Assembly: GCA_963666565.1 (NCBI GenBank)
Contig: OY762911.1
Location: 1,951,497 to 2,015,496, forward strand
Origin: Thermoanaerobaculia bacterium
GTDB lineage: Bacteria; Acidobacteriota; Thermoanaerobaculia; Multivoradales; Multivoraceae
Direction of reading: 5' to 3'
Length of the DNA: 64,000 nucleotides
The notes beneath the pieces are model-generated. The model saw nothing but the letters and a program-made list of their open reading frames with translations. It did no database searches and had not been told where the DNA came from. The position numbers and the translations under genes were made by a program. Below, piece by piece: positions 1 through 64,000 of the stretch (positions within the stretch are counted from its first letter, which is position 1; every line of letters starts with the position of its first letter).

Positions 1-1188
1 GAGCAGGTCGCCCCACAGCCAGACCGCCGCTACTCCCGCCACGCCGACGGCCAGCGTCGCCGCCAGCATCGGGGCCGGAAGCGGCGACGCACCGTCGCGT
101 CGGATCTTGGCCGCCGTCGCCGTTGTCGTGCCCTCGCGTCGGACGCCGGCCGGAGTCGCCGTCGTCGCGCCTTCGCGTCGGACGCCGGCCGGCGTCGCCG
201 TCGTCGTGCCCTCGCGACGGACGCCGGCCGGGGTCGCCGTCGTCGCGCCTTCACGGCGAACGCCGGCCGCCATCGCCGCCGGGTACATGATCTGCACCGC
301 GGCGCCGGCGAAGATGACGAAGGGCGCCGACACGAGACCGTACGCGGCCGCGTAGAGGCCGACCTGCGAATCTCCGTGGTAGTGGCCCAGGATGAAGCGA
401 TCGCTCTCGTGCAGCAGCCATCCCAGACAGCCGGCGACCATGAGCGGCCACGCGAACGGCCAGGCCCCCGACGTCGAGAGGACGCCGGCGGGAGCGTCCG
501 CCCGCGTCTTCGGCCGAACGCCGGCAGGCTCGTTCTCGCGTGCCGTCGACTGGCCGCCGGCCGGCGCTTCGCCGGGCGTCGCCGCCCGCGGTTCGCGCAG
601 CCGCCGGAACCCGGCGATCAGCGCCAGGGCGGCGGCGTGGGCGAGCAGGATCGTCCACAGCGACCGGTCGAGACGAGCCAACGCCGCGACGGCGAGCGGA
701 ATCGACCATTGCATCGCGACGCTGATCGCCTCCGCGCTGCGCTGCCGGCCGCGGGTAACGGCGAGCGAGCGGTCATGCTCGACCAGCGCCTGCAGCGCCA
801 GGATCGCGACCACGCCGGCCAGCTCCGGGAGAGACAGCCGTTGCCCGCGGATGGCCAGCAGGTAGCCGCCCGCGACAGCCGCCACGCTGAGCGCGCCGAC
901 GTAGCGCACGAGCCAGCGGCGCGAGCTCCCAAGGAACGCGCCCGCCGCCCCGGCCGCGGCGGCGGCGTGGTACGCGCGCATCGCGTACTGGAGGAACGGC
1001 CGCACCAGGACCGTCGACGCCAGGGAGAGCGCGGCGAGCGCCAGCTTGTAGCGGCCGAAGGCGGCGGGCGGGAGCGCCTCGGTCAGGATCCGCACGCCGA
1101 CGACGCCGCCCAGTGCCGTCAGGACGCGGCCGGCCGCCACGACCCCCAGATCCGCGCCGTAGCGGCGCAGGCCGGCGAGCCACGTCAC
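1..1188 (-). CDS. Wzx-like polysaccharide biosynthesis/flippase membrane protein; the window holds its N-terminal part and the C-terminus runs beyond position 1
   Basis: Minus-strand frame open from GTG at 1188 to the window edge. The translation is a multi-TM hydrophobic protein with the Wzx-type N-terminal motif (VRILTEALPPAAFGRYKLALAA). It was not listed in the ORF track because no stop or start pair lies inside the window. Its start GTG overlaps the stop of the upstream glycosyltransferase (GTGA). A loop carries a 39-bp in-frame tandem repeat (x4.5). Confidence 0.5.
   Translation of the reverse strand, partial: MTWLAGLRRYGADLGVVAAGRVLTALGGVVGVRILTEALPPAAFGRYKLALAALSLASTVLVRPFLQYAMRAYHAAAAAGAAGAFLGSSRRWLVRYVGALSVAAVAGGYLLAIRGQRLSLPELAGVVAILALQALVEHDRSLAVTRGRQRSAEAISVAMQWSIPLAVAALARLDRSLWTILLAHAAALALIAGFRRLREPRAATPGEAPAGGQSTARENEPAGVRPKTRADAPAGVLSTSGAWPFAWPLMVAGCLGWLLHESDRFILGHYHGDSQVGLYAAAYGLVSAPFVIFAGAAVQIMYPAAMAAGVRREGATTATPAGVRREGTTTATPAGVRREGATTATPAGVRREGTTTATAAKIRRDGASPLPAPMLAATLAVGVAGVAAVWLWGDLL
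107..280. repeat. 39-bp tandem repeat (about 4.5 copies) inside the Wzx-like CDS, encoding a 13-aa unit TTATPAGVRREGA
   Basis: Direct reading of the sequence: gtcgccgtcgtcg(c/t)gcc(c/t)tcgcg(t/a)cggacgccggccgg repeated head to tail. Confidence 0.8.
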
Positions 1189-2342
1189 GCGTTCAGCCCG
1201 GCGACGAGGTTGCGGACTCGCTCCTCGAAGGCGGCGAAGCCGAAGTGCCGCAGGCACTCCCGGCGCAGACGGACCGGATCGGTCAGTTCGGCGGGCGCCT
1301 CGCCGGTCAGGAACTCCAGGATGACTTCGACGAGCCCGTCGGGGTCGTCCGGGTCGACCATCCGCCCGAGGCGGCCGTCCATCAGCGCGTCCCGCGCCCC
1401 GTCCCGGTTGCCCGCGATGACCGGCTTGCCGCAGGCCAGCGCCTCGACGTACACGAGGCCGAATCCCTCGCCTTTGCTCGGCATGACGAAGAGGTCGCAG
1501 GCGTCGTACCAAGCCGGCAGTTCCTCGTCGGACACCGCTCCGGCGCAGACCACGGCCCGGTCCACGCCGAGGTCGCGGGCCAGCGCCCGGACGCGCGGCA
1601 GGTCGTCGCCCCGGCCGACGAGCAGGTAGCGCGCGTCCGGGCAGCGGGCAAGGACCTCGGGCAGCGCTCGCAGGACGAGGTCGTAGCCCTTGTAGCTCTC
1701 GCCGGCGTCGTAGCGGGCGACCGTCAGCAGGAGCGGCGCCCGGTCGAGGCCGAGCCGCTCGCGCACCGCGGCGCCGCCGCCGGGGCGGAAACGGTCGTGG
1801 ACGGCGTTCGGCAGGACGACCGACCGTGGACCCGCCGCCGGCGCGAAGGCGGCCAGTTCGCGCCGGGTGTGGCGGCTGACGGTCACCAAGCGGTCCGCGC
1901 GCCGCAGCGCGGCCGATCGGGAGCGGCCGCGGCGCCGGCGGAGTTCGATGCCGTGGAGCCAGACGACGAAGGGCACGCCGAGCAGCCGCTTCGACCAGGC
2001 CGCCAGCGGCGCCAAGCCGGCATGGCCCGCCACAACGAGGCCGGGACGCCGCCGCCCGATGGCCCCGGCGAAGGCCCGGGTGTAGCGGAACCGGCTGGGG
2101 CCGTGCGCCGTTCCGCACGGCAGCAGCAGAGCGTCGCCGAACGCCTCGCCGGCCTCCGCGGGAACCTCGCGGTCCTGGTAGAGCAGCACTCGGTGGCTTG
2201 CGGCCGGCCAGCCGCGCGTCATCGCGCGCAGGATGTCCCGGCAGACGGCCTGGATGCCGCCGGGCGGGCCGAAGAGCATGGGGAACAGGTAGAGGACGTC
2301 GTGCAGGTCGCCCGGCTCGCGCGGGGCCGGCGCGGCCGTCAT
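1185..2342 (-). CDS. Glycosyltransferase family 4 (GT1-fold)
   Basis: C-terminal EX7E-type motif region (GEGFGLVYVEALACGKPVIAG) typical of GT4. The ATG at 2342 overlaps the asnB stop (ATGA). The 518-aa track ORF is an upstream extension. Confidence 0.8.
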   Translation of the reverse strand: MTAAPAPREPGDLHDVLYLFPMLFGPPGGIQAVCRDILRAMTRGWPAASHRVLLYQDREVPAEAGEAFGDALLLPCGTAHGPSRFRYTRAFAGAIGRRRPGLVVAGHAGLAPLAAWSKRLLGVPFVVWLHGIELRRRRGRSRSAALRRADRLVTVSRHTRRELAAFAPAAGPRSVVLPNAVHDRFRPGGGAAVRERLGLDRAPLLLTVARYDAGESYKGYDLVLRALPEVLARCPDARYLLVGRGDDLPRVRALARDLGVDRAVVCAGAVSDEELPAWYDACDLFVMPSKGEGFGLVYVEALACGKPVIAGNRDGARDALMDGRLGRMVDPDDPDGLVEVILEFLTGEAPAELTDPVRLRRECLRHFGFAAFEERVRNLVAGLNA

Positions 2343-4153
2343 GCGTAGCACTCGTCGGCGACGCGGCGCGCCCACGCGCGCATCGCGCGGGGCGGCGCGG
2401 ACCCGTCCGGCGTCGACAACCAGCGCCGCATCGGCACGCCGAAGCCGGTCTTCGGCCGGCTCAGGACCGCCCGGGGCAACGGCGTGGCCGGAGTCGACGC
2501 CAGTTCGCGCTTGCCCGCCGGGTGCCGTCCGACGAGCAGGGGCGCGATTCGCCGGAAGAAGAACGTGTCCACCAGCGGCGTGCGGATCTCGACCCCGTGG
2601 GCCATTCCGGCCCAGTCGCTGTCGCGCAGGAGCTGGTTGCGCAGGTACCAGACCAGTTCCAGCGCGCTCACCCTGGCGCGAGCCGTGCGCAGACCGCCCA
2701 GCCGCGGCTGTTCGCGGCGCGCCGCGTCCACCGCGGCCCATCCCTCGCGGGCCATGTCCGGGTCCATCACGGAGGGCAGCTCCCAGGGCAGGAACAGTGC
2801 GCGGCGCAGCAGGTAGGCGTCGGGATAGCTCGTGCCGTACTCAAGCAGCGAAGCGTACTTGGGCGAGGCCGCCGCGGCGACGGCCGGAGCGCACAACCGG
2901 CGGACGGCGGCACCGGCCCGGCGCAGCGGGCGCAGCGGCGCCAGCAGGCGGACGGCGCGGGGGATGTCGGAGAAGCCGCTGTAGCCGCCGAACAGTTCGT
3001 CGCCGCCTACGCCGGACAGGGCCGCCTTGAGCCCGGTCTCGGCCACCGCGCGGCTGACGAACCAAGCGTTGACGCCGTCAATGGACGGCTGGTCCATCGC
3101 CCGCAGCAGGCTGTCGCAGGCGTCGCGAAAGTCCCGTTCGACGACGCGCTTGACCTCGTGCGGCAACCTGTACCGGGCCGCGACCTGGCTGGCGAGGGGC
3201 GCTTCGTCGTCGAGGCCGCCGGCGAACTCGTCGAAGGCGAGGGTGACGGCGCGCACCGGGTCGGGCGCGGCCACCGCGGCGTGCGCGGCGACCGTCGCCG
3301 AGTCCTGGCCGGCGGACAGGAAGACGCCGACCGGGACGTCGGCGATCAAGTGTTGCTGGACAGTGTCGTGGACCGCGGCGCGCAGTGCTTCGGGGTCCGC
3401 CCAGTGCTGGTCGGAAGACCCTCGCGCTCGGGCGGCCCGTGCTGTCTGGGCGCGTTCGAGTTCCGCGACGACATCGAAGTGCCGGGCCGGCGGACGGAGG
3501 CCGGCGCCGTCCACCCACAGCGAGCAGCCGGCGGGCAGGCAGCGGATGTGTTCGAAGAACGTCCACGGCTCGGGAACGGCGCCCCAGATGAAGAAGCCGG
3601 CCCGGCCGGCCGCGGAAGGCGCCGTGTCGATGCCGCCGCCGGCGAGCAGGGCCTTGACCTGCGACGCGAACCGCAGCACGCCGCCGGCGTTCGCGTAGTA
3701 CAGGGGCTTGATGCCGAATCCGTCGCGGGCCAGGAACAGCCCCCGGCGCTTCTCGTCCCGGATCGCCAGCGCGAACATGCCCCGCAGCCGGTCGACCATC
3801 GCGGGACCCTCCCGGTCGTAGAGGTGCAGCAGCACCTCGGTGTCGGAGGCGGTGCGGAAACGGCAGCCGGACGTCTCGAGCGAGCGGCGCAGGCTCCTGT
3901 AGTTGTAGATCTCGCCGTTGAAGACGATGACGAGCCGGCCCCCGTCGAGCTTCATCGGCTGAGCGCCGCCCTCGGAAGTGTCGATGATCGCCAGCCGCCG
4001 GTGCGCCAGGCCGATCCGCCGCGATGCGTCCAGCCAGAGGCCCTCGCCGTCGGGTCCTCGGGCCGCCATCGCGCCGCACGTACGGCCCAGGGCCTCGCGG
4101 TCGACCGGAGGCGCGCCGGAGCGCCACGCGAAGTGTCCGGCGATGCCGCACAT
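2339..4153 (-). CDS. asnB: Asparagine synthase (glutamine-hydrolysing), of the kind found in EPS/O-antigen loci
   Basis: N-terminal MCGIAG nucleophile motif, the class II glutamine amidotransferase domain and the synthetase domain (SGGLDS-like region) are all present. Start is ATG at 4153. Confidence 0.85.
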   Translation of the reverse strand: MCGIAGHFAWRSGAPPVDREALGRTCGAMAARGPDGEGLWLDASRRIGLAHRRLAIIDTSEGGAQPMKLDGGRLVIVFNGEIYNYRSLRRSLETSGCRFRTASDTEVLLHLYDREGPAMVDRLRGMFALAIRDEKRRGLFLARDGFGIKPLYYANAGGVLRFASQVKALLAGGGIDTAPSAAGRAGFFIWGAVPEPWTFFEHIRCLPAGCSLWVDGAGLRPPARHFDVVAELERAQTARAARARGSSDQHWADPEALRAAVHDTVQQHLIADVPVGVFLSAGQDSATVAAHAAVAAPDPVRAVTLAFDEFAGGLDDEAPLASQVAARYRLPHEVKRVVERDFRDACDSLLRAMDQPSIDGVNAWFVSRAVAETGLKAALSGVGGDELFGGYSGFSDIPRAVRLLAPLRPLRRAGAAVRRLCAPAVAAAASPKYASLLEYGTSYPDAYLLRRALFLPWELPSVMDPDMAREGWAAVDAARREQPRLGGLRTARARVSALELVWYLRNQLLRDSDWAGMAHGVEIRTPLVDTFFFRRIAPLLVGRHPAGKRELASTPATPLPRAVLSRPKTGFGVPMRRWLSTPDGSAPPRAMRAWARRVADECYA

Positions 4154-4154
4154 G

Positions 4155-4801
4155 TCAGCTCGCTGCGCGCGCCGCCGTGCCGCCCCGTCCGGCGTCGGTG
4201 CGAGGGTGTTCGGATCCGCTCCAGGCGGCGTCGCGGAGCGTCGGAACCGGCGACGCCAAGCTCGGTCGGGCGTCGTCGAGGAACAGGCGGCACCAGAGTT
4301 CCAGGCAGACGACCGCGAAGGTGAGGAAGGCGCCGTCGCTGCGGCCGGCGCGATCGGCCCGCACCAGAGCCTGGACCGCCTCCGGGTCGAAGATGCCGCG
4401 CCGTTCAAGCGCGGTGGGGCTCTGCGGCTCGTCGGTCATCTCACGCAGTTCGCAGCGCATCCACCGGCGCAGCGGCACCCCGAAGCCGGTCTTCGGTCGA
4501 TGGACGATGTCGCGCGGCAGCAGGGGCGTCATCGCCCGTCTCAGGAGGTACTTGCCGCGAAGCCCGCGCTGCTTCAGCCGGGGCGGAACGCGGGCGGCGA
4601 ACTCCACGAGGTCGGTGTCGAGCAACGGCGTCCGTATCTCGATGCCCTCGATGACGGCGAGCCGGCGATGGGCGAGGCCGATCTCCCGGCCGGGGTCCAG
4701 AAACTGTCCTTCGTCGTCAGGGCCGCGGTGAGCGAGGCGCGCGTTCATCGCGGCCAGCAGCGCCGGATCGAAGCGGCCGGCGAATCCGGCGATGCCGCAC
4801 A
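4155..4801 (-). pseudogene. Internally deleted asparagine synthase paralog (N-terminal 50 aa fused to C-terminal ~165 aa)
   Basis: The protein starts MCGIAGFAGRF...LAHRGPDDEG...GLAHRRLAVI and then jumps directly to IEIRTPLLDT...HRPKTGFGVPLRRW. These are homologous to the N- and C-termini of the adjacent full asnB, so about 400 codons are missing. Confidence 0.6.
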
Positions 4802-4954
4802 TTGTTGATTCTGCTAGCCTCTCCAGCGGCCGCGCCCTGCCGACCGCAAGAGTCCATTGTCGCACATGGCCCGGCGCGTGAGCGAACGAACCGACCGGGG
4901 CAGGAGAGTGGATTCCGTGGGCCAGACCGTGAACTTCCGATCCGCGGATCTCCC

Positions 4955-6337
4955 TTGAGCCGTACGGAAGCAGGATCGAATGCCGGTAGGGTTTCCGTAG
5001 CGGTCCATGCCGAGCCTGCGGTCGCGGCGCCGCCATCTGTCGAGGAACTGCAAGCGGCGGTCGCCACCCGCCGGGCGCGCACCGGCGTCATCGGCCTCGG
5101 TTACGTCGGCCTGCCGCTGCTCGTGTCGCTGGCCGAGGCGGGGTTCGAGGCGGTGGGCATCGACATCGACCGGGAGAAGGTCGAACGCCTTGGCCGCGGC
5201 GAGTCCTGCGTCGCCGACGTCGCCGACGAGTCGATCCGGACCCTGATCGCCGACGGCCGGCTCCGCGCCACCGCCGACTTCAGCCTGCTGCGCGACCTCG
5301 ACGCAATCTGCATCTGTGTTCCCACGCCGCTGAGCAAGACGCGGGACCCGGACCTCTCGCACGTCGGCGCCGCCGTGCAGGAAGTGGCGCGATGCCTTCG
5401 TCCCGGCCAACTGGTCGTCCTCGAATCGACGACCTGGCCCGGCACCGTCGAGCGGTTCGTGAGGCCCCGGTTCGAGGCGGGCGGGCTCCGTGCCGGCCGC
5501 GACTTCTTCCTCGCCTTCTCCCCCGAGCGGCTCGACCCCGGCAACCGGGACTGGGCGACCCGCTCCATCCCCCGCATCGTCGGCGGCGTGGATCCCGACT
5601 CTACGCGGCTGGCGACGACCCTCTACGAGCAGGTCGTCGAGACGGTCGTGCCGGTGTCGTCGACCCGCGTCGCCGAGACGGTCAAGCTGATCGAGAACAC
5701 GTTCCGCTCGGTCAACATCGCGCTCGCGAACGAGTTCGCCCTCATCTGCCGGAGCCTCGACGTGGATGTCTGGGAAGTCGTGGATGCGGCCGCGACGAAG
5801 CCGTTCGGCTTCATGTCGTTCCAGCCCGGACCCGGCCTCGGCGGCCACTGCATCCCGGTCGATCCGCACTACCTGGCCTGGGGAGCGCGCCAGAACGGCT
5901 TCGAGAGCCGCTTCATCGAGCTTGCGGCCGACATCAACTCGAACATGCCGGAGTACGTCGCGCGACGGGTCGCGGAAGTGCTCGACACCCGGTCCCGGGT
6001 CGTCGACGGCGCCCGGATCCACCTCGCCGGCGTCGCCTACAAGGCGGGCGTCAGCGATATCCGGGAGTCGCCGGCGCTGGAAGTCGCCCGGCTGCTCGCG
6101 GAGCGGGGCGCTGCGGTCAGCTACAGCGACCCGTTCGTCCCGGAGGCCGAGACGGACGGAGTCCGGCTGCCGCACGTGCCTCTGGAGGAGGCGCTGGACG
6201 CCGGCGTCGACTGCGTGGTCGTCACGACCGGCCACGCGGGAGTCGACTACGGCGCGATCGTCGAGCGCGCGCCGCTCGTCCTGGACACTCGCAACGCTCT
6301 CGCCGGCGTGACGGCCGGCAACGTCTTCCGCATCTGA
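4955..6337 (+). CDS. Nucleotide-sugar dehydrogenase (UDP-glucose / UDP-ManNAc dehydrogenase family); start codon uncertain
   Basis: Rossmann motif GVIGLGYVGLP, a catalytic-Cys region (GFMSFQPGPGLGGHCIP) and the UDP-binding C-terminal domain. No in-frame ATG or GTG lies near the expected N-terminus. The only in-frame canonical start is TTG at 4955 (40 aa before the Rossmann motif); CTG at 5048 is the alternative. Confidence 0.75.
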   Translation: MSRTEAGSNAGRVSVAVHAEPAVAAPPSVEELQAAVATRRARTGVIGLGYVGLPLLVSLAEAGFEAVGIDIDREKVERLGRGESCVADVADESIRTLIADGRLRATADFSLLRDLDAICICVPTPLSKTRDPDLSHVGAAVQEVARCLRPGQLVVLESTTWPGTVERFVRPRFEAGGLRAGRDFFLAFSPERLDPGNRDWATRSIPRIVGGVDPDSTRLATTLYEQVVETVVPVSSTRVAETVKLIENTFRSVNIALANEFALICRSLDVDVWEVVDAAATKPFGFMSFQPGPGLGGHCIPVDPHYLAWGARQNGFESRFIELAADINSNMPEYVARRVAEVLDTRSRVVDGARIHLAGVAYKAGVSDIRESPALEVARLLAERGAAVSYSDPFVPEAETDGVRLPHVPLEEALDAGVDCVVVTTGHAGVDYGAIVERAPLVLDTRNALAGVTAGNVFRI

Positions 6338-6340
6338 TAG

Positions 6341-7048
6341 TTATCGCCGCACCCGGCGAAGGAAGGCGCTCGTCCGTCCGCCCAGCGCCGCGTCGAGGAG
6401 TTCCACGCCGGCGGCGGGGCCGCCGCAGATCTCGATGCCGAGCCGCTTCGCGTTCGCTTCGGTCGCCTCGTCCGTGTCCGGCGCCACCAGAATCGTCCTG
6501 GCGGACGACTGGCTGATGACGTCGACGCAGTGGTCGATCGTGTCGTCGACGAGGGCATCGAGTTCCAGGGCGGCGGCCAGGGCGCCCCGGGAACCCTTGT
6601 GCACGATGACGCTCGGCAGCGTGAATCCCTGCTCCGCGAGCCATCGCTGCGTCTGGCGCTGCACCGTGTCGCCCGCCGTGGCGGGCCGCTGCGTGACGAA
6701 GAACACCTCCCAGCGCCCGCTGGCCGCGCGCTCCTCGAGCAGCGGGACGACGTCCGGATCGATCGGGTCGAGGGTCCGCCAGAAGTTCGGCGTCGAGCGG
6801 ATGGCCTTCCAGACGCGATTCCGGCGGCGCGCCGAAGACCGCAGGTCGCGTCTCGCCGCGCGTCTCGCCGCCGTATCGTCCGCGGAGACGTCCGGTTGCC
6901 GGTCTTCCCGGCTCTCCGGCGGGTCGGTCTCGGCCGTTTCCGTTCGCCGATCGCGTACCCTGGGGTAGAGGCGGTCCGCGATCCGGCCGTAGGCGGCGGA
7001 GAAGTCCGCCAGGACGCCGTCCAGATCGAAGGCGATGCGCGGCGCCAT
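6341..7048 (-). CDS. HAD-superfamily hydrolase
   Basis: N-terminal DxDGV motif (FDLDGVLADF) and conserved downstream HAD motifs. Confidence 0.6.
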   Translation of the reverse strand: MAPRIAFDLDGVLADFSAAYGRIADRLYPRVRDRRTETAETDPPESREDRQPDVSADDTAARRAARRDLRSSARRRNRVWKAIRSTPNFWRTLDPIDPDVVPLLEERAASGRWEVFFVTQRPATAGDTVQRQTQRWLAEQGFTLPSVIVHKGSRGALAAALELDALVDDTIDHCVDVISQSSARTILVAPDTDEATEANAKRLGIEICGGPAAGVELLDAALGGRTSAFLRRVRR

Positions 7049-7057
7049 GGCCGGATC

Positions 7058-8491
7058 CTAGCCCTGCCGCCGGCGGCGCAGGGCGGGCCGATGGACCGCG
7101 ACGGCCAGCAGCAGGACGAACAGCACGGCGTTGCCCGGCATCTGGAGACTGAAGTCGACCAGCGACTGCAGGGCCAGCGCGCAGATCCCGGTCACGGCGC
7201 CGGCTCGTAGCCACCAGGTTCGGGAATCGTCCAGGTTCTCCCGGAAGCGGCGGCGTACCGCCCGGAACTGAACGACGAGCGCGAACGCCGCCGGCAGGAC
7301 GAGCAGCAAGCCGCCTTCCGCCGCGATCTGCAGATAGTCGTTGTGCGCCTCGACGGTGTACATCTCCAACTCGTGGGTCTGGTAGGCGAGCATGGCCACG
7401 CCGTAGGAGTTCAGACCCGTGCCGACGAGCGGAAAGTCGCCGACGATCCGAAGGGTGTCCTGCCAGAAACCGACTCGGCCCTCGACGTCCAGCGCGGCCG
7501 CCAGGGTCTCGGCGGTCTCCTCGCCGACCATGTCCAGACCGGCCCAGACGGCGGCGGCGACGGGCGCCAGGACGAAAACGACCGGAATCCACGCGAACCG
7601 GCGCGCCGCCGGCCCGGCGCTCCGATGCCGCCGCAGCGCCAGGAAGGCCAGCGCCCACGACGACGCGACCAGGCAGGCCATGCCCGAGACGGAAGCGGTG
7701 AGGAAGACGGCCACCATCATCACCAGCAGCGCGAGGCCGGCCAGCACCAGCTCGTTCGCGCCGCGCGACCCGAGCCGGATCAGGCCGTCGCGCCAGTCGC
7801 GCGGCGCGTTGCGCAGGGCGCGCGCCAGACCGCCGCAGAGATAGCCGGCCGACAGCGAGAACGCCATGACCAGCCAGCCGGCCAAGTGGTTCTCGTTGAT
7901 GAACGGAGCGGCCGGTTCCCACGCCTTGCGCGGAAACCACAGGCCGTAGACCCGCAGGCTGCCGCTCGCTTCCTGCGCTAGGGCCACCACGGCGACGATC
8001 GCGCCCAGAACGATGACGCGCCGGGCCACAATCGACGCGCGGACGACCGACAGCGCCCGCGCGCTGGCCAGGAAGAAGACCGACAGCGCCGCGAGGAAGG
8101 CCAGCGCGAGTACCGTCCGGGACGGCGCGATGGAGATGGCGTGAAGCGCCGGTCCGTCCGCCGGCGCCGCGGGGGGTGCCGACATCGTCGCGGCCGCGCG
8201 GAGGGCGGCGAAGTCGTGCGCGAAGCGCCCCGGGCTGACGAAGGCCAGCACCCGTTCGGGCAGCGGCACGAGCTGCAGCGCTCCCGCGCAGAACGCGAGA
8301 CCGAGAGCCGCGACGAAAGCCCTCTCCTCGCGCCGGCCGCGGACGACGAGGAGCCCGAGGAGCCCCACCGTCGTGCAGAAGACGAGGAGCGGCGCGTACG
8401 CCCACGGGTACTCCGCGCCGAACGCCAGGGCCCCCCAGGCCAGCAGGAGCGTCGTTGCCGGGGCGAACCATCGCAGCCGGCGAGCGCTCAC
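7058..8491 (-). CDS. O-antigen ligase / O-antigen polymerase family membrane protein (WaaL-like)
   Basis: About 10 TM helices and a Wzy_C signature (HNDYLQIAAEGGLLL). The GTG start at 8491 overlaps the upstream gene's stop (GTGA). Confidence 0.75.
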   Translation of the reverse strand: MSARRLRWFAPATTLLLAWGALAFGAEYPWAYAPLLVFCTTVGLLGLLVVRGRREERAFVAALGLAFCAGALQLVPLPERVLAFVSPGRFAHDFAALRAAATMSAPPAAPADGPALHAISIAPSRTVLALAFLAALSVFFLASARALSVVRASIVARRVIVLGAIVAVVALAQEASGSLRVYGLWFPRKAWEPAAPFINENHLAGWLVMAFSLSAGYLCGGLARALRNAPRDWRDGLIRLGSRGANELVLAGLALLVMMVAVFLTASVSGMACLVASSWALAFLALRRHRSAGPAARRFAWIPVVFVLAPVAAAVWAGLDMVGEETAETLAAALDVEGRVGFWQDTLRIVGDFPLVGTGLNSYGVAMLAYQTHELEMYTVEAHNDYLQIAAEGGLLLVLPAAFALVVQFRAVRRRFRENLDDSRTWWLRAGAVTGICALALQSLVDFSLQMPGNAVLFVLLLAVAVHRPALRRRRQG

Positions 8492-9060
8492 GGTCGGCCG
8501 CGCTCCGTGGTCTCTCCGGACGGCTCGTCGCCGCGCGTGCCGCCGGCGGGCGGCTCGTCGTCGGCGGGCGGTTCGTCGCCTCCCGTGTCTTCGGCGCCCG
8601 AGGCGCCGGCCGCGACGAGCGCGCCGTTCACGAAGGTCGACCAGGTGTCGAAGCGGCCGTCACCGTCGTCGTCGGACTCGACTCGGACCAGCGCTTCGTC
8701 TTCGTAGTACTCCCGGCGGTCGGCCCGGCCGTCGCCGTCGAGATCGCGGTCCAGGCGTACGTTGCCGCCAGCCGGGTCGACATGGGCGGTCGTCTCGTGC
8801 AGGCCGTCGGCGTCGAGGTCGAGCCGCAGTTCGGACGCCCGGCCGTTGCGTTCGTCGATGACCGCGCGAACGGTCTGGCCGCCGTAGCGGACGTCCCGGA
8901 CGAGCGTCGAACCCTGGCCGTCCGGGTTGGCGACGCGGCGGTACCCGGCGCCGAACGGACCGTCGCCGTAGGGCCCCGCGGCGCGGTACGCCGCTACGCC
9001 CGACGCGATCGCGCAGACGAAACCGGCGGCGAGCAGAAGCCGCTGCGCCAGTTCCGGCAG
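8488..9060 (-). CDS. Hypothetical secreted protein with DxDGDG (Ca-binding-like) repeats; no canonical start codon
   Basis: The frame is open from 9066 to a TGA at 8488-8490 that overlaps the WaaL-like start. The N-terminus looks like a signal peptide (PELAQRLLLAAGFVCAIASG), followed by repeated DLDADG / DLDGDGRAD / DDDGDGRFD motifs. Only CTG codons (9060, 9051) are available as starts. It is in the same frame as the upstream CDS and separated from it by a single TGA. Confidence 0.4.
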   Translation of the reverse strand: MPELAQRLLLAAGFVCAIASGVAAYRAAGPYGDGPFGAGYRRVANPDGQGSTLVRDVRYGGQTVRAVIDERNGRASELRLDLDADGLHETTAHVDPAGGNVRLDRDLDGDGRADRREYYEDEALVRVESDDDGDGRFDTWSTFVNGALVAAGASGAEDTGGDEPPADDEPPAGGTRGDEPSGETTERGRP

Positions 9061-9066
9061 CGGGGG

Positions 9067-9561
9067 TCAGCTCTGGTCGTCGCGGGTCACGGCCAGGGCG
9101 GCGACGCCGGCGGCCCCGGCGATGCCCGCGATCGCCGCCGCCGACAGGCCTCCGGCGGCCGCGGCCCCGGCGGCGGCGCCGCCGGCTGCCGCTCCGGCAG
9201 CGGCGCCCGCGGCCGCTCCCGCCGCGGCGGCGGCGCCCGAAGCCGTGACCACGACGCCCGTCACCGCCGTGGCGCCGACGGTCACCGGGATGGAGGCCAG
9301 AGCCTCGCCGACAATGGCCTGGATCACGTACTCGCGCTGAGGCACTCCGCTGAACGCCCAGAATCCGCGCGCGCCGGTGGTGCCGCTCTGGATCGCGGCA
9401 CCCACGGCTTCCCCGCCTTCCGCGGCGAACAGCTCGACCGCGACGCCGTCAAGGCCCTCGCCGGCCGCGTTTACGAGCCGGCCGGAGACCGCGCTCTCCT
9501 GAGCGCCGGCGACCGACGCCGCCAGCAAGACCATCAGTACCAACGACATGAACCTGCGCAT
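9067..9561 (-). CDS. Secreted protein with a carboxypeptidase-regulatory-like domain and a Gly/Ala-rich hydrophobic C-terminal tail
   Basis: Signal peptide MRRFMSLVLMVLLAASVAGAQ, then SGRLVNAAGEGLDGVAVELF...GTTGARGFWAFSGVPQREYVIQA, which matches the CarbopepD_reg pattern, then a low-complexity A/G tail. The 226-aa track ORF is an upstream extension. Confidence 0.55.
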   Translation of the reverse strand: MRRFMSLVLMVLLAASVAGAQESAVSGRLVNAAGEGLDGVAVELFAAEGGEAVGAAIQSGTTGARGFWAFSGVPQREYVIQAIVGEALASIPVTVGATAVTGVVVTASGAAAAAGAAAGAAAGAAAGGAAAGAAAAGGLSAAAIAGIAGAAGVAALAVTRDDQS

Positions 9562-9708
9562 CGCCTCGGCATCTCCCTTCAAGCGTTGCAGAAACGTGTC
9601 CGCGAGTATTGCCCACCGGCCGGCGGCCGTCAAACGACCCTCACCCGCGTTGTCCGGGCCCGAGGGCCGGTGTAGGCTCGCCATGCCCCTCGACAGTGGA
9701 GAAGAACC

Positions 9709-9996
9709 ATGACTCTGACCATAGAGCAACTGCGCGAGGAGCTGCATCGGGAACTGACCCCGATGCGCAAGGAGATTCGGGATCTGCGGACTGACGTGGC
9801 CGATCTCCGAGGGGAGATGGCCGACCTCAGAGTGGAAGTGGCCAAGCTCCCGACCAGGGACGACATGCGCGAACTGGTCCTGGACAAGACGAACGCCATG
9901 AAGGGCAATCTGCTCGCGTGGATTGCCGCTTCGGCCGTGGCCGTCACGGCTGCCCTGACCGCCGTGGTGTTTGGAATCGCCAAGCTCCTCGAGTAA
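9709..9996 (+). CDS. Small coiled-coil protein with a C-terminal TM helix (hypothetical)
   Basis: ATG start; heptad-like LREELHRELTPMRKEIRDLRTDVADLRGEMADLRVEVAKL, then a hydrophobic AWIAASAVAVTAALTAVVFGI segment. It lies divergent to the CarbopepD_reg gene and is followed by a solo REP hairpin. Confidence 0.45.
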   Translation: MTLTIEQLREELHRELTPMRKEIRDLRTDVADLRGEMADLRVEVAKLPTRDDMRELVLDKTNAMKGNLLAWIAASAVAVTAALTAVVFGIAKLLE

Positions 9997-10041
9997 CGGA
10001 GGCCCGGCGGCCGAGCGGGTGCTCGGTCGCCGGCGCCGGAT

Positions 10042-10065
10042 GCGGGTCGGAAGACCCGCGCACCC
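10042..10065. repeat. Solo REP unit (GCGGGTCGGAAGACCCGCGCACCC) between convergent genes
   Basis: Exact match to the right-TIR consensus of the MITE family. The unit is itself a 7-bp-stem hairpin. Confidence 0.8.
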
Positions 10066-10080
10066 GGCGCGGAGCGGCGG

Positions 10081-12360
10081 CTACGGCTGGATCAGGTAGG
10101 TGAACTTCACCGCGATCTGGCGGCGGGTGCTCGTCCGGTAGCGGAGGTCCTCGGCCATCCAGTTCTCGTTGTACACGACGAACAGGTCGGAGCCCGGTTT
10201 GTAGATCCAGTGCAGGCGGACGTTGGTTCCGAGGTCGCCGGAGAGATCGTTGTACTGGACGATCGTGTTCAGCCGCAGGTTCGGGTTGAACGTCAGGTTG
10301 ACGATCTGGCTGTAGAGGCCGACGTCGAAGGCGCCGGTCGGCAGCTCGACGTCGTTGAACACCCAGCGGGTTTCCGTCTGCAGGTTCTTCGAGAGGCGGA
10401 GGTTGAGGGAGAGGCGGCCCGAGGTCTGGGTGCCGTCGTAGAAGTCGCCGATGCCGAGGCGGCCGCGCACGCCAAGGAGACGGCTCTGGTTGCTGAACGT
10501 GGCGAGTTCGACGGTGTCGAACTCGTAGCGCCCCGGCGGGATCACGACGCCGGGCGACACCTCGAACGGCTCGACCAGGTTCTCCGTTTCGTTGACGTAA
10601 CCGATCCGCCAGCGGTCCTCGGTAGTCATCCTCATGCCGATGGGCGAGAACTCGATCCGGCGCGTCTCGAGTTCGCCTTCGTCCAGCGTCTCGTAGTAGT
10701 CGACGTTCAGTTCGGTGAACCAGGAGCGGACCAGGCCCCGTTCGATCCGGGGCAGCCACTGGATCATCGGGTTCAGGTGCCGGACGTTCCGGCGCAGGAG
10801 GAAGCCGGCCCTCGGGTCGTAGTCCCGCTCGATCTCCTGGGCGTCCAGGAACATGGTCAGGGTGCGGCCCTGGTAGTCGAAGTTCAGCCCGTAGGCGGAC
10901 TCGCCGGCGTCGGAGGGGTCGGCCGGCGCCGCGTCCCCGGAGTCCGCGGACGGTTCCTCGCCGATGCCGCTGCTGGACCAGAAGCCGCCGAAGATCGTCT
11001 TCGACGTCGGCTTGTAGACGAAGTCGACGCCGGCGACCCGGTTCGCGAGTTCGCCGTCCGGGGCCGCTTCGGTGAGCATCGCGCCGATCGACGAGCGCTC
11101 GCCGACGTTGCGCTTCAGGCGGGCGACGGTGAACGCGTTCGCGGGCAGCGTGCCGTCGGCCCGCTCCAGCCCGGCCGTGGCGACGCGCAGGACGCCGATG
11201 TCCCAGCCGCCCATCCGGCCGGTGAGGCGGGCGCCCCAGTCGATCGGGACCTGCCGGCCCGCGTCCAGGCCGACCCGCCGGGAGAAGAACGCCTTGAGCA
11301 CCGGCGGCTGGTAGAAGCGGCGGTGGGGCGGACCGAAGTCGAAGATGCCCGCGTTCTCCAGGAAGAAGTCGCGCTTCTCGGGGAAGTAGAGCGAGAACCG
11401 GGTCAGGTTCGTTTGCAACTCGTCGACCTCGACCTCGGCGAAGTCCGTGTTGTACGTCAGGTCGAGCGCCAGGGAACGCGTCACGCCCCACTTCAGGTCC
11501 AGGCCGAAGTCGCCGTCGGTGGCCGGGTCGAGGTCGAGGCGCGGGTCCTCGCTGACGTCGCCGATGGCGTACGGCTTGATCTGAAGTTGCGCCGACTGGC
11601 TGAGTCCGGTGAGCCCGGTCAGTTCGCCGGCCATGGACACCCGATGCACGGGCTGCACGTCGGAACCGACCTGACCGAGCACGCCGACTTCGCGGGGCAG
11701 GCCGGACCAGTGGGTCATCTCGCGCTTGTGGGCGATGTAGCGCTGGACGTTGAAGCCCCAGGCCGGCGCGGCCGGATCGAACCGGAGCGTGGAGATGGGA
11801 ATCGCGATCTCGGCGGTCCAGCCCGCCGCCGTCCTGCGGGACGCGACCGCCCAGATGCCGTCCCACTCGAGGTTCAGGTCGCGGCCTTCGTCGGTGACCA
11901 GGGTGTCGGTTCTTGCGCCGTTCAGGTTCGTCTCGAAGGCGTAGGCGTTGCGTCGATCATGGAAGGTGTCCAGCAACAGGATGATCGAGTCGTCCTGGAA
12001 GATGCGGCTGTCCCGCTCCATCTCCTTGGCGATGATCGCGTCGGGGTTCGCGTCGAAGGCGGCGATGCCGAAGTAGATGGTGCTGTCGGTGAACACGACC
12101 CGCACTTCCGTCTGCTCGGTCGCCGGCACGCCGTCGAGGGGCTCGTGCTGCATGAAGTCCGTGCCGACCTCGGACGCCTGCCAGGCCCGGTCGCTCAGGT
12201 CGCCGTCGACGGTCGGGGCCTGGTCCACGCGGGTGGCCGCCATGCTGGGACGCTCGGCTGCTGTTGCCGGCCGCTCCTGCCCCGCGAGCGGCGCGGCCGC
12301 CAGGAGCGCCAGCGTCACAGCCGTCCAGGTCGGCGCAACTGGTCTCTTCGGTGGCGACAC
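10081..12360 (-). CDS. DUF5916 family protein with an N-terminal carbohydrate-binding-module-9-like domain
   Basis: Signal peptide RPVAPTWTAVTLALLAAAPLAGQ. The CBM9-like region (VDGDLSDRAWQ...TDFMQHEP...VRVVFTDSTIYFGI...RNAYAFETN) is followed by a large beta-rich domain. The likely start is GTG at 12360; the track ORF is extended upstream to 12525. Confidence 0.65.
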   Translation of the reverse strand: MSPPKRPVAPTWTAVTLALLAAAPLAGQERPATAAERPSMAATRVDQAPTVDGDLSDRAWQASEVGTDFMQHEPLDGVPATEQTEVRVVFTDSTIYFGIAAFDANPDAIIAKEMERDSRIFQDDSIILLLDTFHDRRNAYAFETNLNGARTDTLVTDEGRDLNLEWDGIWAVASRRTAAGWTAEIAIPISTLRFDPAAPAWGFNVQRYIAHKREMTHWSGLPREVGVLGQVGSDVQPVHRVSMAGELTGLTGLSQSAQLQIKPYAIGDVSEDPRLDLDPATDGDFGLDLKWGVTRSLALDLTYNTDFAEVEVDELQTNLTRFSLYFPEKRDFFLENAGIFDFGPPHRRFYQPPVLKAFFSRRVGLDAGRQVPIDWGARLTGRMGGWDIGVLRVATAGLERADGTLPANAFTVARLKRNVGERSSIGAMLTEAAPDGELANRVAGVDFVYKPTSKTIFGGFWSSSGIGEEPSADSGDAAPADPSDAGESAYGLNFDYQGRTLTMFLDAQEIERDYDPRAGFLLRRNVRHLNPMIQWLPRIERGLVRSWFTELNVDYYETLDEGELETRRIEFSPIGMRMTTEDRWRIGYVNETENLVEPFEVSPGVVIPPGRYEFDTVELATFSNQSRLLGVRGRLGIGDFYDGTQTSGRLSLNLRLSKNLQTETRWVFNDVELPTGAFDVGLYSQIVNLTFNPNLRLNTIVQYNDLSGDLGTNVRLHWIYKPGSDLFVVYNENWMAEDLRYRTSTRRQIAVKFTYLIQP

Positions 12361-12523
12361 GGGCTCGGTACGCGGAGACGGGGTCGGCGGCGGTCGGCCG
12401 GACGTATGGGTTCGGCGGCTGCAGGGGCGCGTAGTTCGCGCCAGCGGGAACCGGCGCAGACTAGCAGGAGCGGACGGCGCCGAGCCGCAGCCGCGCGCGG
12501 TCTCTGCGGTAACGTCCGCCCCC

Positions 12524-13828
12524 ATGCCCGACGAACGGCAGCCCGACCTGTTGACGCTGGCCGAGCAGGCCTGGCGCGGCGAGCTCGACCTCCAGTTCGA
12601 GCACCACCCGGTGCACCGCTACTACCCGGGTTCCTGCCGGCTCGCCGACGGTCTGCTCGGCTTCAAGGGCATCGCCGGCTTCTACGTCATCGACAGCGGC
12701 GACGGCCTGGTGATGCTCGACGCCGGCCATCTGCTCGACGTGAAGCGCTGCTTCGAGGACGTGCGGCGGGAATGGCCGGATACGCCGGTCGTGGCCGCGA
12801 TCTACTCGCATCACCACGCGGACCATGTGTTCTCGGTCACCGCCTTCGACGCGGAGGCGGAAGATCGGGGCTGGCCGCGGCCGACCGTGTACGCCCACGA
12901 GCGGGTGCCGGCCCACTTCGACCGCTACCGGGCGACCCTGGGCTGGAACACGGCGATCAACCGCCGGCAGTTCGCGATCGACGCGCCGCACTACCGTTGG
13001 CCCGACAGCTACCGATACCCGGACGTCCTGTACCGCAGCAACCTGACCTTCCGGCGCGGGGAGCTGACCTTCGAGCTGACCCACGGCTGCGGCGAGACGG
13101 ACGACGTCACCTGGACCTGGATTCCGGAGCGCCGCATCCTGCACACCGGCGACCTGTTCATCTGGGCGGTGCCGAACGCGGGCAACCCGCAGAAGGTGCA
13201 GCGCTACGTCGGCGACTGGGCGGACAGCCTGGAGCGGATGCTGCCGCTCGGCGCCGAGATCCTGCTGCCGGGTCACGGCCTGCCGATCCTGGGCGCGGAC
13301 CGGGTGCGCCGGGCGCTGGACGACACCGCGCGCTACATGAGGTCGATCGAGGAGCAGAGCTTGGCCGCGATGAACCGGGGGCTGAGCCTCGACCGGGTGG
13401 TCCGGGCTGTGACGCCGCCGGCCGACCTGGCGGACGAGCCGTACTTGCAGCCGGTCTACGACGATCCGAGCTTCCTCGTGCGGATGGTCTGGCGGCGCTA
13501 CGGCGGCTGGTGGGACGGCGAGTTCGACACCGTGATGCCGGCCACGAAGAGTGAGCAGGCCGAGGCTTGGGTCGAACTCGCGGGCGGAGTCGAGCGGGTG
13601 GTCGAACGGGCGCTGGCGGCATCGTCGGAGGGCAGGCACGCCGTCGCCTGCCACCTGATCGAGGCGGCCCGGCACGCGGCGCCGGAGAGCGCCGAGGTCC
13701 ACGAGGCGCGCGCGACCGTCTACCGCGCCAACGCCGGGACGCAGGCGTCGTCGATGGCGCGCAACATCCTGAACCACGCGGCGTTGGCGAGCGACCGGGG
13801 CCGGCGGGATCTAGCCTCGGATGAGTGA
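12524..13828 (+). CDS. MBL-fold alkyl/aryl-sulfatase-like hydrolase (lacks the SCP2 C-terminal domain)
   Basis: HxHxDH motif (YSHHHADHVFS) plus a downstream alkylsulfatase dimerisation-like region (YLQPVYDDPSFLVRMVWRRYGGWWDGEF). ATG at 12524. The track ORF is extended upstream to 12077. Confidence 0.75.
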   Translation: MPDERQPDLLTLAEQAWRGELDLQFEHHPVHRYYPGSCRLADGLLGFKGIAGFYVIDSGDGLVMLDAGHLLDVKRCFEDVRREWPDTPVVAAIYSHHHADHVFSVTAFDAEAEDRGWPRPTVYAHERVPAHFDRYRATLGWNTAINRRQFAIDAPHYRWPDSYRYPDVLYRSNLTFRRGELTFELTHGCGETDDVTWTWIPERRILHTGDLFIWAVPNAGNPQKVQRYVGDWADSLERMLPLGAEILLPGHGLPILGADRVRRALDDTARYMRSIEEQSLAAMNRGLSLDRVVRAVTPPADLADEPYLQPVYDDPSFLVRMVWRRYGGWWDGEFDTVMPATKSEQAEAWVELAGGVERVVERALAASSEGRHAVACHLIEAARHAAPESAEVHEARATVYRANAGTQASSMARNILNHAALASDRGRRDLASDE

Positions 13829-14348
13829 AACGCCTGCCGGCGCCGAGGCGGACCGGACCGTCAAGCCGGATGGCGGTCTGGCCGGCCGCGCCGGTGCGTT
13901 GTGGGCGGTGGGCGGCATCGTCGGCCTGCTCGTGTGGGCGGTCTACCGGCTGGCCACGATCTCGATCGATGCCTTCGACCATCCCTTCGCCTGGTATCAC
14001 TGGGCTTCGCTGCTCGCGATCGTTCCCTTCATGGCCTGGTCGGAGGGGTGGCGCGGCTTCCAGTTGCGGTTTTCTCCGCGCGTGGCGGAGCGGGCGATGA
14101 CGGTTCGCCGGGAGCCGACCCTTCGGCGAGTGGCGCTCGCGCCCCTTTACGCGGCCGGCTACTTCGAGGGAACGAGGCGCGAGCGGCTCGGCGTCTGGCT
14201 CGGAACCGCCGGCATCGTGGTGCTGATCGTCATCGTGCACCGGCTGGCCCAGCCGTGGCGGGGGATCCTGGATGCGGGTGTGGTCGTCGGACTCTCCTGG
14301 GGCACGATCGCGACGCTGGCCTGCAGCGCGCGCGCCTGGCGAAGCTGA
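13821..14348 (+). CDS. Hypothetical membrane protein (4 predicted TM segments)
   Basis: The ATG overlaps the sulfatase stop (ATGAGTGA); hydrophobic segments are present throughout. Confidence 0.5.
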   Translation: MSETPAGAEADRTVKPDGGLAGRAGALWAVGGIVGLLVWAVYRLATISIDAFDHPFAWYHWASLLAIVPFMAWSEGWRGFQLRFSPRVAERAMTVRREPTLRRVALAPLYAAGYFEGTRRERLGVWLGTAGIVVLIVIVHRLAQPWRGILDAGVVVGLSWGTIATLACSARAWRS

Positions 14349-14360
14349 TCCGCTTCCACT

Positions 14361-14547
14361 GGGTGCGCGGGTTTTCTGACCCGCTCTCGGGCGAAGCTGC
14401 GAAGCGGCGCAGTCCCGAGGACAGGGCCGCCGGCGGAAGGCCGGCGACCGCGCCAGACGGGGCGCCGGCCACGGCGGAGCCGGCTTGCGGCCGGCGCGTC
14501 CTTCTGGCCGCCTTCGGCGGCAGCGGGTCAGAAGACCCGCGCACCCG
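14361..14547. repeat. MITE/REP-like element, full copy (TIRs GGGTGCGCGGGTTTTCTGACCCGC and GCGGGTCAGAAGACCCGCGCACCC)
   Basis: Perfect 24-bp terminal inverted repeats flank about 140 bp of GC-rich internal sequence. It sits between convergent gene ends. Confidence 0.85.
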
Positions 14548-14558
14548 GTGCAGTGCCT

Positions 14559-16856
14559 CTACGGCTCGATCGTCTTCAGGATGAAGCGGGCCATCGTCTG
14601 GCGGAGGTGCAGCGAGAGGTCCGGATCGGTCACGCCGTGGCGGGACTTCGGGTAGAGCATCATCTCGAAGGGCTTGCCGGCCTTCTGTAGCTTCCAGGCC
14701 ATCTGCAGGGTGTTCTGCATGTGGACGTTGTCGTCCATCGTGCCGTGGACGATCAGCAGGTCGCCGTGGAGGTCTCCGGCCGTCTCAAGCACCGAGGTGC
14801 GCTCGTACCCTTCCGGGTTGTCGTCCGGCGTCGACATGTAGCGCTCGGTGTAGATCGAGTCGTAGGCGCGCCAGTCGACGACGCTGCCGCCGGCGATGCC
14901 GGCGCGGAAGCGATCGGAGCGGGTGAGCGCGTAGAGCGTCATGTAGCCGCCGAAGCTCCAGCCGTCGAGTCCGATCCGCTCCGCGTCGACCCACGGCTTC
15001 GCGCCGAGCCAGTCGACGGCTTCGACCAGGTCGATGAGCTCCTGCTCGCCGAAGTTCCGGTACACCGGCCAGGTCGACTCGACTCCCTTGCCCGAGGCGA
15101 TCCGGTTGTCGACGACGAGGACGACGATTCCCTGCTGGGCGAGGTACTGGAACCACATGCCGCGCGACCCCAGCCAGCCGTTGCGGACCTGCTGGGCGTG
15201 GGGGCCGCCGTAGACGTGGACCCAGGCCGGGTAGACGCGATCGGGATCGAAGCCGTGCGGCCGGATGAGCATCGCTTCGAGGTCGACGCCGTCGCTGGTC
15301 CGGATCTGCAGGAGTTCCGGCTTCGAGACGTCGAACCGCTTCAGGTCCGGCACGTCGCCGCCGCCGAGCCGGCGGACCGGCTCGCCGTCGTCGGCGCGTC
15401 GCAGCGTCATCGTCGTCGGCGTGTGGAGGTCGCTCGACGTGGCGATCCAGTGCGCGACCGGACCGTCTTCCGGGAAGTTGCCGCGGTGACTGCCGGTCGA
15501 GTCGGTGAGAAGCGTCGGCGCCGAGCCGTCGAGCGCCACGCGGAGCACGTCCGCGCCGATTGCCGAACGGAAGGTGCCCGAGACGTAGGCGAATCCTGCC
15601 TCCTCGTCCACCGCGTTCAGGGAACGCACTTCCCAGCGGCCATCGGTGAGCGGCCGGACCAGCTTGCCGTTCTTGTCGTAGCGGTAGAGGTGCTGGAAGC
15701 CGGTCCGTTCGCTGAGCCAGAGGAAGCCGCCGGGGGAGTTGCCGTTCTCCGCGTTCGAACCGCTCCCGTCCCGGCTGCTTCCCGGCCCGCCGTTTCCGCT
15801 CCGGCCGCCTTCCAGAAAGCGGGGAGGCCCGAGCGCGTTGACCCAGGCGTGGGACTCCTCTCGCAGCACCCGCTCCGATTCGCCGGTATCGGGATCGGCG
15901 CGGTGCAGGTCGAGGAAGGTCTGCCGGCGATCCTGGACCTGGTACCAGACATCGCCGTCGGGCGAGAACGCGACGTCTACGATCAGGATCTCGTCGTGCC
16001 CGTAGAGGCCCGGATCGATCCACGCAATGCCCCCGCCGGCGGCCTTCGCGACGCCGAGCCGGACGCGCGGGTTCGGATCGCCGGCCTTCGGGTAGGGGTA
16101 GACCTCGAGCGGCGGCCGGAACGGAACGTGGTCGACTACCGTGAAGCGGGGCACGTCCCGCTCGTCGGTCTGCAGGAAGGCGATGCGGCGGCCGTCGGGG
16201 CTCCACCAGTGGGCCTGGTAGTTGCCGCGTCCGTAGATCTCCTCCTGGTAGACCCAGTCGAGCTTGCCGTTCAGGGTGTGCTCGCCGCCGTCGGCGGTCA
16301 GCCGGAGTTCGTTGCCGGAGGCGTCGACGACGTGGAGATCCGCGTCGCGCACGAACGCGATGCGGCGGCCGTCCGGCGAGAAGCGGGGGAGTTCCTCGGT
16401 CTCGGGTCCCCGGGTGAGTCGGGTCAGCGTCTCGTCGTCGAAGCTCCAGACGAACAGGTCCGAGGCGAGGTCGAGCAGCAGCGCGTCGGCGCCGGGCGAC
16501 ATCAGCAGCGAACCGGGGCGCGCTCGTTGTGCCGCGTCCTCCGCGCTCAAGTCCAGTTGCTCCGCGAGCGCGGCCGCCAGCGGTTCCGGGTCGTAGAACG
16601 GCCGGGACTCCCCCGACGCCGCGTCGACGACCGTCCAGGACCGGCGATCGTGGCCGTCCTCCGCGAGCAGGTACTCCTCACCGCCGGGAAGCCAGCGGAT
16701 CCGCGGCAGATCGGGCGAGAAGTCGAGCGCCTCCGGCCCGTAGATGTGGTGAAGCTCCAGGGGCTCCGTCTGCGCCGCCGCCGGCTGGAGCGCGGCGCCG
16801 GTCAGGACGGCGGCGGGAACACAGGCGAGCGCGAGTCGTCGGCTGATCGTGAGCAT
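14559..16856 (-). CDS. S9 family serine peptidase (dipeptidyl aminopeptidase / acylaminoacyl-peptidase-like)
   Basis: N-terminal beta-propeller region and C-terminal alpha/beta hydrolase with the GWSFGG nucleophile elbow and His-Asp region. Signal peptide MLTISRRLALACVPAAVLTGAALQPAAAQ. ATG at 16856; the track ORF is extended to 17129. Confidence 0.85.
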   Translation of the reverse strand: MLTISRRLALACVPAAVLTGAALQPAAAQTEPLELHHIYGPEALDFSPDLPRIRWLPGGEEYLLAEDGHDRRSWTVVDAASGESRPFYDPEPLAAALAEQLDLSAEDAAQRARPGSLLMSPGADALLLDLASDLFVWSFDDETLTRLTRGPETEELPRFSPDGRRIAFVRDADLHVVDASGNELRLTADGGEHTLNGKLDWVYQEEIYGRGNYQAHWWSPDGRRIAFLQTDERDVPRFTVVDHVPFRPPLEVYPYPKAGDPNPRVRLGVAKAAGGGIAWIDPGLYGHDEILIVDVAFSPDGDVWYQVQDRRQTFLDLHRADPDTGESERVLREESHAWVNALGPPRFLEGGRSGNGGPGSSRDGSGSNAENGNSPGGFLWLSERTGFQHLYRYDKNGKLVRPLTDGRWEVRSLNAVDEEAGFAYVSGTFRSAIGADVLRVALDGSAPTLLTDSTGSHRGNFPEDGPVAHWIATSSDLHTPTTMTLRRADDGEPVRRLGGGDVPDLKRFDVSKPELLQIRTSDGVDLEAMLIRPHGFDPDRVYPAWVHVYGGPHAQQVRNGWLGSRGMWFQYLAQQGIVVLVVDNRIASGKGVESTWPVYRNFGEQELIDLVEAVDWLGAKPWVDAERIGLDGWSFGGYMTLYALTRSDRFRAGIAGGSVVDWRAYDSIYTERYMSTPDDNPEGYERTSVLETAGDLHGDLLIVHGTMDDNVHMQNTLQMAWKLQKAGKPFEMMLYPKSRHGVTDPDLSLHLRQTMARFILKTIEP

Positions 16857-16943
16857 GGCGGAACAGTAGCGGAGCCGAGACGCTGGCGCCTGCAGGCCAG
16901 GCGCTTGCAGGGAACTGGCCGCCAGAGGCGCCAGCCTTCCGCT

Positions 16944-17080
16944 GGGTGCGCGGGTCTTCCGACCCGCCCGCGGGCGAAGGCGCGGAGCGGCGCAGCCCGC
17001 GCAACAAGCCGCCGGCCAAAGGTCGGCGACGATTCCGCATGCCGCCTCCGGCGGCGGCGGGTCAAAGGGCCCGCGCAGCG
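16944..17080. repeat. MITE/REP-like element with a degenerate right TIR, in a divergent intergenic region
   Basis: The left TIR is exact (16944-16967). The right end, GCGGGTCAAAGGGCCCGCGCAGCG, is mutated. Confidence 0.7.
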
Positions 17081-17112
17081 GCAGGTTCCCTTGGTTCCGG
17101 TCCTGCGATACC

Positions 17113-18699
17113 GTGGCCGCTTCCCGCATGAGCTTGATCGCCTGGTCCTGGTTGTTCCTCGTCGTCTACCTGGGCGGCATGCTGGCGTTCGGCGTGATCG
17201 GCCGGAACCGGGTGCAGGGCGCGGACGACTTCGCGACGGCGCGGGCGGCTTACGGCCCCTTCTTCCTCGCCCTCGCCTTCGCGGCGACGACGGCGAGCGG
17301 GGCGACGTTCCTCGGCTTCCCGGGGCTTGCCTACGAGCACGGCACGGCGGCGCTGCTGTCGGCGGTCCTCTACCCGGCGGGCGTGTATCTGGGCGTGCTG
17401 ATCTGCATGCGGCTGGTGGCGAACGTGGGCGACCGGTTCGGCTCGCGTTCCATCCCGGAGTTCCTGGGCGACCGCTACCAGTCGGACGGCATCCGCGTGA
17501 TCGTCACGGTGGCGTCCCTGCTCCTGTTCTTCTATCTGGCGGGCCAGCTCCTGTCGGGCCTGGTCATGTTCGAGACGATGCTCGGCCTGTCGCCGGCCTG
17601 GGCGCTCGGGATCACGGCGGTCGTGCTGATGGTCTACGTCTCGCTGGGCGGCGCCCACGCCGACATCCTCACCGACGGCGTGCAGGGCTTCCTCATGCTG
17701 CTGATCGGCGTGCTGGTCATCGTCCTGTTCGTCGTCGGCGCCGGCCTCGACGGGGGCCTCGGCTCGGTCATCTCAAGTATCCGGGGGCAGGATCCGAATC
17801 AGGTCGGCTGGATCAACCGCTCGACGCCGCTCTACCACTCGTGGTGGTCGCAACTGGCGGTGCTTCTGGCCCATATCCCGCTGGGGCTGTTGCCGCACAT
17901 CGGCAACAAGATCTGGGCGCTCAAGACCGGCAGGTCGCGCTTCACCTTCCTGCGTTTCGCTTCCGTCTTCGGCGTCACGCTGGGCATGCTCGGCCTCGGC
18001 GGCGCCCTGGCCCGGGCGGTGCTCGGCGGACGCCTGTACGAGGAGGGATCGACGCCGAACGAGGCGCTCCCGGCGCTGTTCATCGAGCTGTTCCCGGCCT
18101 GGCTGGCGGCCCTGATCGGCGTCGGCATCCTGTCGGCGGTCATGTCGACGGCGGACGGGCTGGTGGTCTCCTCGTCGCAGATCGTGGCGAACGATCTCTA
18201 CCGGCGGACGATCGCGCCTCGGTTCCACTCGCACCTGAGCGACGAACAGCTCGATCGCCGGGTGCTGGTCATCAGCCGCTGGGCGACGGTGGGGGTCATG
18301 GTCGTTTGCGTGACGATGGCCTGGATGCTGATGGACATGAACATCGCGATCCTGGTCTGGACGGGGAACGGCGGCATGATGGCGGCCTTCGCCGGGCCGC
18401 TCGTGCTCGGCGCGCTCTGGAGCGGCGTGACGCGCGCCGGCGCCTACACCGGGCTGATCGCCGGCTTGAGCTCCTTCCTGATCCTGCATACCGGCGTCAT
18501 CGATCCGGCGTGGTTCGAGGGCAGCTTCCTGCACCCGGCGTTCTCCTGGCTGCACGGCGAGTCGCCGAACCCGACCTCCTGCGCGGCGCTCGCCGGACTG
18601 TTCGCGATGGGGTGCACCGCGGCCGTCTCGTTCGCAACCAGGCCGCTGCCCGAGACCCACGTCGCGTCGCTGTTCCGGCGCCTCCCGGCGACCGACTGA
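17113..18699 (+). CDS. Sodium:solute symporter family transporter
   Basis: About 13 TM helices and SSF-type N-terminal motifs (GRNRVQGADDFATARAAYGPFFLA...TASGATFLGFPG). Confidence 0.8.
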   Translation: MAASRMSLIAWSWLFLVVYLGGMLAFGVIGRNRVQGADDFATARAAYGPFFLALAFAATTASGATFLGFPGLAYEHGTAALLSAVLYPAGVYLGVLICMRLVANVGDRFGSRSIPEFLGDRYQSDGIRVIVTVASLLLFFYLAGQLLSGLVMFETMLGLSPAWALGITAVVLMVYVSLGGAHADILTDGVQGFLMLLIGVLVIVLFVVGAGLDGGLGSVISSIRGQDPNQVGWINRSTPLYHSWWSQLAVLLAHIPLGLLPHIGNKIWALKTGRSRFTFLRFASVFGVTLGMLGLGGALARAVLGGRLYEEGSTPNEALPALFIELFPAWLAALIGVGILSAVMSTADGLVVSSSQIVANDLYRRTIAPRFHSHLSDEQLDRRVLVISRWATVGVMVVCVTMAWMLMDMNIAILVWTGNGGMMAAFAGPLVLGALWSGVTRAGAYTGLIAGLSSFLILHTGVIDPAWFEGSFLHPAFSWLHGESPNPTSCAALAGLFAMGCTAAVSFATRPLPETHVASLFRRLPATD

Positions 18700-18704
18700 C
18701 CGCC

Positions 18705-18898
18705 GGGTGCGCGGGTCTTCCGACCCGCATGTCGGTGCGCGGGTCTTCCGACCCGCATGTCGGTGCGCGGGTCTTCTGACCCGCTGCCGCCGCAGGCGGC
18801 GTCCAGCATCGTCGCCGGCCTCCGGCCGGCGGCCTTCTTGTCCGGGCTGCGCCGCTCCGCGGCTTCGCCCCCGAGCGGGTCGGAAGACCCGCGCACCC
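18705..18898. repeat. MITE/REP-like element with the left TIR tandemly triplicated
   Basis: Three left-TIR units at 18705, about 18734 and about 18763, then internal sequence, then the right TIR at 18875-18898. The internal sequence is nearly identical to the copy at 19552-19717. Confidence 0.85.
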
Positions 18899-18943
18899 AG
18901 TGCGCACCCAGCGGCGGCTAGGATTCGCCGCCGGAGGAATGCC

Positions 18944-19534
18944 ATGCCGAGGATTGCGGAGGAAGCGATGGACGTCCTGTTTCGGGATGCCCGCAGCCAG
19001 AACGGTTGGTTGCCGCGGGAAGTCCCGGGCGAGACCCTGCGGGAGCTCCACGACCTGATGAAGTGGGGGCCGACGAGCGCGAACTGCTGGCCGCAACGGG
19101 TCGTCTTCACCGTGAGCGACGAAGCGAAGGAGAAGCTGGCCTCGATCGCCATGCCGGGCAACCGGGACAAGATCCGGCAGGCGCCGGCGACCGCGATCTT
19201 GGGCTACGACCTGGCGTTCTTCGAGAAGATGGACGTGCTCTTCGCCCACAACCCGGGCATGGCCGAGATGTTCCGGGGCGACCTGGAGCTGGCCGAGGTG
19301 ACGGCGTTCCGCAACGCCACCCTGCAGGGGGCCTGGTTCATGCTGGCCGCTCGCTCGCTCGGTCTCGACTGCGGCCCCATGTCGGGGTTCGACAACGCGA
19401 AGTGCGACGAGCTCTTCTTCCCCGGCACGACGGTGCGCTCGAACTTCCTCTGCTCGATCGGCTACGGCGATCCCGAAGCACTGTTCGGGCGCCTGCCGCG
19501 GCCGGAGTTCGACGAGGTCTGCCGCGTCGAGTAG
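18944..19534 (+). CDS. Nitroreductase-family protein (RutE / malonic semialdehyde reductase-like)
   Basis: 196 aa; matches the nitroreductase fold (RSQNGWLPREVP...LMKWGPTSANCWPQRVVFTV...LQGAWFMLAARSLGLD). The track ORF is extended upstream through the MITE. Confidence 0.75.
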   Translation: MPRIAEEAMDVLFRDARSQNGWLPREVPGETLRELHDLMKWGPTSANCWPQRVVFTVSDEAKEKLASIAMPGNRDKIRQAPATAILGYDLAFFEKMDVLFAHNPGMAEMFRGDLELAEVTAFRNATLQGAWFMLAARSLGLDCGPMSGFDNAKCDELFFPGTTVRSNFLCSIGYGDPEALFGRLPRPEFDEVCRVE

Positions 19535-19551
19535 CCGCCTCGCGCGCCACT

Positions 19552-19717
19552 GCGTGCGCGGGTCTTCCGACCCGCATGTCGGTGCGCGGGTCTTCTGACC
19601 CGCTGCCGCCGCAGGCGGCGTCCAGCATCGTCGGCGGCCTCCGGCCGGCGGCCTTCTTGTCCGGGCTGCGCCGCTCCGCGGCTTCGCCCCTGAGCGGGTC
19701 GGAAGACCCGCGCACCC
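19552..19717. repeat. MITE/REP-like element (two left TIR units plus right TIR), a near-identical twin of 18705-18898
   Basis: Same internal sequence (ctgccgccgcaggcggcgtccagcatcgtcg...ggcttcgcccc) and the same orientation as the copy upstream of the nitroreductase gene. Confidence 0.85.
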
Positions 19718-19746
19718 AGTGCGCACCCAGTAGCGCGCGAGACGGA

Positions 19747-21189
19747 TCAACGCCGCCAGAAGGCGGGCAGGAGGATCGCCGCGACGGCGACGATCTCGAG
19801 CCGGCCCAGCCACATCAGGAAGATCAGCAGCAGCTTCTCCCAGCCGGCGAAGAAGGCGTAGTTGAGCGACGGGCCGGCCGCGCCCATCGCGGGGCCGACG
19901 TTCGACAGGCAGGCCAGGGAAGACGACAGGGACGTCACCATGTCGTTGCCGGCGAGGGCGAGCACGGCGGCGACGCCGAGCCACAGGAAGGCGAAGAGGG
20001 TCATGAAGCCGCCGAGGCTGCGCGCCACCTGGTCGCTGATCGTCCGGCTGCCGACCCAGAGCGCCAGAACCCGGCGCGGGTTGAACATGAGATGGACCTC
20101 GCGCAGAGCCATCTTCAGCGTCATGACGAGCCGGCCGACCTTGACGCCTCCCGCCGTCGAGCCGGCGCACCCGCCGACGAACATGGCGAGCAGCAGCAGG
20201 GTGCGCGACGTGTCGCTCCACGAGTCGTAGTCCCTCGTCGTGTAGCCGGTCGTCGTCATCAGCGACACGGAGTTGAACGCGGCCTCCCGGAGCGCCTCCA
20301 GCAGCGGCAGGTCCGCGTTGCGCCAGCGGTCCAGAGTGACGAGCGCCACGAGCACGGCGGCGATCGAGGCGTAGGCGCGGAACTCGACGTCCTTGTAGAG
20401 CTGGCTGGGCCGCGACCGGACGGCGAAGATCAGGGAGAAGTTGATGCCCGCGATCAGCATGAAGACGACGATCGTCCACTCGATGAAGGCGGAGTCGAAG
20501 GCGGCGACGCTCGCGTTGTAGGGGGCGAAGCCGCCGATCGACACGGTCGTCAGGGCGTAGCAGAAGGCCTCGTACTGGGTGGCGCCGCCGGCGATCAGCA
20601 GCAGGATGAGGACGACGGTCAGGCCGACGTAGATGCGCCACAGCACGGTCGCCGTCTTCTGTACCTGGGGCTGGAACATGTCCTGGGTCGGTCCCGGCAC
20701 CTCCAGGCGGTAGAGCAGGCGGGCGCCCGGCCCCAGACTGGGGAACAGGGCGACGAACAGAAGCAGGATCCCCATGCCGCCGAGCCACTGGGTAAGGCTG
20801 CGCCAGAGCAGGATGCTGGGGCTCAGGAGCTCGATGTCGGTCAGGATGGAGGCGCCCGTGGTCGTGAATCCGGAGGCCGACTCGAACAGCGCCGAAACCG
20901 GGTTTGCGATCTCGCCGCTCAACACATAGGGGAGAGCGCCGAAGAACGAGGCGAGGATGTAGGCGCCGACCACGACCAGGGTCGCCTCGCGCCGGTAGAT
21001 CTTCTCGTGGGGCCGGCCCCACCAGTGGGCCGCCGCGCCGGCGAGAGCGGAAACGATCAGCGATCCTCCCAGCGCCGCGGCGGGCCGCTCCTCGCCGTGC
21101 CAGATCGCGAACAGGAAGGGAATCAACTGCGCGCCCGCCAGCAGCAGGAGGAGCCGCCCGACCAGACCGGAGACGGCGCGCAGGTTCAT
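19747..21189 (-). CDS. trkH: TrkH/KtrB family potassium uptake protein
   Basis: Repeated M1PM2 units carrying the selectivity-filter glycines (MTTTGYT, SIGGF). Confidence 0.8.
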   Translation of the reverse strand: MNLRAVSGLVGRLLLLLAGAQLIPFLFAIWHGEERPAAALGGSLIVSALAGAAAHWWGRPHEKIYRREATLVVVGAYILASFFGALPYVLSGEIANPVSALFESASGFTTTGASILTDIELLSPSILLWRSLTQWLGGMGILLLFVALFPSLGPGARLLYRLEVPGPTQDMFQPQVQKTATVLWRIYVGLTVVLILLLIAGGATQYEAFCYALTTVSIGGFAPYNASVAAFDSAFIEWTIVVFMLIAGINFSLIFAVRSRPSQLYKDVEFRAYASIAAVLVALVTLDRWRNADLPLLEALREAAFNSVSLMTTTGYTTRDYDSWSDTSRTLLLLAMFVGGCAGSTAGGVKVGRLVMTLKMALREVHLMFNPRRVLALWVGSRTISDQVARSLGGFMTLFAFLWLGVAAVLALAGNDMVTSLSSSLACLSNVGPAMGAAGPSLNYAFFAGWEKLLLIFLMWLGRLEIVAVAAILLPAFWRR

Positions 21190-21298
21190 CCGGCGCCGGG
21201 AGCTTGCGCCGCCGGAGCAGCGAAGCGAGTGCCGCGTCGCGCGGTCGTGGTGGGATGGGGGCTCGGGTCAGGCACGGGTGTGCGACCGTGCAGCGCTC

Positions 21299-23331
21299 CT
21301 AGCGCGCCGCTGCCGTCGGCGCTTCAGGCAGCGCCAGCGCCAGCAGCTCGCCCTCGAAGCCCCTGCCGCCGATCGCCATCACGATGTACTGGCGGCCCTC
21401 GTGGAGGTAGGTCATCGGCGCGCCGCTGACGCCCGCGGGCAGTTCGATCTCGCCGACGACTTCGCCGGTCGCCTTGTCGTAGGCCCGGAACATCTTGCTG
21501 CCGGCGCCCTCCGGCTGGACCACCATCGCGTCCGAGCCGTCGGCCAGGAACACGAGGGTCTTCGTGACCAGGGCGGAGACCCGGCCCTGCTGGCCGAGCG
21601 GCGGCAGGTCGAGGTGGGCGAGAGCGGGGTGATCGCGCGGACCGTCGCCGTTCGGGACCATCCAGAGGTGCTCGCCGGTGTCCAGGTCGATCGCGGTCAG
21701 GCGGCCGTACGGCGGCTTCGTGATCGGCAGTCCGTTCGGCAGGGTGGTCCACTCGTAGCCGTCGGCCTCGCTCAGGTCGACGCGGTAGCGCAGGTTGGAG
21801 CGGGCCGGATCGGGCGGCGGGCGCAGTCCCAGGATCGCCGGTACGGTCACCGACGGCAGGTAGATCACGTTCGTCTCCGGGTCGAGCGCGGCGCCGTTCC
21901 AGTTGCTGCCGCCGACCGCCCCGGGCACCTGGATCGTCGGTTTGGCCTCCGGGCCGTCCATCAGGGTGGGCGGCTGGAAGATCGGGCCGATCCGGTACTG
22001 CGAGACGTACTCGATCGCCATCGCCCGCAGCTCCGGCGTGAAGTCGATCAGGTCGTCGATGGCGAGCCCCTGGAGGTCGTAGGGGAGCGGCCAGGTCGGG
22101 TGCGGCTGGGTCGGCCAGGCCCGCTCGCCGGGCACCTCGGACGGCGGCACGGGCAGCTCGACGATCGGCCAGACCGGCTCGCCCGTCTCCCGGTCGAAGA
22201 CGTAGAGGAACGCCTGCTTGGAGGGCTGCGCCAGCGCCTTGATCGGCTTGCCGTCGACGACGATGTCCGCGAGCACGGGCGCGGCAGGGAAGTCGTAGTC
22301 CCAGAGACCGTGATGCACGGCCTGGAAGTGCCAGCGCCGCTCGCCGGTCTCGGCGTCGAGAGCGAGGATCGACTCCGCGAACAGGCCCATGCCGGGGCGG
22401 TGGCCGCCGTACCAGTCGTTGCTCGGCGTGCTGGTCGCCGCGTAGGCCATGCCGAGTTCCTGGTCGCAACTGATCCAGGTCCAGACGTTGGCGGCGCCGG
22501 CTTCGGCCGCCTCGGGGCTGTCCCAGGTGTCGAATCCGAACTCGCCCGGCTCGGGAACGATGTTGAACCGCCAGCGCAAGGCCCCGGAGCGCGCGTCGTA
22601 GCCCCGGATCATCCCCGGCGGGTTCTTCCGCCGCGACCAGGCGTCGGCCGTCGATTCGCCGACGACGATCGTGTCGCGGCACACGACGGGTGCCGAGGTC
22701 CAGAAGTACTGGCGGCGTGTCAGCCCGCTCCCGACGTCGAGCATGTCGGCCCTGCCGCCGTCGCCGAAGTCAGGGTCCAGGTCGCCGGTGTTCGCATCGA
22801 GGGCGGTCAGGCGGCCGTTGCCGGTGAAGAACAGCCGCCGCCGTTCGCCGTCGTTCCAGGTCACGCCGCCGCGGACAGAGCCGCGGCCCATGTTCCGCGG
22901 CTGTTCGTCCTCGAACGGATCGTAGGTCCACAGGATCTCGCCGCTTGCCGGGTCGAGGGCCGCCGCGCCCAGGCCGGTGGCGACAAGCACGCGCCCGTCG
23001 CGCATCATCGGCGTGTTCTGGAAGACGAAGGGCGGGACGACGCCATCGTGGCGGGCGGCGAGCCCGTAGTCGATCGACTTCCAGCGCCAGGCGACTTCCA
23101 GCCGGTGGACGTTCGTGCGGTCGATCCGGTCGAGGGGCGAGTACTTGCTGCTGCGGCTGTCCGCGGCGTAGTTGTGCCACTCGCCGGCGGGTTGGGCGCC
23201 GGTTACGCCGGCGGAAGCCGGCCGGGGCGAGGCGGCGGTCTGGGCGGCGGCAGCGGAAGCCGCGGCGCCGCCTCCCAGCGTGCCGATGGCGACGGCGACG
23301 AGGCGCCGACGGGTGGCCGCGGCGCGGATCA
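21299..23331 (-). CDS. PQQ-dependent dehydrogenase (soluble 8-bladed propeller quinoprotein, glucose/sorbosone dehydrogenase-like)
   Basis: Signal peptide; the N-terminal W..Y..D...KYSPL motif typical of PQQ quinoproteins; repeated W-containing propeller motifs. The start MIRAAAT is an ATG at about 23331. The track ORF is extended to 24199, and a 452-aa shadow ORF lies in another frame. Confidence 0.8.
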
Positions 23332-24586
23332 TCCGTGGCTCTCGTCGTCGGGATGGGCTTCCCTGTCGGGATCCGTTTGCTCGGCGTCGGGATCGGTTTG
23401 CCCGCCGGGATCGGCCTGCCCGTCCGGCGCCGCTCGCGTGGCGTCGGGCCGGGCCGGCTCTTCGCCGTTGTCCTCGGCGTCTTCGGCCGCCGCGGCGGCG
23501 CGGGCCTCGGCTTCGAGCTTCTCCTTGATCTCCTCGACGACGGCCGGGAGGCGCTGGTTGCCGAGCGCCTCGCTCAGAGACTCCTGCCAGGTCAGGCGCC
23601 TGCCCGGCGTGCCGTCGGGATTCGGCTTCGGACCGAGCCAGTCCAGCGTTCCCAGGAAGCTGTCCATGCGGGACACGGTGTCCTCGTACCACTTGTTCCT
23701 CTCGTCGCCTTCGCCGCGGCCGAAGTTGAAGAAGCCGTGGGCCTGGCCGTGGTAACTGACAAAGTCGCAGCGCGCGTCGTGCTTCCGCAGGCCGCGGCAG
23801 AACCGGTCCGCCGTGCTGTGGGGCACCGTCTCGTCGGCGTCGCCGTGGAAGATGATCGTGGGCGGCAGGCCCTCCCGCAGGTGGTGGTAGGGGGACATCG
23901 ATTCGGGCGGCGCCCCGAACCGCTCGCCGAGCGCCGCGAAGCGCTCGCGCTCCTCTTCCGTCGGCGCCGGGTCGCCCTCGACGGGCGCCAGGACCGTGGC
24001 CGGGTTGAACAGAACGAGAGCGTTCGGCACGGGGCTCGGACCGTCCGGATCGGGGTCGTGGCCGGGCAGGGTGGCCGTGGCAGCGGCCAGGTGGCCTCCC
24101 GCCGAGCCGCCGCCGGCGGCGATGCGGTCCGGGTCGATGCCGAGCCGGCCGGCGTTCGAGCGCAGCCAGCGGACGGCGCTCTTGGCGTCCTCGACGCACT
24201 CGTGCGCCGTCACGCCGTGGCGGCTGGCCACCCGGTAGTCGGCGACCGCGGCGACCATGCCGCGCTCCGCGAGGTAGCGGCAGTGCTGCAGGAACTGCTG
24301 CGGCGAACCCCCGCGCCAGCCGCCGCCGAAGAAGAAGACGATCGCGGGCCGCGAATCGTCGGCGGAGTGGCCCTCGGGGTTGCAGAGGTAGATGTTCAGC
24401 TCGACGTCGCCGGCGGTGCGGTACACCTCGGAAATCGTGCCCTCCATCTCGGGCGGATAGGGCCGCTGCGCCTCGAGCGGGACGGCGCCGGCGGCCGCGA
24501 GCACGAGGGCTGCGGCGAGCGCGGTAGCGACGGCGGGCGTACGTCGGTCGGGTCGGATGATGGTCGAACGTGTCATCGGCGCCTCT
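23329..24586 (-). CDS. Secreted alpha/beta-hydrolase (esterase/lipase, fold-3 type) with an acidic low-complexity C-terminal tail
   Basis: HGGG-like region (IVFFFGGGWRGG), GGSAGG nucleophile elbow and a downstream His. Signal peptide. ATG at 24586; the track ORF is extended to 25830. Confidence 0.75.
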
Positions 24587-24616
24587 TGGTAGAAACTCGG
24601 CGCACGGAGTCTAGCT

Positions 24617-24785
24617 GGGTGCGCGGGTCCTCTGACCCGCTGCCGCCGAAGGCGGCCAGAAAGCGTGCCGGCAGCCGGCCGGCGCCGCAAGAGCCCCGTC
24701 GGCGCCGCCGCGAGAGCCCCGTCGCCGCCGCCGCAAGAGCCCCGTCGGCGCTGCCGCGAGAGCCCCCGTCGACGCCGCGGCAACA
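24617..24785. repeat. Truncated MITE/REP-like element (left TIR only) with internal 20-bp tandem repeats
   Basis: Left TIR GGGTGCGCGGGTCCTCTGACCCGC, then four copies of gccgc(a/g)agagccccgtcg.c.. ; there is no right TIR. Confidence 0.7.
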
Positions 24786-24791
24786 GCCTCA

Positions 24792-26192
24792 TCAGCGGCC
24801 CGTCTCGCTGGCGGCCTCGGCGCCGTCCTCGCCGCCAGGGTTCTCCTCCGCTTCGCCGCGGATCCAGACCAGCCGATACACGTCGAGCGGCTGCAACCCG
24901 GCTTCCAGGTCTTGCCGGATCCGGTTCGAGGTACCCGGGCGGGCGTCGAACGCGCCGCGCTCCAGGAACGCAAGGACCCGCTCGCGGTCCCTGCAGGCGT
25001 CGTCCCGCTCGTCGCAGCCGAAGTCGTCGCCTTCCGTGTCGAGCAGGAAGAGGAGCGGGTCGGGCGACACGAACCGGCCGTCCAGGCCGCGGAACGCCTG
25101 CCAGAGATCGAGGGGCGGAATCGTCCAGCCGTCGCCGGACTCCGCGAATCCGACCGCCTCGATCACGCGGCCGTCCGGCACGACGGTGACGACGCCGGGG
25201 AACGGGTCGAACACCCGCCGCGACAGCTCCCGCAGGGTGAAGGCTTCGTCCTCGGGGACCTCGAAGATCTCCATCAGCGGCTCGCCGGCTTCCACGAGCC
25301 GGTCGATCAGTTCGAGCTCCAGGTCGCGCAGGACCGGCTGGCCTTGTTGCTGCCCCTGCCGCTGGCTCGGCGGCTGGCCGGACGGCGCTGGCGGCGCCGG
25401 TTGCGCCGTGGACAGCGCCAGTTCCCTGGGCGGCACAACGAGCCGCGATTCCGGCAGATCCTCCCCGCGGGCGGCCCCGAAGAGCCCGCGCAGGCACTCG
25501 AATCGGCGGCCGGGATTCTCGTCCATGTAGCGCCACAGCGCGGCGGCCCGCCGCTGGTAGCGGGCGGCGTCGGCGGCGAAGCCGCGCAGGCCGCGCTCGA
25601 CGGTGTCGGACTCGCCGGCCGTGGCCCGGGTTCCGCCGTCGAACGCGAACTCCAGGGAGACGGTTTGAGGCGGCGGCCGCTGCTCGTCGGGCAGGCGCCG
25701 CTCGTTGTCCCAGACGGCGAGGGACGGGCGGACCGCCGTGTTGGCGAAGAACGCCTGGAGTTCGGCGTTCGGGTTGCCGGCGAGCGCCCAGCGACGGTAG
25801 CCGGTCAGTTCCCGGTTCGCCCGTTCCCACTCCGCGCCGTCGGCGAGCGGCTCGTACAGGCGGTCGAACCGGACGTGCCAGACGTCGTAGCCGTTCGTCA
25901 GCGCCTCCGCACGGTCGTTCAGCCGGCGCTCGATCGGCGCGTTGCCTTCCGGAACCTTGTGGCGCCGGATCGCGACCGCCGCCTCGATCCTCACGTAGCC
26001 GTTCGTGTCGGCCTGCTCGAAGGCGTCGTCGTCCGCGGCCTGACGGTCTTCCGCCGACGGCGGGAAGAACTCGAGGCGCAGCGTCTCGGCGACCGGATCG
26101 TCCGTGCAGCCGGCGAAAGCTGCCGCAAGCAGCGCGGAAGAGACCGCCGCCGCGCAGCGGCCCCGGAAGCTGCCGTGGTCGAGCACCGTCAT
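24792..26192 (-). CDS. Hypothetical lipoprotein
   Basis: Signal peptide with lipobox (LLAAAFAGCTDD). No recognisable catalytic motifs. Confidence 0.5.
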   Translation of the reverse strand: MTVLDHGSFRGRCAAAVSSALLAAAFAGCTDDPVAETLRLEFFPPSAEDRQAADDDAFEQADTNGYVRIEAAVAIRRHKVPEGNAPIERRLNDRAEALTNGYDVWHVRFDRLYEPLADGAEWERANRELTGYRRWALAGNPNAELQAFFANTAVRPSLAVWDNERRLPDEQRPPPQTVSLEFAFDGGTRATAGESDTVERGLRGFAADAARYQRRAAALWRYMDENPGRRFECLRGLFGAARGEDLPESRLVVPPRELALSTAQPAPPAPSGQPPSQRQGQQQGQPVLRDLELELIDRLVEAGEPLMEIFEVPEDEAFTLRELSRRVFDPFPGVVTVVPDGRVIEAVGFAESGDGWTIPPLDLWQAFRGLDGRFVSPDPLLFLLDTEGDDFGCDERDDACRDRERVLAFLERGAFDARPGTSNRIRQDLEAGLQPLDVYRLVWIRGEAEENPGGEDGAEAASETGR

Positions 26193-26517
26193 CCTGTTCG
26201 GGTGGTCTCCTCGCTGCCTCTGAGGTGTTTTCACGCGGCCGCCCGGGCTATCGCGGCCGCGTGGCCCGCGGCCGGCTGGCCCCGGCGGTCGCGGATCCAC
26301 CTTAGCCGGTACTCGCCGAGGAACGTGAGCGCCTGCTCGAGGTGTTGCGCAACGTCCGCTGCTTCAGCCGGCCGGCATTGCCGCGACGGCGGCCGCGAGG
26401 ATGCGACGAGTCGCGCTGGGTCGGGTGAGGCGGCGGCGGGGCGTGTGGATCGTGTGCATCCAGTTTGTGCAACGCGCGTAGGATCGGCGATCTTCCGAGC
26501 GTCAACCGTCCCGCCGA

Positions 26518-28070
26518 TGAACCTCTTCGCCCTGCTCCAAGAGAGCTTCGAGCCGGCCCTGCAACGGCCCGCCCTGGCGCTGCCTGGCGGCGACGGCGCG
26601 GTCGGCGGCACGTGGACCCATGGCGATCTCGACCGGGCCTCGGGCCGGTTCGCGGCGGCGCTGCGCAAGCGCGGCGTCGAGCCCGGCGACCGGGTGGTCG
26701 TGCAGGCGCCGAAGTCGGCCGAGGCGGTGGCTCTGTACCTGGGCGTGCTCCGTTGCGGCGGGGTCTACGTGCCATTGAACACGGCGTACACGGAACGGGA
26801 GGTCGCGTTCTTCGTGGCGGACGCCGGGCCGCGGGTCGTCGTGCGCGGCGCCGGGGCGGCCGCGGCTGGCGGTGGTACGCCTTCGGCGGCCGCGGCTGGC
26901 GGCGGTACGCCTTCGGCGGCCGGGCCGGGCTGGCGGCCTGGACCCGTTGCCGTCGCCATCGACGCGTTGTGGCGGGAGGCCTTGTCCATCGACCCCGACC
27001 CCGCCGTCGAGCCCCGCGACGCCGACGACCTGGCGGCCATCTGCTACACGTCGGGCACCACCGGGCGTTCCAAGGGCGCGATGATCACGCACCGAAACCT
27101 GACGTCGAACGCGCTGGCCCTGCACGAGATCTGGGGTTTCGAGCCGGGCGACGTGCTGCTGCACGCGCTGCCGATCTTCCACGTCCACGGGCTGTTCGTG
27201 GCGCTGCACACCGCGTTCCTGAACGCCTCGAAGGTGATTTTCCTGCCGCGGTTCGACGCCGGGGAGGTGCGCCGTCTGCTGCCGGAGGCCACGGTGCTGA
27301 TGGGCGTGCCGACGTTCTACTCGCGGCTGCTGGCGGAGCCGGGTTTCGGCAGCGCGGACTGCGAGACGATCCGGCTGTTCGTTTCCGGTTCGGCACCGCT
27401 GACCGAGGCCGGTTTCGGCGACTTCGAGGCCCGCACCGGCCACCGCATCCTGGAGCGCTACGGCATGACGGAGGCCGGGATGATCACCTCGAACCCGCTC
27501 GACGGGGAGCGCGTGGCGGGGACGGTCGGGTTCCCGCTGCCGGACGTCGAGGTCCGGGCCGTCGGCGAGGACGGCGCCGAGCTTCCCGCGGGCGAGGTCG
27601 GCACCCTGGAGATCCGCGGCCCGAACCTGTTCGCCGGCTACTGGGGCCTGCCCGAGAAGACGGCGGAGGAGATGCGGGGCGACGGCTTCTTCGTCACCGG
27701 CGACCTCGCGAGCCTCGACGGCGAGGGCCGCGTGACCCTGGTAGGCCGGGGCAAGGACCTGATCATCGCGGGCGGCTTCAACGTCTACCCGAAGGAGATC
27801 GAGGATCGCCTGGACGAGGTCGCGGGCGTGGCGGAGTCGGCCGTCGTCGGCGCGCCGCACGCCGACCTGGGCGAGGGCGTGGTCGCCGTGCTCGTGGCCG
27901 ACGGGGCGGCCGTGGAAGACGATACGCTCCGCGCGGCGCTCGATGCGGGCTTGGCGCGCTACAAGCACCCGCGCCGCTTCTACTGGGTCGACGAACTGCC
28001 GCGCAACGCGATGGGGAAGGTACAGAAGAACGTCCTGCGCGAGCGCTACCGTGGCGCCTACGACCGTTGA
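26518..28070 (+). CDS. AMP-dependent acyl-CoA ligase, malonyl-CoA synthetase (MatB)-like
   Basis: AMP-binding signature (YTSGTTGRSKGAMITHRN), a hinge/A8 region (GDLASLDGEGRVTLVGRGKDLIIAGGFNVYPKEIE) and the terminal K of A10 (GKVQK). Carries an in-frame 30-bp tandem duplication (AAAAGGGTPS x2). Confidence 0.8.
26857..26916. repeat. 30-bp perfect tandem duplication inside the MatB-like CDS
   Basis: gcggccgcggctggcgg(t/c)ggtacgccttcg occurs twice head to tail. Confidence 0.8.
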
Positions 28071-28082
28071 AGGAGGAAGCAC

Positions 28083-28941
28083 AGTGACCCAGACGGAGAA
28101 GAAACTCGACGGCAAGGTCGCCCTCGTCACCGGCGCGAGCCGCGGCATCGGCAAGGCGATCGCCGAGCTGTTCGCCGGGCACGGGGCGCGGGTCGCCTGC
28201 ACGGCGCGCACGCTGTCCGAAGGCGGGCACTACCTGGGCGGTTCGCTCGAGACGACGATCGACGAGATCCGGGGCGCTGGCGGCGACGCGACCGCCTTCG
28301 CCTGCGACGTCTCGGAGTACCCCAACTGCGAGCGCCTGGTGAACGAAGTGCGCGACGCGCTCGGCCCGGTCGACGTGCTGATCAACAACGCCGCCCTGAC
28401 CTACTTCATCCCGGTGGTCGATTTCCCCGTGAACAAGTGGCACCGCTCGACCGCGGTCAACTTCCACGCGCCCTTCTACCTCTCGAAGCTCGTGCTGCCC
28501 GAGATGATCGAGCGCGGCGCCGGCAGCATCGTCAATGTCTCGTCCGGCGCGGCGATCGGCCCCGGCCGCGGCCCGTACAAGGGTCCGCAGTTCGCGGGCG
28601 GCTCGCTGTACGGTGCCGAAAAGGCGGCCCTGGAGCGCTTCACCCAGGGCTTGGCCTCGGAGGTCTACGAGCACGGCGTCTCGGTGACGTGCTACAGCCC
28701 GTCCCAGATCGTGCCGACTCCGGGCGTCGTCCACCACAGGCTGATGGAAGGCCGCGACCCGAACGAGGCCGAGACGGTCGAGACGATGGCCCAGGCGGCG
28801 CTGCTGCTCGCCACGGAGCCGCTCGACCGGGTCGCCGGCCGGGTCACGTACAGCCAGGCGATCCTGGAGGAGTTCGGCTGGATCGAGAAGGGCCGCGGAC
28901 TCGGCACGGAGCGGCAGGGCTCCGGCTACAGCATGATCTGA
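28083..28941 (+). CDS. Short-chain dehydrogenase/reductase (SDR) family oxidoreductase
   Basis: TGASRGIGKA cofactor motif, NNAA, and the catalytic YxxxK (YGAEK). GTG start 13 bp after the ligase stop. Confidence 0.8.
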
Positions 28942-28947
28942 GTCGCT

Positions 28948-29126
28948 GGGTGCGCGGGTCCTCCGACCCGCTCAGGGGCGAAGCCGCGGAGCGGCGATCC
29001 CGGACAACGAGGGCTCCTGCCCAGGTTCGGCGACGAAGGGGTGCGCGGGTCTTCCGACCCGCAACCGTCCCCGGAGCGGGTCGGAAGACCCGCGTACCCG
29101 GAGCGGGTCGGGAGACCCGCGCACCC
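28948..29126. repeat. Compound MITE/REP-like element (left TIR, 66-bp spacer, then a minimal left TIR-13 bp-right TIR hairpin, then an extra right TIR)
   Basis: TIR units at 28948-28971, 29039-29062, 29076-29099 and 29103-29126. Confidence 0.8.
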
Positions 29127-29127
29127 A

Positions 29128-30204
29128 CTACTCTCCGGCGTCGCCCTTCACCGGCTTGCCGGCGGCGACCCACTCCTTCTCGAGCCGCCGCGCTCCCTTG
29201 AGCTGCCCCAGCATCGAGTAGTTGCCCTCGTGGCAGGCGTACTCGTAGTTGTACTGGTCGGTCTTCGGCCAGGGCATCTCGCCGCCGTAGGACGCCGTGT
29301 ACTCCTCGTCCTCGACCTCGAACCGGTAGAGCAGCGACTTGCCGTCGATCGGGCTGAACCGCTCCGTCACCTTCATCGCGCCGCGCGGCACGCCGGCCGA
29401 CTCCCGGCCGTGCAGCGGCTGCGGCGCCGCCTCGCGGCGGAAGTTCGTCGTCTCGACGACCAGGGTGTCGCCCTCCCACCGGCCGATCGAGTCGCCCGAG
29501 TAGGAGCTGTACGGCGCCGGCGAGTGCTCCGCGTCGATCCGCACGACCCGCGTCCAGTGCATCCACTCGATGTGGATCATCAGGTAGTCGTCGGTCTGCA
29601 CCAGGGTCTTCAGGTTGTTGTAGGAGATGGTCCTGATCGGGATCGAGGCGCCGGGCTGGTAGATGCAGCGCACGCCGAGGACCATCGTCTCCGGGCTGTC
29701 GAACGGCGTGTCGCCCGACTCCAGCCACCAGGCCGTGCCGTCGTCGTTCATCCAGATGAAGCGGGGCAACGCTCCTCGGTTCTTCTGCGCTTCTTCCGTC
29801 AGCGGCGGCATCCGGCCGTTCGCGGGGTTGGTCAGGATCGAAGTGCGGTACTTGCCGTCGATCTTGAACATCGTGTGGCCGGGATCGAACCAAGCGTAGT
29901 TGTAGCTCTGCCGGTCGATGAAGGCGCCCTTCTCCGGCGGCGGCCGGTCCGGGCTGCTGGCCGCGTCGCCGTCCAGGACGCGCTGACGCTGGTTGGCTTC
30001 GACCTCCGCCGCCTCCTCGGGGCTGAGGACGAGTTCCTCGCCGCGCTCGGGCCGGCGCTCGAAGGGAGTCAGCGAGCGGATGTCGTAGCGGCCGGTGAAG
30101 TCGGGCTTGCCGCTCGGCGTGCGAGGAATGTCGTCGGCGGCCGCGAGGGCGGCGCCGGCGCCCGACACGAGCAGCAGGCAGCACAGCGCGAGGGTCTTTC
30201 GCAT
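29128..30204 (-). CDS. Hypothetical secreted protein
   Basis: Signal peptide MRKTLALCCLLLVSGAGAALA. Well-conserved-looking, non-repetitive sequence with no motif I can assign. Confidence 0.5.
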   Translation of the reverse strand: MRKTLALCCLLLVSGAGAALAAADDIPRTPSGKPDFTGRYDIRSLTPFERRPERGEELVLSPEEAAEVEANQRQRVLDGDAASSPDRPPPEKGAFIDRQSYNYAWFDPGHTMFKIDGKYRTSILTNPANGRMPPLTEEAQKNRGALPRFIWMNDDGTAWWLESGDTPFDSPETMVLGVRCIYQPGASIPIRTISYNNLKTLVQTDDYLMIHIEWMHWTRVVRIDAEHSPAPYSSYSGDSIGRWEGDTLVVETTNFRREAAPQPLHGRESAGVPRGAMKVTERFSPIDGKSLLYRFEVEDEEYTASYGGEMPWPKTDQYNYEYACHEGNYSMLGQLKGARRLEKEWVAAGKPVKGDAGE

Positions 30205-30331
30205 CTCGGTCTCTCCTTGTTCGACGGTTCCCTGAGCGTACCCCGCCCGCGCTCCCCCTCGCGTTCGCCTGTGCGCGCCGAAGACCGGAGCACCTTAGAA
30301 TCGACGCTCCGAGAGAAGGAGGTTCGCCTCG

Positions 30332-31120
30332 ATGAAGAGATACCCGACGCCGCTCGTCGCACTGATCGTCCTCGCGACCCTGTCCGCCATTCCGGTCGCC
30401 GGGCAATCCGATGCACCCTCGTACGATCCGCCGCTCGACATCGGCGTCGTCCTGTACGACGGCGCGGAGCCGCTCGACGTCTTCGGACCGGTCGAGATGT
30501 GGCTCAACGCGGGGCCGGGTCTGATCCGCGTTCACCTGATCGCGGACTCGGCCCGTCCGGTCGCTCTGACCACGACGACCTATCCGGCCGAGATGGCGCC
30601 GAAGGTCCAGGCCCAATACGGCTACGACGACGCTCCGCCGCTCGACGTGATCATGGTGCCGGGCGGTATCGGCACGCTCCGGGAAGTCGAGAACCAGCAA
30701 CTGCTGGACTTCATCGCTGAGCGCGCCGCCGAGGTCCAGCTCACCACGTCCGTTTGCACCGGCTCCGCCATCCTCGCGAAGGCCGGCGTCCTCGACGGCC
30801 TGCCCGCGACCGGCAACAAGGCGTTCTTCAGCTACATCGCCGGCTTCGGTCCCGAGACCGAGTGGGTGAAGGAAGCCCGCTGGGTGGACGCCGGACACGT
30901 GATGACCTCCTCCGGCGTCTCCGCCGGCATCGACATGAGTCTGGCCGTCGTCGCCCGCTTCTTCGGTCAGGACGCCGCGCGGATGCTGGCTCAGGCCACC
31001 GAGTACGAGTGGAAGGAGGACGCGGGCCGGGATCCGTTCGTCGGGAATCTGGACTCGGCCATGCCGTACCTGGAACGCCTGGAGGCGGCGGTCTCGGAGT
31101 CGTCCGGTTCGGGATCCTGA
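30332..31120 (+). CDS. DJ-1/PfpI (class I glutamine amidotransferase-like) family protein with a signal peptide
   Basis: Nucleophile-elbow Cys (TSVCTGSAILAKAGVLDG) and the flavodoxin-like DJ-1 fold pattern; N-terminal signal peptide. Confidence 0.7.
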   Translation: MKRYPTPLVALIVLATLSAIPVAGQSDAPSYDPPLDIGVVLYDGAEPLDVFGPVEMWLNAGPGLIRVHLIADSARPVALTTTTYPAEMAPKVQAQYGYDDAPPLDVIMVPGGIGTLREVENQQLLDFIAERAAEVQLTTSVCTGSAILAKAGVLDGLPATGNKAFFSYIAGFGPETEWVKEARWVDAGHVMTSSGVSAGIDMSLAVVARFFGQDAARMLAQATEYEWKEDAGRDPFVGNLDSAMPYLERLEAAVSESSGSGS

Positions 31121-31161
31121 GCCCGGGCCCTGCCCCCGGGAACGGATTGAAGGCGCGGGCG

Positions 31162-31790
31162 CTAGGGGTAGGGCGTGATCACGCCGCAGGCCGCTCGGGA
31201 ACCCCCTGCGCAGCCGGCCGCCTCGCCTTCGGGGCAGTAGGAGTCGGGGTTCGTGTGAATGATGAAGGCGCTGCCGTCTTCGTCGAACACGGAGAGCGGG
31301 CCGTCGGAGAGCGTCACACGCGTCGTCGTCGTCATGTGGTAGCCGCGGCCCTGGCGGTCCAGGGTCATGTTCGTCAGGTCGCCGGCGTGGAAGGGGTGGT
31401 TGCCGTCCGGGCTGGTGTTCGAGTTGGGGCCGGGGTCGAAGTGTCCGCCGGCGGTGCCGCACGGATTGCAGGACGCGGTTTCGTGAATGTGGACTGCGTG
31501 CTTGCCTCGCGTGATGCCGGTGTTGGCGTACAGGCGGAGATAGATGTCGACCGCCTTGACGCCTTCTTCGGAAGGCCGCTCCTGCAGATAGCCGAAGCCC
31601 ACGCGGTTCGTCGGAATGTCGCAACTGTAGAGGACCGCCCGTCCCGCGGCCGGCGCGTCTGCCATGGCGGCGGCGAAGTCCTCTTCAGGATCCTGGGCGG
31701 ACGCCGTGCCGGCGAAACCGAGCGCGGCCAGGAGCAGGAGCGGGACGTTCAGAAGAGCGGTGGTGGTTCGGCGGGGCTTCACGGTCATGG
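31162..31790 (-). CDS. sodC: Cu/Zn superoxide dismutase family protein
   Basis: Signal peptide. Metal-ligand motifs HAVHIHE..., GGHFDP, HAGDL and the disulfide Cys. ATG at 31790; the track ORF is extended to 31974. Confidence 0.7.
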
Positions 31791-31919
31791 GGTGAGTCCT
31801 CCTGTCGGTTGTGGGTCGATGGTCGGCTGTCGGGCAAGGCCGCGGCTTCGGAGAGCGACGGTTCGCCGCGGGCGCGTCGCCGGTCGTGGCGTTCGGCCGC
31901 CCCGGCGCCGGTTGCGCTC

Positions 31920-34900
31920 TCACGGCGCCCTCGCCTGATCGTACGCCCGCCTGAACACGACCTCGGACATCCACCGCTTGAAGCCGTCGTTGTCCATGAA
32001 CTGCTTGAACAGCTCAGTGTCGTCCTTCATCACGTTCTGCATCGCGCGGAGCAGGGCCCGGTCGTGCTCGATGCGGGTGTTCTCGCGGTCGGAGTTCCGG
32101 CGAGCGTTGCGAAAGGCCGCGTCGGAGGCGACCCTGGCGGGAATGTCGAACGCGATCATCCGCTGGACGCGGTCTTCGTCCGCCCAATCATCCGCTGGAC
32201 GCGGTCTTCGTCCGCCCATTCGATGCCGCCGAAGTGGTCGTTGAACGCCTTGACGATGTTCGAGAGGTGGTCCAGTTCGGGTTCCGGCCGGTGGCCGTCG
32301 CCGGCGGGGGGCGTCGGCTCGACCTCGGCGTCCTCGTCGGGCAGGAGGATCTTCCGGATCGCCTGTTTCTCGGCCCGGTAGCTGTCCATGTCGACCGCGT
32401 CGAGGATGCCTCGCGCGAGATCCTCCTCCCGCGGCGCCGGCAGCTTCGGGATCAGGAAGTTCAGGAAGATCGACCGCTTCTCCCAGCCGGCGTTCGAGAA
32501 CGGGAGGATGGAGGAGAGGAAGCCGTAGGCGCGCGCGAACGCCTTGGCCTTTCCCTTGAAGTCGACCTGCCCGTCCTCGTCGAGTTCGCTCAGGTAGACC
32601 GCGACGCACTCGTCGAGGATCGGGTCGAGCCGGTCGCGCTCGGCGCCGTCCAGATAGCGCTCGACGAACAGGTCGACCTGCTCCGCCGAACAGACCTGCG
32701 CCGCGTCGAGGCCAGCCTGCAGGTCGTGCAGCCGGTCGGGGTCCGGCTCGTCGGCCAGGATCGTGCCGCGGTAGTAGTTCGCGAACGAGTCGCGGATGAT
32801 CTCCGTGTCGTTCAGGAAGTCGAGCACGAACACGTCGTGCTTGCCGGGGTGCGCCCGGTTGAGCCGCGAGAGGGTCTGCACCGCCTTGATGCCGGCAAGC
32901 GTCTTGTCGACGTACATCGTGTGCAGCAGCGGTTCGTCGTAGCCGGTCTGGAACTTGTCGGCGCAGACCAGGAACCGGTAGGGGTGTTCCCGGATCTTCG
33001 TCGCGATCCGGCTGGACGGGAAGCCGTTGAGCGAGGCTTCCGTGACCCTCGCGCCGCCGTATTCGTGCTCGCCCGAGAAGGCGACGATCGCCCGGTACGG
33101 GCTCTTCCTCGCGTCCAGGCAGTCGCGGATGGCGTGGAAGTACTGGATCGCGCGCTGGACGCCGTTCGTGACCACCATGGCCCGCGCCTCGCCGCCGATC
33201 TTGCGCGGCGCGGCGACCCGGTCGTGGAAGTGGTCCGCCACGATCTCGGCCTTCAGCCGGATGGCGTGGTCGTGCCCCTCGACGAAGCGCCGCAGCTTCC
33301 GCTGCGCCTTCTTGACGTCGAACTCCGGGTCGTCCTCGACGCTCTTTGCGAGCCGGTAGTAGCTCCTGACCGGCGTGTAGTGCTTCAGCACGTCGAGAAT
33401 GAAGCCCTCCTCGATCGCCTGCTTCATCGAGTAGGTGTGGAAGGCGCGGCGCCTGACCGTGCCGTCGGGTTGCGGTTCGGGAACTCCGAAGAGCTCCAGC
33501 GTCTTGTTCTTGGGTGTTGCCGTGAACGCGAAGTAGCTGGCGTTCGACAGCATCTTGCGCGACTCCATCAGGCGGTTGATCCGGTCCTCGTAGGTCTCCT
33601 CCTCGCCGCGGGCGCCGGCTTCGGAGAGGGCGCCCGAGACCGCGGCGCTGGTCCGGCCGCCCTGGCTTGAGTGGGCCTCGTCGATGACGATCGCGAACCG
33701 GCGTCCGCGCTGCTCGTTGCCGATGGCGTCCAGGACGTGGGGGAACTTCTGGATCGTCGTGATGACGATCTTCTTGCCGCCTTCGAGGAACTGGCGGAGG
33801 TCCGCCGAGCGGTCGGCGTGGCCGACGGTGGCGCCGACCTGCGCGTACTGCCTGATCGTGGCGTGGATCTGGCGGTCGAGAATGACCCGGTCCGTGACGA
33901 CGACGATGGAGTCGAAGACCGTGCCGCCGCCGCTTCGTCCCTGGGAGTTCGGGTCGCCGCCGCGCCCGTCCGGCCCGCTCGGTCGATGGTCCTCGGCCTC
34001 TTCGGCGCGCGGCTCGACGTCGCGGTTGCCGCCGCGCCGCTCGAGCCCGATCAGCCGGTGGGCCAGCCAGGCGATCGAGTAGCTCTTGCCGCTGCCCGCC
34101 GAGTGCTGGATCAGGTAGCGCCGGCCCGCGCCGTGCTCGGCCGCGTCGGCCAGGAGCCGGCGGACCACGTCGAGCTGGTGGTAGCGCGGCCAGATCTGCG
34201 TCTTCTTCTTCCGGCCCGTCTTCTCGTCCTTCGATTCGACGATCTGGGCGTAGTTCTCGACGATCTCCGTCAGGCTCTCACGAGTCAGGACCTCGCGCCA
34301 CAGGTAGTCCGCGGCCAGACCGTCAGGGTTGGGCGGGTTGCCGGCGCCATCGTTCCAGCCCCGGTTGAAGGGCAGGAACCAGGACGCCTTGCCTCGCAGG
34401 TGGGTGCAGAAGCGCACCTCCCGCTCGTCCGCCGCGAAGTGGACGATGCAGCGGCCGAACTCGAACAGCTTCTCCCGCGGGTTGCGGTCCTTCCGGTACT
34501 GCTCGACGGCGTCGCTGACCGTCTGCTTGGTCAAGCTGTTCTTCAGTTCGAACGTGACGACCGGCAGGCCGTTGACGAACAGCGCCAGGTCGAGCGCCAG
34601 TTGAGCCCGGTCGCCGCTGTAGCGAAGCTGCCGCGTGACGGTGAAGCGGTTCAGCTCGAAGCGTTGCCGCGCGGCCTCGTTGCCCTCCGACGGCGTGCCG
34701 TAGAACAGCTCCAGATCGTGCGCGCCGTGCCCGATGCCGTTCCGCAGCACGTCGATGGTCCCGCGCTTCGCGATCTCGCCCTGCAACCGGGCGAGGAACT
34801 TCCGCCGCGCCGGCCCGTCCTCGTCCAGGGCCAGGCCGTCCGCGGCGTCGGGCTGCGTGGCTTGGAGGAAGGCCGAGAGCTGGGTGAAATCGACGCAGTA

Positions 34901-35095
34901 GTTCCGGTCGTAGTCGCGGGGGTCGCCGGGGGTCCAGCCGGCGGTGGTGGGGGCCGTGGTGCGGGCGCTGCCGGAGGCGGGGCTCGGTTCGGCCGGTTGG
35001 GGGAGTTCGCCGGGCTTCGGCGGGTCGCAGGGGTGGCCGGTGAGGGCCGTGCAGATGAGGCGCTCGAGGCCGCGTTCGGACGTGTCGGTGGTCAC
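31920..35095 (-). pseudogene. hsdR: Type I restriction enzyme R subunit (HsdR), frameshifted about 75 codons before the native C-terminus by a 32-bp tandem duplication
   Basis: HsdR_N motifs (VVTFELKN), helicase motifs (SAGSGKSYS Walker A, DEAHSSQ motif II) and the C-terminal domain. ORF 32156..35095 ends ...EWADEDRVQRMIGRTKTASSG*. The native continuation ...WADEDRVQRMIAFDIPARVAS... to the stop at 31920 is in another frame (track ORF 31920..32609). Confidence 0.8.
32155..32218. repeat. 32-bp perfect tandem duplication (atcatccgctggacgcggtcttcgtccgccca x2) that frameshifts hsdR
   Basis: Direct reading: copies at 32155-32186 and 32187-32218. 32 is not a multiple of 3, and the duplicated peptide WADEDRVQRMI appears in both reading frames. 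Confidence 0.9.
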
Positions 35096-35134
35096 GTCGC
35101 GTCCGAAGACTCGGCAGGCGACCGGCCCGCTCGC

Positions 35135-36280
35135 TCAGCCGTCACGACCGGCCGCCTCGCGGCGCTTCCCCAGCATGTTCCGATACACCGTGTCGGAAGT
35201 CGCCTTGACGTCCTCGGTGATGTCCAGCAGCGATTCGTCCTGGCCGTCGTAGGCCCGGAGAGAGCCGACAGCGTCGCGCATGGCGCTGCGCGCTTGCAGA
35301 AGGGACACGAGGAAGCGCCGGTCCATCGGTTCGGTGGCCGCGTGCGCCTGGTGCAGGGCGTATCCGGCTGCCAGGAGTTCCCGTGCCTCTGCGTGCGGAA
35401 GGACTTCTCCGAGCCGTTTGATGTCGGGGTTCATCGCGTGGACCGCAGGCGGGATGTCGCCTTGCCTCGAGCCGTAGATCCAGAGGAGCACCTCTCGAAG
35501 ACAGTCCAGCTTCTCCGCGGGGACGGGGTCGGGCCGCGGTTCGTCCGGCGGCCAGGTACGTGCCAGCCCGAGGTACTCCCGGTACTGCGAACGCGAGAGG
35601 GCGACGTACAGATGAGCGAAGCTGAACTTCGGCGTGTAGCGGTCCTCGATGTCGAACAGGCCCTCCCTGACTGCCTGCTCCAGTACGTAGACGGCGGACA
35701 CCATCCGCTTGACCGCGCCGTGGCGGTCGCCGAGCGCGCTGGCGATTCGCTCGATGCCGACGTCCCCTTCCCGGTACCAGTCCGTCGCGAACCGCGCCTT
35801 GGCGTAGGCGCTCCACTTGGCGGCGCCGTTGATGTGCTTGAAACCGATGAACGCCCGCGCATCCTCGCGCTTCGCGACCCGATAGACCGTCACCTCGTCG
35901 AGGGTGTGGCGGAGCGAATCCCGGACCTCGGGCACCGTGATCTGGAGCTTCTTCTCGGGGAAGATCCTGCCCGCCAGCCTGCTCGCCAACTCCGGCTCCC
36001 GCAAGAGCCTGAGCGCTGCGAGGCGGCGATTCCCCTCAAGGACGATCAACTCGTCGCTGCCGGCGGCGCCCATCGCGACCAGCGGTTCGATGTCGAGGTA
36101 GCCGTTCGTCGAGATCGACTGAAGCAGTTCGTCGAGTCCCGCGGAGTAGAGCCGGGCGATGATCGACTCCTCCGTGGCTCGCCTCCCTCGATCCGGGAAT
36201 CTCGGAGCCTCGCGGTCCAGGCGGAGTCGCTCGACGGGGACCTTCGCCGCCGTCCCAACTCGTGACTGCGCCTCGTGCAT
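35135..36280 (-). CDS. ParB/Sulfiredoxin-fold (ParB-like nuclease domain) protein, encoded 40 bp upstream of hsdR on the same strand
   Basis: ParB N-terminal domain signature (DELIVLEGNRRLAALRLL; compare the ParB GERRxRA box), then about 250 aa of helical sequence. ATG at 36280. The track ORF 35135..36352 is slightly longer. Confidence 0.6.
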   Translation of the reverse strand: MHEAQSRVGTAAKVPVERLRLDREAPRFPDRGRRATEESIIARLYSAGLDELLQSISTNGYLDIEPLVAMGAAGSDELIVLEGNRRLAALRLLREPELASRLAGRIFPEKKLQITVPEVRDSLRHTLDEVTVYRVAKREDARAFIGFKHINGAAKWSAYAKARFATDWYREGDVGIERIASALGDRHGAVKRMVSAVYVLEQAVREGLFDIEDRYTPKFSFAHLYVALSRSQYREYLGLARTWPPDEPRPDPVPAEKLDCLREVLLWIYGSRQGDIPPAVHAMNPDIKRLGEVLPHAEARELLAAGYALHQAHAATEPMDRRFLVSLLQARSAMRDAVGSLRAYDGQDESLLDITEDVKATSDTVYRNMLGKRREAAGRDG

Positions 36281-36399
36281 GACGCCGGCTATCTTAGACG
36301 CAGGGGCCCGTGGGTGTCGCGGTGGCCAGTGAACCCGGCTCCAGGTCGGCAAGTGCCCAGGGCGTCACCTTTGGCCCGGCAGCTTCCGCAGACGAGAAG

Positions 36400-39300
36400 A
36401 TGTGCATGGACTTGGAGACTGCACCCCGCGGTTCAACGGTGGTGTACTGTCTCGCCTTCCGTGACCTTGGAGGAACGAGGTGGGGGTGCTTGCCGGCGCG
36501 CCGGCGAACTTTCCGGCCCGAGTACGTCGAGATGCCGTTACCAGGAGGGCCCGCTGCCAAGCTCGGTATCCGCTACGAGAAGTGGTGGACGCTCTCGGAG
36601 TTCGTTCGAATGCTCCACGGAGAGACAGACTCGATTCGGCTGGAGGAGCCCGGTCTTGATGCAGCAGAGTTCGTTGTGAGGAACGGCTCGCAGCGCGAGT
36701 TTCATCAGGTAAAGCGCCGCAACCCGAGCGGGAAGTGGAGCTTGCCAGCGCTTAAGTCCGAAGGTGTTCTTCAAGCGATGGGGCGGAGGCTGGCCAACAG
36801 CGCCGACTGCTTTGTCTTCGCATCAAGCTCTGACGCGCCGGAGCTCTCCGATCTGTGTGACACCGCTGGCGGATCAGCTTCAATCGAAGAGTACCGACGG
36901 GTCTTCCTCAAAGCCGACTCGCGCCGAGAGCCCTTTGACGAGCTGCGCCGAGCGTGGGGCTGCAGCCTTGAGGAGACGTTCAATCGGCTGCGGCGAATCG
37001 AGGTCAGTACGATCAACGAGCGCGAACTGCGAAAGACCGTCGAACGAGGGTTGCGGGCACTCTTCATCTCGAACCCGGCCGACGTGGAGAAGACGCTACT
37101 GGCGATGGTCGATGACTCCTTGCATCAGACCCTTACACGCCAGGGACTTAGGGAGACCCTCACCCGTAGCGGCTACCAGATGCGGCACCTCAACAACCCA
37201 GAGGACGCGGCCGGGGCCGTACGACGAGCGACCGATGATCACTACCTCGTGAGGGCCCAGAAGCGGCTCATTCAAGAGCGACTCGTTCCAACGGACGCCG
37301 CAAGGGTGGTGCTTTCTCGCCTGGGCGAAACGTCGACGGACCTTGTCCTGGTTGGGAAGGCCGGCGTCGGCAAGACGGCCTGTATCGTTGAGGTAGTGCG
37401 CGCCTTGCGAGAGCAGCGCGGTATGCCAGTCTTGGTCTTTCGCCTCGATCACCATACGTCGGCACGGTCCACTAGAGAGATTGGCCAGCAGTTGGAACTG
37501 GAGGAGTCGCCCGCGTTCGTTCTGGCCGCCGCAGCGGAGTCCGCGAACCGGTCTGGCGTTCTGATCGTGGATCAGTTGGACGCGGTCAGCACGATGCCTG
37601 ACAGGGGGTCCGGCGCTCTTGATGTGGTTGAGGCGCTGCTTGACGAGACCCGAGGCCTTCGGGCGCGGGTTCCCGTTCACACGATAGTCGTGAGTCGGGA
37701 GTTCGATTGGGAGCACGACCCGCAGCTTAGGGGGCTTGCCGCCAAGTCCGCGGGGCCGGTCAAGGTCACGGAGTTCCATGTGGCCCAGGTCAAGGAGATC
37801 CTGGCGGACGCTGGTTTCGATCCGACACTCTTCGGGGAGAATCAACTCCAGGTCCTACGGCTCGCGCAGAATTTGTCGCTGTTCTTGGACACCGGTTTCT
37901 CTGCCTCCTGCGCTCCGGCGTTCCGCACGGCCAAGCACCTGTTCGACCGATACTGGTCCTACAAGCAGCGAGTGGTTGACAGGAGAGCGGGGAATCTAGC
38001 GGGCCGCTGGACCGAGATCGTGCGGAGGGTCTGCGACGAGATGACGTCGTCTCAGCGTCTCGCGGTTCCGAAGGAGAGGCTCGACGAAGTGCCAGAGGAC
38101 TATCTGCAACAGATGGCGTCGGAGGGCGTGCTGACGTTCGACGGCCACTGCTACGGCTTCGGGCACGAGAGCTTCTTCGACTATTGCTCCGCGCGTCTGT
38201 TTTGCGGCCGGTCGGAGCGACTTGTGTCGTTGTTGACGGGTGCAGAGCAGCATCTTTTCCGACGTTCCCAGGTGCGCCAGGTTCTGGTCTACCTTCGCGA
38301 CGAGGACTTCCCCAGGTACGTGGAAGAGGTTGGTGAGCTCCTCTCGGATGAGGGGATTCGCGTCCACATCAAGCATCTTGTGTTCGCGCTCTTGGCTGGT
38401 GTCGAGGAGCCGAGGGCTGAGGAGTGGGCGATCTGGGAGACGTGGATCGGACCAGAACTGAAGGCGATCGAGGCCGATGCACAAGGTCAGAACGCGTTGT
38501 CGGCCCTCGCGTGGCGGTCGTTCTTCGTTGCAGGCTCGTGGTTCCGCATCGCCGATGACCGCGGGAAGGTCGAGGAGTGGCTTGGCGGCCGTGGAGACCA
38601 GCTCGGCGACTTGGCGGTGAGATACCTCTTGGCGCATCATCGCCACTCGCCTGATCGAGTCTCGGCTCACCTCAATCCGTATGTCGACTCCGGCGGTCGG
38701 TGGCCCCAACGCTTTCTGTACTTCATGGGGCGCGTCCAGCACGGCGCCAGCAGATCACTCTTCGAGCTGTTTCTCCGTTTGGTGGACAACGGTGTACTGG
38801 ACGATGGCCGGGCGATGTTCGCCTCCAACGAGACGTTCTGGGACATGCTCCGGGATCTGAAGGAGGATCGGCCGGAGTGGATTGCTGAGGCGCTCGCCCA
38901 CCGGCTCCGACGCCGGCTACGACTCCGCCTTGAGGACGATTCGGACGCCTATCCAGGACGGCTCCTGGGCAACCACGGCTCGGGCTCCCGCGTGTTTGTG
39001 AAGTCGGCTGCGAACGCTCCCGCTGCGTATGTGAAGCACGTCCTGCCGGCGGTGCTTGAGGTCGTCGATTCGACGGTTACGGGGGAGAAACCGCCGAGGC
39101 GGGATACGGTTTGGTTTCTCCTTCACGAGTTCAGCCATCTCAGTGCCGACGAGACATGTCTGAAGTGCCTCGGCCAAGCGCTGGCGACGGTGGCTCAGGT
39201 CGATAGAAGATCGGCAAGAGAGCTGATTGCCGACTTGCGAGGGCGAGATAGCCACACGGCGAACTACCTGCTATTGGCGCTCTATCGGGGGGAGCCAACC

Positions 39301-41046
39301 CGGTATGCCGACGAGGCAATGTCACTGCTGTGTGAGGAACCCTGGCGACTTGAATGCGGCGCAGGCGGTAACGGATGGTGGTACGCGATGGAGACGATCC
39401 GGGCGACCTTTCCTCACTGTTCTGCGCCCACACGTGCGAGGCTCGAGGCACTGATTGTCGGACATGCCGACTGGTTTGAGCGGACCAAGGAAGGCCGACA
39501 ATCGGAGGGTCGTGCTCGGTTCGCCCTCCTTTCGGCAATCCCTGCGGATCTCCGCGGCAGGCAAGCGCATAAGCACTTTCAGGAGTTGGAGCGGAAGTTC
39601 GGGGAACCTCCGGGGAAACCACGCGGGCCGGAGGGCGGTCTCGTTGGGCCTCCGATACCTGCCGAGTCCACCGTCAAGATGACGGATCAGCAGTGGCTTC
39701 GGGCCATCGCGAAGCACTCCGCCGAGTGGTCGCCTCGCCGTTATTCACGGAACATACAGAAGGGCGGTGCGCGGGAATTGGCGGGAACTCTGGTCGAACG
39801 CACCCAGGAGGAACCAGAGCGGTTCGCTCGTCTGTGCCTGCGTTTCCCGGCCGATGCGAACCCCGCCTATCTCGACGGCGTCTTGTCTGGCCTGAAGGAG
39901 GCTTCGATAGCGAATGAGTTGAAGCTCCAGGTCTGCCGCAAGGCGTTCGGTGAGGCTTTCGATTACTGCGGTCAGTCGGTAGCGGACGTCCTCGGTGGCC
40001 TTGAGTCTCCAGTCCCGGCGGAGGCCATGGGGATGCTTGACCGGCTTGCGACTGAGCACAGTGATCCCAGTTCGGAGGCGTGGCAGAAGAAGACGGCGGA
40101 CGGTCGTCGAGTCTTCAACGGCGACATCTACTGGAGCGGTATCAACTCGACACGTGGACAGACAGCCCTTGCGGTCGCCAAGCTCATCTCTGCGGACGAC
40201 TCGTGCCTGACGCCGTTCCGGCCGACCCTTGATCGGATGGTCGAGGACGAAAGCCCGGCCGTCGTTTCTTGCGTCATTGGCACGCTCTTGGCCGTTGCCT
40301 ATCACGAGCCCAAACTCGCGCTGCGGCTCCTCGGAAGAACGAACCTGTCCGAGGTCCGGCTGCTCGCTACTCGGCACGCTCGACATCTTCTTCACGGCAC
40401 CCTGCATCGGAACTTCGACCAGGTCCGCCCGTTTCTCAAGCGCATGATTCAGTCGTCGGAACCGGAGGTCTGCCAAGCAGGCGCTCGCTTGCTCAGCGTC
40501 GCGGCGCTGAGCCACGAAGGAGCGGCGGAGCTTGTAGCGCGGTGTCTCGGGGGCAGCGCCGCCCACCGGCTCGGTGTGTGCGAGGTGGCCGCTGCCAACG
40601 TGGCCGACTCGGAGTGTGGGGCGTGGTGCGAGCGAACCCTCTCGGAACTGTTCGATGACGCCGATGCCAATGTCCGAAAAGAGGCTGCGACCTGCTTCCG
40701 GCATGTCGAGAACGAACCGCTCGAAGAGTACGCGGACCTGGTCCAGGCGTTCTGTAGCAGCAGGGCCTATCGCGACGACCCGTTCTGGCTGCTCGACGTC
40801 TTGGAGACGGTGCGAGGTCGACTGCCGGGCGTAACGATCATGGCCTGCGAACGGTTCTTCGACCGATTCGACGGGCTTGAGCAAGGCCGGACTCGTGGGC
40901 TCCGTACGATTGTCAAGCTGATCTTCCGGGCGTACCAGCAGTACGAGCAAGAGAGTTGGGGTCAGCGGTCACTGGATCTCATCGACAGACTCTGTCTTGA
41001 AGGCATCTACGAGGTCGGAAAGGAACTCGATCACTTTGATCGGTAG
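36400..41046 (+). CDS. Giant P-loop NTPase (NACHT/STAND-like) with an N-terminal putative PD-(D/E)xK-like domain and about 1000 aa of C-terminal alpha-helical repeats; candidate antiphage Avs-like protein
   Basis: Walker A LVLVGKAGVGKTACIV, then Walker B VLIVDQLDAV (hhhhDxxD, NACHT-like), about 70 aa downstream. The N-terminal region carries a D...(E/Q)xK pattern (LEEPGLDAAEFVV...REFHQVK). The long C-terminal region is ARM/HEAT-like helical with no enzymatic motif. Start is ATG at 36400 or 36406, or GTG at 36310. Confidence 0.6.
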   Translation: MCMDLETAPRGSTVVYCLAFRDLGGTRWGCLPARRRTFRPEYVEMPLPGGPAAKLGIRYEKWWTLSEFVRMLHGETDSIRLEEPGLDAAEFVVRNGSQREFHQVKRRNPSGKWSLPALKSEGVLQAMGRRLANSADCFVFASSSDAPELSDLCDTAGGSASIEEYRRVFLKADSRREPFDELRRAWGCSLEETFNRLRRIEVSTINERELRKTVERGLRALFISNPADVEKTLLAMVDDSLHQTLTRQGLRETLTRSGYQMRHLNNPEDAAGAVRRATDDHYLVRAQKRLIQERLVPTDAARVVLSRLGETSTDLVLVGKAGVGKTACIVEVVRALREQRGMPVLVFRLDHHTSARSTREIGQQLELEESPAFVLAAAAESANRSGVLIVDQLDAVSTMPDRGSGALDVVEALLDETRGLRARVPVHTIVVSREFDWEHDPQLRGLAAKSAGPVKVTEFHVAQVKEILADAGFDPTLFGENQLQVLRLAQNLSLFLDTGFSASCAPAFRTAKHLFDRYWSYKQRVVDRRAGNLAGRWTEIVRRVCDEMTSSQRLAVPKERLDEVPEDYLQQMASEGVLTFDGHCYGFGHESFFDYCSARLFCGRSERLVSLLTGAEQHLFRRSQVRQVLVYLRDEDFPRYVEEVGELLSDEGIRVHIKHLVFALLAGVEEPRAEEWAIWETWIGPELKAIEADAQGQNALSALAWRSFFVAGSWFRIADDRGKVEEWLGGRGDQLGDLAVRYLLAHHRHSPDRVSAHLNPYVDSGGRWPQRFLYFMGRVQHGASRSLFELFLRLVDNGVLDDGRAMFASNETFWDMLRDLKEDRPEWIAEALAHRLRRRLRLRLEDDSDAYPGRLLGNHGSGSRVFVKSAANAPAAYVKHVLPAVLEVVDSTVTGEKPPRRDTVWFLLHEFSHLSADETCLKCLGQALATVAQVDRRSARELIADLRGRDSHTANYLLLALYRGEPTRYADEAMSLLCEEPWRLECGAGGNGWWYAMETIRATFPHCSAPTRARLEALIVGHADWFERTKEGRQSEGRARFALLSAIPADLRGRQAHKHFQELERKFGEPPGKPRGPEGGLVGPPIPAESTVKMTDQQWLRAIAKHSAEWSPRRYSRNIQKGGARELAGTLVERTQEEPERFARLCLRFPADANPAYLDGVLSGLKEASIANELKLQVCRKAFGEAFDYCGQSVADVLGGLESPVPAEAMGMLDRLATEHSDPSSEAWQKKTADGRRVFNGDIYWSGINSTRGQTALAVAKLISADDSCLTPFRPTLDRMVEDESPAVVSCVIGTLLAVAYHEPKLALRLLGRTNLSEVRLLATRHARHLLHGTLHRNFDQVRPFLKRMIQSSEPEVCQAGARLLSVAALSHEGAAELVARCLGGSAAHRLGVCEVAAANVADSECGAWCERTLSELFDDADANVRKEAATCFRHVENEPLEEYADLVQAFCSSRAYRDDPFWLLDVLETVRGRLPGVTIMACERFFDRFDGLEQGRTRGLRTIVKLIFRAYQQYEQESWGQRSLDLIDRLCLEGIYEVGKELDHFDR

Positions 41047-41176
41047 GTAGGGAGGATGCGGCATCTTGGCCGTTCTGTCGGCCGATGGCCGTTGTAAGGC
41101 GGAACGGATGGCGACGTGAGGCAGTGTGCGCCGGGGCAGGTCTTGACTGCTTGCCGGCCCGGGCAGAGGAAGCGCC

Positions 41177-42550
41177 TCAGGGGAGCGCAACGGCCGTGTG
41201 GCGCACGTCAAGCTTCCCGGTGACCGCGTCGGCAGTCACTCGTGCGCGGAACTCGCTGAGAAGGGCGATGTGGCGGTGCGTGCGGTCGATTGCGGCTGCG
41301 TGTCGGTCCGTGACTTTCCGGCAGAACTGCGCGATGGCGACCTGCTCGGGCGGCGGTGGCAGGCAGACGCGCAACCGCGAGACGATTTCGGCATTCAGGT
41401 TGGACATCGTAGAGCCGACCGATGCGAGTTCGAGTGCATCGCGGGTGCGTGACGAGTTCAGAACGAGAAGGAGGTAGTCGGGCGAACAGACCGTCTTTCT
41501 TGCCCGGAGTCGCAGGCTGCCAGTACCGCAGATCCAGCCTGCTTGGGCGGAACGCACCAGGGCGGAGCGACCGACTTCGCCGCGCCGGGCGATGACGACG
41601 TCGCCAGTAGCGAGTCGGTGCCTTGAGAGTTCCGCCGCCTTCCGTCCGGTGACGGCTATGGAGCGATCTGGCGCTATCCTGCCTTCGCTCAGGTGCGACG
41701 GATTGATGACGGGAACGCCGCCGTCGATGTACTCGTCGGCATGGAGTTGACTACCGAACGGCCCGGTCTGAATCGAGTTCGACGCTGTGCCAAGTGCAAG
41801 TTCAGGCCAGTGCGCCGGCACTTCCGTCAGCCATTCGACCTCCGATTCCTTGTATTCGAGATAGGGCTGGCCGGTCCGGACGTCGATCTGGCCGGTGACG
41901 GCCTGATGCACGATGGCCTGTTGCTGCTCCTCCAGCAGCCCGATCAGCTTCTCCTTCTTCCGAATGGCCCGACGGATGTGCCGGTCGATGTAGTCGAGAA
42001 AGCGGGCGATGGCGGTCTGTTCGGCTAGCGGAGGCAGCGTTAGCGGCAGGTCTCGCCAGCGTTCGGTTGGAAGCCTGCGCGTGCCATGCCCTGCTTCGTC
42101 GATCAGAGGAAACAGGCCGTCGCGAGCGCAAGCGAGGAACGACGCCAGATAGGCCGCGTTGAGCGCGGGACAGGGGCGTAGGGCTTTCATGTCCTGGTTG
42201 ATCGTTACCGGCGAGGTCGTTCTGGCGATGGGCACTCTGCGGGCAAGGATCATTCCGCGGACGACCATGAGCACGGCGGGAGGCTGAACCAACCGAAGTG
42301 CGGTTTCGGCGAGTGCGGCGTCTGTGACCCGCACACGCGAATCGCCGATCACCATGGTCTTCATGTCCTTCGGCGTGACCCATGGAATGTCGCCGTTCCA
42401 GAAGCGACCGTCTTCCATGCTGGGCGTCATTCCTCCCGAGATCGAGGCGCATTGCCGGAGCTTCCTCATCTTCCAATGCGCCGGTACCTCGCCCAGCCAC
42501 TCCACGCCGGAGTCCTCGTACTCGCTGTAGGCCTCCAGCGCGTGCGTCAT
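41177..42550 (-). CDS. hsdS: Type I restriction-modification specificity subunit (HsdS), two target-recognition domains
   Basis: Two TRDs are separated and followed by conserved coiled-coil regions (LAEQTAIARFLD..., PPPEQVAIAQFC...). The ATG at 42550 overlaps the upstream stop (ATGA). Confidence 0.85.
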   Translation of the reverse strand: MTHALEAYSEYEDSGVEWLGEVPAHWKMRKLRQCASISGGMTPSMEDGRFWNGDIPWVTPKDMKTMVIGDSRVRVTDAALAETALRLVQPPAVLMVVRGMILARRVPIARTTSPVTINQDMKALRPCPALNAAYLASFLACARDGLFPLIDEAGHGTRRLPTERWRDLPLTLPPLAEQTAIARFLDYIDRHIRRAIRKKEKLIGLLEEQQQAIVHQAVTGQIDVRTGQPYLEYKESEVEWLTEVPAHWPELALGTASNSIQTGPFGSQLHADEYIDGGVPVINPSHLSEGRIAPDRSIAVTGRKAAELSRHRLATGDVVIARRGEVGRSALVRSAQAGWICGTGSLRLRARKTVCSPDYLLLVLNSSRTRDALELASVGSTMSNLNAEIVSRLRVCLPPPPEQVAIAQFCRKVTDRHAAAIDRTHRHIALLSEFRARVTADAVTGKLDVRHTAVALP

Positions 42551-42903
42551 TCCTCGGACTGCTCGGCAGGTACCTTGGGTTCAATGGCTGGCTCGCTCTC
42601 GCCATGCCACCTTGTGCGTTCCATGAATCGGCGGAGGATGGGGTCCGTTGGGCGATAGTCCCGTATCCAGGCGTTGATCTCGCCGTTGGTCATGTCTTCG
42701 AACTTCCTGCTGAGGCGTTTCCGTTGCTCCCGCTCGTAGGCGACGCAGTCGAAGTCGTTCTCCTCTCTCTTGGCCGTCACTCCACCGGGGCCTTTCTGAC
42801 GCCCGAGTCCGCTACGAGGCGAAGCGGAAGGAGCTTGGCTCTCGGCGACCGCTCCCAGATACGACGGAGGATGGGGTCCGTGATCTCCCGGTTGTTCCTC
42901 CAC
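42547..42903 (-). pseudogene. Remnant of the PIN-gene 3' region (tail domain only), translationally coupled to hsdS
   Basis: ...FDCVAYEREQRKRLSRKFEDMTNGEINAWIRDYRPTDPILRRFMERT is homologous to the C-terminal tails of the PIN copies. Its stop overlaps the hsdS ATG. Confidence 0.35.
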
Positions 42904-43511
42904 TCCACCTGCTCCTCGGGAGTCATGGCTTCTAACTTCCGACTGATGCGGTCCCTCTGCTCGCGCACGAAGCCGACGCAGTCGAAGCTCTTGTCGTTCG
43001 GGTCGCGGAAGTTCTCGCCCAGGATGGCCGGAGGCTCGTACATCTTGATCCGGGGATGACCGAGTTCCCGGTTGACGGCGTCGAACTTGGGCCCGCGGCG
43101 GAAGTTCAGCAGGTGCTTGTAGTTCCAGCTCGCAAGCATGTCGACGTTTGCGAGCGTGGCGAAGGCGACGTGCAGGGCGGCGGGTCGCGCGGCCGGGTCC
43201 AACGCGCCCGCCTCGATGTAGCGGTCGGCGAGTTCCTCGGCTGCTCCCGACGGCTCCAGGAGCTCCGAGTGCTCCCGCGGCACCGTACCTAGCAGCGCTC
43301 TCGCGGCCTCGGTCGCCGCGTCCAACTCGCCCACGACCGCGGCCGACAGGACGAGGGTCATGTCGGCGGCACGGAACCCCTCGAACAGAGCCCGGGACGA
43401 CTCCCTGATCCAGTACTTCTCGTCCTCGCAGGCGGAGAACACGGAGGAGTCGACGTACACGCGGGGCGTTTCCGGCCAGGACGGAACCGGGTACGTCGTC
43501 TCAGCGGTCAT
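42777..43511 (-). CDS. PIN-domain nuclease-like protein with a C-terminal extension (distal copy C)
   Basis: PIN signature: N-terminal Asp (RVYVDSSVF), the acidic residues, and the C-terminal T/SxNxKH-type motif (NVDMLASWNYKHL). The ATG overlaps the stop of an hsdM C-terminal fragment. Confidence 0.6.
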   Translation of the reverse strand: MTAETTYPVPSWPETPRVYVDSSVFSACEDEKYWIRESSRALFEGFRAADMTLVLSAAVVGELDAATEAARALLGTVPREHSELLEPSGAAEELADRYIEAGALDPAARPAALHVAFATLANVDMLASWNYKHLLNFRRGPKFDAVNRELGHPRIKMYEPPAILGENFRDPNDKSFDCVGFVREQRDRISRKLEAMTPEEQVEWRNNREITDPILRRIWERSPRAKLLPLRLVADSGVRKAPVE

Positions 43512-43690
43512 CGTCCACCTCTTTCGACGGACCGGGCGCCATGCCGCCCATGATCTGGGCCAGCAGGCCGTCGGTCATCGTCTCCAGCGTCAGGCTGTCA
43601 GCCTGGAACTCCGCCAGCGGCCGCATGGGCTCGGGCCTGTAACAGTAGCGGTCGAAGCCGATCTCGTAGCGGGTCTTCATGGTGACTGGA
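43501..43690 (-). pseudogene. Duplicated hsdM 3' terminal fragment (encodes the last ~59 aa of HsdM)
   Basis: MKTRYEIGFDRYCYRPEPMRPLAEFQADSLTLETMTDGLLAQIMGGMAPGPSKEVDDDR aligns to the HsdM C-terminus (VKTSYEISFNRYFYKPEPMRPLAEIQADILALETQTEGLLAEIMGGMVPGPSKEVDDDR). Confidence 0.6.
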
Positions 43691-44130
43691 GTTGTACCAC
43701 GCATCGGCGGCTCAGGGCACCGCCTCGCGGCGCGGCAACGCCTTGATGCCGCCGTTCTTCGATCCCTGTCGCGGAGGTTCGCCGCGGTCTTGTTCGGCCG
43801 CGCCAGCAGGCGGCCCAGCGGTTCAGGCCGGGAGATCGTGATCCTCGGAGGGCGTGTCCTGCACGCTGGCATTGCGATCCCGCAGGCGCTCGACAAGACG
43901 CCGCAGCTTCGGGTCTGTCGGTAGGTAGTTGCGCATCCAGGCGCCTATCTCGTCGCTGCTCATGCCTTCGAGCTCCTTGCCGGCCGCGGCGATCACGGCC
44001 GCCGCAGCCAGCCTCAAAGCCTCGAACCGGCTCAAACCGTCTAGACACGCGCAACGGTCGCGGGCCTCGCCTTGCCGGCGACCGCCCGGCCAAGCACTGC
44101 GGCGAGGGACCGTGATCGCTCAGACAGTGG

Positions 44131-44475
44131 TTAGCGGAGATGCTCGCGCAGAGAAGCGCCGGGCTTCGGCCAGTCGTACCACGATTCCCAGAACACGCCC
44201 TTTGTCCCGCTTTCGCGTCGCGTACACCCAAAGTGCAGGCGGGTCCCCTCAAGGTATCCGCTGACGCGGTGCGGCTTGTCAGTAACGACGTCCAAGCCGA
44301 ACCCCGTCGCGCTCTCTATCCCCGCGAGACAGCTTGCGAGCGTCGCCCGCTCGGCACCCATTGTGATCGTTGACGACTCGCCGCCGCACGCGACGACCAC
44401 AGCGAAGCCGACGCTCACGACCGCTACTAGCGCCAAGCGGCGCACGTTCCCTAGCGCTTTCTCCATGAAAGCCAA
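44131..44475 (-). CDS. Small putative lipoprotein (114 aa) inserted within the degraded middle PIN copy
   Basis: Signal peptide with lipobox (LALVAVVSVGFAVVVACGG). The sequence is unrelated to the PIN module. Confidence 0.4.
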   Translation of the reverse strand: MAFMEKALGNVRRLALVAVVSVGFAVVVACGGESSTITMGAERATLASCLAGIESATGFGLDVVTDKPHRVSGYLEGTRLHFGCTRRESGTKGVFWESWYDWPKPGASLREHLR

Positions 44476-44987
44476 AGCGTATCACGCGGACCGCGACCGC
44501 GGCCGGGAGCTTCTTCCGCTGCTCGCGCTGGAAGGCGGCCTGCAAGGCGATGGGTCCCGTCGCCGCATCCACCGCGCTCCCTTCGACGTAGCGGTCGGCG
44601 AGTTCCTCGGCTGCTCGCGACGGTTCCAGCAACTCCGAGTGCTCCCGCGGCACTTTGTTTGGCAGGGCTCTCGCGGCCTCGGTCGCCGAGTCCAACTCGC
44701 CCGCGACCGCGGCCGACAGGACGAGGGTCACGTCGCCGGCACGGAAACCCCTCGAACAGAGCCCGGGACGACTCGCTGGTCCAGTACTTCTCGTCCTCGC
44801 AGGCGGAGAACACGGAGGAGTCGACGTACACGCGGGGCGTCTCCGGCCAAGACGGAACCGGGTACGTCGTCTCAGCGGTCATCGTCCGCCTCCTTCGACG
44901 GACCGGGCGCCATGCCGCCCATGATCTCCGCAGGCCCTCGGGCTGCGGCTCCAGGCTGTCAGCCTGGATCGCCGCCAGTGGCCGCAT
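44279..44987 (-). pseudogene. Degraded PIN-domain gene (middle copy B), frameshifted and with its central part replaced
   Basis: The N-terminus MTAETTYPVPSWPETPRVYVDSSVFSACEDEKYW (track ORF 44451..44987) goes out of frame. The middle (track ORF 44279..44731) matches the PIN central region (MTLVLSAAVAGELDSATEAARALP...), then diverges. Confidence 0.5.
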
Positions 44988-45176
44988 GGGCTCGGTTCTC
45001 TAGTAGCGGTTGAAGCTGATTTCGTAGCCGGTCGTCACGATCCTGGAGTTGTACCACGCGTCGGCGGCTCAGGGCACCACCTCGCGGCGCGGCAGGCCTT
45101 GCTGCCGCCGTTCTTGGATCCGTGTCACGAAGACTCGCCTCGACTCTGTTCGGCCGCCAGCAGGCGGCCCAGCGGT

Positions 45177-45902
45177 TCAGGCCGGGAGATCGTGATCCTG
45201 GGAGGGCGTGTCCTGCACGCTGGCATCGCGATCCCGCAGGCGCTCGACCAGGCGCCGCAGCTTCGGGTCTGTCGGTAGGTAGTTCCGCGTCCAGGCACCG
45301 ATCTCTTCGCTGGTCATGCCTTCGAACTCCTTGCCGAGCTTCTTCCGTTGCTCGCGCATGAAGCCGACGCAGTCGAAGCTCTTGTCATTCGGGTCGCGGA
45401 AGTTCTCGCCCAGGATGGCCGGAGGCTCGTACATCTTGATCCGGGGATGACCGAGTTCCCGGTTGACGGCGTTGAACCTGGGCCTGCGGTAGACGTTCAG
45501 GAGGTGCTTGTGGTTCCAACTCGCGAGTGTGTCGACGTTTGCGAGCGTGGCGAAGGCGACGTGCAGGGCGGCGGGTCGCGCGGCCGGGGCCACCGCGCCC
45601 GCTTCGATGTAGCGGTCGGCGAGTGCCTCGGCTGCTCGCGACGGTTCCAGAAACTCCGAGTGCTCCCGCGGCACCGTACCTGGCAGGGCTCTTGCGGCCT
45701 CGGTCGCCGAGTCCAACTCGCCCGCCACCGCGGCCGAGAGGACGAGGGTCATGTCGCCGGCACGGAACCGCTCGAACAGAGCGCGAGACGACTCCCTGAT
45801 CCAGTACTTCTCGTCCTCGCAGGCGGAGAACACGGAGGTGTCGACGTAGATGCGGGGTGTTTCCGGCCAGGGCGGTACCGGGTACGTCGTCTCAGCGGTC
45901 AT
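45177..45902 (-). CDS. PIN-domain nuclease-like protein with a C-terminal extension (proximal copy A, coupled to hsdM)
   Basis: The same PIN motifs as copy C (IYVDTSVF...NVDTLASWNHKHL), with a distinct C-terminal tail (...GAWTRNYLPTDPKLRRLVERLRDR). The ATG overlaps the hsdM stop. Confidence 0.65.
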   Translation of the reverse strand: MTAETTYPVPPWPETPRIYVDTSVFSACEDEKYWIRESSRALFERFRAGDMTLVLSAAVAGELDSATEAARALPGTVPREHSEFLEPSRAAEALADRYIEAGAVAPAARPAALHVAFATLANVDTLASWNHKHLLNVYRRPRFNAVNRELGHPRIKMYEPPAILGENFRDPNDKSFDCVGFMREQRKKLGKEFEGMTSEEIGAWTRNYLPTDPKLRRLVERLRDRDASVQDTPSQDHDLPA

Positions 45903-47910
45903 CGTCCACCTCCTTCGACGGACCGGGCACCATGCCGCCCATGATCTCGGCCAGCAGACCCTCGGTCTGCGTCTCCAGGGCCAGGATGTCGGCCTGGATC
46001 TCCGCCAGCGGCCGCATTGGCTCGGGCTTGTAGAAGTAGCGGTTGAAGCTGATCTCGTAGCTGGTCTTCACGGTTCTGGAGTTGTACCACGCATCCGGGG
46101 CCCAGGGCAGGACCTCGCGGCGCAGAAAGGCCTCGATGCCGCCGTCCTCCTGGAGCGGGATCTGCTCGGTGTCGCGGAGGCTCGTGTCCGGCTCGTACTC
46201 GACGACGGCGGTCCGGCCATCGACCTTCGCCTCGAACAGGCCGCGCAGCGGGTCGGCGGCGACGCCCCGCTTGTGGACCTTCCGGATCACCGGCGGCGCC
46301 TCTTCGCCCTCGCCGCGGACGCCAGTGGCCTTGAGTCCGCGGATCTCGGCGGCCTTGTAGGCGCGGCACCCGTCGATTCCCTCGATGCGGAGCGGCCGCT
46401 CGACGGTGACCTTCCAGTAGCCGAAGGCCTCGTTGTCGAAGACCTTGCTTTCCTCGGTCTCCTCGAAGGCGAGGAAGGCGTCGCAGATGCGGGCGATGTC
46501 CTCGTCGCCGAGTTCGCAGTTCTTCTTGCCGAGGTTCTTGCGCAGCGGCTGGAACCGCTTCGTGGCGTCGATGAGCTGCACCTTGCCCCGGCGGTGCTCC
46601 GGCTTGCGGTTCGTCAGCACCCAGACGTAGGTGGCGATGCCGGTGTTGTAGAACATGTTGAGCGGCAGGGCGACGATCGCCTCCAGCCAGTCGTTCTCGA
46701 CGATCCAGCGGCGGATGTTGCTCTCGCCCTGGCCGGCGTCGCCGGTGAAGAGGGAACTGCCGTTGTGGACCTCGGCGATCCGGCTGCCGAGCGGCGTGTT
46801 CCGCTTCATCTTGGCGAGCTTGTTGGCCAGGAAGAGCATCTGCCCGTCGCTGCTGCGGGTGACGAGGGAGAACTCCGGGTCGCCGCCGTGCTCGATCAGG
46901 AACCGCGGGTCGCGCATGTCCTTCTTGCCGCCCATGCGCGCGAGGTCCGTCTTCCAGCTCTTGCCGTAGGGCGGGTTGGAGAGCATGAAGTCGAACTCGC
47001 GGGCCGGGAAGGCGTCGTTCGAGAGCGTGGAGTGCTCCGGCCCGCCGACGATGTTGTCGGCGGCCGCTCCCTCGCCCTTGAGGAGAAGGTCGGCCTTGCA
47101 GATGGCGTAGGTCTCGGCGTTGATCTCCTGGCCGAAGAGGTGCGTGGAGACCTCCTTGCCGCGCTCGGCGGCGAGCGACTGGAGCACGTCCTCGGCCACG
47201 GTGAGGATGCCGCCGGTGCCGCAGGCGCCGTCGTAGAGGGTGTAGGTGGCGGACCGGAGTCGGTCGGCCACGGGCAGGAAGACGAGGTTCGCCATCAGCT
47301 TGACCGCGTCGCGCGGCGTGAAGTGCTCGCCGGCCTCCTCGTTGTTCTCCTCGTTGAAGCGGCGGATCAGTTCCTCGAAGATCGAGCCCATGCCGTGGTT
47401 GTCGAGGCCGGGGTGCTTCACGCCGCCGTCGCCGTCCGTCACCGGCTCGGGGCCCAGGTTGATGTCGGGCGAAGTCAGCTTCTCGATCAGCGTGCCGAGC
47501 GCGTCGGCCCGCGAGAGCCGCGGGATCTGGTTGCGGAACTCGAAGTTCTCGAGGATGTCCTGGACGTTCGGAGAGAAGCCGTCGAGCCACGCCTCGAAGT
47601 CGGCCCGGAGCCGCTGCCGGCCGGCGCGGGCGCGCAGGTCGCGCAGCGTGTAGCTGGACGTGTTGTAGAAGTCCTGCTTCGCCGCGTCCCGCAGGGTGGC
47701 GTCCTGGTCGACGATCTCGAGTTCGTCGAGAGTTGCCTTCACCTGCAGGACGTGCTGCTTGCGCGGCTCCAGCACCGCGTCGAGCCGCCGCAACAGGGTC
47801 ATCGGCAGGATGACGTCGCGGTACTTGCCGCGGACGTAGAGGTCGCGGAGGACGTCGTCGGCGATGCCCCAGATGTAGCCGGTGATCCAGCTCAGGGAGG
47901 CGTTGTCCAC
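45892..47910 (-). CDS. hsdM: Type I restriction-modification N6-adenine DNA methyltransferase subunit (HsdM)
   Basis: HsdM_N (IWGIADDVLRDLYV...DVILPMTLLRRLD), an AdoMet motif (YDGACGTGG) and the catalytic NPPY (LSNPPYG). Confidence 0.9.
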   Translation of the reverse strand: MDNASLSWITGYIWGIADDVLRDLYVRGKYRDVILPMTLLRRLDAVLEPRKQHVLQVKATLDELEIVDQDATLRDAAKQDFYNTSSYTLRDLRARAGRQRLRADFEAWLDGFSPNVQDILENFEFRNQIPRLSRADALGTLIEKLTSPDINLGPEPVTDGDGGVKHPGLDNHGMGSIFEELIRRFNEENNEEAGEHFTPRDAVKLMANLVFLPVADRLRSATYTLYDGACGTGGILTVAEDVLQSLAAERGKEVSTHLFGQEINAETYAICKADLLLKGEGAAADNIVGGPEHSTLSNDAFPAREFDFMLSNPPYGKSWKTDLARMGGKKDMRDPRFLIEHGGDPEFSLVTRSSDGQMLFLANKLAKMKRNTPLGSRIAEVHNGSSLFTGDAGQGESNIRRWIVENDWLEAIVALPLNMFYNTGIATYVWVLTNRKPEHRRGKVQLIDATKRFQPLRKNLGKKNCELGDEDIARICDAFLAFEETEESKVFDNEAFGYWKVTVERPLRIEGIDGCRAYKAAEIRGLKATGVRGEGEEAPPVIRKVHKRGVAADPLRGLFEAKVDGRTAVVEYEPDTSLRDTEQIPLQEDGGIEAFLRREVLPWAPDAWYNSRTVKTSYEISFNRYFYKPEPMRPLAEIQADILALETQTEGLLAEIMGGMVPGPSKEVDDDR

Positions 47911-48260
47911 TTCAGTCGGCTCGCTCGGCGGGCGGAGGCGTCATCTGTCGCCGCGGACCCAGTCCAGCAGCGCCATGACTTCGCGTGCGGCAACCGGTGC
48001 TCCTTTGGCGGTCGCGTGTAGACGACGGCGGCGTTTGGCTTGCCGAGACGGACCTCGCCTGCCTGCGCCTGCCGGATCAACTCGGCGTCGGGGTCGGGCG
48101 GCTCGGCTGGCCAGTGCTCGGCTTCGTATGCCTCGACGAGGGCGACGAGGACTTCGAGTTCGTCTCCCTCGGGCGTGCCCGGCGCGGCGCCCATCAGACG
48201 GTCGACGGCCTTCAGTGCCTCCTCGTAGTCCCTCTCGTTCCTGATCGCCTTGATCTTCAA
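47892..48260 (-). pseudogene. HigA-like antitoxin N-terminal fragment (HTH region not recognisable); overlaps the hsdM start by 19 nt
   Basis: The first ~55 aa (MKIKAIRNERDYEEALKAVDRLMGAAPGTPEGDELEVLVALVEAYEAEHWP) match the conserved N-terminal region of HigA-type antitoxins. The remainder lacks the expected HTH. Confidence 0.35.
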
Positions 48261-48317
48261 GTTGGCCTCCCGACTCGTCTGGCTGGACGGGATGCGTGGG
48301 GCGTGAGTCTACGGCGT

Positions 48318-49526
48318 CTACTCGTCGTCGCCGCGGGTCACCGCGTCGACCGTCGTTGCGGCGGACATGTGGCCGATGACGTTCGCGGCGGTGCGGAACA
48401 CGTCCGGTATGCGATCGACGCCCAGCAGGATGCCGAGGCCCGCCAGCGGCACGCCCACGACGTCGAGCGCGGGCGCCATCGAGACGATGCTGGCGCTGGG
48501 CACCGGAGCGACGGTCATCGAGGCGAGGAAGAGCGCCAGCACGGCCGCGGCGATCAGCCCGGCGTCGAGCGGCACGCCGTACATGGCGGCGAGGAAGACC
48601 AGCGAGGCGCTCTGGAACAGGGCACTGCCGGGCCGGTTGATCGACGCCGCCAGCGGCAGGATCAGCGTGTAGTTCCGCTCGGAGAGGCCGAGCTTCTTCG
48701 CTTCCTGGAGCATCATCGGCAGGGTTCCGACGGATGTCGTCGTGGTGAAGCCGACGGTGTACGTGCCGACGGTTGCCCGGATGAAGCGGGCTGGCGGTAC
48801 GCCGCCGACGAACCAGACCAGGGGCAGCAGGACGAGGCCCTTCAGGAGGAAGAGCCCGACGACGACGGCGACGATGAAGACGGCAAGGTTCTGCAGCATC
48901 GCCATGCCCGTCTGCGCGATGACCGGCGCCGCGAGACCGAAGACGCCCACGGGCGCAGTCCAGAGGATCCAGGTCATCAGCTTGATGAGCGCATCCCCGA
49001 CCGTCTCCGCGAACGAGGTGAGCGTCTCCCTATTCTCGCGCGGCAGGGTTGTCGTCGCGGCGGCCAGGAGGACGACGAAGATGAGCAGGGAGAGCAGGTT
49101 GCCGTCGGCGGCGGCCTCAACCGGATTCCGCGGCACGAGGTTGACCAGGAAGTCGACGACGCTGGGCGCCGTCGTATCCAGGGTCTCCGACGACGTGGGC
49201 GGTGCCGTCGGAGCCGTAAAGGTAAGGGCGAAGCCCATCACGCCCATCCCGATCAGGATCGCCGGCAGCGTTGTTGCCCAGAAGAAGCCCACCGCCAGAC
49301 CGCCGAGCCGGCCGAGCTTGCGCAGTTCGCCGATCCGGCTCACGCCAACGAAGACGACCGCCGCCACGAGCGGGATGACGACCATCCGGATCGCCCGCAG
49401 GAAGACCTGACCGAGGGGCTCGACCGCCTCGGCGGCCCGCAGCAGCGCCGGAGATCCCGTCGCGGACGCCACGATGCCGAGACCGAGCCCGAGCGCCAGC
49501 CCGATGAGAATGGCGCGTGTGTTCAC
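48318..49526 (-). CDS. Dicarboxylate/amino acid:cation symporter (DAACS) family transporter
   Basis: Multi-TM protein with hairpin-loop motifs (SSSxT-like TTTSVGTLP) characteristic of GltP/DctA-type transporters. Confidence 0.8.
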   Translation of the reverse strand: MNTRAILIGLALGLGLGIVASATGSPALLRAAEAVEPLGQVFLRAIRMVVIPLVAAVVFVGVSRIGELRKLGRLGGLAVGFFWATTLPAILIGMGVMGFALTFTAPTAPPTSSETLDTTAPSVVDFLVNLVPRNPVEAAADGNLLSLLIFVVLLAAATTTLPRENRETLTSFAETVGDALIKLMTWILWTAPVGVFGLAAPVIAQTGMAMLQNLAVFIVAVVVGLFLLKGLVLLPLVWFVGGVPPARFIRATVGTYTVGFTTTTSVGTLPMMLQEAKKLGLSERNYTLILPLAASINRPGSALFQSASLVFLAAMYGVPLDAGLIAAAVLALFLASMTVAPVPSASIVSMAPALDVVGVPLAGLGILLGVDRIPDVFRTAANVIGHMSAATTVDAVTRGDDE

Positions 49527-49586
49527 GGAGATCCCCGGCGTCCTCTGGCTATCGCCAGGCCACGTCGACCGGCCAGGACGACGGGC

Positions 49587-51041
49587 CTACGCCCACAGGC
49601 CCCGGATCACCTCGCCCTTGACCAGCTCCCTCGGCTGGTCGAGGTGATTCAGGATCTCCATCGCCGGGTCGATGCCCAGCGTGTGGTACACCGTCGCCAG
49701 CAGGTCGTTCGGGTGGACGGGCTTCTCGCGCGGGGCCGAGCCGGTCTCGTCGGACTCGCCGTAGAGCTGGCCGCGGGAGACGCCGGCGCCGGCGACCATC
49801 GCGGTGTAGCAGTAGGGCCAGTGATCGCGGCCGTCGGGGGAGTTGCTGTTGCCGGAGGTGCTGACGCCGAGCCTCGGCGAACGCCCGAACTCGCCGACGG
49901 CGACGACGAGGGTCTCGTCGAGCAGGCCGCGGTCGTCCATGTCGGAGAGAAGGGCCGACAGCGCCCGGTCGAGGACGGGGCAGTGCAGGTTCTTGAGCGG
50001 CCCGAAGTTCGCGGCGTGCGTGTCCCAGGAGTCGACTTCGGGGTTGCCGTTGGCGACCGCCGGCCAGTTGAGCTGGACGAAGCGGGTGCCGGCCTCGATC
50101 AGCCGCCGGGCCATCAGCGCGCCCTGGCCGAAGGTGTTCTTGCCGTAGCGCTCGCGCATGTCGTCGCTCTCGTTCGAGAGGTCGAAGGCCTGCCGCGCCT
50201 TGCCGGAGAGGACGAGGTCGTAGGCCTTCTCGTAGTACTCGTCGAGCGCGGAGTCGGCGACGGCCTTCTCGAGCTCGGGCATCGAGGCGTTCAGCCCCTT
50301 GCGGAGCTCGAAGCGGCCGGCGAGGCGCTCCGGCGAGGTCTCTTCGCGCAGTTCCAGGTCGCTGAGCTCGATCGGCTGGTTCGGGTCCTGGTAGAGCCGG
50401 TACGGGTCGTAGGCCCTGCCCAGGAAGCCGGCGGCGCCGCCCTTGCCGATCACGTTCGACTCCTGGAGCGGCCGCGGCATCTCGACGAAGGGGAGCATCG
50501 CGTCGTCGAGGGGCTTGAGCTTCGAGACGTGCGAGCCGGCGGTGGGGAAGTCGGCCGGCGTCGGCGGTTCGAGCTGGCCCGAGGGCGAGACGCGGTCCGG
50601 CGGATAGCCGGTCAGCATCTGGTAGATCGCGGCGGTGTGGTTGAAGAGGCCCTTCGGCGTGTAGCTCATCGAGCGGATGAGGGTGCACCGGTGGACCTGT
50701 TCGGCCAGCAGCGGCATGGTCTCGGAGAGCCGGATGCCGTCGACGTTCGTGTCGATGGCGCCGAACTCGCCGCGGATGTTGGACGGCGCGTCGGGCTTCG
50801 GGTCCCAGATGTCGATGTGGCTCGGGCCGCCCTGGAGGAAGAGGAGGATGACGGACTTCGCGCTGCCGAAGCCCTTGCCGCCGGCGAGAGCGTCGGCTGC
50901 CGCGGTGGCGGCGTGGGCGTCGCGGAGCGCGAGCGCCTGGCTCAGCGAGATGCCGAAGATGCCGAGCGAGCCGACGCGGAGGAACTCGCGTCGGGTCGGG
51001 CCGTCGCAGGTGTGGCCGGATTGTCCTGGAATGACGAGCAT
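49587..51041 (-). CDS. DUF1501 (sulfatase-like) protein with a Tat signal peptide
   Basis: Twin-arginine motif TRREFLRVGSLG, the DUF1501 hallmark LFLQGGPSHIDIWDPKP, and a C-terminal GEFGRSP region. ATG at 51041; the track ORF reads on through the REP array. Confidence 0.8.
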   Translation of the reverse strand: MLVIPGQSGHTCDGPTRREFLRVGSLGIFGISLSQALALRDAHAATAAADALAGGKGFGSAKSVILLFLQGGPSHIDIWDPKPDAPSNIRGEFGAIDTNVDGIRLSETMPLLAEQVHRCTLIRSMSYTPKGLFNHTAAIYQMLTGYPPDRVSPSGQLEPPTPADFPTAGSHVSKLKPLDDAMLPFVEMPRPLQESNVIGKGGAAGFLGRAYDPYRLYQDPNQPIELSDLELREETSPERLAGRFELRKGLNASMPELEKAVADSALDEYYEKAYDLVLSGKARQAFDLSNESDDMRERYGKNTFGQGALMARRLIEAGTRFVQLNWPAVANGNPEVDSWDTHAANFGPLKNLHCPVLDRALSALLSDMDDRGLLDETLVVAVGEFGRSPRLGVSTSGNSNSPDGRDHWPYCYTAMVAGAGVSRGQLYGESDETGSAPREKPVHPNDLLATVYHTLGIDPAMEILNHLDQPRELVKGEVIRGLWA

Positions 51042-51083
51042 GGTTGGGCTCCTTAGGCTGGCTGACTGGCTCGCCGCTTCGCG

Positions 51084-51262
51084 GCTTCGCGCTCGATGCG
51101 GGTCGGAAGACCCGCGCACCCGGTATTCGGCTTCGCGCTCGATGCGGGTCGGAAGACCCGCGCACCCGGTATTCGGCTTCGCGCTTGGTGCGGGTCGGAA
51201 GACCCGCGCACCCGGTATTCGGCTTCGCGCTTGGTGCGGGTCGGAAGACCCGCGCACCCAGC
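51084..51262. repeat. Tandem array of four 47-bp REP units (cggtattcggcttcgcgctYgRtgcgggtcggaagacccgcgcacc)
   Basis: Direct reading: four head-to-tail units, each containing the GCGGGTCGGAAGACCCGC hairpin, with essentially identical 23-bp linkers. Confidence 0.9.
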
Positions 51263-51331
51263 GGCCGGTGCACCGACAGTCGGGCGGGTTCTGGCTTGCC
51301 GTCTTGCCTCTGGTTTCTCCGGTGGAGTCTC

Positions 51332-53533
51332 CTACGAGTTGAACAGGAAGGCGTTCGAGTTGAGCAGCGCCCACATCAGGTCCTGGGCGCCGGCGGTGCG
51401 GCTATCCGCGGCCTCGAAGTGGCCTTCGGCGAGGGCGGCCTCGTCGTCGGTGGGGTAGCGGCCGAGGGCGGCGAGGTAGAGCTCGGCGATCAGTTCCTCG
51501 TTGTCGTGGCCCGACAGGACGAGGTTCGCCACCCGGCCCTCGGGGTCGGCGATCGCGTCGGCAATGACGGAACCGTTCAGCAGGCTCAGCGCTTGGGGCA
51601 GGCTCATTTCCGTCTTCCGCTCGCACTCGCAGGCGGTCTCGCGGTCGGGCTTGCCGAACAGGTCGAGGAAGCCCTCGATCCCCATGCTCGCGGTCATCAC
51701 GTGCGGGTCGGGCAGGGCGGTGGCGTCGAAGTCGTCGGGCAGGGTGTCGATCTCGAACGGCGAACCCGTCGCGCGGGCGACGGCGTCGGCCAGTTGCTCG
51801 GCGCTCAGCCGGCGCGGTTCGTGGCGGGAGAAGTTGATCCGGTCGTCGCGGTTCCAGTCGTTCGCGAGGAAGGACGACTGGTAGGCCCGGGAGGTGGCGA
51901 TCGTGCGCATCAGGTGGCGGAGGTCGAAGCCGTTCTCGATCAGGTCGGCGGTCAGCGCGTTCAGGAGCGCCGCGTTGACCGGCTGGTTCGAGGCGCGGAT
52001 GTCGTCGACCGGGTCGATGATCCCGCGGCCCATGAAGTAGCTCCAGACGCGGTTCGCGATCGCCGGGGCGAAGTAGGGGTTGTTTGGCGAGGTCAGCCAG
52101 TCGGCCAGCGCGGCCCGGCGCCCGGAGCCGTTGCCCGGTTCCGGTGCGCCCTCGACCGGCACCAGATACCTGGGCGGCACGACGGCGTTCGTCTTCGGGT
52201 GCAACTGCTCCGCATCGCGGCGCTTGTCGAAGACGATCTCCTCGCCGGTGCGGAAGCCGGGCCGGACGCCGAGGCCGGCGAAGAAGGCGGTCATCTCGTA
52301 GTACTGGTTCTGGGTCCAGCGTTCGAACGGGTGGTCGTGGCACTGGGCGCAGACCATCCGCACGCCCATGAAGAGCTGCGTGGTGGTCTCCATCGCCTCC
52401 TTCGGATCGCGGGCGGCGCGGTAGTAGCTGGCGGCCGGCTCATCGAGCGTGCTGCCGGAGGCCGTGACCAGTTCGCGGACGAGCCGGTCGTACGGCCGGT
52501 TCTCCTCGATCGCCTGCCGAAGCCAGTCGCGGAAGGTGAGCATCCCCTTGTAGCTCATGAACTTCCGGTTGCTGCGCAGCAGGTCGCCCCACTTGAGCGT
52601 CCAGTGGTCGACGTAGGCGTCGCTGGCGATCAACTCGTCGACGAGGCGGCTCCGCTTTTGCTGCGTCGGCGCGTCGTCGGCGAGGAAGCTGCGCGCCCGC
52701 TCCGGGGTCGGAATCCGGCCCGTGAGGTCGAGCGAGGCGCGGCGCAGGAAGGCGGCGTCGTCCACCGGCGGCGAGGGCAGCACCTCGATCCGCCGGAGCT
52801 TCGCGTCGATCAGTTCGTCGATGTAGTTGACCTGGGGCAGGGCGGTCCACTCGAAGCCCTCGCGGCCGCTGAGCACGGTGGCGGGCGCCGCGGCGAACCG
52901 GCCCTCGTAGCGGACGAGCAGCGTGCTCTCGCCGCGCCGCAGTCCCTCGGCGACCGGGCCGGCCGGCGTGTCCTCGATCGCCATCGTCTCCGTGTTGCTG
53001 CTGGTGACGTGGGCCTCGCGGGTGGCGTCGCGGCTCTCGCCGTCGCCGTAGTGCGCGATGACGGTCGTCTGCTGGCGCATCCCCGGCCGGCGCATGAAGA
53101 CCTCGGCCGGCCGGACCTCGAGGCGTTCGACCCGGTCGAGCTTCGGGTCGCCGTAGGGCACGCCCGCCTTGATCCAGTCGAGGATGAGGTTGTAGTAGCG
53201 GCCGCCGTGCTCCAGGCGCAGGCCGCCCTCGTGCGGGACCTGCATCGTCGGCTTGGCGAGCATCAGGGAGCGCTCGGGGTCGGCGCGGTTGAAGCGGCGG
53301 CCGGACATGTCGTAGAGGAGCGACTGGTAGTCGAACTCCGGGTCGTAACCGCGCAGCGAGAGCTTGAAGCCGTTCTTGCCCTTGGCTGCGCCGTGGCAGG
53401 TGCCGTTGGAGCAGCCGATCTTGTTCATGGCGGGAAGGACGTCGCGGATGAAGGTGACGCGTTCGGCGGCGTCGGTCGCGGCGTTCGTGGGGGCACCGGG
53501 GACGATGGCCGCGAGCGTGAGTGCGAGGATCAC
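51332..53533 (-). CDS. PSCyt/PSD1 family protein (DUF1549 + DUF1553), partner of DUF1501
   Basis: Cytochrome-c-like CxxCH (GCSNGTCHG), the DUF1549 motif (CAQCHDHPFERW) and DUF1553 C-terminal region. The start is ambiguous: GTG at 53533 (signal-peptide-like ILALTLAAIVPGA), or ATG at 53720 if translation reads through the MITE. Confidence 0.7.
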   Translation of the reverse strand: MILALTLAAIVPGAPTNAATDAAERVTFIRDVLPAMNKIGCSNGTCHGAAKGKNGFKLSLRGYDPEFDYQSLLYDMSGRRFNRADPERSLMLAKPTMQVPHEGGLRLEHGGRYYNLILDWIKAGVPYGDPKLDRVERLEVRPAEVFMRRPGMRQQTTVIAHYGDGESRDATREAHVTSSNTETMAIEDTPAGPVAEGLRRGESTLLVRYEGRFAAAPATVLSGREGFEWTALPQVNYIDELIDAKLRRIEVLPSPPVDDAAFLRRASLDLTGRIPTPERARSFLADDAPTQQKRSRLVDELIASDAYVDHWTLKWGDLLRSNRKFMSYKGMLTFRDWLRQAIEENRPYDRLVRELVTASGSTLDEPAASYYRAARDPKEAMETTTQLFMGVRMVCAQCHDHPFERWTQNQYYEMTAFFAGLGVRPGFRTGEEIVFDKRRDAEQLHPKTNAVVPPRYLVPVEGAPEPGNGSGRRAALADWLTSPNNPYFAPAIANRVWSYFMGRGIIDPVDDIRASNQPVNAALLNALTADLIENGFDLRHLMRTIATSRAYQSSFLANDWNRDDRINFSRHEPRRLSAEQLADAVARATGSPFEIDTLPDDFDATALPDPHVMTASMGIEGFLDLFGKPDRETACECERKTEMSLPQALSLLNGSVIADAIADPEGRVANLVLSGHDNEELIAELYLAALGRYPTDDEAALAEGHFEAADSRTAGAQDLMWALLNSNAFLFNS

Positions 53534-53567
53534 GACTGGGACCGCGCCCCAACGTCGGCGATCTGCT

Positions 53568-53704
53568 GGGTGCGCGGGTCCTCTGACCCGCTGCCGCCGA
53601 AGGCGGCTTTCAAAGTGGTCGCCGGCCTTTGGCCGGCGGCTGTTCCGTTCGGTCGCCGTCGCTTCGCGCCGCCGCCCCGAGCGGGTCGGAAGACCCGCGC
53701 ACCC
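53568..53704. repeat. MITE/REP-like element, full copy (137 bp)
   Basis: Left TIR at 53568-53591 and right TIR at 53681-53704. Confidence 0.85.
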
Positions 53705-53715
53705 AGTGGGGAACT

Positions 53716-56414
53716 TCATCTGCCTTTGACCTCCATTCGCGCTGGCACCGGAACCGTAGTGTAGGCGGCGCGGACTTCCCGTTCGCCGGCCAGCCAGGAC
53801 GACGACGCGATCAGGATGTCGTAGTCGCCCGGTTCCACGGCGTCCGTCGCTTCGCAGGCGAGACGGAACGTGCCGTCGTCGTCGGGCTCGATTTCGGTGC
53901 TGTCGCAGACGACGCCGGTGGGCAGGGCGTCGGCGCGAAGTTCCACCGGTTGCCGGAAGCTCTCTTCCCGATGCAGGACGCCCTCGACGGCGCCCTTCCG
54001 GCCGGACCGAACGCTCGCCTTGCCGACTTCGATGCGGTAGCCCGCGACGATCTCGAGCGTCACGCCGGGCGTGTAGAGCCGCTCGGGGCGGCCGCCCACG
54101 GTGACCTCGCCGGTGAGCGTCACGGTGTAGCGGTCGAGTTGGGTGCCGTCGCTGCTGCGGATCAGCTTGCTGCCCTCGGGCTTGTTGTAGTCGGTCTTCT
54201 CGGTCGTCTCGACGCGGAACTCGCCCACGCCCACGCCGATCAGGGCAGTGACGACCGTGGGCGGCTTCACCGGGACGTCCTCGCCCGGCGGCGCCTCGAA
54301 CTTCCACCCGAAGTCGAACGGCATGCCCTTGACCAGCCGGACGGTCTCCGGCGGCGTGCCGATCAGGCGCGGCCCGGCACGCCCGGTGAGCAGCACCGGC
54401 AGGCGGGTCTCCAGCCAGGGGGCGTTGAACGACCGCTCGGCCTCCGTCGTGTAGCTGCGGCCGTCGCCGGCGCGCACGCTGGTCACGCTTCCCGGCACGG
54501 TCGCCCGGCGGCGGATCACGGTGCCGTCCTCAAGCACGCCTTCGCCCCAGATCTCCAGGTCGAAGCGCTGGCGCTGAGCGTCGCGGTCGGCAGTGACCAG
54601 AATCCGGCCCGAGCGCGCCAGCGTGCGCGTGTCGAGGTCGCGCACCTCGCTGGTGATCCAGCCGGCCCGAGCCTCGATGCCGGGGGGCGGTCCCTCGACG
54701 TAGAGGCGGATCGGACCGAGATAGCCGCGGCGCACCGCGCCGACCTCGATCGGCTTCGAGGCGCCGTTGTTCAGAGTGAGTTGCGCCGTGCTCAGGCGCA
54801 ACGCGAAGTCGGGGCCGTTCGGGCTGGCCGTCAGCCGGTAGCCGAAGCGCGGCCCGCCGCGCCCGACGAGATCCTCGACCGTCACGTGCAGTTCGCCCAC
54901 CCCTTCCGGCGCCTCGACGAGGACCCAGGGGTCGAAGGACGTGGCCGTCGGCGACAGCAGCCGGAACGTGTCGGGGTCCGGGATGTCGTCGCCGGAAGAG
55001 GCCAGATACTCGCCGTCCGGGGTCGTGACGGTCAGCACGCCGAACAGGTCGGACGCGCCGAGCGCCGTTCCCTCGACCTCGATCAGCAGCCGCCGGCCCG
55101 GCTCGGCGGCGAGCCGGTAGCGGTCCACTTCGCCGGCCTGGTCGATCCGCCCGTTGACGACGACCGGCGCGGTCAGGGCCCTGGCCGGGTCGGCGTCGCG
55201 TTCGCGGACTTCCGGGAGATCGCCGACCACGATGGGGAAGGGCAGGGCGGAACTCCTGGCGGCCGCGCCGGCCGCCGGCCCGACGACGTCGAAACGGGTC
55301 GCCGTGGACGCCGTGTGATGCACTTTCCGTGTCGCCGTGGATGCGGTGTGGCTCACCGTCCGGCCAGCCGTCGCGGTGGCGCCCGCGCTCGTCCCGCGGT
55401 CGCCCGTCACCCCTGCGGTGCCAGTAGAGAACTCCGCCGCCTGCGCCGCCCCTTCTCTGGGTGCGCGGACCTTCTGGTCCGCATCAGGCGCGATGCCGCG
55501 AAGCGGCGAGCCCGAATCTCCGGCCGCGACGGTGCCGCCCGACAGCTCGAACCGCGTCTCCTCGCCGCGGCGCACGCCGAGCGGGAAGATCGCGTCGGCG
55601 TAGTCGTAGTCCGCGGCCGCGATCAGCTTGAGACGGTAGAAGTTCCGCCGCTGGTCGCTGAACCGGGCGTCGTGGGCCTCGACGACGTACTCGCCGGCCT
55701 TGGCCGGTTTCCAGTCGAGGCGGGCATCGACGTCGATGCCGCGCCCCTCCTGGTTGAAGGCGAGCTCCCGGCCGTCGCCGTCGAGCAGCCGGAGCGCCGG
55801 ATCGATCGCCGAGCCGACGCGCCGGGCCTCGACCTCCAGGACGATCCGCTCGCCCGCACGCGCCTGGAACCGGTATCGGTCGCGCTCGGCGCCGTCCAGC
55901 GTGCCATTGACCACGACCGGCAGCGCATCGATTCGCGGCGCGCCAAGGGCGCCGCCCGCGGCCCGCTCGAACGCTGCGCGGGCGTTAGCGCCCGTGGCTG
56001 GCTCGAACGCGGCGCGAGCGTTATCGCCGGCGGCTGGCTCGAACGCGGCGCGAGCGCTATCGCCCGCGGCTGGCCGGGACGTGCCGGCGCCGCCGGCACG
56101 CAGGTCGCGCTCGGCGACCTCGGGCACCGTGTCCACCCGGAACAGCAGCGCGTTCGACAGGCCGTCGCCGCTCGTGGCGCGCAGCGGGTAGAGGCCCGGC
56201 GCCGCGTCCGCGTCGATCTCCACCAGGAAGACGGCCGCCTGGAGGTTGCGGTCGTTCGGCCGCCGCTGCTTCTGCAGCCGGTCCTCGTCGGCGGCCTCGC
56301 CGAGCCGGGCGAAGGAGCCCGGCAGCGTGCTCTCGATCTCCAGATCGCCCGCGACGCCGTAGCCCTCGACGACGAGCCGCAAGGCCCGCCCCTGCTGGCC
56401 GCCGTGCGGATGCA
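53716..56414 (-). CDS. Large secreted repeat protein with pre-peptidase C-terminal (PPC)-like domains (Planctomycete-type)
   Basis: Repeated VVNG(T/R)ID...(D/E)RDRYRF motifs typical of PPC / bacterial pre-peptidase domains. Carries an internal 36-bp x3 tandem repeat (AAGDSARAAFEP). The start is ambiguous: ATG at 56414 (MHPHGG), or an upstream ATG at 56709 that reads through the MITE. Confidence 0.55.
55964..56072. repeat. 36-bp x3 in-frame tandem repeat inside the PPC-domain CDS
   Basis: gctcgaacgcggcgcgagcg.tatcgcc.gcggctg occurs three times and encodes a 12-aa unit. Confidence 0.75.
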
Positions 56415-56484
56415 TGTCGACGAGATTCGGCGGCGGCGCCGCGGCAGCGGCCGTGGCGGCGGCCAGGATGCCGACGAGCGCGCT

Positions 56485-56669
56485 GGGTGCGCGGGTCTTC
56501 CGACCCGCTGCCGCCGAAGGCGGCCAGGCAAACGTGCCGGCTGGAGGCCGCCGCCGCCGTGGCCGGCGCTCCGTTTGGCGCGATCGCCGGCCTGTGGCCG
56601 GCGGCCCTGTCGTTCGGGCTGCGTCGCTCCGCTGCTCCGCCCGCGGGCGGGTCGGAAGACCCGCGCACC
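56485..56669. repeat. MITE/REP-like element, full copy (185 bp)
   Basis: Left TIR at 56485-56508 and right TIR at 56646-56669. Confidence 0.85.
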
Positions 56670-56705
56670 CAGCGGACGGCCGGATCCATGCGAGCCCATT
56701 GCCGT

Positions 56706-58139
56706 TCACGGCGCGCCTCCGGCGGTCGTCGCTCCCTCGGCTGATCCCTCAAGTGGCACCGGCACGAACTCGTGCAGCAGTTCGCCGTCGGCGGCGCGGT
56801 AGAGCCTCAAACGACCGTCGAAGCCGGCGGTCGCCAGTTCGGCGCCGGTCGGGTCGAAGGCCATCGTGTAGATGCCGGCGTTGTGGCCGGAGGCGGTCGC
56901 GGTCCGCTCGCCGGTTTCCAGGTCGTAGATCGGCACCGCCTGCGCGGCGCCGCCGACCGCGAGCCGCTCGCCGCGCGGGTCCACCGCGAGCGCGAAGATC
57001 TCCCCGTCCTGGCGTTCGAACTCCCGGACCAGGGTCGAGTCGTCGGCGATCAGCATCTTCCGGGCGCGGTCCATCCGGTAGTAGTACGGCACGCGGTCCT
57101 CGCCGCCGATGACGACCGCCTCGATCCGCGGGTTCCGAACGACCGCCGCCAGTTCGCCGCGCAGCAGGTTGATGTTCTCGATGAAGGCGCCGCTCGACGC
57201 GTCGATCAGCTTGGCCGCCCGGTCCCGGCCGACGGACACGATCCGCCGTCCGTCGCCGCCGAAGACGACCCCGAGCACCCAGTTCTCGTGGTGGTTCATC
57301 CGCAGCAACTCGCGGCCGCTGGTCGCCTGGTGGATGCGCACCGTGTGGTCGGCGCAGCCGATCGCGAGCCGGCGCTCGTCCGGCGACACGGCGAGCCCGA
57401 ACAGCGTGTCGTGGCAGAGCATGTTCGAGACGCGGAGCTTCCGGTCCTCGACATCCCAGATCTGGATCTCGCCGAACCGGGCGGGCGTCCCGCCGGTGGC
57501 GATCAGCCGCCCGCTCCTGAGGAAAGCCAGTCCCTGGATCCGTTCCGAGACGCTGCCGAAGCGGGCCTCCAGGCTGTCGCCGCCGCCGATCTTCGAGCGG
57601 CGATGGAGCAGCACCTCCCGGTTTCCCGACGCGGCCAGCCACTCGCCGTCGGCCGAGTAGGCCACCGCCGTGATCACCGGCGGCTGGCGGTAGACGATCG
57701 GCCCCGTCGCCGCGCCGAGCCGCGTTTCCTCGGGCGTGTCGTCCGCTGCTCCGGCCGCGATCCAGTCGCCGATGGCCGCGATCTCGGCCTCGGCGAGCGG
57801 TTCCGCCCGCATCGGCATCGCGGGCTCGATCTCTCCCCGGAGCATCCGGAGCATCCTGCTCTCGTCCGGCTTGCCGGCCACGAAGGCGGGGCCGCTCATG
57901 CCGCCGGCGGCGAGTCCTTCGAAGCTGGTCAGGTTGAGCTCGCCGCCGAGCTGCGCCGGCTGGTGGCAGCCCTGGCACCGTTGCTGGATGACGGGCCAGA
58001 CGTCTCGGTAGTAGCTGGGAGCTTCGTCGTCGGTCTGAGCGGCGGCTGGAATCGCCGCGGCCAACAGTGCGGCCGCCAAGCCGAGACGGACGCGTGCCGC
58101 TCGAGCGGTCGTCGGCACCGGCTCGCCGCTTCTCGGCAT
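56706..58139 (-). CDS. Planctomycete cytochrome-c (PSCyt1) domain plus WD40-repeat protein
   Basis: Signal peptide, then YYRDVWPVIQQRCQGCH (PSCyt1 CxxCH), followed by WD40-like repeats. ATG at 58139. Confidence 0.65.
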   Translation of the reverse strand: MPRSGEPVPTTARAARVRLGLAAALLAAAIPAAAQTDDEAPSYYRDVWPVIQQRCQGCHQPAQLGGELNLTSFEGLAAGGMSGPAFVAGKPDESRMLRMLRGEIEPAMPMRAEPLAEAEIAAIGDWIAAGAADDTPEETRLGAATGPIVYRQPPVITAVAYSADGEWLAASGNREVLLHRRSKIGGGDSLEARFGSVSERIQGLAFLRSGRLIATGGTPARFGEIQIWDVEDRKLRVSNMLCHDTLFGLAVSPDERRLAIGCADHTVRIHQATSGRELLRMNHHENWVLGVVFGGDGRRIVSVGRDRAAKLIDASSGAFIENINLLRGELAAVVRNPRIEAVVIGGEDRVPYYYRMDRARKMLIADDSTLVREFERQDGEIFALAVDPRGERLAVGGAAQAVPIYDLETGERTATASGHNAGIYTMAFDPTGAELATAGFDGRLRLYRAADGELLHEFVPVPLEGSAEGATTAGGAP

Positions 58140-58149
58140 CGCGCTCGAT

Positions 58150-58173
58150 GCGGGTCGGAAGACCCGCGCACCC
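58150..58173. repeat. Solo REP unit (same unit as in the 51084 array, with the gcgctcgatg leader)
   Basis: Exact GCGGGTCGGAAGACCCGCGCACCC sequence. Confidence 0.8.
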
Positions 58174-58212
58174 AGTATGCGGCCCCGACTCAGGCGGGTA
58201 CCCACCACCGCC

Positions 58213-59666
<1,454 letters not shown>

Positions 59667-59670
<4 letters not shown>

Positions 59671-62600
59671 CGCAGGTACATGAACTCCTTCAGGTTGAAC
59701 ATGGCGTGCGCCAGTTGGCGCCAGGCGTCGCCGCCCGCGGCGCTTTGTTCCAGCCGGTCCGCCTCGGCTTCGAGTCGCGCGATGCGTGACCACGTGCTCC
59801 GGTAGATGCGTGCCTGCTCCGATTCCGGCGGCGCCTCGACGTTGCCGAGTGCCGAGGCCGCGACGTCGTCGGGGCCCAGGGCGCGGTCGTAGAGGCGGGC
59901 CTGGAGGACGCGCACGGGCACACTCGCGACGCTCTCGAACACGAGTCGCCCCTCCGCGAGCTTCAAGGGAAGCTCCCGCCGGACGCTCTCCGGGTCGGCC
60001 TCGGCGCCGTCGCGCCAGGCGATCCAGGTGCCCTTGAGGTCCCGCGCCAGCACCAGGTGGGCCGGCGCGCCCTCCGCTTCGCCGGCGACCCAAGCCTCAA
60101 GCGTGTACTCGTCGAACGTCCGCCGGATCGGCTTCGTGGCCACGGCGTCCGACGGTCCGAGCCGCAGCGCGCCGTCGTCCACGCGGACTTGCCGGCCCAG
60201 CTTGAGCGGGCGCTGGCCGACGGCGTCGTAGACGCGGCCGTCCTTGGGCGGGTCGTCGAATTCCCAGGCCGCGATCGCCCGGGGCGCCGACGCCCGGTGG
60301 TAGAACCGCAGGACGCCGCGCGTCTTGTCCTCGGTGAAGGCGCGCAGTTCTGCGCTCTCCTCGAGGCGGTCGGCGGCGGCCGCGCTCCAGACCTCCGCGT
60401 CTTCCGCCGGGGGCTCGCGGTCGCTGGCGCTCTGGAGGAACCGCTCGGACGCGTCGAGCTCCGCCTCGCTGGGCGGCCGGCCGAGGGCCAGACGGAACAT
60501 CGCGACGATCCGCTCGCGGTCGTTGCCCAGACCGGGATCCCGCGCGATCCGGTCGCCGAAGCGGGCGGCCAGGTCCATGACCTGGGTGTCGTTCATCATC
60601 AACAGCGACTGGGCGGGCACGTTCGTCCGGTCGCGCTGGCCCTTCGTCGTCACCGGGGTGGGCAGGTCGAGCGTGTGGAGCAGCGGGTCTGGCTGGTTGC
60701 GGATGACGCTCACGTAGACGCTGCGCCGATTCGACCAGCCGGGTTCCGGCGGGGTTTCGCTGGCGGTGACCGGTTCGAGTTGACCGGCGGCAATCAGCAT
60801 CGAGTCGCGCACCGCCTCGGCCTCCAGGCGCCGCAGATGGGCATGGGAGAGGAGGTCGTTTCGCGGATCCCGTTCCCGCGCGGCCGGCGGCGTCGTCGAC
60901 TCGAGCTGGAAGGCCCGAGTCGAGGCCAGGCGCCGCACGAACCTCTTGAGCGACCAGCCGTCGTCCCGCAGCGTCGTCGCCAGGTGGTCGAGCAGGGCGG
61001 GGTTCGACGGGAGTTCGCCCAGCTTCCCGAAGTTGTCCGGGGTGGCGACGATGCCGCGGCCGAACGCGTGCCCCCAGAGGCGGTTCGCGATGACGCGGGC
61101 CGTCAGCGGGTTGCCGGGGTCGAGGACGCTCTCGGCCAGGGCCAGCCGCGGGTGGACCGAGTCGGCGTAAGGCTCGGGATCGATCGCCTCGAGGAACCGC
61201 TGCGGCACGGGTTCGGCGAGCCGCCGGTGGTTGCCCCGCTCCATCAGCGGCTGGTCGAAGCGCGGGCCGGCGAGCACCGCGGGCGAGCGGGTCGGCACGG
61301 GAATCGCGTCCTCCAGCCGACGGATCGACTCGACGATCGGACCGGCTTCCGGCACCTCGTCCGTGTCGTTCGGCAGCAGGCCGCGGCGGACGAAGCTCGC
61401 CAGGAAGCGGGCCTGGGCGTCCGTCATCGAACCGTCGCGCCAGGCCTCGGCGGCGCCCCGAACCGCTTCGCCGTAGCGGGCCGCCAGTTCGGCGCGGTCT
61501 CCGGGCTCGCCTTCCCGCTCGAACAGGGGCGCCGTGAACTCGGCCGGTTCGTTCCGCGGCGGTTCGCGGTCTCCGTCGAGCACGATCGCCTCGGCGATGC
61601 CGAACCAGGAGCGGTCCGACCGCGCGCCGGAACTCTCCCCGGTCATCGGGTGGTCGGCGGCCGTCACCAGCTCGATGTAGGCGTGGTCGCCGTCCCAGTA
61701 GTCGAGGTCCCAGTGCTGCCAGCGCCATTCGCCGTCCGAGAGCGTCTCGATGGGATAGACCTCGCCGCGCTGCGGGTAGTTCTGGACCACGTAGCGCGCG
61801 ACGGCGCCGCCGCTGCCGGCGATGCGGACCGCCAGTTTCTGCCCGGCTTCGATGAAGAAGCGCGGCGACGAGAAGGTCCCGTTGTGACGGTTCGTCAGCG
61901 CATGGGTGTAGACGCCGGCGGGCAGGATGTCGGCGACGATCCTCCTGCCGCCGCGGGCGACCTCGTAGCTGCCGGCGGGTTGCGGCGCCGCATCGGCCAG
62001 GCCGTTGCCGTGCCGGAACCACTCGGCGGCGTCCTCGGCTCGGGCCAGGTCCCAGCGGCGGGCCGCGGGCGCGTGCCGCCGGTCCTCGAGCGCCTGCCGG
62101 CTCTTCTCGTAGCCTTCCCGGAGCCCCCGCCACCGCTTCGCGAAGGCGCCGTCGCCGCGGACATGGCGGGTGAGCGCCCAGGCGTAAAGCGGGTCGTAAG
62201 GCGACTGACCTCCCGCGAGCGCCGCGTTCCAGGGGCCGTCGCCGTCGGGCCGCGCCGGCGAACGAGCGGCGCCGGTGCGGGGCCCCGGCCGAAGGCGTTG
62301 CAGCCTGTCCGGGATCCCGGCGGCGGCTTCGATCCAGGCGTCGGCCAGCACCTGCCTCAACTCGTTCTTGAGCTCGGCCAGTTCGTCCCGGTGGGCGTTG
62401 CGGCGGCTCTCGTCGTCGATCGTGCGGACCCCCGGCCGGCCGTTCACCATCGTGCCGTAGAAGGCGTAGAAGTCGGTCTGGCTGATCGCGTCGAACTTGT
62501 GGTCGTGGCAGCGGGCGCAGGCGACGGTCATTCCCAGGAACGCCTTGGAGACGACGTCGATCTGGTTCTCGGTGAAGCGGACCTGCTCGTCGAGCGCGTC

Positions 62601-63626
62601 GGTGGGGCCGAAGCCGTGCAGCACGAAGCGGTACTGCGCGATGCCGATGGCCGATTCGTCGATCCCGAGTTCCGGGTTCATCCGCGGCTCGTCCAGCAGG
62701 TCGCCGGCCAGGTGCTCCAGGATCAACCGGTCGACCGGAACGTCGGCGTTGATTGCCCGGATCAGGTAGTCGCGGTAGCGCCAGGCGTAGGGAACCGGCG
62801 GGTCGCCCTCGCTGCCGTGGGTCTCGGCGTAGCGGACCCAGTCCATCCAGTGGCGCGCCCAGCGTTCGCCGAAGGCGGGCTCGGCGAGCAGCCGGTCGAT
62901 CTCCTCCGCGACCGCGGCGTCGCGGTCGCTTGCGGCGCGGCGCTCGAAGTCGTCGACCTGGGCCGGCGTCGGCGGCAGGCCGGTCAGCACGTAGGAGAGC
63001 CGGCGCATCAGCACGCGCGGCTCGGCCAGCGGCGCCGGATCGAGCCCGGCGTCGGCCATGCCGCGGGCGAGGAAGCGGTCGATCGCATTGCGCGACCAGG
63101 CCGCGTCGGCGACCTCTGGCGGCGCCGGATCGGCGATCGGCTGCAGGCTCCACCAGCTCTTCCGCTGCTCCAGCGTCGCCTCCCAGGACGTTGCCTGCCT
63201 GAGCGCGTCGGCGCCGGGCGGCTCGTCCCGCGGGTCGGGCGCCCCGATCTCGATCCACCGTTCGAAGTCGGCGACGACCTCGTCGGGCAGCTTCGCGCCG
63301 CCCAGCGGCATGCGGAAGTCGAGGCTCGGGTGGCGCATCGCCCGCAGGAGCAGGCTGGAGCGCGGCTTGCCCGGTTCGATCGCCGGGCCGCGCATGCCGC
63401 CCTCGAGCAGGCCGTCGCGATGGTCGAGGCGCAGTCCGCTCTCCGCGGTCTCGGCGCTGTTGTGGCAGCCGTAGCAGTGCTCGATCAGAACCGGCCGGAT
63501 CCTGCTCTCGAAGAACTCCAGGTCCTCCGGCGCGAACTCGGCCCCGGCCGCTGGCGCGCCGCCGAGCGATGCAGCAGCCAGGATCGCCGCGGTGACGGCG
63601 GGCGAAGTCCTCGCGTTCCGGTCCAT
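59667..63626 (-). CDS. Large PSCyt2 + PSD1 (DUF1549/DUF1553) protein, partner of the second DUF1501
   Basis: Signal peptide. PSCyt2 CxxCH ([11 protein letters not shown]), the DUF1549 motif ([10 protein letters not shown]) and a DUF1553 region ([16 protein letters not shown]). Its stop overlaps the DUF1501 start (ATGA). ATG at 63626; the track ORF is extended to 63986. Confidence 0.8.
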
Positions 63627-63710
63627 TGGAGCGGCGGTCAGTCTACAACGGCGCCGGCCGCGCCGGTCGTGTAGCATGAGTGCCACCTTGACGACTGACT
63701 CGACACGCAG

Positions 63711-64000
63711 ATGACACGCGAAACACCGGAGCGCGAGGCGGAGGCCCTGCGCGAACGAATCTCCAGCCTCAGTTCGGCCATCCTCCGCGTCGGGCGGACC
63801 CTCGACGTCGACGTCGTGCTTCGCGAGGCCGTGGACGGCGCCTGCGCGCTCACCGGCGCCGCCTACGGCGTGCTGGCGACTACCGCGCCGTCGGGGTCGC
63901 CTCAGGACTTCGTCAGCTCCGGCCTTACGCCGGAACAAGCGCGCGCGGTGATGCACTGGCCTGGCAGAAGCCGGATCTTCAAGCACTTCCGCGACCTGCC
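63711..64000 (+). CDS. Partial CDS (N-terminus only): coiled-coil plus probable GAF-domain signalling protein
   Basis: ATG at 63711. LRERISSLSSAILRVGRTLDVDVVLREAVDGACALTGAAYGVL resembles the start of a GAF domain. The frame runs off the window end. Confidence 0.4.
   Translation, partial: MTRETPEREAEALRERISSLSSAILRVGRTLDVDVVLREAVDGACALTGAAYGVLATTAPSGSPQDFVSSGLTPEQARAVMHWPGRSRIFKHFRDL

Follow-up and report, generated by a model that had tools for sequence, protein, structure and literature searches.

A probable REP-RAYT system with REPIN-like doublets around a three-hairpin core in an uncultured Acidobacteriota lineage

Introduction

The best-described relatives of the repeats reported here are the REP/BIME elements of E. 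coli, which with their transposase TnpAREP (RayT/YafM) form the 'REPtron' (PMC3333891, PMC3479197, PMC8266576), and the REPIN-RAYT systems of Pseudomonas and Neisseria, in which an inverted REP doublet is the replicating unit (Bertels and Rainey; PMC3116915, PMC5581495, bioRxiv 10.1101/2021.07.10.451892). REPs with perfectly palindromic stems are described from Stenotrophomonas and Marinomonas (PMC8266576; for GTAG families, PMC3733652), and REPs of other bacteria have been reported with terminator, stabiliser or binding-type roles (PMC3333891, PMC3733652). From the Acidobacteriota, prior work describes 'TIRYT' genes with long TIRs (PMC3733652) and class 3 TnpAY1 proteins with a CnGA foot, present in ~600 copies in Solibacter usitatus (PMC6006769). 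Here we analyse a dispersed repeat family in a stretch of 64 kb (the window) together with related loci from other genomes, and we conclude with high confidence that its units are REPs, most of them in REPIN-like inverted doublets that enclose a three-hairpin core, of a REP-RAYT system in an uncultured Acidobacteriota lineage.

Results

Repeat units in the window

A pattern search of the window with up to three mismatches returned 25 matches to the 24-mer GGGTGCGCGGGTCTTCCGACCCGC against 0.00 expected (100 shuffles), and all 11 loci at which a 24-bp repeat had been placed were recovered; the bare hairpin pattern matched 29 times, against 3.3 +/- 1.9 in shuffles. In each REP, a 7-bp stem, GCGGGTC, closed by a 4-nt loop follows an unpaired 5' foot, CTGGGTGC. 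The loop reads TTCC in 15 of the 22 perfect window units, a form that is rare in other genomes. The inverted repeat reaches beyond the 24-mer (CTGGGTGC...GCACCCAG, ~26-28 nt), and in the composite alignment the foot is immediately preceded, almost without exception, by a CT dinucleotide, which resembles the C|T sites at which E. coli TnpAREP cleaves (PMC3333891). The units lie as follows.

10042..10067, minus strand (foot on minus strand): solo REP, from the 24-mer search, between an upstream stretch (PhyH-like in a relative) and the convergent 3' end of a DUF5916 gene
14359..14548, core orientation '-': long 186-bp composite of REP, core with extra hairpin, and iREP, where a 175-aa ORF (+) and a DPP-IV peptidase gene (-) converge
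16942..17080: composite with degenerate right arm, in the divergent region between the DPP-IV (-) and SSF symporter (+) genes
18705..18909: three tandem REPs (28-bp period, 18705-18784), core, iREP and duplicated partial foot, between the SSF (+) and nitroreductase (+) genes
19550..19728: two REPs, core, iREP and partial foot, at the convergent ends of the nitroreductase (+) and TrkH (-) genes
24615..24790, plus strand: left REP and hairpin 2; the right arm is lacking, and a 23-bp tandem repeat (4.6 copies) follows
28946..29128: a REP and part of the core, a REP-13 nt-iREP hairpin (29039-29099) and one further iREP, at the convergent ends of an SDR gene (+) and an unknown gene (-)
51082..51261, minus strand: array (51082-51259) of four 46-bp units in tandem, in each of which an iREP is joined to the 3' half of core hairpin 4, between a PSCyt2/PSD1 gene stop and a DUF1501 gene start, both on the minus strand
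53566..53706: canonical 137-bp composite, REP-core-iREP, between tandem minus-strand genes
55458..55515, plus strand: sister-subfamily solo REP, CTGGGTGC-GCGGACC-TTCT-GGTCCGC, with leader
56483..56672: long 186-bp composite, in one subfamily with the 14.4 kb copy, with tandem minus-strand genes on either side
58134..58175, minus strand: solo iREP with GCGCTCGAT leader, between a DUF1501 gene stop and a PSCyt1-WD40 gene start

The variants recorded in the initial annotation (solo units, a triple REP, a REP-13 nt-iREP hairpin and a 4-unit array) are all present, as are the Planctomycete-style PSCyt/PSD1/DUF1501 genes that it had recognised, here in a host of an Acidobacteriota lineage. The paired inverted arms it described are real but not uniformly perfect, with 2 and 1 mismatches in the 14361/14523 copy, a degenerate right arm (GCGGGTCAAAGGGCCCGCGCAGC) at 17057-17080 and no right arm at all in the copy at 24617. 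At the 16942..17080 junction, a 277-aa gene found there in two relatives is missing. All 11 loci proved to be intergenic, as had been claimed, both in Pfam-supported gene models and in a syntenic relative's annotation. One more unit, missing from the earlier list, belongs to the sister subfamily with stem GCGGACC and lies at 55460-55482 in frame within the minus-strand gene 53719-56481, where it is read as ...ADQKVRAPR... in a variable inter-domain linker; REPs of this type also flank the RAYTs P0020 and P0024.

Composite structure and stem types

In the composites, which are REPIN-like doublets, inverted REP pairs flank a conserved, asymmetric core of three hairpins over ~138 bp, or 186 bp in the long variant. 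Among window-type inverted pairs (n=25), 18 span 130-139 nt between pattern ends, and mean column identity of the composites is 85% across 10 genomes. The composite folds as single-stranded DNA at -59.8 kcal/mol (z = -7.5), and a local-hairpin model over 21 composites is 95.8% paired, with 11 compensatory pairs against 3.0 +/- 1.3 in shuffles (0 of 500 reach the observed value); in the same 21 composites the REP helices are 100% paired, with three compensatory positions each.

Scanning other genomes returned at least 97 matching stretches, which places the window-type unit in no fewer than 19 species-level Acidobacteriota genomes. A search with the foot CTGGGTGC alone gave 247 matches in the window and loci, of which 171 are followed by a perfect 7-bp/4-nt hairpin, and these hairpins fall into five stem types. 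GGTGC is common to all five and the full CTGGGTGC to four; the foot thus reads GTGC where the canonical form is GT[AG]G, and degenerate feet such as GTGG have been reported in some REP families (PMC3733652, PMC6006769). Differences between the types are all compensatory, leaving each of the five perfectly complementary, which suggests that the hairpin is kept by selection and argues for recognition of structure rather than of duplex ends.

We considered whether the units serve mainly as regulatory RNA or DNA structures of the host (terminators, mRNA stabilisers or protein-binding sites) that are selected and spread by recombination, their link with RAYTs being incidental. Such a role would fit their positions at 3' ends and between co-directional genes, the core hairpins that still pair at ~75% mean core identity across species, and the T-rich tail of the central core hairpin. 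This tail, however, is present on that hairpin only and in one orientation, and the central hairpin scores at two sites; the REP arms have no T-run, and terminator-like matches in the 10-30 kb interval number 7 against 6.0 +/- 2.6 in shuffles, results that do not bear out the terminator role suggested by the initial annotation. Core orientation is likewise inconsistent with gene direction (five '+' against three '-' in the window, the '+' copies sitting among minus-strand genes), and Rfam 15 gave no match in the window at the gathering score (best sub-threshold match 20 bits, against a gathering score of 69.1). Together with the absence of copies at the same gene junctions in close relatives, where they must be dispensable, and with a match between RAYT clade and stem type that an incidental association would hardly explain, these observations make a primarily regulatory origin improbable.

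RAYT genes flanked by the units

The 64-kb window contains no RAYT gene; the cognate RAYT of its REPs is seen in other genomes, and the source genome presumably carries one as well. Among related contigs, L098 has full window-type composites at 3795-3938 and 4641-4782 on either side of a RAYT gene (4001-4606), and in L052 and L100 window-type REPs or composites lie upstream of the RAYT, with the downstream flank past the end of the locus or contig. RAYTs flanked by their own REPs were also found for four other stem types, including L012, whose RAYT has composites with stem GCCGGCC on both sides. Five RAYT clades each have their own flanking stem (GCGGGTC, GCGGACC, GCCGRCG, and GCCGGCC with two different loops), and in one MAG two RAYTs occur, with a different REP type around each. 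Identity among the proteins is 79-87% within a stem type against 51-67% between types, so that RAYT clades appear to track stem types. The RAYT adjoins ilvD in L012, L098 and L100.

The proteins match Pfam Y1_Tnp, and in an alignment with E. coli TnpAREP (PDB 4ER8) their HuH and Y---NP motifs coincide with those of that enzyme. Over the seven RAYTs, the NCBIfam model REP_Tyr_transpos scores 76.7-89.5 bits: P0083 (89.5), L012 (84.2) and P0021 (82.6) exceed its cut-off of 80 bits, and P0025 (79.6), P0020 (79.1), P0024 (77.6) and P0027 (76.7) fall just below it, P0025, the closest window-type RAYT, thus lying just under this curated threshold. The IS200 model, where it matched, reached 20-32 bits at most against a cut-off of 55.

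Insertion history

The syntenic relatives L101 and L121 (80-92% nucleotide identity) have no copies at 18.7, 19.6 and 24.6 kb, and the window copies at these sites are therefore derived insertions. None of the three, resolved against the empty sites in both relatives, shows a target-site duplication. The 18.7 kb insert is bounded exactly by feet (GGGTGC at its start, CACCCAG at its end); the 19.6 kb insert has on either side a further ~16 nt of palindromic flank, absent from L101 and L121, so the mobile unit is not always bounded by feet. These counts and insertions bear out the initial description of a dispersed family of mobile palindromic units.

Its reading of the family as MITEs fared differently. 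A classical MITE would be an internally deleted derivative of a DDE-transposase IS, mobilised in trans through its TIRs and leaving target-site duplications, and the composites do share the 26-28-nt inverted ends, the defined length and the presence or absence between relatives that such an origin would give. Yet each 'TIR' is a hairpin in its own right, and such hairpins are also found singly, in tandem and as heterotypic pairs; compensatory changes in their stems point to a recognised structure, and the three resolved insertions are free of duplications. Target-site duplications, one of the two features on which the initial annotation had let the MITE reading depend, are thus absent at these insertions. 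The loci analysed contain no parent IS that combines these ends with a DDE transposase; across ~0.9 Mb of such loci, the units flank only one kind of gene, which encodes a Y1 HuH transposase of RAYT type, in agreement with the alternative that the initial annotation had held in reserve, a REP/REPtron-type system. On these grounds we regard a classical MITE as very unlikely.

REPs with a RAYT could still be a decaying population, spread in the past, with no active transposase in the genome and changed now only by slippage, deletion and recombination. The window without a RAYT, the truncated or degenerate copies at 16944, 24617 and 28948, and arrays that resemble slippage products would all agree with decay. 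However, the TTCC loop shared by most perfect window units, the 98% identity over 182 bp of the 19.6 kb and 18.7 kb copies, and at least three insertions younger than the split from a relative at ~90% nucleotide identity indicate recent proliferation, and we consider decay alone very improbable.

Discussion

Our identification of the family as a REP-RAYT system, a known kind of element found here in an uncultured Acidobacteriota lineage, rests on direct analysis of the repeat family, hairpin covariation, RAYT-REP flanking in relatives, the match of clade and stem, and derived insertions without target-site duplications. On the model of E. coli TnpAREP and of IS200/IS605 transposases, a REP on single-stranded DNA would fold into a 7-bp/4-nt hairpin with the unpaired 5' foot CTGGGTGC, and foot and hairpin would be recognised by the cognate single-domain HuH/Y1 transposase, which would cut beside them and rejoin the strands. 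Doublets or pieces of them could thereby be copied into new intergenic sites without target-site duplication, and tandem arrays and solo units may be secondary products of slippage, partial deletion or recombination. RAYT catalysis (REP binding, cleavage and rejoining) and the single-stranded intermediate are accordingly putative in this lineage.

The lineage may, more speculatively, hold a 'specificity series' of at least five RAYT paralogue clades that have the GGTGC foot in common and read a different perfect 7-bp stem each, with new types perhaps overwriting resident REPs, a proposal we consider possible but rather unlikely. At the orthologous junctions 10042 and 14361, the window has GCGGGTC units and a relative at ~90% nucleotide identity has GCCGGCG units; at 10042, where L101 carries the stem type GCCGGCG-GGGA, the units of window and relative have an identical leader and an identical position, and an outgroup has no unit at the 14.4 kb junction. 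If the proposal is true, resident REPs would be preferred targets or be converted in place, a new mode of REP turnover, and the series would offer ready-made material for studying how hairpins are read by HuH enzymes.

Among known systems, the E. coli REPtron shares with the present family the short hairpin with a conserved unpaired 5' foot, inverted REP pairs with a linker, a transposase gene set between REPs of its own, the catalytic motifs HuH and Y---NP, and intergenic copies and tandem clusters without target-site duplication. It differs in its foot (GTAG there, CTGGGTGC with GTGC here), in the bulge that its enzyme needs, in place of which we find a perfect 7-bp palindromic stem, in its short L/S linkers as against a conserved ~90-nt core of three hairpins, and in its host; the RAYTs here have an N-terminal extension of ~90 aa and weak sequence similarity to TnpAREP (E = 0.005). 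The REPIN-RAYT systems of Pseudomonas and Neisseria agree in their replicating unit, apparently in having one RAYT per REP type, with several types able to share a genome, in a RAYT neighbourhood that is probably constant (here ilvD in L012, L098 and L100), and in REPINs kept at orthologous sites in close species, as we also observe; an Acidobacteriota host, an asymmetric structured core and one heterotypic doublet set the present family apart. With the REPs of Stenotrophomonas and Marinomonas it shares perfect stems, complementary changes between subfamilies and a kept foot, and differs in foot sequence, phylum and a longer doublet core. The acidobacterial TIRYT and class 3 TnpAY1 genes share its phylum and encode Y1 HuH proteins with repeated flanking structures, but class 3 proteins have a Y----Q signature in place of the class 2 signature Y---NP and the foot CnGA in place of GTGC, and the flanks of both groups are long TIRs or weak structures in contrast to the strong perfect hairpins here. 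Finally, the Correia elements of Neisseria and other bacterial MITEs are similar in size (100-190 bp), inverted ends, position between genes and variable presence, whereas their target-site duplications and origin from DDE-type IS have no counterpart here at the three resolved insertions and in the loci analysed.

A family of REP units and inverted composites

[quoted passage not shown] The dispersed family itself proved real: the 24-mer GGGTGCGCGGGTCTTCCGACCCGC has 25 matches at up to three mismatches, with 0.00 expected from shuffles, and the bare hairpin pattern has 29 matches in the window against 3.3 ± 1.9 in shuffles. All 11 loci originally named were found, each intergenic as proposed:

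10.0 kb, 14.4 kb, 19.6 kb and 29.0 kb: at convergent gene ends
17.0 kb: in a divergent region
18.7 kb, 51.1 kb, 53.6 kb, ~56.6 kb and 58.2 kb: separating co-directional genes
24617: copy lacking its right arm and continuing into a 23-bp tandem repeat

The variants described earlier are likewise present, namely two solo units, a unit triplicated at 28-bp intervals, a mini-hairpin of REP, 13 nt and inverted REP, and a 4 x 46-bp array; a CRISPR-like reading of this array was rejected because its "spacers" are identical. The arms had been called perfect inverted repeats, and inverted arms do exist, but some carry one or two mismatches and the right arm at 17057 is degenerate.

The true extent of the inverted repeat is CTGGGTGC...GCACCCAG, and in each REP unit the foot, CTGGGTGC, lies 5' of a perfect 7-bp stem (GCGGGTC/GACCCGC) that closes on a 4-nt loop (TTCC, TTCT or CTCT). 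A foot-only search with CTGGGTGC returned 247 sites, and at 171 of these a perfect 7-bp/4-nt hairpin comes next, in five stem types. The CT dinucleotide directly 5' of the foot is nearly invariant and resembles the C/T cleavage sites (cut between C and T) of E. coli TnpAREP (PMC3333891), a resemblance rather than evidence. The composite sets two opposed REP units around a conserved core of ~90 nt that is itself directional. The core has three hairpins: hairpin 2 (GCCGCC-GMA-GGCGGC), the central one (CGCCGGCC-N3-GGCCGGCG), after which the sequence is rich in T, and hairpin 4, which is nested; the 14.4 and 56.5 kb copies form a 186-bp composite subfamily with one additional hairpin. The window and the loci from other Acidobacteriota genomes together contain 194 units with the GCGGGTC stem (window-type units), and among these are 25 inverted pairs, 18 of them spanning 130-139 nt.

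Folded as single-stranded DNA, the composite reaches -59.8 kcal/mol against -38.0 ± 2.9 for shuffles (z = -7.5). A local-hairpin model of 21 composites is 95.8% paired; both REP helices are 100% paired, and compensatory pairs number 11 against 3.0 ± 1.3 in shuffles, a count reached in 0 of 500. The REP arms are near-invariant across genomes, and core identity averages ~75%. RNAalifold preferred a long-range stem between left and right arms, which we rejected as the selected structure on the strength of a heterotypic doublet (locus L043, 4761-4902) in which a normal core lies between a left arm with stem GCGGGTC and a right arm with stem GCCGGCC. Because each of these differing arms keeps a perfect local hairpin, we take local hairpins, as judged from sequence comparison, to be the conserved feature.

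Over 182 bp, the 18.7 kb copy matches that at 19.6 kb with 98% identity, and 15 of the 22 perfect window units carry the TTCC loop, elsewhere a minority variant; both findings point to recent spread of the family within the source lineage. The units also generate spurious long ORFs and are a probable cause of assembly breaks in these metagenome-derived genomes (MAGs).

RAYT genes and their flanking stem types

No RAYT gene was found in the 64-kb window, and those of related genomes carry the assignment. Our tblastn probe, an E. coli YafM sequence used as a lead only, pointed to one locus, L012; the RAYT identity of the 205-aa protein encoded there rests not on that probe but on comparisons with Pfam (Y1_Tnp), NCBIfam (REP_Tyr_transpos, 84.2 bits, cut-off 80) and PDB. 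It has 4005 homologues at E <= 1e-10, several labelled 'REP element-mobilizing transposase RayT' by JGI. Across the clade, REP_Tyr_transpos scores of 76.7-89.5 bits fall on either side of the curated cut-off of 80 and far exceed those of the IS200 model (20-32 bits, cut-off 55), and the HuH (HVH) and Y---NP motifs align to those of E. coli TnpAREP (PDB 4ER8).

The L012 gene has composites on both sides, with the core of the window type and a GCCGGCC stem. The window type itself flanks RAYT P0025 (locus L098), with full composites at 3795-3938 and 4641-4782, the upstream one containing the exact 24-mer; at L052 and L100, window-type REPs or composites lie upstream of a RAYT gene that extends to where the locus or contig ends. 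The RAYT adjoins ilvD in L012, L098 and L100. Each RAYT is accompanied by a particular stem:

Stem types of the REPs flanking RAYT genes
P0025, P0027: GCGGGTC (window type)
P0020, P0024: GCGGACC-TTCT
P0021: GCCGACG / GCCGGCG-TCCC
L012 RAYT: GCCGGCC-TTCT
P0083: GCCGGCC-TCCA

RAYTs that share a stem type are 79-87% identical, against 51-67% for those whose types differ. P0021 and P0024, paralogues 64% identical and each flanked by its own stem type, both come from GCA_002238985.1 (loci L113/L114 and L117/L118); one assembly thus combines two RAYTs with two REP types. At the P0083 loci, from assemblies of one species, gene coordinates in L107 and L108-L110 point to indels on either side of the RAYT, 37 bp in size upstream and 26 bp downstream. 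Both fall within tandem REP-like repeat regions, which suggests copy-number polymorphism at these repeats.

Insertion without target-site duplication

Comparison with syntenic contigs of 'Acidobacteria bacterium' MAGs (80-92% nucleotide identity) points to mobility. A close relative (L101/L102/L104, 88-92%) is collinear with the window over 10.0-28.7 kb, and the breaks in the alignment fall exactly at element loci; a more distant one (L121, 80-87%) has no REP in 13 kb. At the SSF/nitroreductase, nitroreductase/TrkH and 24.6 kb junctions the window is 176-244 bases longer, and since both relatives have short spacers there, these three copies are derived insertions. The 18.7 kb insert begins with GGGTGC and ends with CACCCAG, and the spacer downstream of it is ancestral, as it is present in L121. 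No target-site duplication is seen at any of the three insertions compared with the two relatives. The MITE reading fails because neither such duplications, at these three sites, nor a DDE-type parent element, among the loci surveyed, came to light, whereas the foot hairpin, the inverted doublets, the REP-flanked RAYTs of relatives and the duplication-free insertion bear out the REP/REPtron alternative. Flanking the 19.6 kb insert are two mutually complementary segments of ~16 nt (19535-19551, CCGCCTCGCGCGCCACT; 19729-19744, TAGCGCGCGAGACGGA) that are absent in both relatives.

At two junctions the stem type itself differs: the window carries GCGGGTC at 10042-10067 and 14359-14548, and the relative of ~90% identity carries GCCGGCG-TCCC at the corresponding positions (L101, 215-240 and 6675-6770). 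At 14.4 kb the L101 core is truncated and oppositely oriented, and L121 has no REP at this junction. The differing stems may reflect repeated insertion at a hot spot or replacement in place.

Gene loss and inversion also coincide with REP units. A 277-aa gene between the DPP-IV peptidase and SSF symporter genes in L101 (9016-9980) and L121 (5063-5896) is missing from the window, where 16874-17107 holds a REPIN with a degenerate right arm. Two other species (L002, 6000-8000; L052, 6255-7777; 93-97% nucleotide identity) keep REPINs at orthologous sites, and an inversion separates them, its breakpoints falling at REPINs adjoining the RAYT gene.

Gene neighbourhood and a possible transcriptional role

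The elements are flanked by Pfam-supported genes for DUF5916, metallo-beta-lactamase/alkyl-sulfatase, DPP-IV peptidase, SSF symporter, nitroreductase, TrkH, PQQ dehydrogenase and SDR proteins, two PSCyt/PSD1 + DUF1501 pairs and a PSCyt1-WD40 protein. Notwithstanding these Planctomycete-style families (PSCyt/PSD1/DUF1501), the host is an acidobacterium. A search with the pattern GGTGCGCGGGTCYTCYGACCCGC, one genome per species, found at least 97 stretches, with 19 assemblies among the matches listed, every one a MAG that bears the title Acidobacteria/Acidobacteriota, Thermoanaerobaculia, Holophagales or Candidatus Multivorans. Compared by megablast and blastn with the 97 pattern-matched loci, none of which comes from the source genome, the window showed no extended alignment and shared only remote gene similarities of 65-70%.

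The initial annotation had also suggested that elements at convergent gene ends may act as terminators. A primary terminator or RNA function is unlikely, because close relatives dispense with copies, element orientation is inconsistent with gene direction, and the REP arms lack T-runs, with terminator-like hits not enriched (7 against 6.0 ± 2.6 in shuffles); the arms were accordingly rejected as terminators. An Rfam search of the window gave no match at the gathering threshold or at E <= 1, and the window contains no tRNA or tmRNA gene. The central core hairpin at 18811-18833 and 19628-19651 has a T-rich tail and a terminator-like score in one orientation only, and a secondary use of this hairpin is possible.

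A sister-subfamily REP and other repeats lie apart from the 11 loci:

55458-55515: solo REP (stem GCGGACC), in frame inside the minus-strand gene 53719-56481
55953-56074: non-REP tandem repeat, 36 bp x 3.4 copies, inside the same gene
88-278: non-REP tandem repeat, 39 bp x 4.9 copies
32155-32218: non-REP tandem repeat, 32 bp x 2.0 copies (100% identical)
42600-46150: three direct repeats of ~1.0-1.4 kb, 86-97% identical

The in-frame REP is read ...ADQKVRAPR... in a variable linker between two domains, and homologues of ~800-854 aa (P0241, 83% identical) extend across both sides of the site. The direct repeats adjoin a type I restriction-modification HsdM methylase gene (45895-47910, minus strand) within a lower-GC stretch at 36-46 kb (63-67% against 70-75%, in a window whose G+C ranges over 63-75%), and are possibly hsdS paralogues arranged in tandem on an island.

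Comparison with known REP-RAYT systems

REP/RAYT systems as such are already well known, with the fullest characterisation in Proteobacteria. In the REPIN literature, REPINs are linked exclusively with RAYT Groups 2 and 3, and gammaproteobacterial species and Neisseria are named as hosts (bioRxiv 10.1101/2021.07.10.451892). Given that emphasis and those hosts, a clear REPIN-like system in uncultured Acidobacteriota widens the known range, while reassignment to REP/REPIN leaves current understanding standing. The system is unusual in three respects: the foot is not GTAG, the core is structured and asymmetric, and several RAYT/stem pairs have diversified together, with two such pairs in a single genome. 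These pairs provide a natural enzyme-hairpin set for studying DNA recognition by HuH enzymes. The acidobacterial Y1 systems reported previously, TIRYT genes with long terminal inverted repeats (PMC3733652) and class 3 proteins with a CnGA foot (PMC6006769), differ in kind from the RAYT system of this lineage. With the REPtrons whose defining features were described in E. coli and Pseudomonas (PMC3333891, PMC3116915, PMC5581495, PMC6006769), in contrast, the family shares a hairpin with a foot, inverted doublets, insertion without target-site duplication, RAYTs flanked by their own REPs in relatives and, as it appears from the loci compared, one RAYT per REP type, and it departs from canonical REPs in its foot, GTGC rather than GT[AG]G.

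Follow-up and report, generated by a model that had tools for sequence, protein, structure and literature searches.

A defence island in the 64-kb window (64,000 nucleotides of a Thermoanaerobaculia genome, the whole stretch of DNA that was analysed) is probably best explained by a combination of inheritance, old amplification and recent damage. In this account, which we hold with good confidence, the island was inherited as a composite type I restriction-modification (R-M) system typical of sponge-associated Acidobacteriota, a PIN-containing unit next to hsdM was amplified long ago, and a recent frameshift in hsdR would have left a system that modifies but does not restrict, alongside PIN proteins that have been neutralised. 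Judged from its sequence, the locus is a type I R-M operon into which further defence genes are built, arranged as in its relatives. Its features are listed in Table 1.

Table 1. Features of the island, in order of position in the window.
Feature	Coordinates	Strand	Remarks
Out-of-frame remainder of hsdR	31920..32155	-	lost C-terminal 77 aa; frame restored by one-copy deletion
Perfect 32-bp tandem duplication	32155..32218	.	TRF period 32, 2.0 copies, 100% match; frameshifts hsdR
hsdR, truncated ORF	32156..35095	-	979 aa (970 native + 9-aa frameshifted tail); Pfam HSDR_N, SWI2_SNF2, ResIII, T1R_D3
ParB/Noc-fold protein	35135..36280	-	381 aa; PD-Lambda-5_A-like N-terminus; PADLOC, AF2, Foldseek
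P-loop NTPase, cargo gene	36532..41046	+	1504 aa; C-terminal HEAT-like repeats; possible nuclease-like N-terminus
hsdS	41177..42550	-	457 aa; two target-recognition domains; Pfam Methylase_S, 2 stretches
Extra C-terminal (partner-derived) domain fragment	42641..42754	-	between PIN-3 and hsdS
PIN-3	42777..43511	-	244 aa; PIN-fold fusion, type b C-terminal domain
hsdM 3' fragment of unit 3	43512..43755	-	decayed; first part out of frame
Repeat unit 2	43756..45111	-	hsdM 3' fragment 44883-45111 + PIN-2 pseudogene 43823-44882
PIN-1	45177..45902	-	241 aa; PIN fold + type a partner-derived C-terminal domain; AF2 + Foldseek
hsdM	45892..47910	-	672 aa; apparently intact; Pfam HsdM_N 5.9e-20, N6_Mtase 1.8e-50
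HigA-like N-terminal fragment ORF	47892..48260	-	122 aa; overlaps hsdM start; PADLOC PD-Lambda-2_B

Layout and cargo of the island

hsdM, hsdS and hsdR are all encoded on the minus strand, and the identities given to them in a preliminary description of this DNA agree with the domain matches in Pfam and PADLOC. That description also took hsdM and hsdS to be intact, and both are full length. HsdM is matched by PADLOC MTase_I at 1.2e-233, carries the NPPY and DGACGTG motifs (catalytic/SAM) and is 94% identical in amino acids to its relatives over residues 1-672; PADLOC Specificity_I covers residues 5-452 of HsdS at 4.9e-86. In the ORF that overlaps the start of hsdM, the HigA-like profile PD-Lambda-2_B matches residues 1-57 only (2.8e-13), and no HTH or other Pfam domain was found at E<=0.01. 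The overlap and the likeness to HigA are therefore as first described, but the fragment is old rather than recent, because the same truncated form, at 62% identity, occurs in two related loci (L003 and L005).

The order hsdM - PIN - hsdS - variable cargo - hsdR is standard for this R-M lineage and was found in more than 25 related loci (L001-L015, L017, L024, L041-L046, L050, L054, L061 and L084 have the conserved layout). The relatives are mostly sponge-associated metagenome-assembled genomes (MAGs) from several phyla, labelled Ca. Multivorans, Thermoanaerobaculia and Vicinamibacteria. Since so many loci carry the same layout, the idea that accessory genes had rearranged this one does not hold. 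The flanking genes DUF1501, SDF and Sod_Cu are likewise syntenic with those of relatives. The more specific order hsdS - opposite-strand NTPase - ParB-fold protein - hsdR recurs in L093-L097 and in L098, the closest strain found, and an opposite-strand NTPase followed by a ParB-fold protein occurs in at least three other lineages. A promoter and terminator scan of 41000-48400 gave nothing useful, nor did a tRNA scan over the whole window, which hence yielded no integration-site evidence.

We propose that the lineage has two slots. The one from hsdM to hsdS would always hold PIN-family genes, with a start that overlaps the hsdM stop, and the one from hsdS to hsdR would hold exchangeable defence cargo. 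Across relatives the second slot contains DarT/Macro, methyltransferase modules, or an NTPase with a ParB-fold protein; here its cargo would be an opposite-strand Avs-like P-loop NTPase and a ParB-fold, PD-lambda-5_A-like protein. Accessory genes have been found embedded in other type I R-M operons (PrrC; the vapBC modules of M. tuberculosis), and in the present case the embedding follows a fixed layout common to several phyla of mostly sponge-associated MAGs.

The NTPase had been described as giant, NACHT-like and encoded on the opposite strand. A P-loop NTPase is indeed encoded there, with its true start at Met75 of the long ORF according to alignment with P0195, but NACHT is not established as its family (it scores 17.9-19 bits, against a cut-off of 26.7). 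Its profile matches are to AAA, AAA_22 and AAA_16 and, weakly, to NACHT/nSTAND1 and HEAT; PF00004 (AAA) is above its cut-off (25.2 versus 21.2 bits), and nSTAND1 and AAA_16 are below theirs. PADLOC PDC-M54A matches at 5e-16 over about 130 residues and Avs2 at 0.002, and the N-terminus has a weak match to LmuA (E 0.0036). With the N-terminus, a PDB sequence search returned no meaningful match, and Pfam and NCBIfam returned nothing. A putative N-terminal effector followed by a P-loop NTPase and C-terminal helical repeats is an architecture shared with Avs/STAND NTPases and PDC-M54, although the profile matches to these are weak or, for NACHT and nSTAND, below cut-off. The G+C content of the gene is 62-64%, compared with about 70% in its flanks.

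For the second cargo protein, earlier called a ParB-like nuclease, a ParB/Noc-like fold is supported by Foldseek matches at 5e-5 to an AF2 model with a pLDDT of 77; its being a nuclease is not established. PADLOC PD-Lambda-5_A matches residues 35-191 of the 405-aa ORF at 2.2e-18, and an EGNRRL motif (GxxR-type) is invariant in 31 homologues; there was no meaningful PDB sequence match, and nothing in Pfam or NCBIfam. PD-lambda-5 has been described as 'compacted RM+Abi' (Vassallo et al. 2022, PMC9519451). The likeness lies in the N-terminal 160 or so residues, which match PD-Lambda-5_A profiles, but only this ParB-like part matches, and no PD-lambda-5 partner or methyltransferase gene is found between 35135 and hsdR in the window. 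In two related loci (L001 and L092) a homologue of the ParB-fold protein sits with a methyltransferase, which fits the 'compacted RM+Abi' description.

Repeat units adjoining hsdM

Three copies of a repeat unit adjoin hsdM, at 45112-46145, 43756-45111 and 42777-43755. A recent triplication of about 0.9 kb had been reported here, and the three units are present; the unit is larger, about 1.03 kb, and consists of the last 243 nt of hsdM, a PIN gene and a 65-nt spacer. Nor is the triplication recent, because the copies are only 86-93% identical to each other, compared with 92-93.5% to orthologues in other genomes. Recent triplication within this genome was ruled out on these grounds, that is, the divergence among copies equals the divergence between genomes. 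By self-BLAST, 42958-43755 matches 45349-46145 at 91.1%, 43161-43982 matches 44531-45336 at 88%, and 44531-45111 matches 45552-46145 at 86.6%.

The copies have decayed to different degrees. PIN-2, in the second unit, is a pseudogene: it is frameshifted, has lost an internal segment and carries a 548-bp insert (43983-44530) for which no homologue was found in any fetched locus. The hsdM fragment of the third unit is 84-88% identical to functional hsdM 3' ends, and its translation loses frame upstream; an 84-nt remnant of this fragment is also present in L098, which has part of one unit junction. The extra fragment next to hsdS is 77% identical to 45265-45378, and its part at 42689-42754 is 80% identical to 42922-42987. 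Both inter-unit junctions fall at the same breakpoints. Identity along the copies is mosaic, with 96-97% between the N-terminal PIN parts of copies 2 and 3, and 83-89% among the hsdM fragments.

We propose an old tandem amplification of the 1.03-kb unit, after which recombination or gene conversion, together with decay, reshaped the copies. This would have left PIN-1 and PIN-3 intact but with C-terminal cassettes that differ, PIN-2 as a pseudogene, and two hsdM fragments that are dead. Alternatively, and in our view with a lesser but appreciable chance of being right, the extra hsdM'-PIN units could have been imported singly from diverged relatives, through recombination anchored in the conserved hsdM 3' end. 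Import would account for the copies being no closer to each other than to orthologues elsewhere, and for the C-terminal domain being nearest to that of L084 in PIN-1 and that of L086 in PIN-3, with dS >1 between the classes; also, L098 has a gene termed PINa where the window has PIN-1 and PIN-2. Against import, the shared junction breakpoints imply one founding duplication that was expanded by unequal crossing-over, and the 96-97% identity of the PIN-2 N-terminal part to PIN-3 is what would be expected of crossover or gene conversion within the locus. These data do not allow a clean choice between amplification in place and import of diverged cassettes step by step.

The PIN proteins

What had been described as PIN modules do have a PIN fold. 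The AF2 model of PIN-1 (pLDDT 81.7) has VapC toxins as its top Foldseek matches (E 2e-4 to 1e-3, probability 1.0). They are not, however, ordinary VapC-type modules, given a fused partner and a replaced aspartate. Exact look-ups of the hsdM and PIN-1 products retrieved no entry. PADLOC, Pfam and NCBIfam returned no match for the window's PIN proteins (in Pfam, none at E<=1), and a PDB sequence search with a PIN profile gave no meaningful match; the stand-alone PIN homologues pass the Pfam PIN/PIN_3 cut-offs. The fused genes correspond to a 152-aa PIN gene plus its overlapping downstream partner gene of about 69 aa: the C-terminal 70 or so residues of PIN-1 are homologous to the separate ORF of about 69 aa that lies downstream of stand-alone PINs, a small protein for which Pfam and NCBIfam gave nothing. 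The PIN-1 start and the hsdM stop share an overlap of 11 nt. There is no separate antitoxin gene: hsdM is directly upstream of PIN-1 and partner-like sequence is found only fused C-terminally. Compared with PIN-1, PIN-3 has a dS of 0.126 and a dN/dS of 0.48 in the PIN domain and a dS of 1.66 in the C-terminal part; it is orthologous to the copy in L098 (93.8%).

The aspartate of a D-A-L-H motif is replaced by Ala or Val in 17 of 17 fused copies (Ala111 in both PIN-1 and PIN-3), and it is kept in all but one of about 65 other family matches that cover the position. Asp21, Glu62 and Asp124 are conserved. Of these, Asp124 is invariant in a 30-sequence alignment (A1) and almost so in the fetched loci, and it could keep the fused PINs catalytically active. 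From family invariance and a position in the helix before strand 4, we infer that the lost aspartate is the third catalytic acid of the PIN fold; the equivalence stays at that level because a MAFFT alignment to Shigella VapC placed D98 three columns off the invariant aspartate. With Ala111, the acidic active-site set of PIN-1 and PIN-3 is incomplete. In the PIN domain dN/dS is 0.25-0.86, and a value up to 0.86 leaves room for these genes becoming pseudogenes.

The PIN proteins are thus probably not active VapC-like RNases. They are PIN toxins joined in one chain to their downstream partner, with the family-invariant aspartate lost, and would more likely serve the methyltransferase as neutralised accessories, regulatory or sensory, than act as toxins. 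The PIN genes form a clear evolutionary series, from a two-gene pair of PIN and small protein, to a module behind hsdM, to a fused version minus the invariant aspartate; if the fused form is functional, a toxin-antitoxin pair would have been converted into an R-M accessory. Literature searches, on Ca. Multivorans and on the PIN domain combined with type I R-M terms, turned up no paper containing all the terms.

It is unlikely, in our assessment, that the PIN copies instead are active VapC-type toxins, whether they stabilise the island as addiction modules or act like PrrC, as abortive-infection effectors set free when the R-M complex is inhibited. The fold with its VapC matches, the conserved Asp21, Glu62 and Asp124, and the coupling of the PIN start to the hsdM stop would all suit a toxin, and there are precedents in prrC, embedded in the type I operon of EcoprrI (PMC12707154), and in vapC21 (Rv2757c), which adjoins hsdM (Rv2756c) in M. 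tuberculosis. Yet each fused copy has Ala or Val in place of an aspartate that is invariant in about 65 family members, the putative partner is joined in cis and a separate antitoxin gene is missing, constraint is relaxed, and the PIN proteins of the window have no match in PADLOC, Pfam or NCBIfam.

In EcoprrI, the accessory gene prrC is embedded in a type IC R-M locus (PMC12707154). The shared embedding of an accessory gene inside a type I hsd operon makes a functional link between the PIN gene and the R-M complex plausible. PrrC, however, is an ABC-ATPase-like anticodon nuclease, whereas the proteins here are PIN-fold fusions without sequence similarity to it and with an incomplete acidic active site; PADLOC, Pfam and NCBIfam found no PrrC-type ATPase or anticodon-nuclease domains in them. 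prrC is located between hsdS and hsdR, unlike the embedded gene here, between hsdM and hsdS. In M. tuberculosis, hsdM is Rv2756c, vapC21 is Rv2757c and hsdS is Rv2761c (PMC12430009, PMC7517352). That locus resembles the present one in having PIN/VapC genes between hsdM and hsdS in a type I system without restriction. All four genes between its hsdM and hsdS presumably belong to vapBC modules. Those modules are classical pairs of separate vapB and vapC genes in which the antitoxin leads; here, in contrast, the toxin comes first, the partner is fused, the invariant aspartate is lost, the start is coupled to hsdM, and arrays with hsdM fragments are formed. CapRel(SJ46), a fused toxin-antitoxin defence protein, likewise combines in a single chain a toxin fold and a partner-derived C-terminal domain that is its most variable part. 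Its toxin fold differs, however, and in the proteins of the window the toxin site looks degenerate and nothing points to phage sensing.

A bolder proposal, to which we give only a slim chance, is that the hsdM-coupled gene is a domesticated toxin-partner fusion that supplies the type I methyltransferase with a fourth component, one that regulates it or senses phage. A disabled PIN site would then be joined to a fast-evolving, cassette-like C-terminal domain, arrays carrying more than one cassette type (a and b here) would widen the range of sensing, and the active paralogue PINa of relatives would be the effector under the control of these copies.

hsdR and the predicted state of the R-M system

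That a 32-bp tandem duplication disrupts hsdR, as first described, is borne out by a perfect repeat (TRF score 128, and the sequence was also read directly) that frameshifts the gene after residue 970 and ends one base past the stop codon of the truncated ORF. Deleting one copy of the 32 nt gives a 1047-aa ORF ending at 31920, and the repaired protein aligns end to end with its relatives at 79-89% identity. In 20 of the 20 related loci that cover the site there is a single copy, without length variation. The truncated protein keeps the GSGKS, DEAH and D..ELK motifs of nuclease and helicase; despite these, it is not a full-length HsdR, having lost 77 conserved C-terminal residues.

In the assembled sequence, in which an assembly or consensus error is possible, the duplication is recent, and it is the only recent event among the rearrangements claimed. 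For L098, the closest strain, the contig stops within hsdR, short of the duplication site, and is silent on strain-specificity. Of the 'repeated recent rearrangement' proposed in the preliminary description, this duplication therefore survives and the 1-kb units and the HigA-like fragment do not. We propose that the recent duplication frameshifted hsdR and so removed its conserved last 77 residues. With hsdR disrupted and both hsdM and hsdS at full length, it is reasonable to infer that restriction is lost and modification kept. HsdM2-HsdS1 would still methylate its target, and HsdR, given the truncation of its conserved tail, would probably be unable to restrict.

Slippage or recombination between its copies can remove a tandem duplication, and such a loss here would restore the hsdR frame. 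Together with an intact hsdM and hsdS, this would allow the repeat to act as a reversible ON/OFF switch, with phase-variable restriction and constant modification. We consider such a switch very improbable: none of the 20 relatives varies in length at the site, and related islands decay in many unrelated ways, so plain erosion fits better. The wider suggestion of phase variation also fails, as TRF and a repeat search found no simple-sequence repeats in the hsd genes, hsdS is single, with no second hsdS or inverted hsdS repeats among the repeats found, and no recombinase domain occurs in the island ORFs scanned. An invertible or cassette-switching hsdS system was ruled out, there being one hsdS and only direct repeats among those found beside hsdM. 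Somewhat less improbable than the switch, though still a poor prospect, is that assembly created the duplications and that the true locus is a type I system of the ordinary kind, intact and with genes embedded in it. A perfect 2.0-copy repeat of 32 nt that is single in all relatives covering the site is a feature that a consensus error could create. The 1-kb copies, on the other hand, differ by 7-14% and are set apart by their indels, an insert and their C-terminal cassettes, a pattern that collapse or duplication artefacts do not yield, and part of the hsdM'-PIN-3 junction recurs in the independent assembly of L098. These points concern the 1-kb units; the 32-bp repeat could still be an artefact.

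Read as genuine damage to hsdR, the locus illustrates the erosion of such islands, by a frameshift in hsdR here and by IS insertion, a split NTPase or truncated hsdM/hsdS in relatives. Decay of this kind was seen in L009, L013, L095-L097 and L098, as truncated hsdM, split hsdS, IS insertion or loss of hsdR.

The hsd genes and the frameshift in hsdR

The island is real and, as a composite type I restriction-modification (R-M) island, largely ordinary; it has been hit by a single recent inactivating mutation, and its PIN-fusion component is what sets it apart from known type I islands. Real genes were told from the many spurious ORFs by GC3 framing. All three hsd genes lie on the minus strand, as stated in the preliminary description, and its 32-bp tandem duplication in a disrupted hsdR was borne out as well. 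The repeat found by TRF is perfect, with 2.0 copies; in the direction of hsdR transcription its second copy throws the reading frame off, and translation would stop at a TGA nine codons on. Deletion of one copy yields a 1047-aa hsdR ORF ending at 31920, and the repaired protein aligns end to end with the HsdR of relatives at 79-89% identity. The truncated protein retains residues 1-970, including GSGKS, DEAH and the D..ELK nuclease motif, and has lost the last 77. A single copy is present in 20 of the 20 related loci covering the site; the repeat may, though this is less likely, be an assembly error.

HsdM has the NPPY and DGACGTG motifs and matches its relatives over the full length at 94% identity. 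Since hsdR as assembled is frameshifted and truncated, and HsdM is full-length and motif-bearing, it is fair to infer from the genes that the island would be restriction-minus and modification-plus. hsdR also contains an insertion of about 45 codons, unaligned in blastn, relative to the 1000-1002-aa HsdR of three fetched loci of other genomes (L001, L006 and L093).

Features of the island and its surroundings, in window positions
Feature	Position	Strand	Remark
27-nt tandem repeat with nested inverted repeats	29028-29137		between two genes
32-nt tandem repeat	32155-32218		TRF
hsdR	32156-35095	minus	expected domains
hsdR insertion	33931-34026	minus	
NTPase	start 36532	plus	start is Met75 of the long ORF
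Low-G+C segment	36000-43000		NTPase and hsdS
hsdS	41177-42550	minus	expected domains
ORF in unit 2 insert	44131-44475		114 aa
Founding repeat unit (unit 1)	45112-46145		
hsdM	45892-47910	minus	expected domains
SDF gene	48318-49526		between DUF1501 and the island

Architecture and decay among relatives

Most of the nearest relatives come from sponge-associated MAGs, under the labels Candidatus Multivorans, Thermoanaerobaculia, Vicinamibacteria or Acidobacteriota. The accessory genes had been taken as a rearrangement of the locus. However, the order hsdM - PIN - hsdS - cargo - hsdR, with cargo denoting the genes between hsdS and hsdR, is found in Acidobacteriota and also in Pseudohongiella, Longimicrobiales, Ca. 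Poriferihabitans and other Gammaproteobacteria MAGs, and an opposite-strand NTPase followed by a ParB-fold protein, as in the window, recurs in L093-L097 and L098. Because relatives carry the same order, the interleaving is inherited and not this genome's own rearrangement. The HigA-like ORF is indeed a fragment, with a profile match limited to residues 1-57 and no HTH domain detected, but its supposed recent origin is contradicted by the same truncated form in L003 and L005; it is an old remnant.

The cargo itself differs among relatives, being DarT/Macro in L003 and a ParB-fold protein, a 332-aa protein and an N6_N4 methyltransferase in L001. The G+C content of the window, about 70%, falls to 62-64% across the NTPase and hsdS, with 68-72% on either side; an exchange of cargo and specificity genes would fit this.

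Erosion of the island is frequent: hsdR is missing in L009 and L013, and L095-L097 have a truncated hsdM and a split hsdS. L009 and L013 keep hsdM/PIN remnants beside the SDF (sodium:dicarboxylate symporter) gene, and in L013 hsdS is gone too; decay of the island recurs at one and the same chromosomal site. In L001, L005-L007, L010 and L012, SDF lies after hsdR and ahead of Sod_Cu (L001/L006 19154-20413). Because homology stops exactly at gene ends, one of the two, island or SDF gene, has been relocated as an exact block.

The closest strain found, L098, is 97.4% identical across the ParB-fold gene, NTPase and hsdS. It has an orthologue of PIN-3, the PIN gene of unit 3 (93.8%), with 84 nt left of hsdM ahead of it, and a PINa gene (the hsdM-adjacent paralogue with a separate partner) in place of units 1 and 2. 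An IS (HTH_Tnp_1 + rve) lies at 1941-3424 of that locus, between the PIN-3 orthologue and hsdS, and its NTPase is broken into ORFs of 865 and 455 aa (5234-9671).

The PIN array and its fused proteins

Self-BLAST of the region adjoining hsdM aligned 42958-43755 with 45349-46145 (91.1%), 43161-43982 with 44531-45336 (88.1%) and 44531-45111 with 45552-46145 (86.6%). The founding unit comprises the last 243 nt of hsdM, a PIN gene that starts within hsdM, its ATG and the hsdM stop sharing an 11-nt overlap, and a 65-nt spacer. Both inter-unit junctions have the same breakpoints, which points to a single founding duplication that grew by unequal crossing-over. A recent triplication, as proposed earlier, is at odds with the identities: unit 1 is closer to the orthologous segment in other genomes (92-93.5%) than to unit 3 (91.2%) or unit 2 (88.3%), and the copies are not recent. 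Divergence is greatest in the dead hsdM fragments (84-88% identical). The copies are mosaics: units 2 and 3 share 96-97% identity in the N-terminal PIN part, and unit 2 has the C-terminal type of unit 1 (94%). Intact genes remain in unit 1, for a protein of 241 aa, and in unit 3, for one of 244 aa. Unit 2 has decayed to a pseudogene: its frame is shifted, about 60 codons are lost, and it holds a 548-bp insert that has no homologue in any fetched locus. The ORF within this insert (lipoprotein-like N-terminus, GC3 0.77) has no homologue among the fetched loci and no Pfam match.

The AF2 model of PIN-1, the unit 1 protein (pLDDT 81.7), matches VapC toxins. The window PIN proteins have no Pfam match; stand-alone 152-aa homologues exceed the Pfam PIN and PIN_3 cut-offs. 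Where a locus lacks hsd genes altogether, the 152-aa PIN ORF has behind it, typically with an 8-nt overlap, an ORF of about 69 aa, for whose product neither Pfam nor NCBIfam has a family. Since PIN-1 and PIN-3 each end in ~70 residues with homology to this separate downstream protein (E down to 3e-16), the window proteins are fusions of a toxin-first two-gene module. The partner of PINa is still a separate ORF, in the +1 frame. Arrays of PINa, C-terminal fragments and PINb, the fused clade, are common between hsdM and hsdS (e.g. L007-L015, L044, L045).

The Asp of a D-A-L-H motif was surveyed in 85 loci. It is kept in all but one of the ~65 non-PINb matches covering the position (stand-alone copies, or PINa paralogues beside hsdM), with a weak second match in L045 as the only departure; in PINb it is Ala or Val in 17/17 copies, including PIN-1 and PIN-3. 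We infer, from its invariance and its location in the helix ahead of strand 4, that this Asp serves as the PIN fold's third catalytic acid; in a MAFFT alignment D98 of Shigella VapC fell three columns away from it. The PIN domain has a dN/dS of 0.25-0.86; C-terminal domains come in two classes, a and b, separated by dS >1.

Accessory genes within type I loci have precedents. The classic one is prrC, embedded in EcoprrI (PMC12707154), and in M. tuberculosis hsdM (Rv2756c) and hsdS (Rv2761c) are parted by genes including vapC21 (Rv2757c) (PMC12430009, PMC7517352), as they are by PIN genes here. What separates the window locus from both is its toxin-first order, the joining of PIN and partner in one protein, the loss of the Asp and, in many taxa, the coupling to hsdM. 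Our literature search found no paper joining 'PIN domain' with the type I R-M terms used.

Cargo genes and a neighboring repeat

The NTPase belongs to a large family of ~1500-aa proteins. Its profile matches are to AAA-type P-loops, below threshold to NACHT and nSTAND1, and to PADLOC PDC-M54A (5e-16); it also has HEAT-like repeats, and its N-terminus weakly resembles LmuA (E 0.0036). The ParB-fold protein, with a PD-Lambda-5_A-like N-terminus and a ParB/Noc-like fold, is from a family of >1600 homologues that has an invariant EGNRRL motif and no Pfam domain. Homologues elsewhere adjoin methyltransferase, SIR2 or UvrD genes. PD-lambda-5 was described by Vassallo et al. as a compacted RM+Abi system (PMC9519451); the window protein shares its type of N-terminus but has no partner gene beside it. 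A three-gene block of a ParB-fold protein, a ~320-330-aa protein and an N6_N4 methyltransferase (L001 12554-15767, L092 8001-11169) occurs both within and outside type I loci; possibly it is an R-M-like relative of PD-lambda-5.

Outside the island, nested inverted repeats, with arms of 24-35 nt that are 83-96% complementary, overlap a 27-nt tandem repeat of 2.3 copies; a terminator and a REP-like element are possible readings.

Follow-up and report, generated by a model that had tools for sequence, protein, structure and literature searches.

When the hsdR gene of a type I restriction-modification (R-M) system carries a short, perfect tandem duplication that throws its last codons out of frame, has the gene simply decayed, has a reversible switch been caught in its OFF position, or has the duplication been made by the assembly? 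We consider this question for a single locus in the window, by which we mean the whole stretch of DNA of 64,000 nucleotides (64 kb) that was analysed. The host of the window is Acidobacteriota-like, with a GC content of 70 %, and its nearest relatives are sponge or marine MAGs. Three features of the window establish what kind of gene is affected:

32156..35095, minus strand: truncated hsdR ORF of 979 aa, made of native residues 1-970 and 9 aberrant residues, GRTKTASSG.
41177..42550, minus strand: hsdS, 457 aa, with two target-recognition domains (Pfam Methylase_S in 2 stretches).
45892..47910, minus strand: hsdM, 672 aa (Pfam HsdM_N and N6_Mtase; PADLOC MTase_I at 1e-233).

By its codon-position GC, the minus-strand ORF 32156..35095 is coding (GC3 0.94), and its Pfam matches comprise HSDR_N, SWI2_SNF2, ResIII, T1R_D3-like and DEAD. 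The nuclease domain is recognised by HSDR_N (PF04313, 3.5e-18, residues 146-235), and the nuclease residues D169, E183 and K185 (..TFELKN..) are invariant in an alignment of 54 orthologous sequences. The SF2 motor is matched by SWI2_SNF2 at 5e-25, with GSGKS and IDEAHSSQ invariant among the orthologues, while PADLOC assigns the ORF to REase_I at 2.5e-41. The score against the NCBIfam model TIGR00348 for hsdR (179.9 bits) lies under the cut-off of 284.55, and we therefore place the gene in a divergent HsdR subfamily. Both hsdS and hsdM are encoded on the same strand as hsdR, an arrangement that recurs in the syntenic contigs L001 and L082. The truncated product retains the PD-(D/E)xK nuclease (HSDR_N), the SF2 motor (GSGKS, DEAH) and most of the C-terminal helical region; as the C-terminal region is not complete in a single frame, the gene is best described as a disrupted member of the HsdR family.

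The disruption is caused by two copies of a 32-nt unit:

32155..32186, minus strand: copy 1 in plus-strand order, second on the coding strand and out of frame (..GRTKTASSG*).
32187..32218, minus strand: copy 2 in plus-strand order, first on the coding strand and in the native frame (WADEDRVQRMI).

According to the original prediction, the 32-mer ATCATCCGCTGGACGCGGTCTTCGTCCGCCCA stands twice, head to tail, at 32155-32218 with nothing in between, and reading the plus strand confirmed this. TRF reports for the same interval a period of 32, 2.0 copies, 100 % matches, 0 % indels and a score of 128; a script found the two copies identical, with period-32 identity covering 64 nt and no more. Since mismatching bases stand next to it on both sides (G/A on the left, T/A on the right), the duplication shows none of the junction microhomology that we looked for at its edges. 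A junction with zero microhomology is less typical of simple slippage. Allowing up to 3 mismatches, the 32-mer has only these two copies within the 64-kb window, and a search in dinucleotide shuffles gave matches in 0 of 100. A perfect 32-bp duplication is thus far beyond chance.

The repeated unit is ordinary coding sequence, present as two copies of 32 nt, and in the rest of hsdR TRF detects merely weak imperfect repeats of 9-12 nt close to the 5' end. Some 20 perfect tandem repeats with a period of at least 15 were collected from 1.66 Mb of related loci together with the window, most of which either have a period of 15 or 18, both divisible by three, or are long-period arrays. Among them, the 32-mer of the window is the only one for which disruption of a gene was shown. 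The 28-nt and 46-nt repeat arrays of the window carry a REP-like palindrome. As for other origins of a direct repeat, both the target-site duplication of a mobile element and a CRISPR-type repeat duplication were rejected, since the copies directly abut and nothing lies between them.

As 32 mod 3 equals 2, the duplication shifts the reading frame by +2. The coding strand reads ...IEWADEDRVQRMI and then GRTKTASSG*, with copy one in the native frame and copy two shifted; TGA is met within 9 codons, inside the second copy, and native residues 971-1047 (77 in all) are lost. A shift about 75 codons ahead of the native stop, as originally proposed, was thus borne out, the exact loss being 77 residues. 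The same proposal placed the peptide WADEDRVQRMI in two minus-strand ORFs, 32156..35095 and 31920..32609; both exist and the translations of both contain it. Moreover, deletion of one copy in silico yielded, as foreseen, a 1047-aa HsdR, which aligns end to end with intact orthologues. Read-through by programmed ribosomal frameshifting was rejected by inspection, the second copy having neither a slippery nor an RF2-like site. Meanwhile, the detached C-terminus persists as an ORF of its own:

31920..32159, minus strand: native-frame hsdR tail, M969-P1047 plus stop, an intact ORF separated from the gene body.

To see the gene in its undamaged state, we searched the repaired 1047-aa protein against 5.8 billion proteins. 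More than 100 orthologues of about 1000 aa match it over 99-100 % of its length, and several of the matches come from Acidobacteriota MAGs with the source annotation type I restriction endonuclease subunit R. The top match, P0001, is 95 % identical to repaired HsdR, is likewise 1047 aa long and is encoded on L001, a contig syntenic with the window. At the DNA level, hsdR of L001 is 94.3 % identical to the repaired gene and has a CDS of equal length; it carries the 32-mer once, with one synonymous difference. Past ...RVQRMI, every aligned orthologue continues with AFDIPARVA.D.AFRNA..NSD.EN.R.EH...KDD..LFKQ..D...FK.W.....F. Hence intact HsdR proteins do not end near ...RVQRMIG, about 77 conserved residues match the region 31920-32155, and the frameshift interpretation stands. 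A single uninterrupted full-length alignment was obtained for 79 of the 80 orthologues from GTDB species representatives, and a perfect or out-of-frame tandem duplication, sought in orthologous hsdR genes, was found in none of 81. Exact-product look-ups for the duplicated allele (the truncated ORF with V- or M-start, the tail ORF, hsdS and the 358-aa neighbour) returned no match, and JGI metagenomes, scanned for the 32-mer in codon-degenerate form, gave none either.

The lost tail does not look like a dispensable appendage. In the 54-sequence alignment, many columns between I970 and F1037 are invariant. Relative to L001, tail codons 969-1047 show 6 synonymous and 2 non-synonymous differences, the latter both falling within the last three residues, and they contain no stops and no indels. 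A tail without decay, together with two identical copies of the unit, indicates a young lesion. We infer, from these sequences, that the duplication is evolutionarily recent, with the caveat that the bound is loose, 64 identical nucleotides and 79 undamaged codons being compatible with a long absolute time.

An AlphaFold2 run on the intact orthologue P0001, based on the same 54-sequence alignment, gave a model of low overall quality (mean pLDDT 47, pTM 0.28), the alignment being too shallow and its sequences too much alike. The C-terminal region alone was confident, with pLDDT of about 70-90 and, for the blocks of 971-1047, about 72-86, and was predicted to form helices at 963-980, 982-990, 993-1011, 1016-1024 and 1026-1045. 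Taken at face value, the model suggests that the truncation cuts helix 963-980 midway and removes four more helices. When phmmer and the 54-sequence profile were run against solved HsdR structures, only the nuclease and motor aligned and the C-terminus did not. For the HsdR of EcoR124I, the C-terminal part is reported to help the subunit assemble with the methylase core and bind DNA (Grinkevich et al. 2018, as cited in PMC11411939, reference 48), and according to a review the cycling of R1/R2 complexes is affected by a C-terminal mutation of HsdR (PMC12707154). Because EcoR124I is distant and its C-terminus is unaligned, it is from strong conservation and from the analogy with EcoR124I that we infer that the tail may be required for assembly with the methylase core.

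Other components of the system seem to have been spared. For the hsdS product, PADLOC gives two Specificity_I matches, one at 6e-95 and one at 5e-86, the second spanning residues 5-452. The hsdM product aligns with its orthologue from L002 over residues 1-672 at 95 % with the same stop position, and most hsdM orthologues stop within a few codons of the window hsdM end. Judging by sequence, both hsdM and hsdS look intact and full length. With a tail so strongly conserved and predicted to be helical, restriction by this system has probably been lost, and the intact hsdM and hsdS lead us to predict an r- m+ genotype, in which methylation would be kept and restriction would not.

It is also important to ask how often hsdR is lost among the relatives. 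On L082, another syntenic contig, the hsdR product P0038 shares 89 % identity with repaired HsdR across 85 % of the latter, and 94 % with P0002; the gene suffers a -1 shift, which lies in a run of C roughly 120 codons ahead of its stop, and has also lost its first 14 codons. On L015, hsdR carries an N-terminal frameshift near codon 26. Because these lesions are unrelated to that of the window, it seems normal for members of this family to lose hsdR sporadically, and such an assortment appears to fit ordinary decay better than a dedicated mechanism.

Overall, we might conclude, with a probability of roughly 70 %, that a real and recent 32-bp duplication in a type I hsdR has shifted the frame by +2 and removed 77 residues, likely producing an r- m+ genotype, and that its revertibility is incidental. 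The events could be pictured as follows. A tandem duplication of 32 bp would have arisen inside hsdR; the frame would have moved by +2, with a stop 9 codons on, in the second copy, at the cost of 77 conserved residues; the resulting cut, mid-helix in the C-terminal helical region, would abolish restriction and leave methylation in place. Loss of one copy by replication slippage or RecA-independent deletion would restore hsdR exactly, a property that appears to be a by-product of the lesion and not an evolved switch.

One rival explanation denies the event altogether and holds that the genome contains the unit once, the second copy being an assembly or consensus artefact, such as an untrimmed 32-nt overlap (e.g., k-1 with k = 33) or a polishing error. 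Exactly 2.0 perfect copies without microhomology do have the look of an untrimmed overlap; furthermore, the exact-product look-ups gave no independent assembly of the strain, and the nearest intact relative is single-copy. However, neither the 64-kb window nor 1.6 Mb of related loci contains a further exact out-of-frame duplication, and the neighbours shared with L001 and L082 (SodC, the 358-aa gene, SDF and hsdS) have unbroken reading frames, so errors are not widespread in the assembly. The same locus also harbours larger, genuine-looking and older segmental duplications of 86-97 % identity. We count against an artefact, too, that the related contigs are presumably long-read assemblies, as their names suggest; such assemblies are not known to produce artefacts of a 32-nt overlap. 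On balance, we regard an artefact as rather unlikely. A different rival accepts the duplication and questions its effect, starting from a short overlap at the break:

32156..32159, minus strand: ATGA stop/start overlap, with TGA of the truncated ORF and ATG being the native M969 of the tail ORF.

The 79-aa tail ORF begins exactly where the truncated ORF stops, and it is tempting to suppose that termination-reinitiation at ATGA makes the 79-aa tail, which would reassemble with the 979-aa body and preserve some restriction. The duplicated allele would then be a low-activity split HsdR instead of a null. Apart from the overlap itself, the intact and conserved tail ORF speaks for such a scenario. 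Nevertheless, the overlap arises automatically from the duplication, because the duplicated unit ends in ..ATGAT and the shift is +2, and it calls for no special explanation. By eye, no convincing Shine-Dalgarno sequence lies upstream, the body bears 9 aberrant residues, and the break would fall within the predicted helix 963-980. With the break in a helix and no Shine-Dalgarno sequence, a functional split HsdR is very improbable; we are not aware of an earlier example of HsdR being split.

A further rival is a reversible restriction switch, one of the two alternatives in the original prediction. In such a case, one-copy and two-copy alleles would coexist and interconvert frequently enough to make restriction phase-variable, giving r- m+ cells. 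Any perfect tandem duplication can lose one copy by slippage or RecA-independent deletion, and perfect tandem duplications are intrinsically unstable. Here the tail ORF is undamaged, and a precise deletion would give the wild-type gene. In general, R-M systems are commonly phase-variable (PMC12707154), and pneumococcal capsule genes phase-vary through reversible intragenic duplications: cap3A, cap8E and tts of S. pneumoniae are the examples (Waite 2001, 2003, as cited in PMC4022640 and PMC4243769), with an expected reversion frequency that depends on the length of the insertion (PMC4022640). What the locus does not offer, however, is any feature that would raise the rate at which duplications form, be it microhomology or a hairpin; DNA folding of 32135-32240, examined for a hairpin promoting duplication, was unremarkable (z = 0.19). 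Comparable duplications are absent from the 81 orthologous hsdR genes and from the close syntenic relatives L001, L002 and L082, and the lesions of the relatives differ in kind and site, which looks like random decay. The window system also has neither short repeat tracts nor hsdS inversions. Measured against simple-sequence-repeat contingency loci, the gene lacks the many units of 1-7 nt in or upstream of it; measured against cap3A-type loci, it does show a frameshifting perfect intragenic tandem duplication, but recurrent independent duplications in the gene of related strains were not found (0/81). Between the two readings left side by side in the original prediction, inactivated or switchable, the young pseudogenising lesion is therefore favoured, and the ON/OFF switch, for which there is no microhomology, unusual structure or recurrence (0/81), is one that we hold to be unlikely.

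If restriction did switch, cells in the r- m+ state would for a time be more permissive to DNA from outside, such as during an exchange of the defence cargo that lies between hsdS and hsdR. If both alleles were present in one population, duplication-driven phase variation would be extended to restriction enzymes of uncultured symbionts.

Returning to a recent inactivating duplication as the preferred reading, we may place it in its genomic setting. The hsd genes make up a defence island whose position in the chromosome is conserved; next to hsdR, its border is formed by SodC, a conserved 358-aa gene and an SDR. The space between hsdS and hsdR holds cargo that differs in each relative compared (the window, L001 and L082). 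In the window, it consists of a PD-Lambda-5_A-like gene and an opposite-strand 1578-aa AAA/HEAT protein:

35135..36352, minus strand: 405-aa gene, PD-Lambda-5_A-like, directly upstream of hsdR, defence cargo within the hsd operon.
36310..41046, plus strand: 1578-aa AAA/HEAT protein, PDC-M54A-like, between hsdS and hsdR on the opposite strand and with lower GC3.
L001, between hsdS and hsdR: a PD-Lambda-5_A-like homologue, an N6_N4 methyltransferase and a Macro-domain protein.
L082, between hsdS and hsdR: DarT and a Macro-domain protein, a DarTG-like pair.

The 405-aa gene is 60 % identical to the 377-aa gene of L001. This type I system is widespread in MAGs of sponge and marine symbionts, in which it provides a scaffold for defence cargo of varying content. 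The appropriate annotation of the gene is that of a frameshifted hsdR pseudogene, accompanied by its cause. The organism is predicted, from its genes, to methylate and not restrict at the target of this system, and the window joins L082 and L015 as a case of sporadic hsdR loss.

Finally, we would like to compare the locus with systems that are already known. The HsdR of EcoR124I (PDB 2W00 and related entries) has the same domain order as that of the window, namely a PD-(D/E)xK nuclease, two RecA-like motor domains and a helical or C-terminal region. Nevertheless, it is a distant relative: the profile match (E = 2.7e-13) covers the nuclease and motor only, and the last 270 residues of the window HsdR remain unaligned by sequence. 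Known phase-variable type I systems rely on short repeat tracts or on hsdS inversions. If the window locus switched, the outcome would be the same, a heritable and reversible change in R-M; however, those systems employ multi-unit short tracts or inverted hsdS cassettes with a recombinase, and the window has neither. Pneumococcal cap3A, cap8E and tts come closer in form, each with a spontaneous perfect tandem duplication inside the ORF, a frameshift with loss of function and a gene restored by precise loss of one copy. In the pneumococcal capsule genes, measurements cover the two states as well as how frequently they switch, and a single gene has acquired many duplications independently, whereas the window provides a single observation. 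The nearest parallel in consequence is found in natural hsdR loss-of-function (r- m+) alleles, in which the lesion is likewise confined to hsdR, with hsdM and hsdS intact, and in which the loss of hsdR is tolerated because methylation continues. The window differs in carrying a perfect 32-bp tandem duplication in place of a point mutation, a homopolymer indel or an IS insertion, and adds another instance of a well-known kind of lesion.

At the hsd locus of the window, a larger segmental tandem duplication has also occurred, since a module composed of the hsdM 3' end and a gene of ~241 aa is found there in three direct copies (42600-46150). These copies are 86-97 % identical and spaced by ~1020-1370 nt, and the genes within them are as follows:

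45177-45902, copy of the 241-aa gene with an intact ORF
around 44279-44987, middle copy, frameshifted
42777-43511, copy with an intact ORF

The ~241-aa gene product has a PIN-like N-terminus ('IYVDTSVF'), and searches of Pfam and PADLOC returned no match in either. A subset of the hsdM orthologues is extended at the C-terminus by 148-160 aa, namely those of L082 (1981-4365), a syntenic contig with a close hsdR relative, and of L012, L027, L077 and L062, loci of other hsdR orthologues. In L082, this extension shows 83 % identity to the C-terminal half of the 241-aa gene that stands separately in the window; thus, judging from the sequence, the extended hsdM of L082 looks like a gene fusion or a deletion variant.

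Tandem repeats were also found elsewhere in the window:

18706-18784, short array, period 28 nt
29066-29126, short array, period 27 nt
51082-51259, short array, period 46 nt
88-278, imperfect repeat, period 39/78 nt
24678-24788, imperfect repeat, period 23/46 nt
55953-56074, imperfect repeat, period 36 nt

The three short arrays all contain the palindrome CGGGTCTTCCGACCCG, apparently a repeated, REP-like element of this genome.

Lesions in hsdR arose independently in two relatives, L082 (9935-12951) and L015 (10001-10150). In L015, the frame is shifted near codon 26. In L082, the first 14 codons are gone, and a C-run has changed from CCCCCC to CCCCC, giving a -1 frameshift ~120 codons ahead of the stop; this homopolymer frameshift could be a long-read error. 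Directly after the Walker A motif of the window HsdR lies a low-complexity insertion, RRGGNRDVEPRAEEAEDHRPSGPDGRGGDPNSQGRSGGG (~33920-34042, residues ~352-392), common only to the window and P0001, the closest intact orthologue. Most orthologues lack it, and a few close relatives have a shorter version. The AlphaFold2 model of P0001, poor overall (mean pLDDT 47), predicts that the insertion is disordered.

Members of the HsdR subfamily encoded at loci L002-L081 (66-75 % identity) come from MAGs labelled as many different phyla, the labels including Latescibacterota, Binatia, Gammaproteobacteria, Spirochaetia, Gemmatimonadota, Chloroflexota, Poriferihabitaceae and Entotheonella. Several of the MAG titles indicate a sponge or marine-invertebrate source. 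Such a distribution suggests extensive horizontal transfer of this Type I system within sponge and marine-invertebrate communities.

Finally, the syntenic relatives differ in the genes embedded between hsdS and hsdR:

window, 35135-41046, a PD-Lambda-5_A-like gene and an opposite-strand gene for a 1578-aa AAA/HEAT protein
L001 (the contig encoding P0001), 5957-10004, a 377-aa homologue of the PD-Lambda-5_A-like gene, an N6_N4 methyltransferase and a Macro protein
L082, 8064-9790, DarT and Macro

From gene content, the Type I operon serves as a scaffold on which defence genes get swapped. The 1578-aa protein of the window is PDC-M54A-like, with lower GC3, and the L082 pair is DarTG-like.

Follow-up and report, generated by a model that had tools for sequence, protein, structure and literature searches.

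The target gene is intact and real, and it is best explained, in a judgement that stands at an even balance, as the orphaned subunit A of an uncharacterised R-M-like module, in other words a protein whose DNA binding is gated by nucleotide and which is retained for a regulatory or accessory role in the locus. This fits the evidence better than the 'independent defence gene or co-factor' offered in an earlier note on this DNA. For the window itself (the whole 64-kb stretch of DNA that was analysed) the finding is a moderate one, a solo subunit beside a frameshifted hsdR. If the module were understood, restriction-like immunity would join chromosome segregation and transcription control among the known uses of the ParB nucleotide-switch fold.

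The target gene, its family and its partner genes

35135 to 36280, minus strand: target CDS "A", 381 amino acids; ATG at 36280, stop codon at 35135-35137

The GC content at the three codon positions of the target ORF (0.70/0.48/0.85) is coding-typical for a genome of 70% GC. The protein matches phrog_3694 with an E value of 1e-66, residues 13-364 aligning on profile positions 9-360 of 376, and by this homology is a full-length member of PHROG 3694, the family for which "A" is used as the label. A total of 1689 homologues were found, and at least 169 clusters cover A at full length (E ≤ 1e-30, 50% identity); homologues of about 375 amino acids are 50-92% identical to the target. The Pfam search of the protein returned no family at E ≤ 0.01; of the families that the earlier note had named as candidates, neither Pfam ParB (PF02195) nor a Dnd family was matched. 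The NCBIfam search yielded sub-threshold noise only (SerK, ATP synthase gamma, parB_part), and sequence and profile searches of the PDB gave no match for A or for its partner B.

B, a protein of about 330 amino acids that corresponds to phrog_3984 / 14650, is encoded directly downstream of A in 72 of 80 genome loci and immediately 3' of A in 37 of 38 viral contigs; the pair is seen, for example, as gp04-gp05 in Escherichia phage vB_EcoM-12474III. At the typical junction B overlaps the end of A by 4 nt, and on this arrangement A is predicted to be translationally coupled to B across bacteria and phages. B is usually followed by a gene for a DNA methyltransferase, whose class differs between loci (N4/N6, Dam-like or C5); in P2-like phages, full-length homologues of A adjoin the B gene and a C5 methyltransferase. 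The A-B core travels with interchangeable methyltransferases. Its modules lie between the hsdS and hsdR genes of type I loci, in hotspots of P2-like prophages, or behind type III Mod genes; in at least 10 loci a gap of under 70 nt separates the end of Mod from A. The recurrent partners are therefore B and a methyltransferase, and not the hsdR or NACHT protein that had been suggested: hsdR stands next to A in one clade only, and the NTPase that is divergent from A in the window occurs in only 2-3 genomes of the orphan clade described below. Both were rejected as recurrent partners of the family. Certain B-less copies of A outside the orphan clade precede a UvrD-like helicase or an AAA_21 ATPase, and certain others adjoin transposases, which suggests disruption.

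In the literature on ParB-like proteins in anti-phage roles no paper was found on the PHROG 3694 family, and a literature search on PDC-M38 found nothing; the A-B pair is a widespread, completely uncharacterised two-protein core. The E. coli phage versions (vB_EcoM-12474III gp04-gp06) make the module directly testable. B carries an invariant D..D..Q..K pattern, which could be a PD-(D/E)xK-like site.

Domain architecture of the target protein

35873 to 36250, minus strand: N-terminal domain of ParB-CTPase fold, residues ~11-136 (Foldseek, hhalign, PADLOC), with Box I (LLQSISTNGYLDIEPLV) and Box II
36023 to 36037, minus strand: equivalent of Box II / P-motif, E82-G83-N84-R85-R86; the ParB counterpart is GERRxRA
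35813 to 35845, minus strand: conserved loop G146-F-K148-H149-I-N151-G152-x-x-K-W156, at the position of ParB Box III (ENLQR)
35531 to 35872, minus strand: central helical region, residues 137-250, probable divergent ParB-type HTH domain (Foldseek)
35138 to 35530, minus strand: helical C-terminal domain, residues 251-381; its last two helices (319-341, 349-380) are long

The AlphaFold model of the target has a pLDDT of 81.7. When the full-length model was searched with Foldseek, CTP/CDP-bound ParB, Noc and KorB were the best matches (E 5e-5 to 1e-3, probability 1.0), with sulfiredoxin and the serine kinase SerK ranking lower. In hhalign, LLQSISTNGYLDIEPLV and EGNRRLAA of the target pair with Box I and Box II of B. 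subtilis Spo0J, taken as LKESVLQHGILQPLIV (Box I) and GERRFRAA (Box II). PADLOC matches to PD-Lambda-5_A are likewise confined to the N-terminal domain. Judged by the predicted structure together with these motifs, the N-terminal domain belongs to the ParB/Srx superfamily, as the earlier note had recognised. Its description as a nuclease domain is unsupported: the closest folds are the CTP-switch proteins ParB, Noc and KorB, and the target is without a match to any nuclease family or structure in the Pfam, PDB and Foldseek searches.

The motif LIVLEGNRRLAALRLL occupies residues 78-93. An alignment of 47 sequences shows no variation at E82, G83, R85 and R86 and next to none at N84, and in the loop G146, K148, H149, G152 and W156 are invariant. 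Box III (ENLQR), a feature of ParBs that hydrolyse CTP, is absent from the target; the corresponding segment, IGFKHINGAAKW (equivalence by inspection), is invariant in the family but different. The model has a pLDDT below 50 at residues 145-156, and since the GFKHxNGxxKW loop is nonetheless invariant, it is a candidate ligand or catalytic loop. CTP-type switching by the target is uncertain because Box III is replaced by this different invariant loop.

Residues 137-380 are all-helical in the model, in agreement with the helical region reported to follow the ParB signature. The same report had found no partition-protein HTH. The full-length model, however, aligns with ParB, Noc and KorB constructs in which an HTH DNA-binding domain accompanies the N-terminal one, and the middle of the target is likely a divergent ParB-type HTH DNA-binding domain. 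When the C-terminal half was modelled alone, ParB, Noc, KorB and a ParB DNA-binding domain ranked first, with non-significant E values of about 1. The C-terminal domain (residues 251-381) gave no structural match in the Foldseek search and is, from its modelled shape, possibly a dimerisation or partner-binding domain. As the best structural matches, ParB/Spo0J, Noc and KorB share with the target the conserved Box I and Box II and the order of N-terminal domain, helical DNA-binding region and C-terminal helical domain. They differ from it in that the target is accompanied by neither ParA nor a recognised parS, NBS or OB site, carries GFKHxNGxxKW in place of ENLQR, does not reach the cut-offs of the ParB sequence models, and has an unrelated C-terminal domain. 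A has the ParB/Noc/KorB fold: its N-terminal domain would serve as a nucleotide switch, its middle is probably an HTH domain, and its C-terminal domain is helical.

The ParB N-terminal fold and the probable HTH, together with one homologue annotated as 'ParB/RepB/Spo0J family partition protein', are what the target would share with a true ParB of plasmid or chromosome partition, intact or as a remnant. This identity is scarcely credible and is effectively refuted: the score against TIGR00180 is 15.7 bits (cut-off 58.45), PF02195 is unmatched, and the N-terminus of the target, MHEAQSRVGTAAKVPVE, is without the LG(R/K)GL ParA-binding motif. No ParA/Soj-like gene is present in the whole window, and of 158 related loci only 3 have a ParA-like gene in their flanks, so the homologues are not consistently found beside parA or plasmid replication genes and the earlier note was right to set partition aside. 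The constant neighbour is B with a methyltransferase, and the gene recorded as a partition protein is also followed by a homologue of B.

Comparison with other ParB-fold systems

PD-Lambda-5 consists of a ParB-like subunit A (~466 amino acids) and a Dam-like methyltransferase subunit B (Vassallo et al. 2022, PMC9519451). The ParB-type N-terminal domain of the target is homologous to that of PD-Lambda-5_A (E 2e-18, profile positions 5-161 of ~466), both systems are housed in P2-like prophage hotspots and defence islands, and the complete PHROG 3694 module is also paired with a DNA methyltransferase. In L051, L052 and L056, true PD-Lambda-5 pairs lie directly downstream of A-B pairs; a genuine pair scores 4e-156 for A (profile positions 1-462) and 8e-120 for B. 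The C-terminal two thirds of the target, in contrast, are unrelated to PD-Lambda-5_A, the PHROG 3694 family has B as an extra obligate partner and a methyltransferase of varying class, and in the window there is no adjacent methyltransferase and no B, hsdR being the gene downstream of the target. The identification of the target as PD-Lambda-5_A was rejected, since the match is limited to the N-terminal ~160 profile positions. By sequence homology, the PHROG 3694 module is placed as a sister of PD-Lambda-5, whose role in defence has been validated by experiment. The closest correspondence is with PHROG 3694 accompanied by PHROG 3984 / 14650, to which the target belongs by full-length homology and from which the window differs in having neither B (PHROG 3984 / 14650) nor an adjacent methyltransferase. 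By analogy with PD-Lambda-5, A of the complete module would bind DNA as a sensor or clamp gated by nucleotide, B would act as the effector, and the methyltransferase would mark self DNA.

Other ParB-fold proteins are embedded in DNA-modification and restriction systems as well, among them DndB and proteins of the DUF262/GmrS type. DndB, which is ParB-like and regulates the dnd phosphorothioate modification operon, provides a precedent for regulation, as does KorB for a ParB-fold clamp that acts as a transcriptional regulator; GmrSD/SspE (type IV restriction) provides one for the coupling of a ParB-fold NTPase with a nuclease partner. The motif of the target is EGNRR, not DGQHR or DGQQR, and it gave no match to the Dnd, DUF262 or GmrSD families in Pfam and PADLOC.

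The type I locus and the orphan clade

32156 to 35095, minus strand: hsdR-like gene, ORF of 979 amino acids, GTG at 35095 (HSDR_N, ResIII/SWI2_SNF2, T1R_D3; TIGR00348)
32155 to 32218, minus strand: 32-bp tandem duplication in hsdR, TGGGCGGACGAAGACCGCGTCCAGCGGATGAT twice (copies 32155-32186 and 32187-32218)
41177 to 42550, minus strand: hsdS of the same type I locus (Methylase_S; synteny)
45892 to 47910, minus strand: hsdM of the same type I locus (HsdM_N and N6_Mtase; synteny)
36310 to 41046, plus strand: large P-loop and HEAT-repeat protein, divergent from the target; variable insert in the hsdS-hsdR gap
36287 to 36299, minus strand: conserved upstream element GTCTAAGATAGCC, with its -10-like TAAGAT ending 10 nt before the ATG

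The target lies inside a type I R-M locus, consistent with the defence context assigned to it before. It precedes hsdR on the same strand with a spacer of 39 nt (given earlier as 40 bp), and co-transcription is plausible. The hsdR gene is disabled in the sense that the duplication frameshifts its last ~68 codons; when one copy of the repeat is removed the ORF extends to 1047 amino acids, ending at 31920, which is the length found in the closest relative. The frameshift weakens the argument for a currently active local system. The giant NTPase is indeed divergent from the target, on the plus strand; its assignment to STAND/NACHT proteins is weakly supported, the NACHT match (E 0.0029) lying below the Pfam cut-off. 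AAA_16/AAA_22, HEAT repeats and the PADLOC candidate PDC-M54A were matched too.

B was absent from the window by tblastn and HMM searches, and a tblastn search of the window with N6_N4 methyltransferases of the family gave a chance-level match only. The methyltransferase gene nearest to the target is hsdM, 9.6 kb off, and none is adjacent. Neither B nor a methyltransferase, nor remnants of them, were found in the window or in six related orphan genomes. The sister genomes L005, L011 and L023 carry A, B and a methyltransferase in the same hsdS-hsdR slot. All 100 of 100 bootstraps recover the orphan copies of A as monophyletic, and 97 of 100 place them as sister to L005/L023. The window therefore belongs to a monophyletic orphan clade (Thermoanaerobaculia, Ca. 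Multivorans-like) in which B and the methyltransferase were lost once; a single ancestral deletion would have taken both, leaving A between hsdS and hsdR.

The tree of orphan A has a length of 1.26 synonymous substitutions per site and all seven ORFs are intact, for which the chance under neutrality is ~2e-21 (from stop codons alone; smaller with indels). The dN/dS is 0.34 for orphan A (values 0.29-0.50), versus 0.14 for complete modules and 0.16-0.23 for hsdR. It is raised 2-2.5 times over the complete-module value in all three domains, so part of the original function has clearly been released, and it is well below 1 in every domain. Of 39 positions conserved in the family at ≥ 95%, 32 are unchanged in all orphans; the residues of Box II and the GFKHxNG loop are retained. 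Solo A is under relaxed purifying selection and is not a pseudogene. Slow decay may have set in on the most recent branches.

It is quite improbable that A is a functionless remnant, its frame open by chance or its sequence kept for promoter or translation signals of hsdR. The loss of both partners, the raised dN/dS, the frameshift already present in hsdR of the same operon, and the change of the family-conserved N25 and L28 in the closest orphans all point that way; the seven intact copies, a dN/dS well below 1 in each domain and the retained Box II and loop argue against it. The orphan clade is a natural experiment in which the ParB-fold subunit keeps a selectable function without effector and methyltransferase, and this retention argues for a DNA-binding or regulatory role separable from killing. 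On the preferred reading of an orphaned module subunit, solo A would keep nucleotide-dependent DNA binding and use it locally to regulate promoters of the island, in a KorB- or DndB-like manner; alternatively, it may assist the adjacent restriction system in some looser way.

A tighter association, in which A is a co-opted type I R-M subunit that works physically with HsdR and/or HsdMS, is unlikely. A might then act on the HsdR motor-nuclease by loading, targeting or gating it, and HsdM would give the self mark. All eight orphan copies lie between hsdS and hsdR, the gap to hsdR in the window and in L084 is only 39 nt with no terminator found, and selection retains A without B; the family is elsewhere often attached to ATP-dependent R-M operons (the type III Mod genes upstream), and other B-less copies precede the helicase or ATPase mentioned above. 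The complete modules in the same slot of L005, L011 and L023, however, argue that the position of A was inherited and not newly acquired, and the PIN toxin-antitoxin or other genes between A and hsdR in L085, L087 and L089 that there is no fixed coupling of the two. In addition, hsdR is frameshifted in the window while A is intact, and A has 2-3 times the dS of hsdR in the same genome pairs, which suggests separate histories. It is also quite unlikely that solo A was recruited by type I R-M as a new kind of accessory factor, a nucleotide-gated DNA clamp targeting, loading or licensing HsdR with HsdM as the self-marking enzyme; more widely, the A-B family would be a modular sensor-plus-effector cassette able to join R-M operons of type I and type III and to exchange methyltransferases.

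The family is almost never solo, and selection was relaxed once the partners were lost, contrary to what a self-sufficient effector predicts. For these reasons, and because nuclease motifs or matches were not found and transposases beside certain other B-less copies suggest disruption, we regard as very unlikely a stand-alone defence or abortive-infection protein, that is, a phage-activated ParB-fold NTPase toxin or nuclease. Such a protein would be in keeping with the defence-island site, the retention by selection and the promoter-like element of the gene's own, and ParB-fold effectors exist elsewhere, as in the ToxB ATPase toxin, where the ParB-fold domain is the effector (bioRxiv 10.64898/2026.05.05.722872).

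A scan of 34900-36700 for sigma-70 consensus promoters and intrinsic terminators found none, RNA folding of the A-hsdR spacer was no better than that of shuffled sequence (z = 0.64), and no conserved palindromic operator was found near the target. A Shine-Dalgarno sequence is absent upstream of its ATG. The element GTCTAAGATAGCC is identical in the window, L084, L087, L001, L002, L005, L011 and L023 despite a dS of 0.4-1, and is a candidate promoter of a leaderless or short-leader transcript. The inverted repeats in 35000-36600 amount to one imperfect 13-nt pair, located at the start of hsdR.

The target gene, its family and its fold

The interval 35135-36280 holds a single intact minus-strand ORF (381 aa, ATG at 36280, stop codon 35135-35137), and its codon-position GC of 0.70/0.48/0.85, in surroundings of ~70% GC, is the pattern expected of a real gene. 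The motif LIVLEGNRRLAALRLL occupies residues 78-93. The gene lies in a type I restriction-modification (R-M) locus in which, along the minus strand, hsdM, two unknown ORFs, hsdS, an inverted P-loop/HEAT gene, the target and hsdR follow one another:

47910..45892, minus strand, hsdM
45177-45902, minus strand, ORF of 241 aa overlapping the hsdM stop
42777-43511, minus strand, ORF of 244 aa
42550..41177, minus strand, hsdS
36310-41046, plus strand, divergent ORF of 1578 codons (P-loop/HEAT protein)
36280..35135, minus strand, target
start GTG 35095, minus strand, hsdR (39-nt spacer from the target)

Pfam, NCBIfam and PADLOC yielded no match for the 241- and 244-aa ORFs; at the corresponding place between hsdM and hsdS, three related loci (L085, L086, L087) have ORFs of 241-242 aa, a likeness of length and position. 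The divergent gene (GC 0.63 versus ~0.70 around it) encodes a P-loop protein with HEAT repeats, matching the PADLOC candidate PDC-M54A (5e-16). Its previous description as a STAND NTPase is weakly supported: the P-loop domains match AAA_16/AAA_22, and the NACHT match is weak. Only L084 and L087/L088 have homologues of it at this place; the slot is variable, and the gene is an insert of its own there. The first in-frame start is probably not the true one, which would lie ~170-220 nt further downstream, since the L087 homologue was called at 1503 aa.

The target matched no Pfam family at E 0.01. Along its whole length it belongs to phrog_3694 (E 1e-66), which has no assigned function. This family, here termed A, gave 1689 matches in a 90%-clustered collection (typically 375-380 aa, 50-92% identity across phyla) and forms 169 clusters at 50% identity (E<=1e-30). 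Their record titles suggest that many of the nearest relatives are from MAGs associated with sponges (for example Ca. Multivorans, Vicinamibacterales, Binatia, Caldilineaceae and Ca. Synechococcus spongiarum). PADLOC returned many PD-Lambda-5_A matches (best 2e-18), all confined to profile positions ~5-161 of ~466, whereas the true PD-Lambda-5 pair at L052:12159-14497 aligns with the entire PD-Lambda-5_A profile (4e-156) and matches the PD-Lambda-5_B profile, a Dam-like methyltransferase, at 8e-120. Membership was rejected on the target's partial match, and the target is a sister of PD-Lambda-5_A.

An AlphaFold2 model (47 input homologues, mean pLDDT 81.7) matched best, among PDB entries, C-terminally truncated ParB (CDP/CTPγS-bound), Noc and KorB (E 5e-5 to 1e-3, probability 1.0), with sulfiredoxin and the serine kinase SerK ranking lower. 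The N-terminal domain has a ParB-CTPase-type fold with Box I and Box II; with these best matches, there is no indication of the nuclease domain proposed in the earlier note. Profile alignment to B. subtilis Spo0J is weak (E 0.069), yet the motifs pair one by one: KVPVERLRLDRxNPR / EIKIADLRPNPYQPR, then LLQSISTNGYLDIEPLV / LKESVLQHGILQPLIV in Box I and VLEGNRRLAALRL / IVAGERRFRAAKL in Box II. Box II residues E82, G83, R85 and R86 are invariant across the A family. The Box III (ENLQR) of ParB is replaced in the family by another invariant loop, G146-F-K148-H149-x-N151-G152-x-x-K-W156, modelled with low confidence. Because Box II is kept and Box III replaced in this way, the putative nucleotide pocket is probably retained but altered. 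Residues 137-380 are all-helical; modelled separately (pLDDT 84.9), they again ranked ParB, Noc, KorB and the isolated ParB DNA-binding domain first, but at E about 1. A ParB-type HTH region is likely in that part; the last ~130 residues had no matches in the PDB structure search. For all this likeness to ParB, there is next to no probability that the target is a true partition ParB, as a ParA/Soj-like gene flanks just 3 of 158 loci and the target reaches 15.7 bits with TIGR00180 (parB_part), whose cut-off is 58.45. The earlier view that this is not a partition protein holds, the parA neighbours that the earlier note named as its refutation being nearly absent.

Partners of the family

For 80 species-representative genome loci, every ORF in the surroundings was clustered, and HMM searches followed. 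A protein of ~330 aa, termed B, directly follows A in 72 of the 80, with a 4-nt gene overlap in most B-carrying loci, and on IMG/VR viral contigs it comes immediately after full-length A in 37 of 38 cases; the pairing is obligate. Searches of Pfam, NCBIfam, PADLOC and PDB gave no match for B, which corresponds to phrog_3984 / 14650 (neither with an assigned function) and has 783 relatives, every one unnamed or 'hypothetical'. Invariant in the B alignment, P2-like phage members included, are D19, E22, R66, Y74-P75, D191, D195, Q215, K225, R275 and R277. The D..D..Q..K spacing might represent a divergent PD-(D/E)xK-type site.

A DNA methyltransferase of varying class usually comes next: N6_N4_Mtase in about 47 loci and a Dam-like enzyme in others, while P2-like phages of E. 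coli, Yersinia and Pseudomonas have a C5 methyltransferase gene in convergent orientation. The module is frequently joined to a larger R-M operon. At least 10 loci have a type III Mod gene (PDLC03632) ending <70 nt upstream of A (at ~9930-10000 in L003, L013, L019, L022, L027, L030, L033, L062, L063 and L075), so that A-B-methyltransferase modules look like additions to type III R-M operons. The Mod proteins there are ~950-1090 aa, and a ~1015-aa helicase-like gene often precedes them. In Ca. Multivorans-type genomes the module stands between hsdS and hsdR.

The family has the look of a module of restriction type, its core of A and B constant and its methyltransferase exchangeable. It ranks among the R-M-like systems that include a ParB-fold subunit, and is a sister of PD-Lambda-5; no description of it was found in the family libraries and literature searched. 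Like ParB, Noc and KorB, A would bind DNA via its central helical domain, with the N-terminal domain acting as a nucleotide-dependent switch. In complete modules, by analogy with PD-Lambda-5, a compact 'RM+Abi' system in its discoverers' words (PMC9519451), A may direct or license B against DNA unmarked by the methyltransferase. Since E. coli P2-like phage versions exist, the family is a good experimental target.

In L051, L052 and L056 (e.g. L052:9950-14500) a true PD-Lambda-5 pair (ParB-like protein of 466 aa plus Dam-like methyltransferase) lies directly downstream of the A-B pair, two paralogous ParB-fold systems stacked in an operon-like array. B-less A copies are followed by a UvrD-like helicase (L049:11248-13407, L069:11246-12913) or by an AAA_21 (AbiEii-type) ATPase beside an IS1595 transposase (L019:11531-12742), or have a DDE transposase in the flank (L045); these are either partner swaps or disruptions.

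Loss of partners and retention of the solo gene

Neither B nor the module methyltransferase, nor remnants of either, were found in the 64-kb window. The closest relatives (L084, L085, L087, L089, L001, L002; 68-92% identity) are likewise solo in the same syntenic type I locus, with common housekeeping flanks (SDF, DJ-1, Sod_Cu, DUF3604), and in L005, L011 and L023 a complete A-B-methyltransferase module fills the slot. An NJ tree groups the solo copies in one monophyletic clade (100/100 bootstraps) with L005/L023 as sister (97/100). A single deletion in their common ancestor would be the simplest history.

Over a solo gene tree length of 1.26 synonymous substitutions per site since the loss, all seven copies stayed open, with a neutral probability of about 2e-21 from stop-codon creation alone. 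dN/dS among the orphans is 0.34 (range 0.29-0.50), versus 0.14 in complete modules and 0.16-0.23 in the adjacent hsdR, and selection is relaxed in all three domains. Complete modules have 39 positions conserved at >=95%; 32 of these, including Box II and the GFKHxNG loop, have not changed in any orphan, whereas A355 has, as have N25 and L28 of the NPR motif near the N-terminus. With open frames, raised dN/dS and a conserved core, the solo gene is no recent pseudogene, but its original constraint has been relaxed. A decaying remnant, to which the raised dN/dS might be put down, is rather improbable with every frame open. The gene keeps a function independent of B and the methyltransferase; that this is self-sufficient defence is distinctly improbable in a family where B is the regular partner.

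The solo protein would most likely persist as a DNA-binding regulator of the island, for which KorB and DndB are precedents, or as a loose type I accessory. This reading, an orphaned module subunit kept in such a role, has about an even chance; the identity and orphan status of the target are much more secure than its function and are held with high confidence. The orphan clade makes a modest but real evolutionary point. Synonymous divergence of A is 2-3x that of the adjacent hsdR in the same genome pairs (window versus L001, L002, L005; 0.76 versus 0.34 for window-L002), reflecting either allele exchange between lineages in the hsdS-hsdR slot or much stronger hsdR codon constraint.

The adjacent hsdR and the upstream element

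The hsdR product carries HSDR_N, ResIII/SWI2_SNF2 and T1R_D3 domains (TIGR00348, E 6.5e-53). The gene was previously called disabled, and a perfect 32-bp tandem duplication at 32155-32218 (minus strand) indeed shifts its frame, costing the C-terminal ~68 residues. The duplication is absent from L084 and L001, and removal of one copy gives a 1047-aa ORF ending at 31920, as in L084. Such a C-terminal loss in type I enzymes should impair assembly of HsdR with the methyltransferase core, unless the duplication exists only as an assembly or population variant. Besides such an artefact, it could be a true inactivation or an on/off variant that can revert.

Co-transcription of the target with hsdR, claimed in the earlier note, is plausible in the window and in L084 (39-nt spacer in both) but is not a conserved arrangement, a PIN toxin-antitoxin pair lying between A and hsdR in L085 and L087 and a 94-aa ORF in L089. 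That the target is a physical co-factor of HsdR/HsdMS, as its place beside hsdR might suggest, is unlikely with such inserts in close relatives.

A consensus scan around the target gave neither a sigma-70 site nor a terminator, and no Shine-Dalgarno sequence precedes its ATG. At 36287-36299, amid sequence of 70% GC, a 13-nt AT-rich element, GTCTAAGATAGCC, lies 7 nt ahead of the ATG. Because its TAAGAT ends 10 nt before an ATG that lacks a Shine-Dalgarno sequence, a promoter of a leaderless or very-short-leader transcript is plausible; the element may serve a leaderless transcript as its -10 box, or be a site where a protein binds. Multivorans-type copies, solo and complete alike (window, L084, L087, L001, L002, L005, L011, L023), share it without a single change despite their high synonymous divergence.
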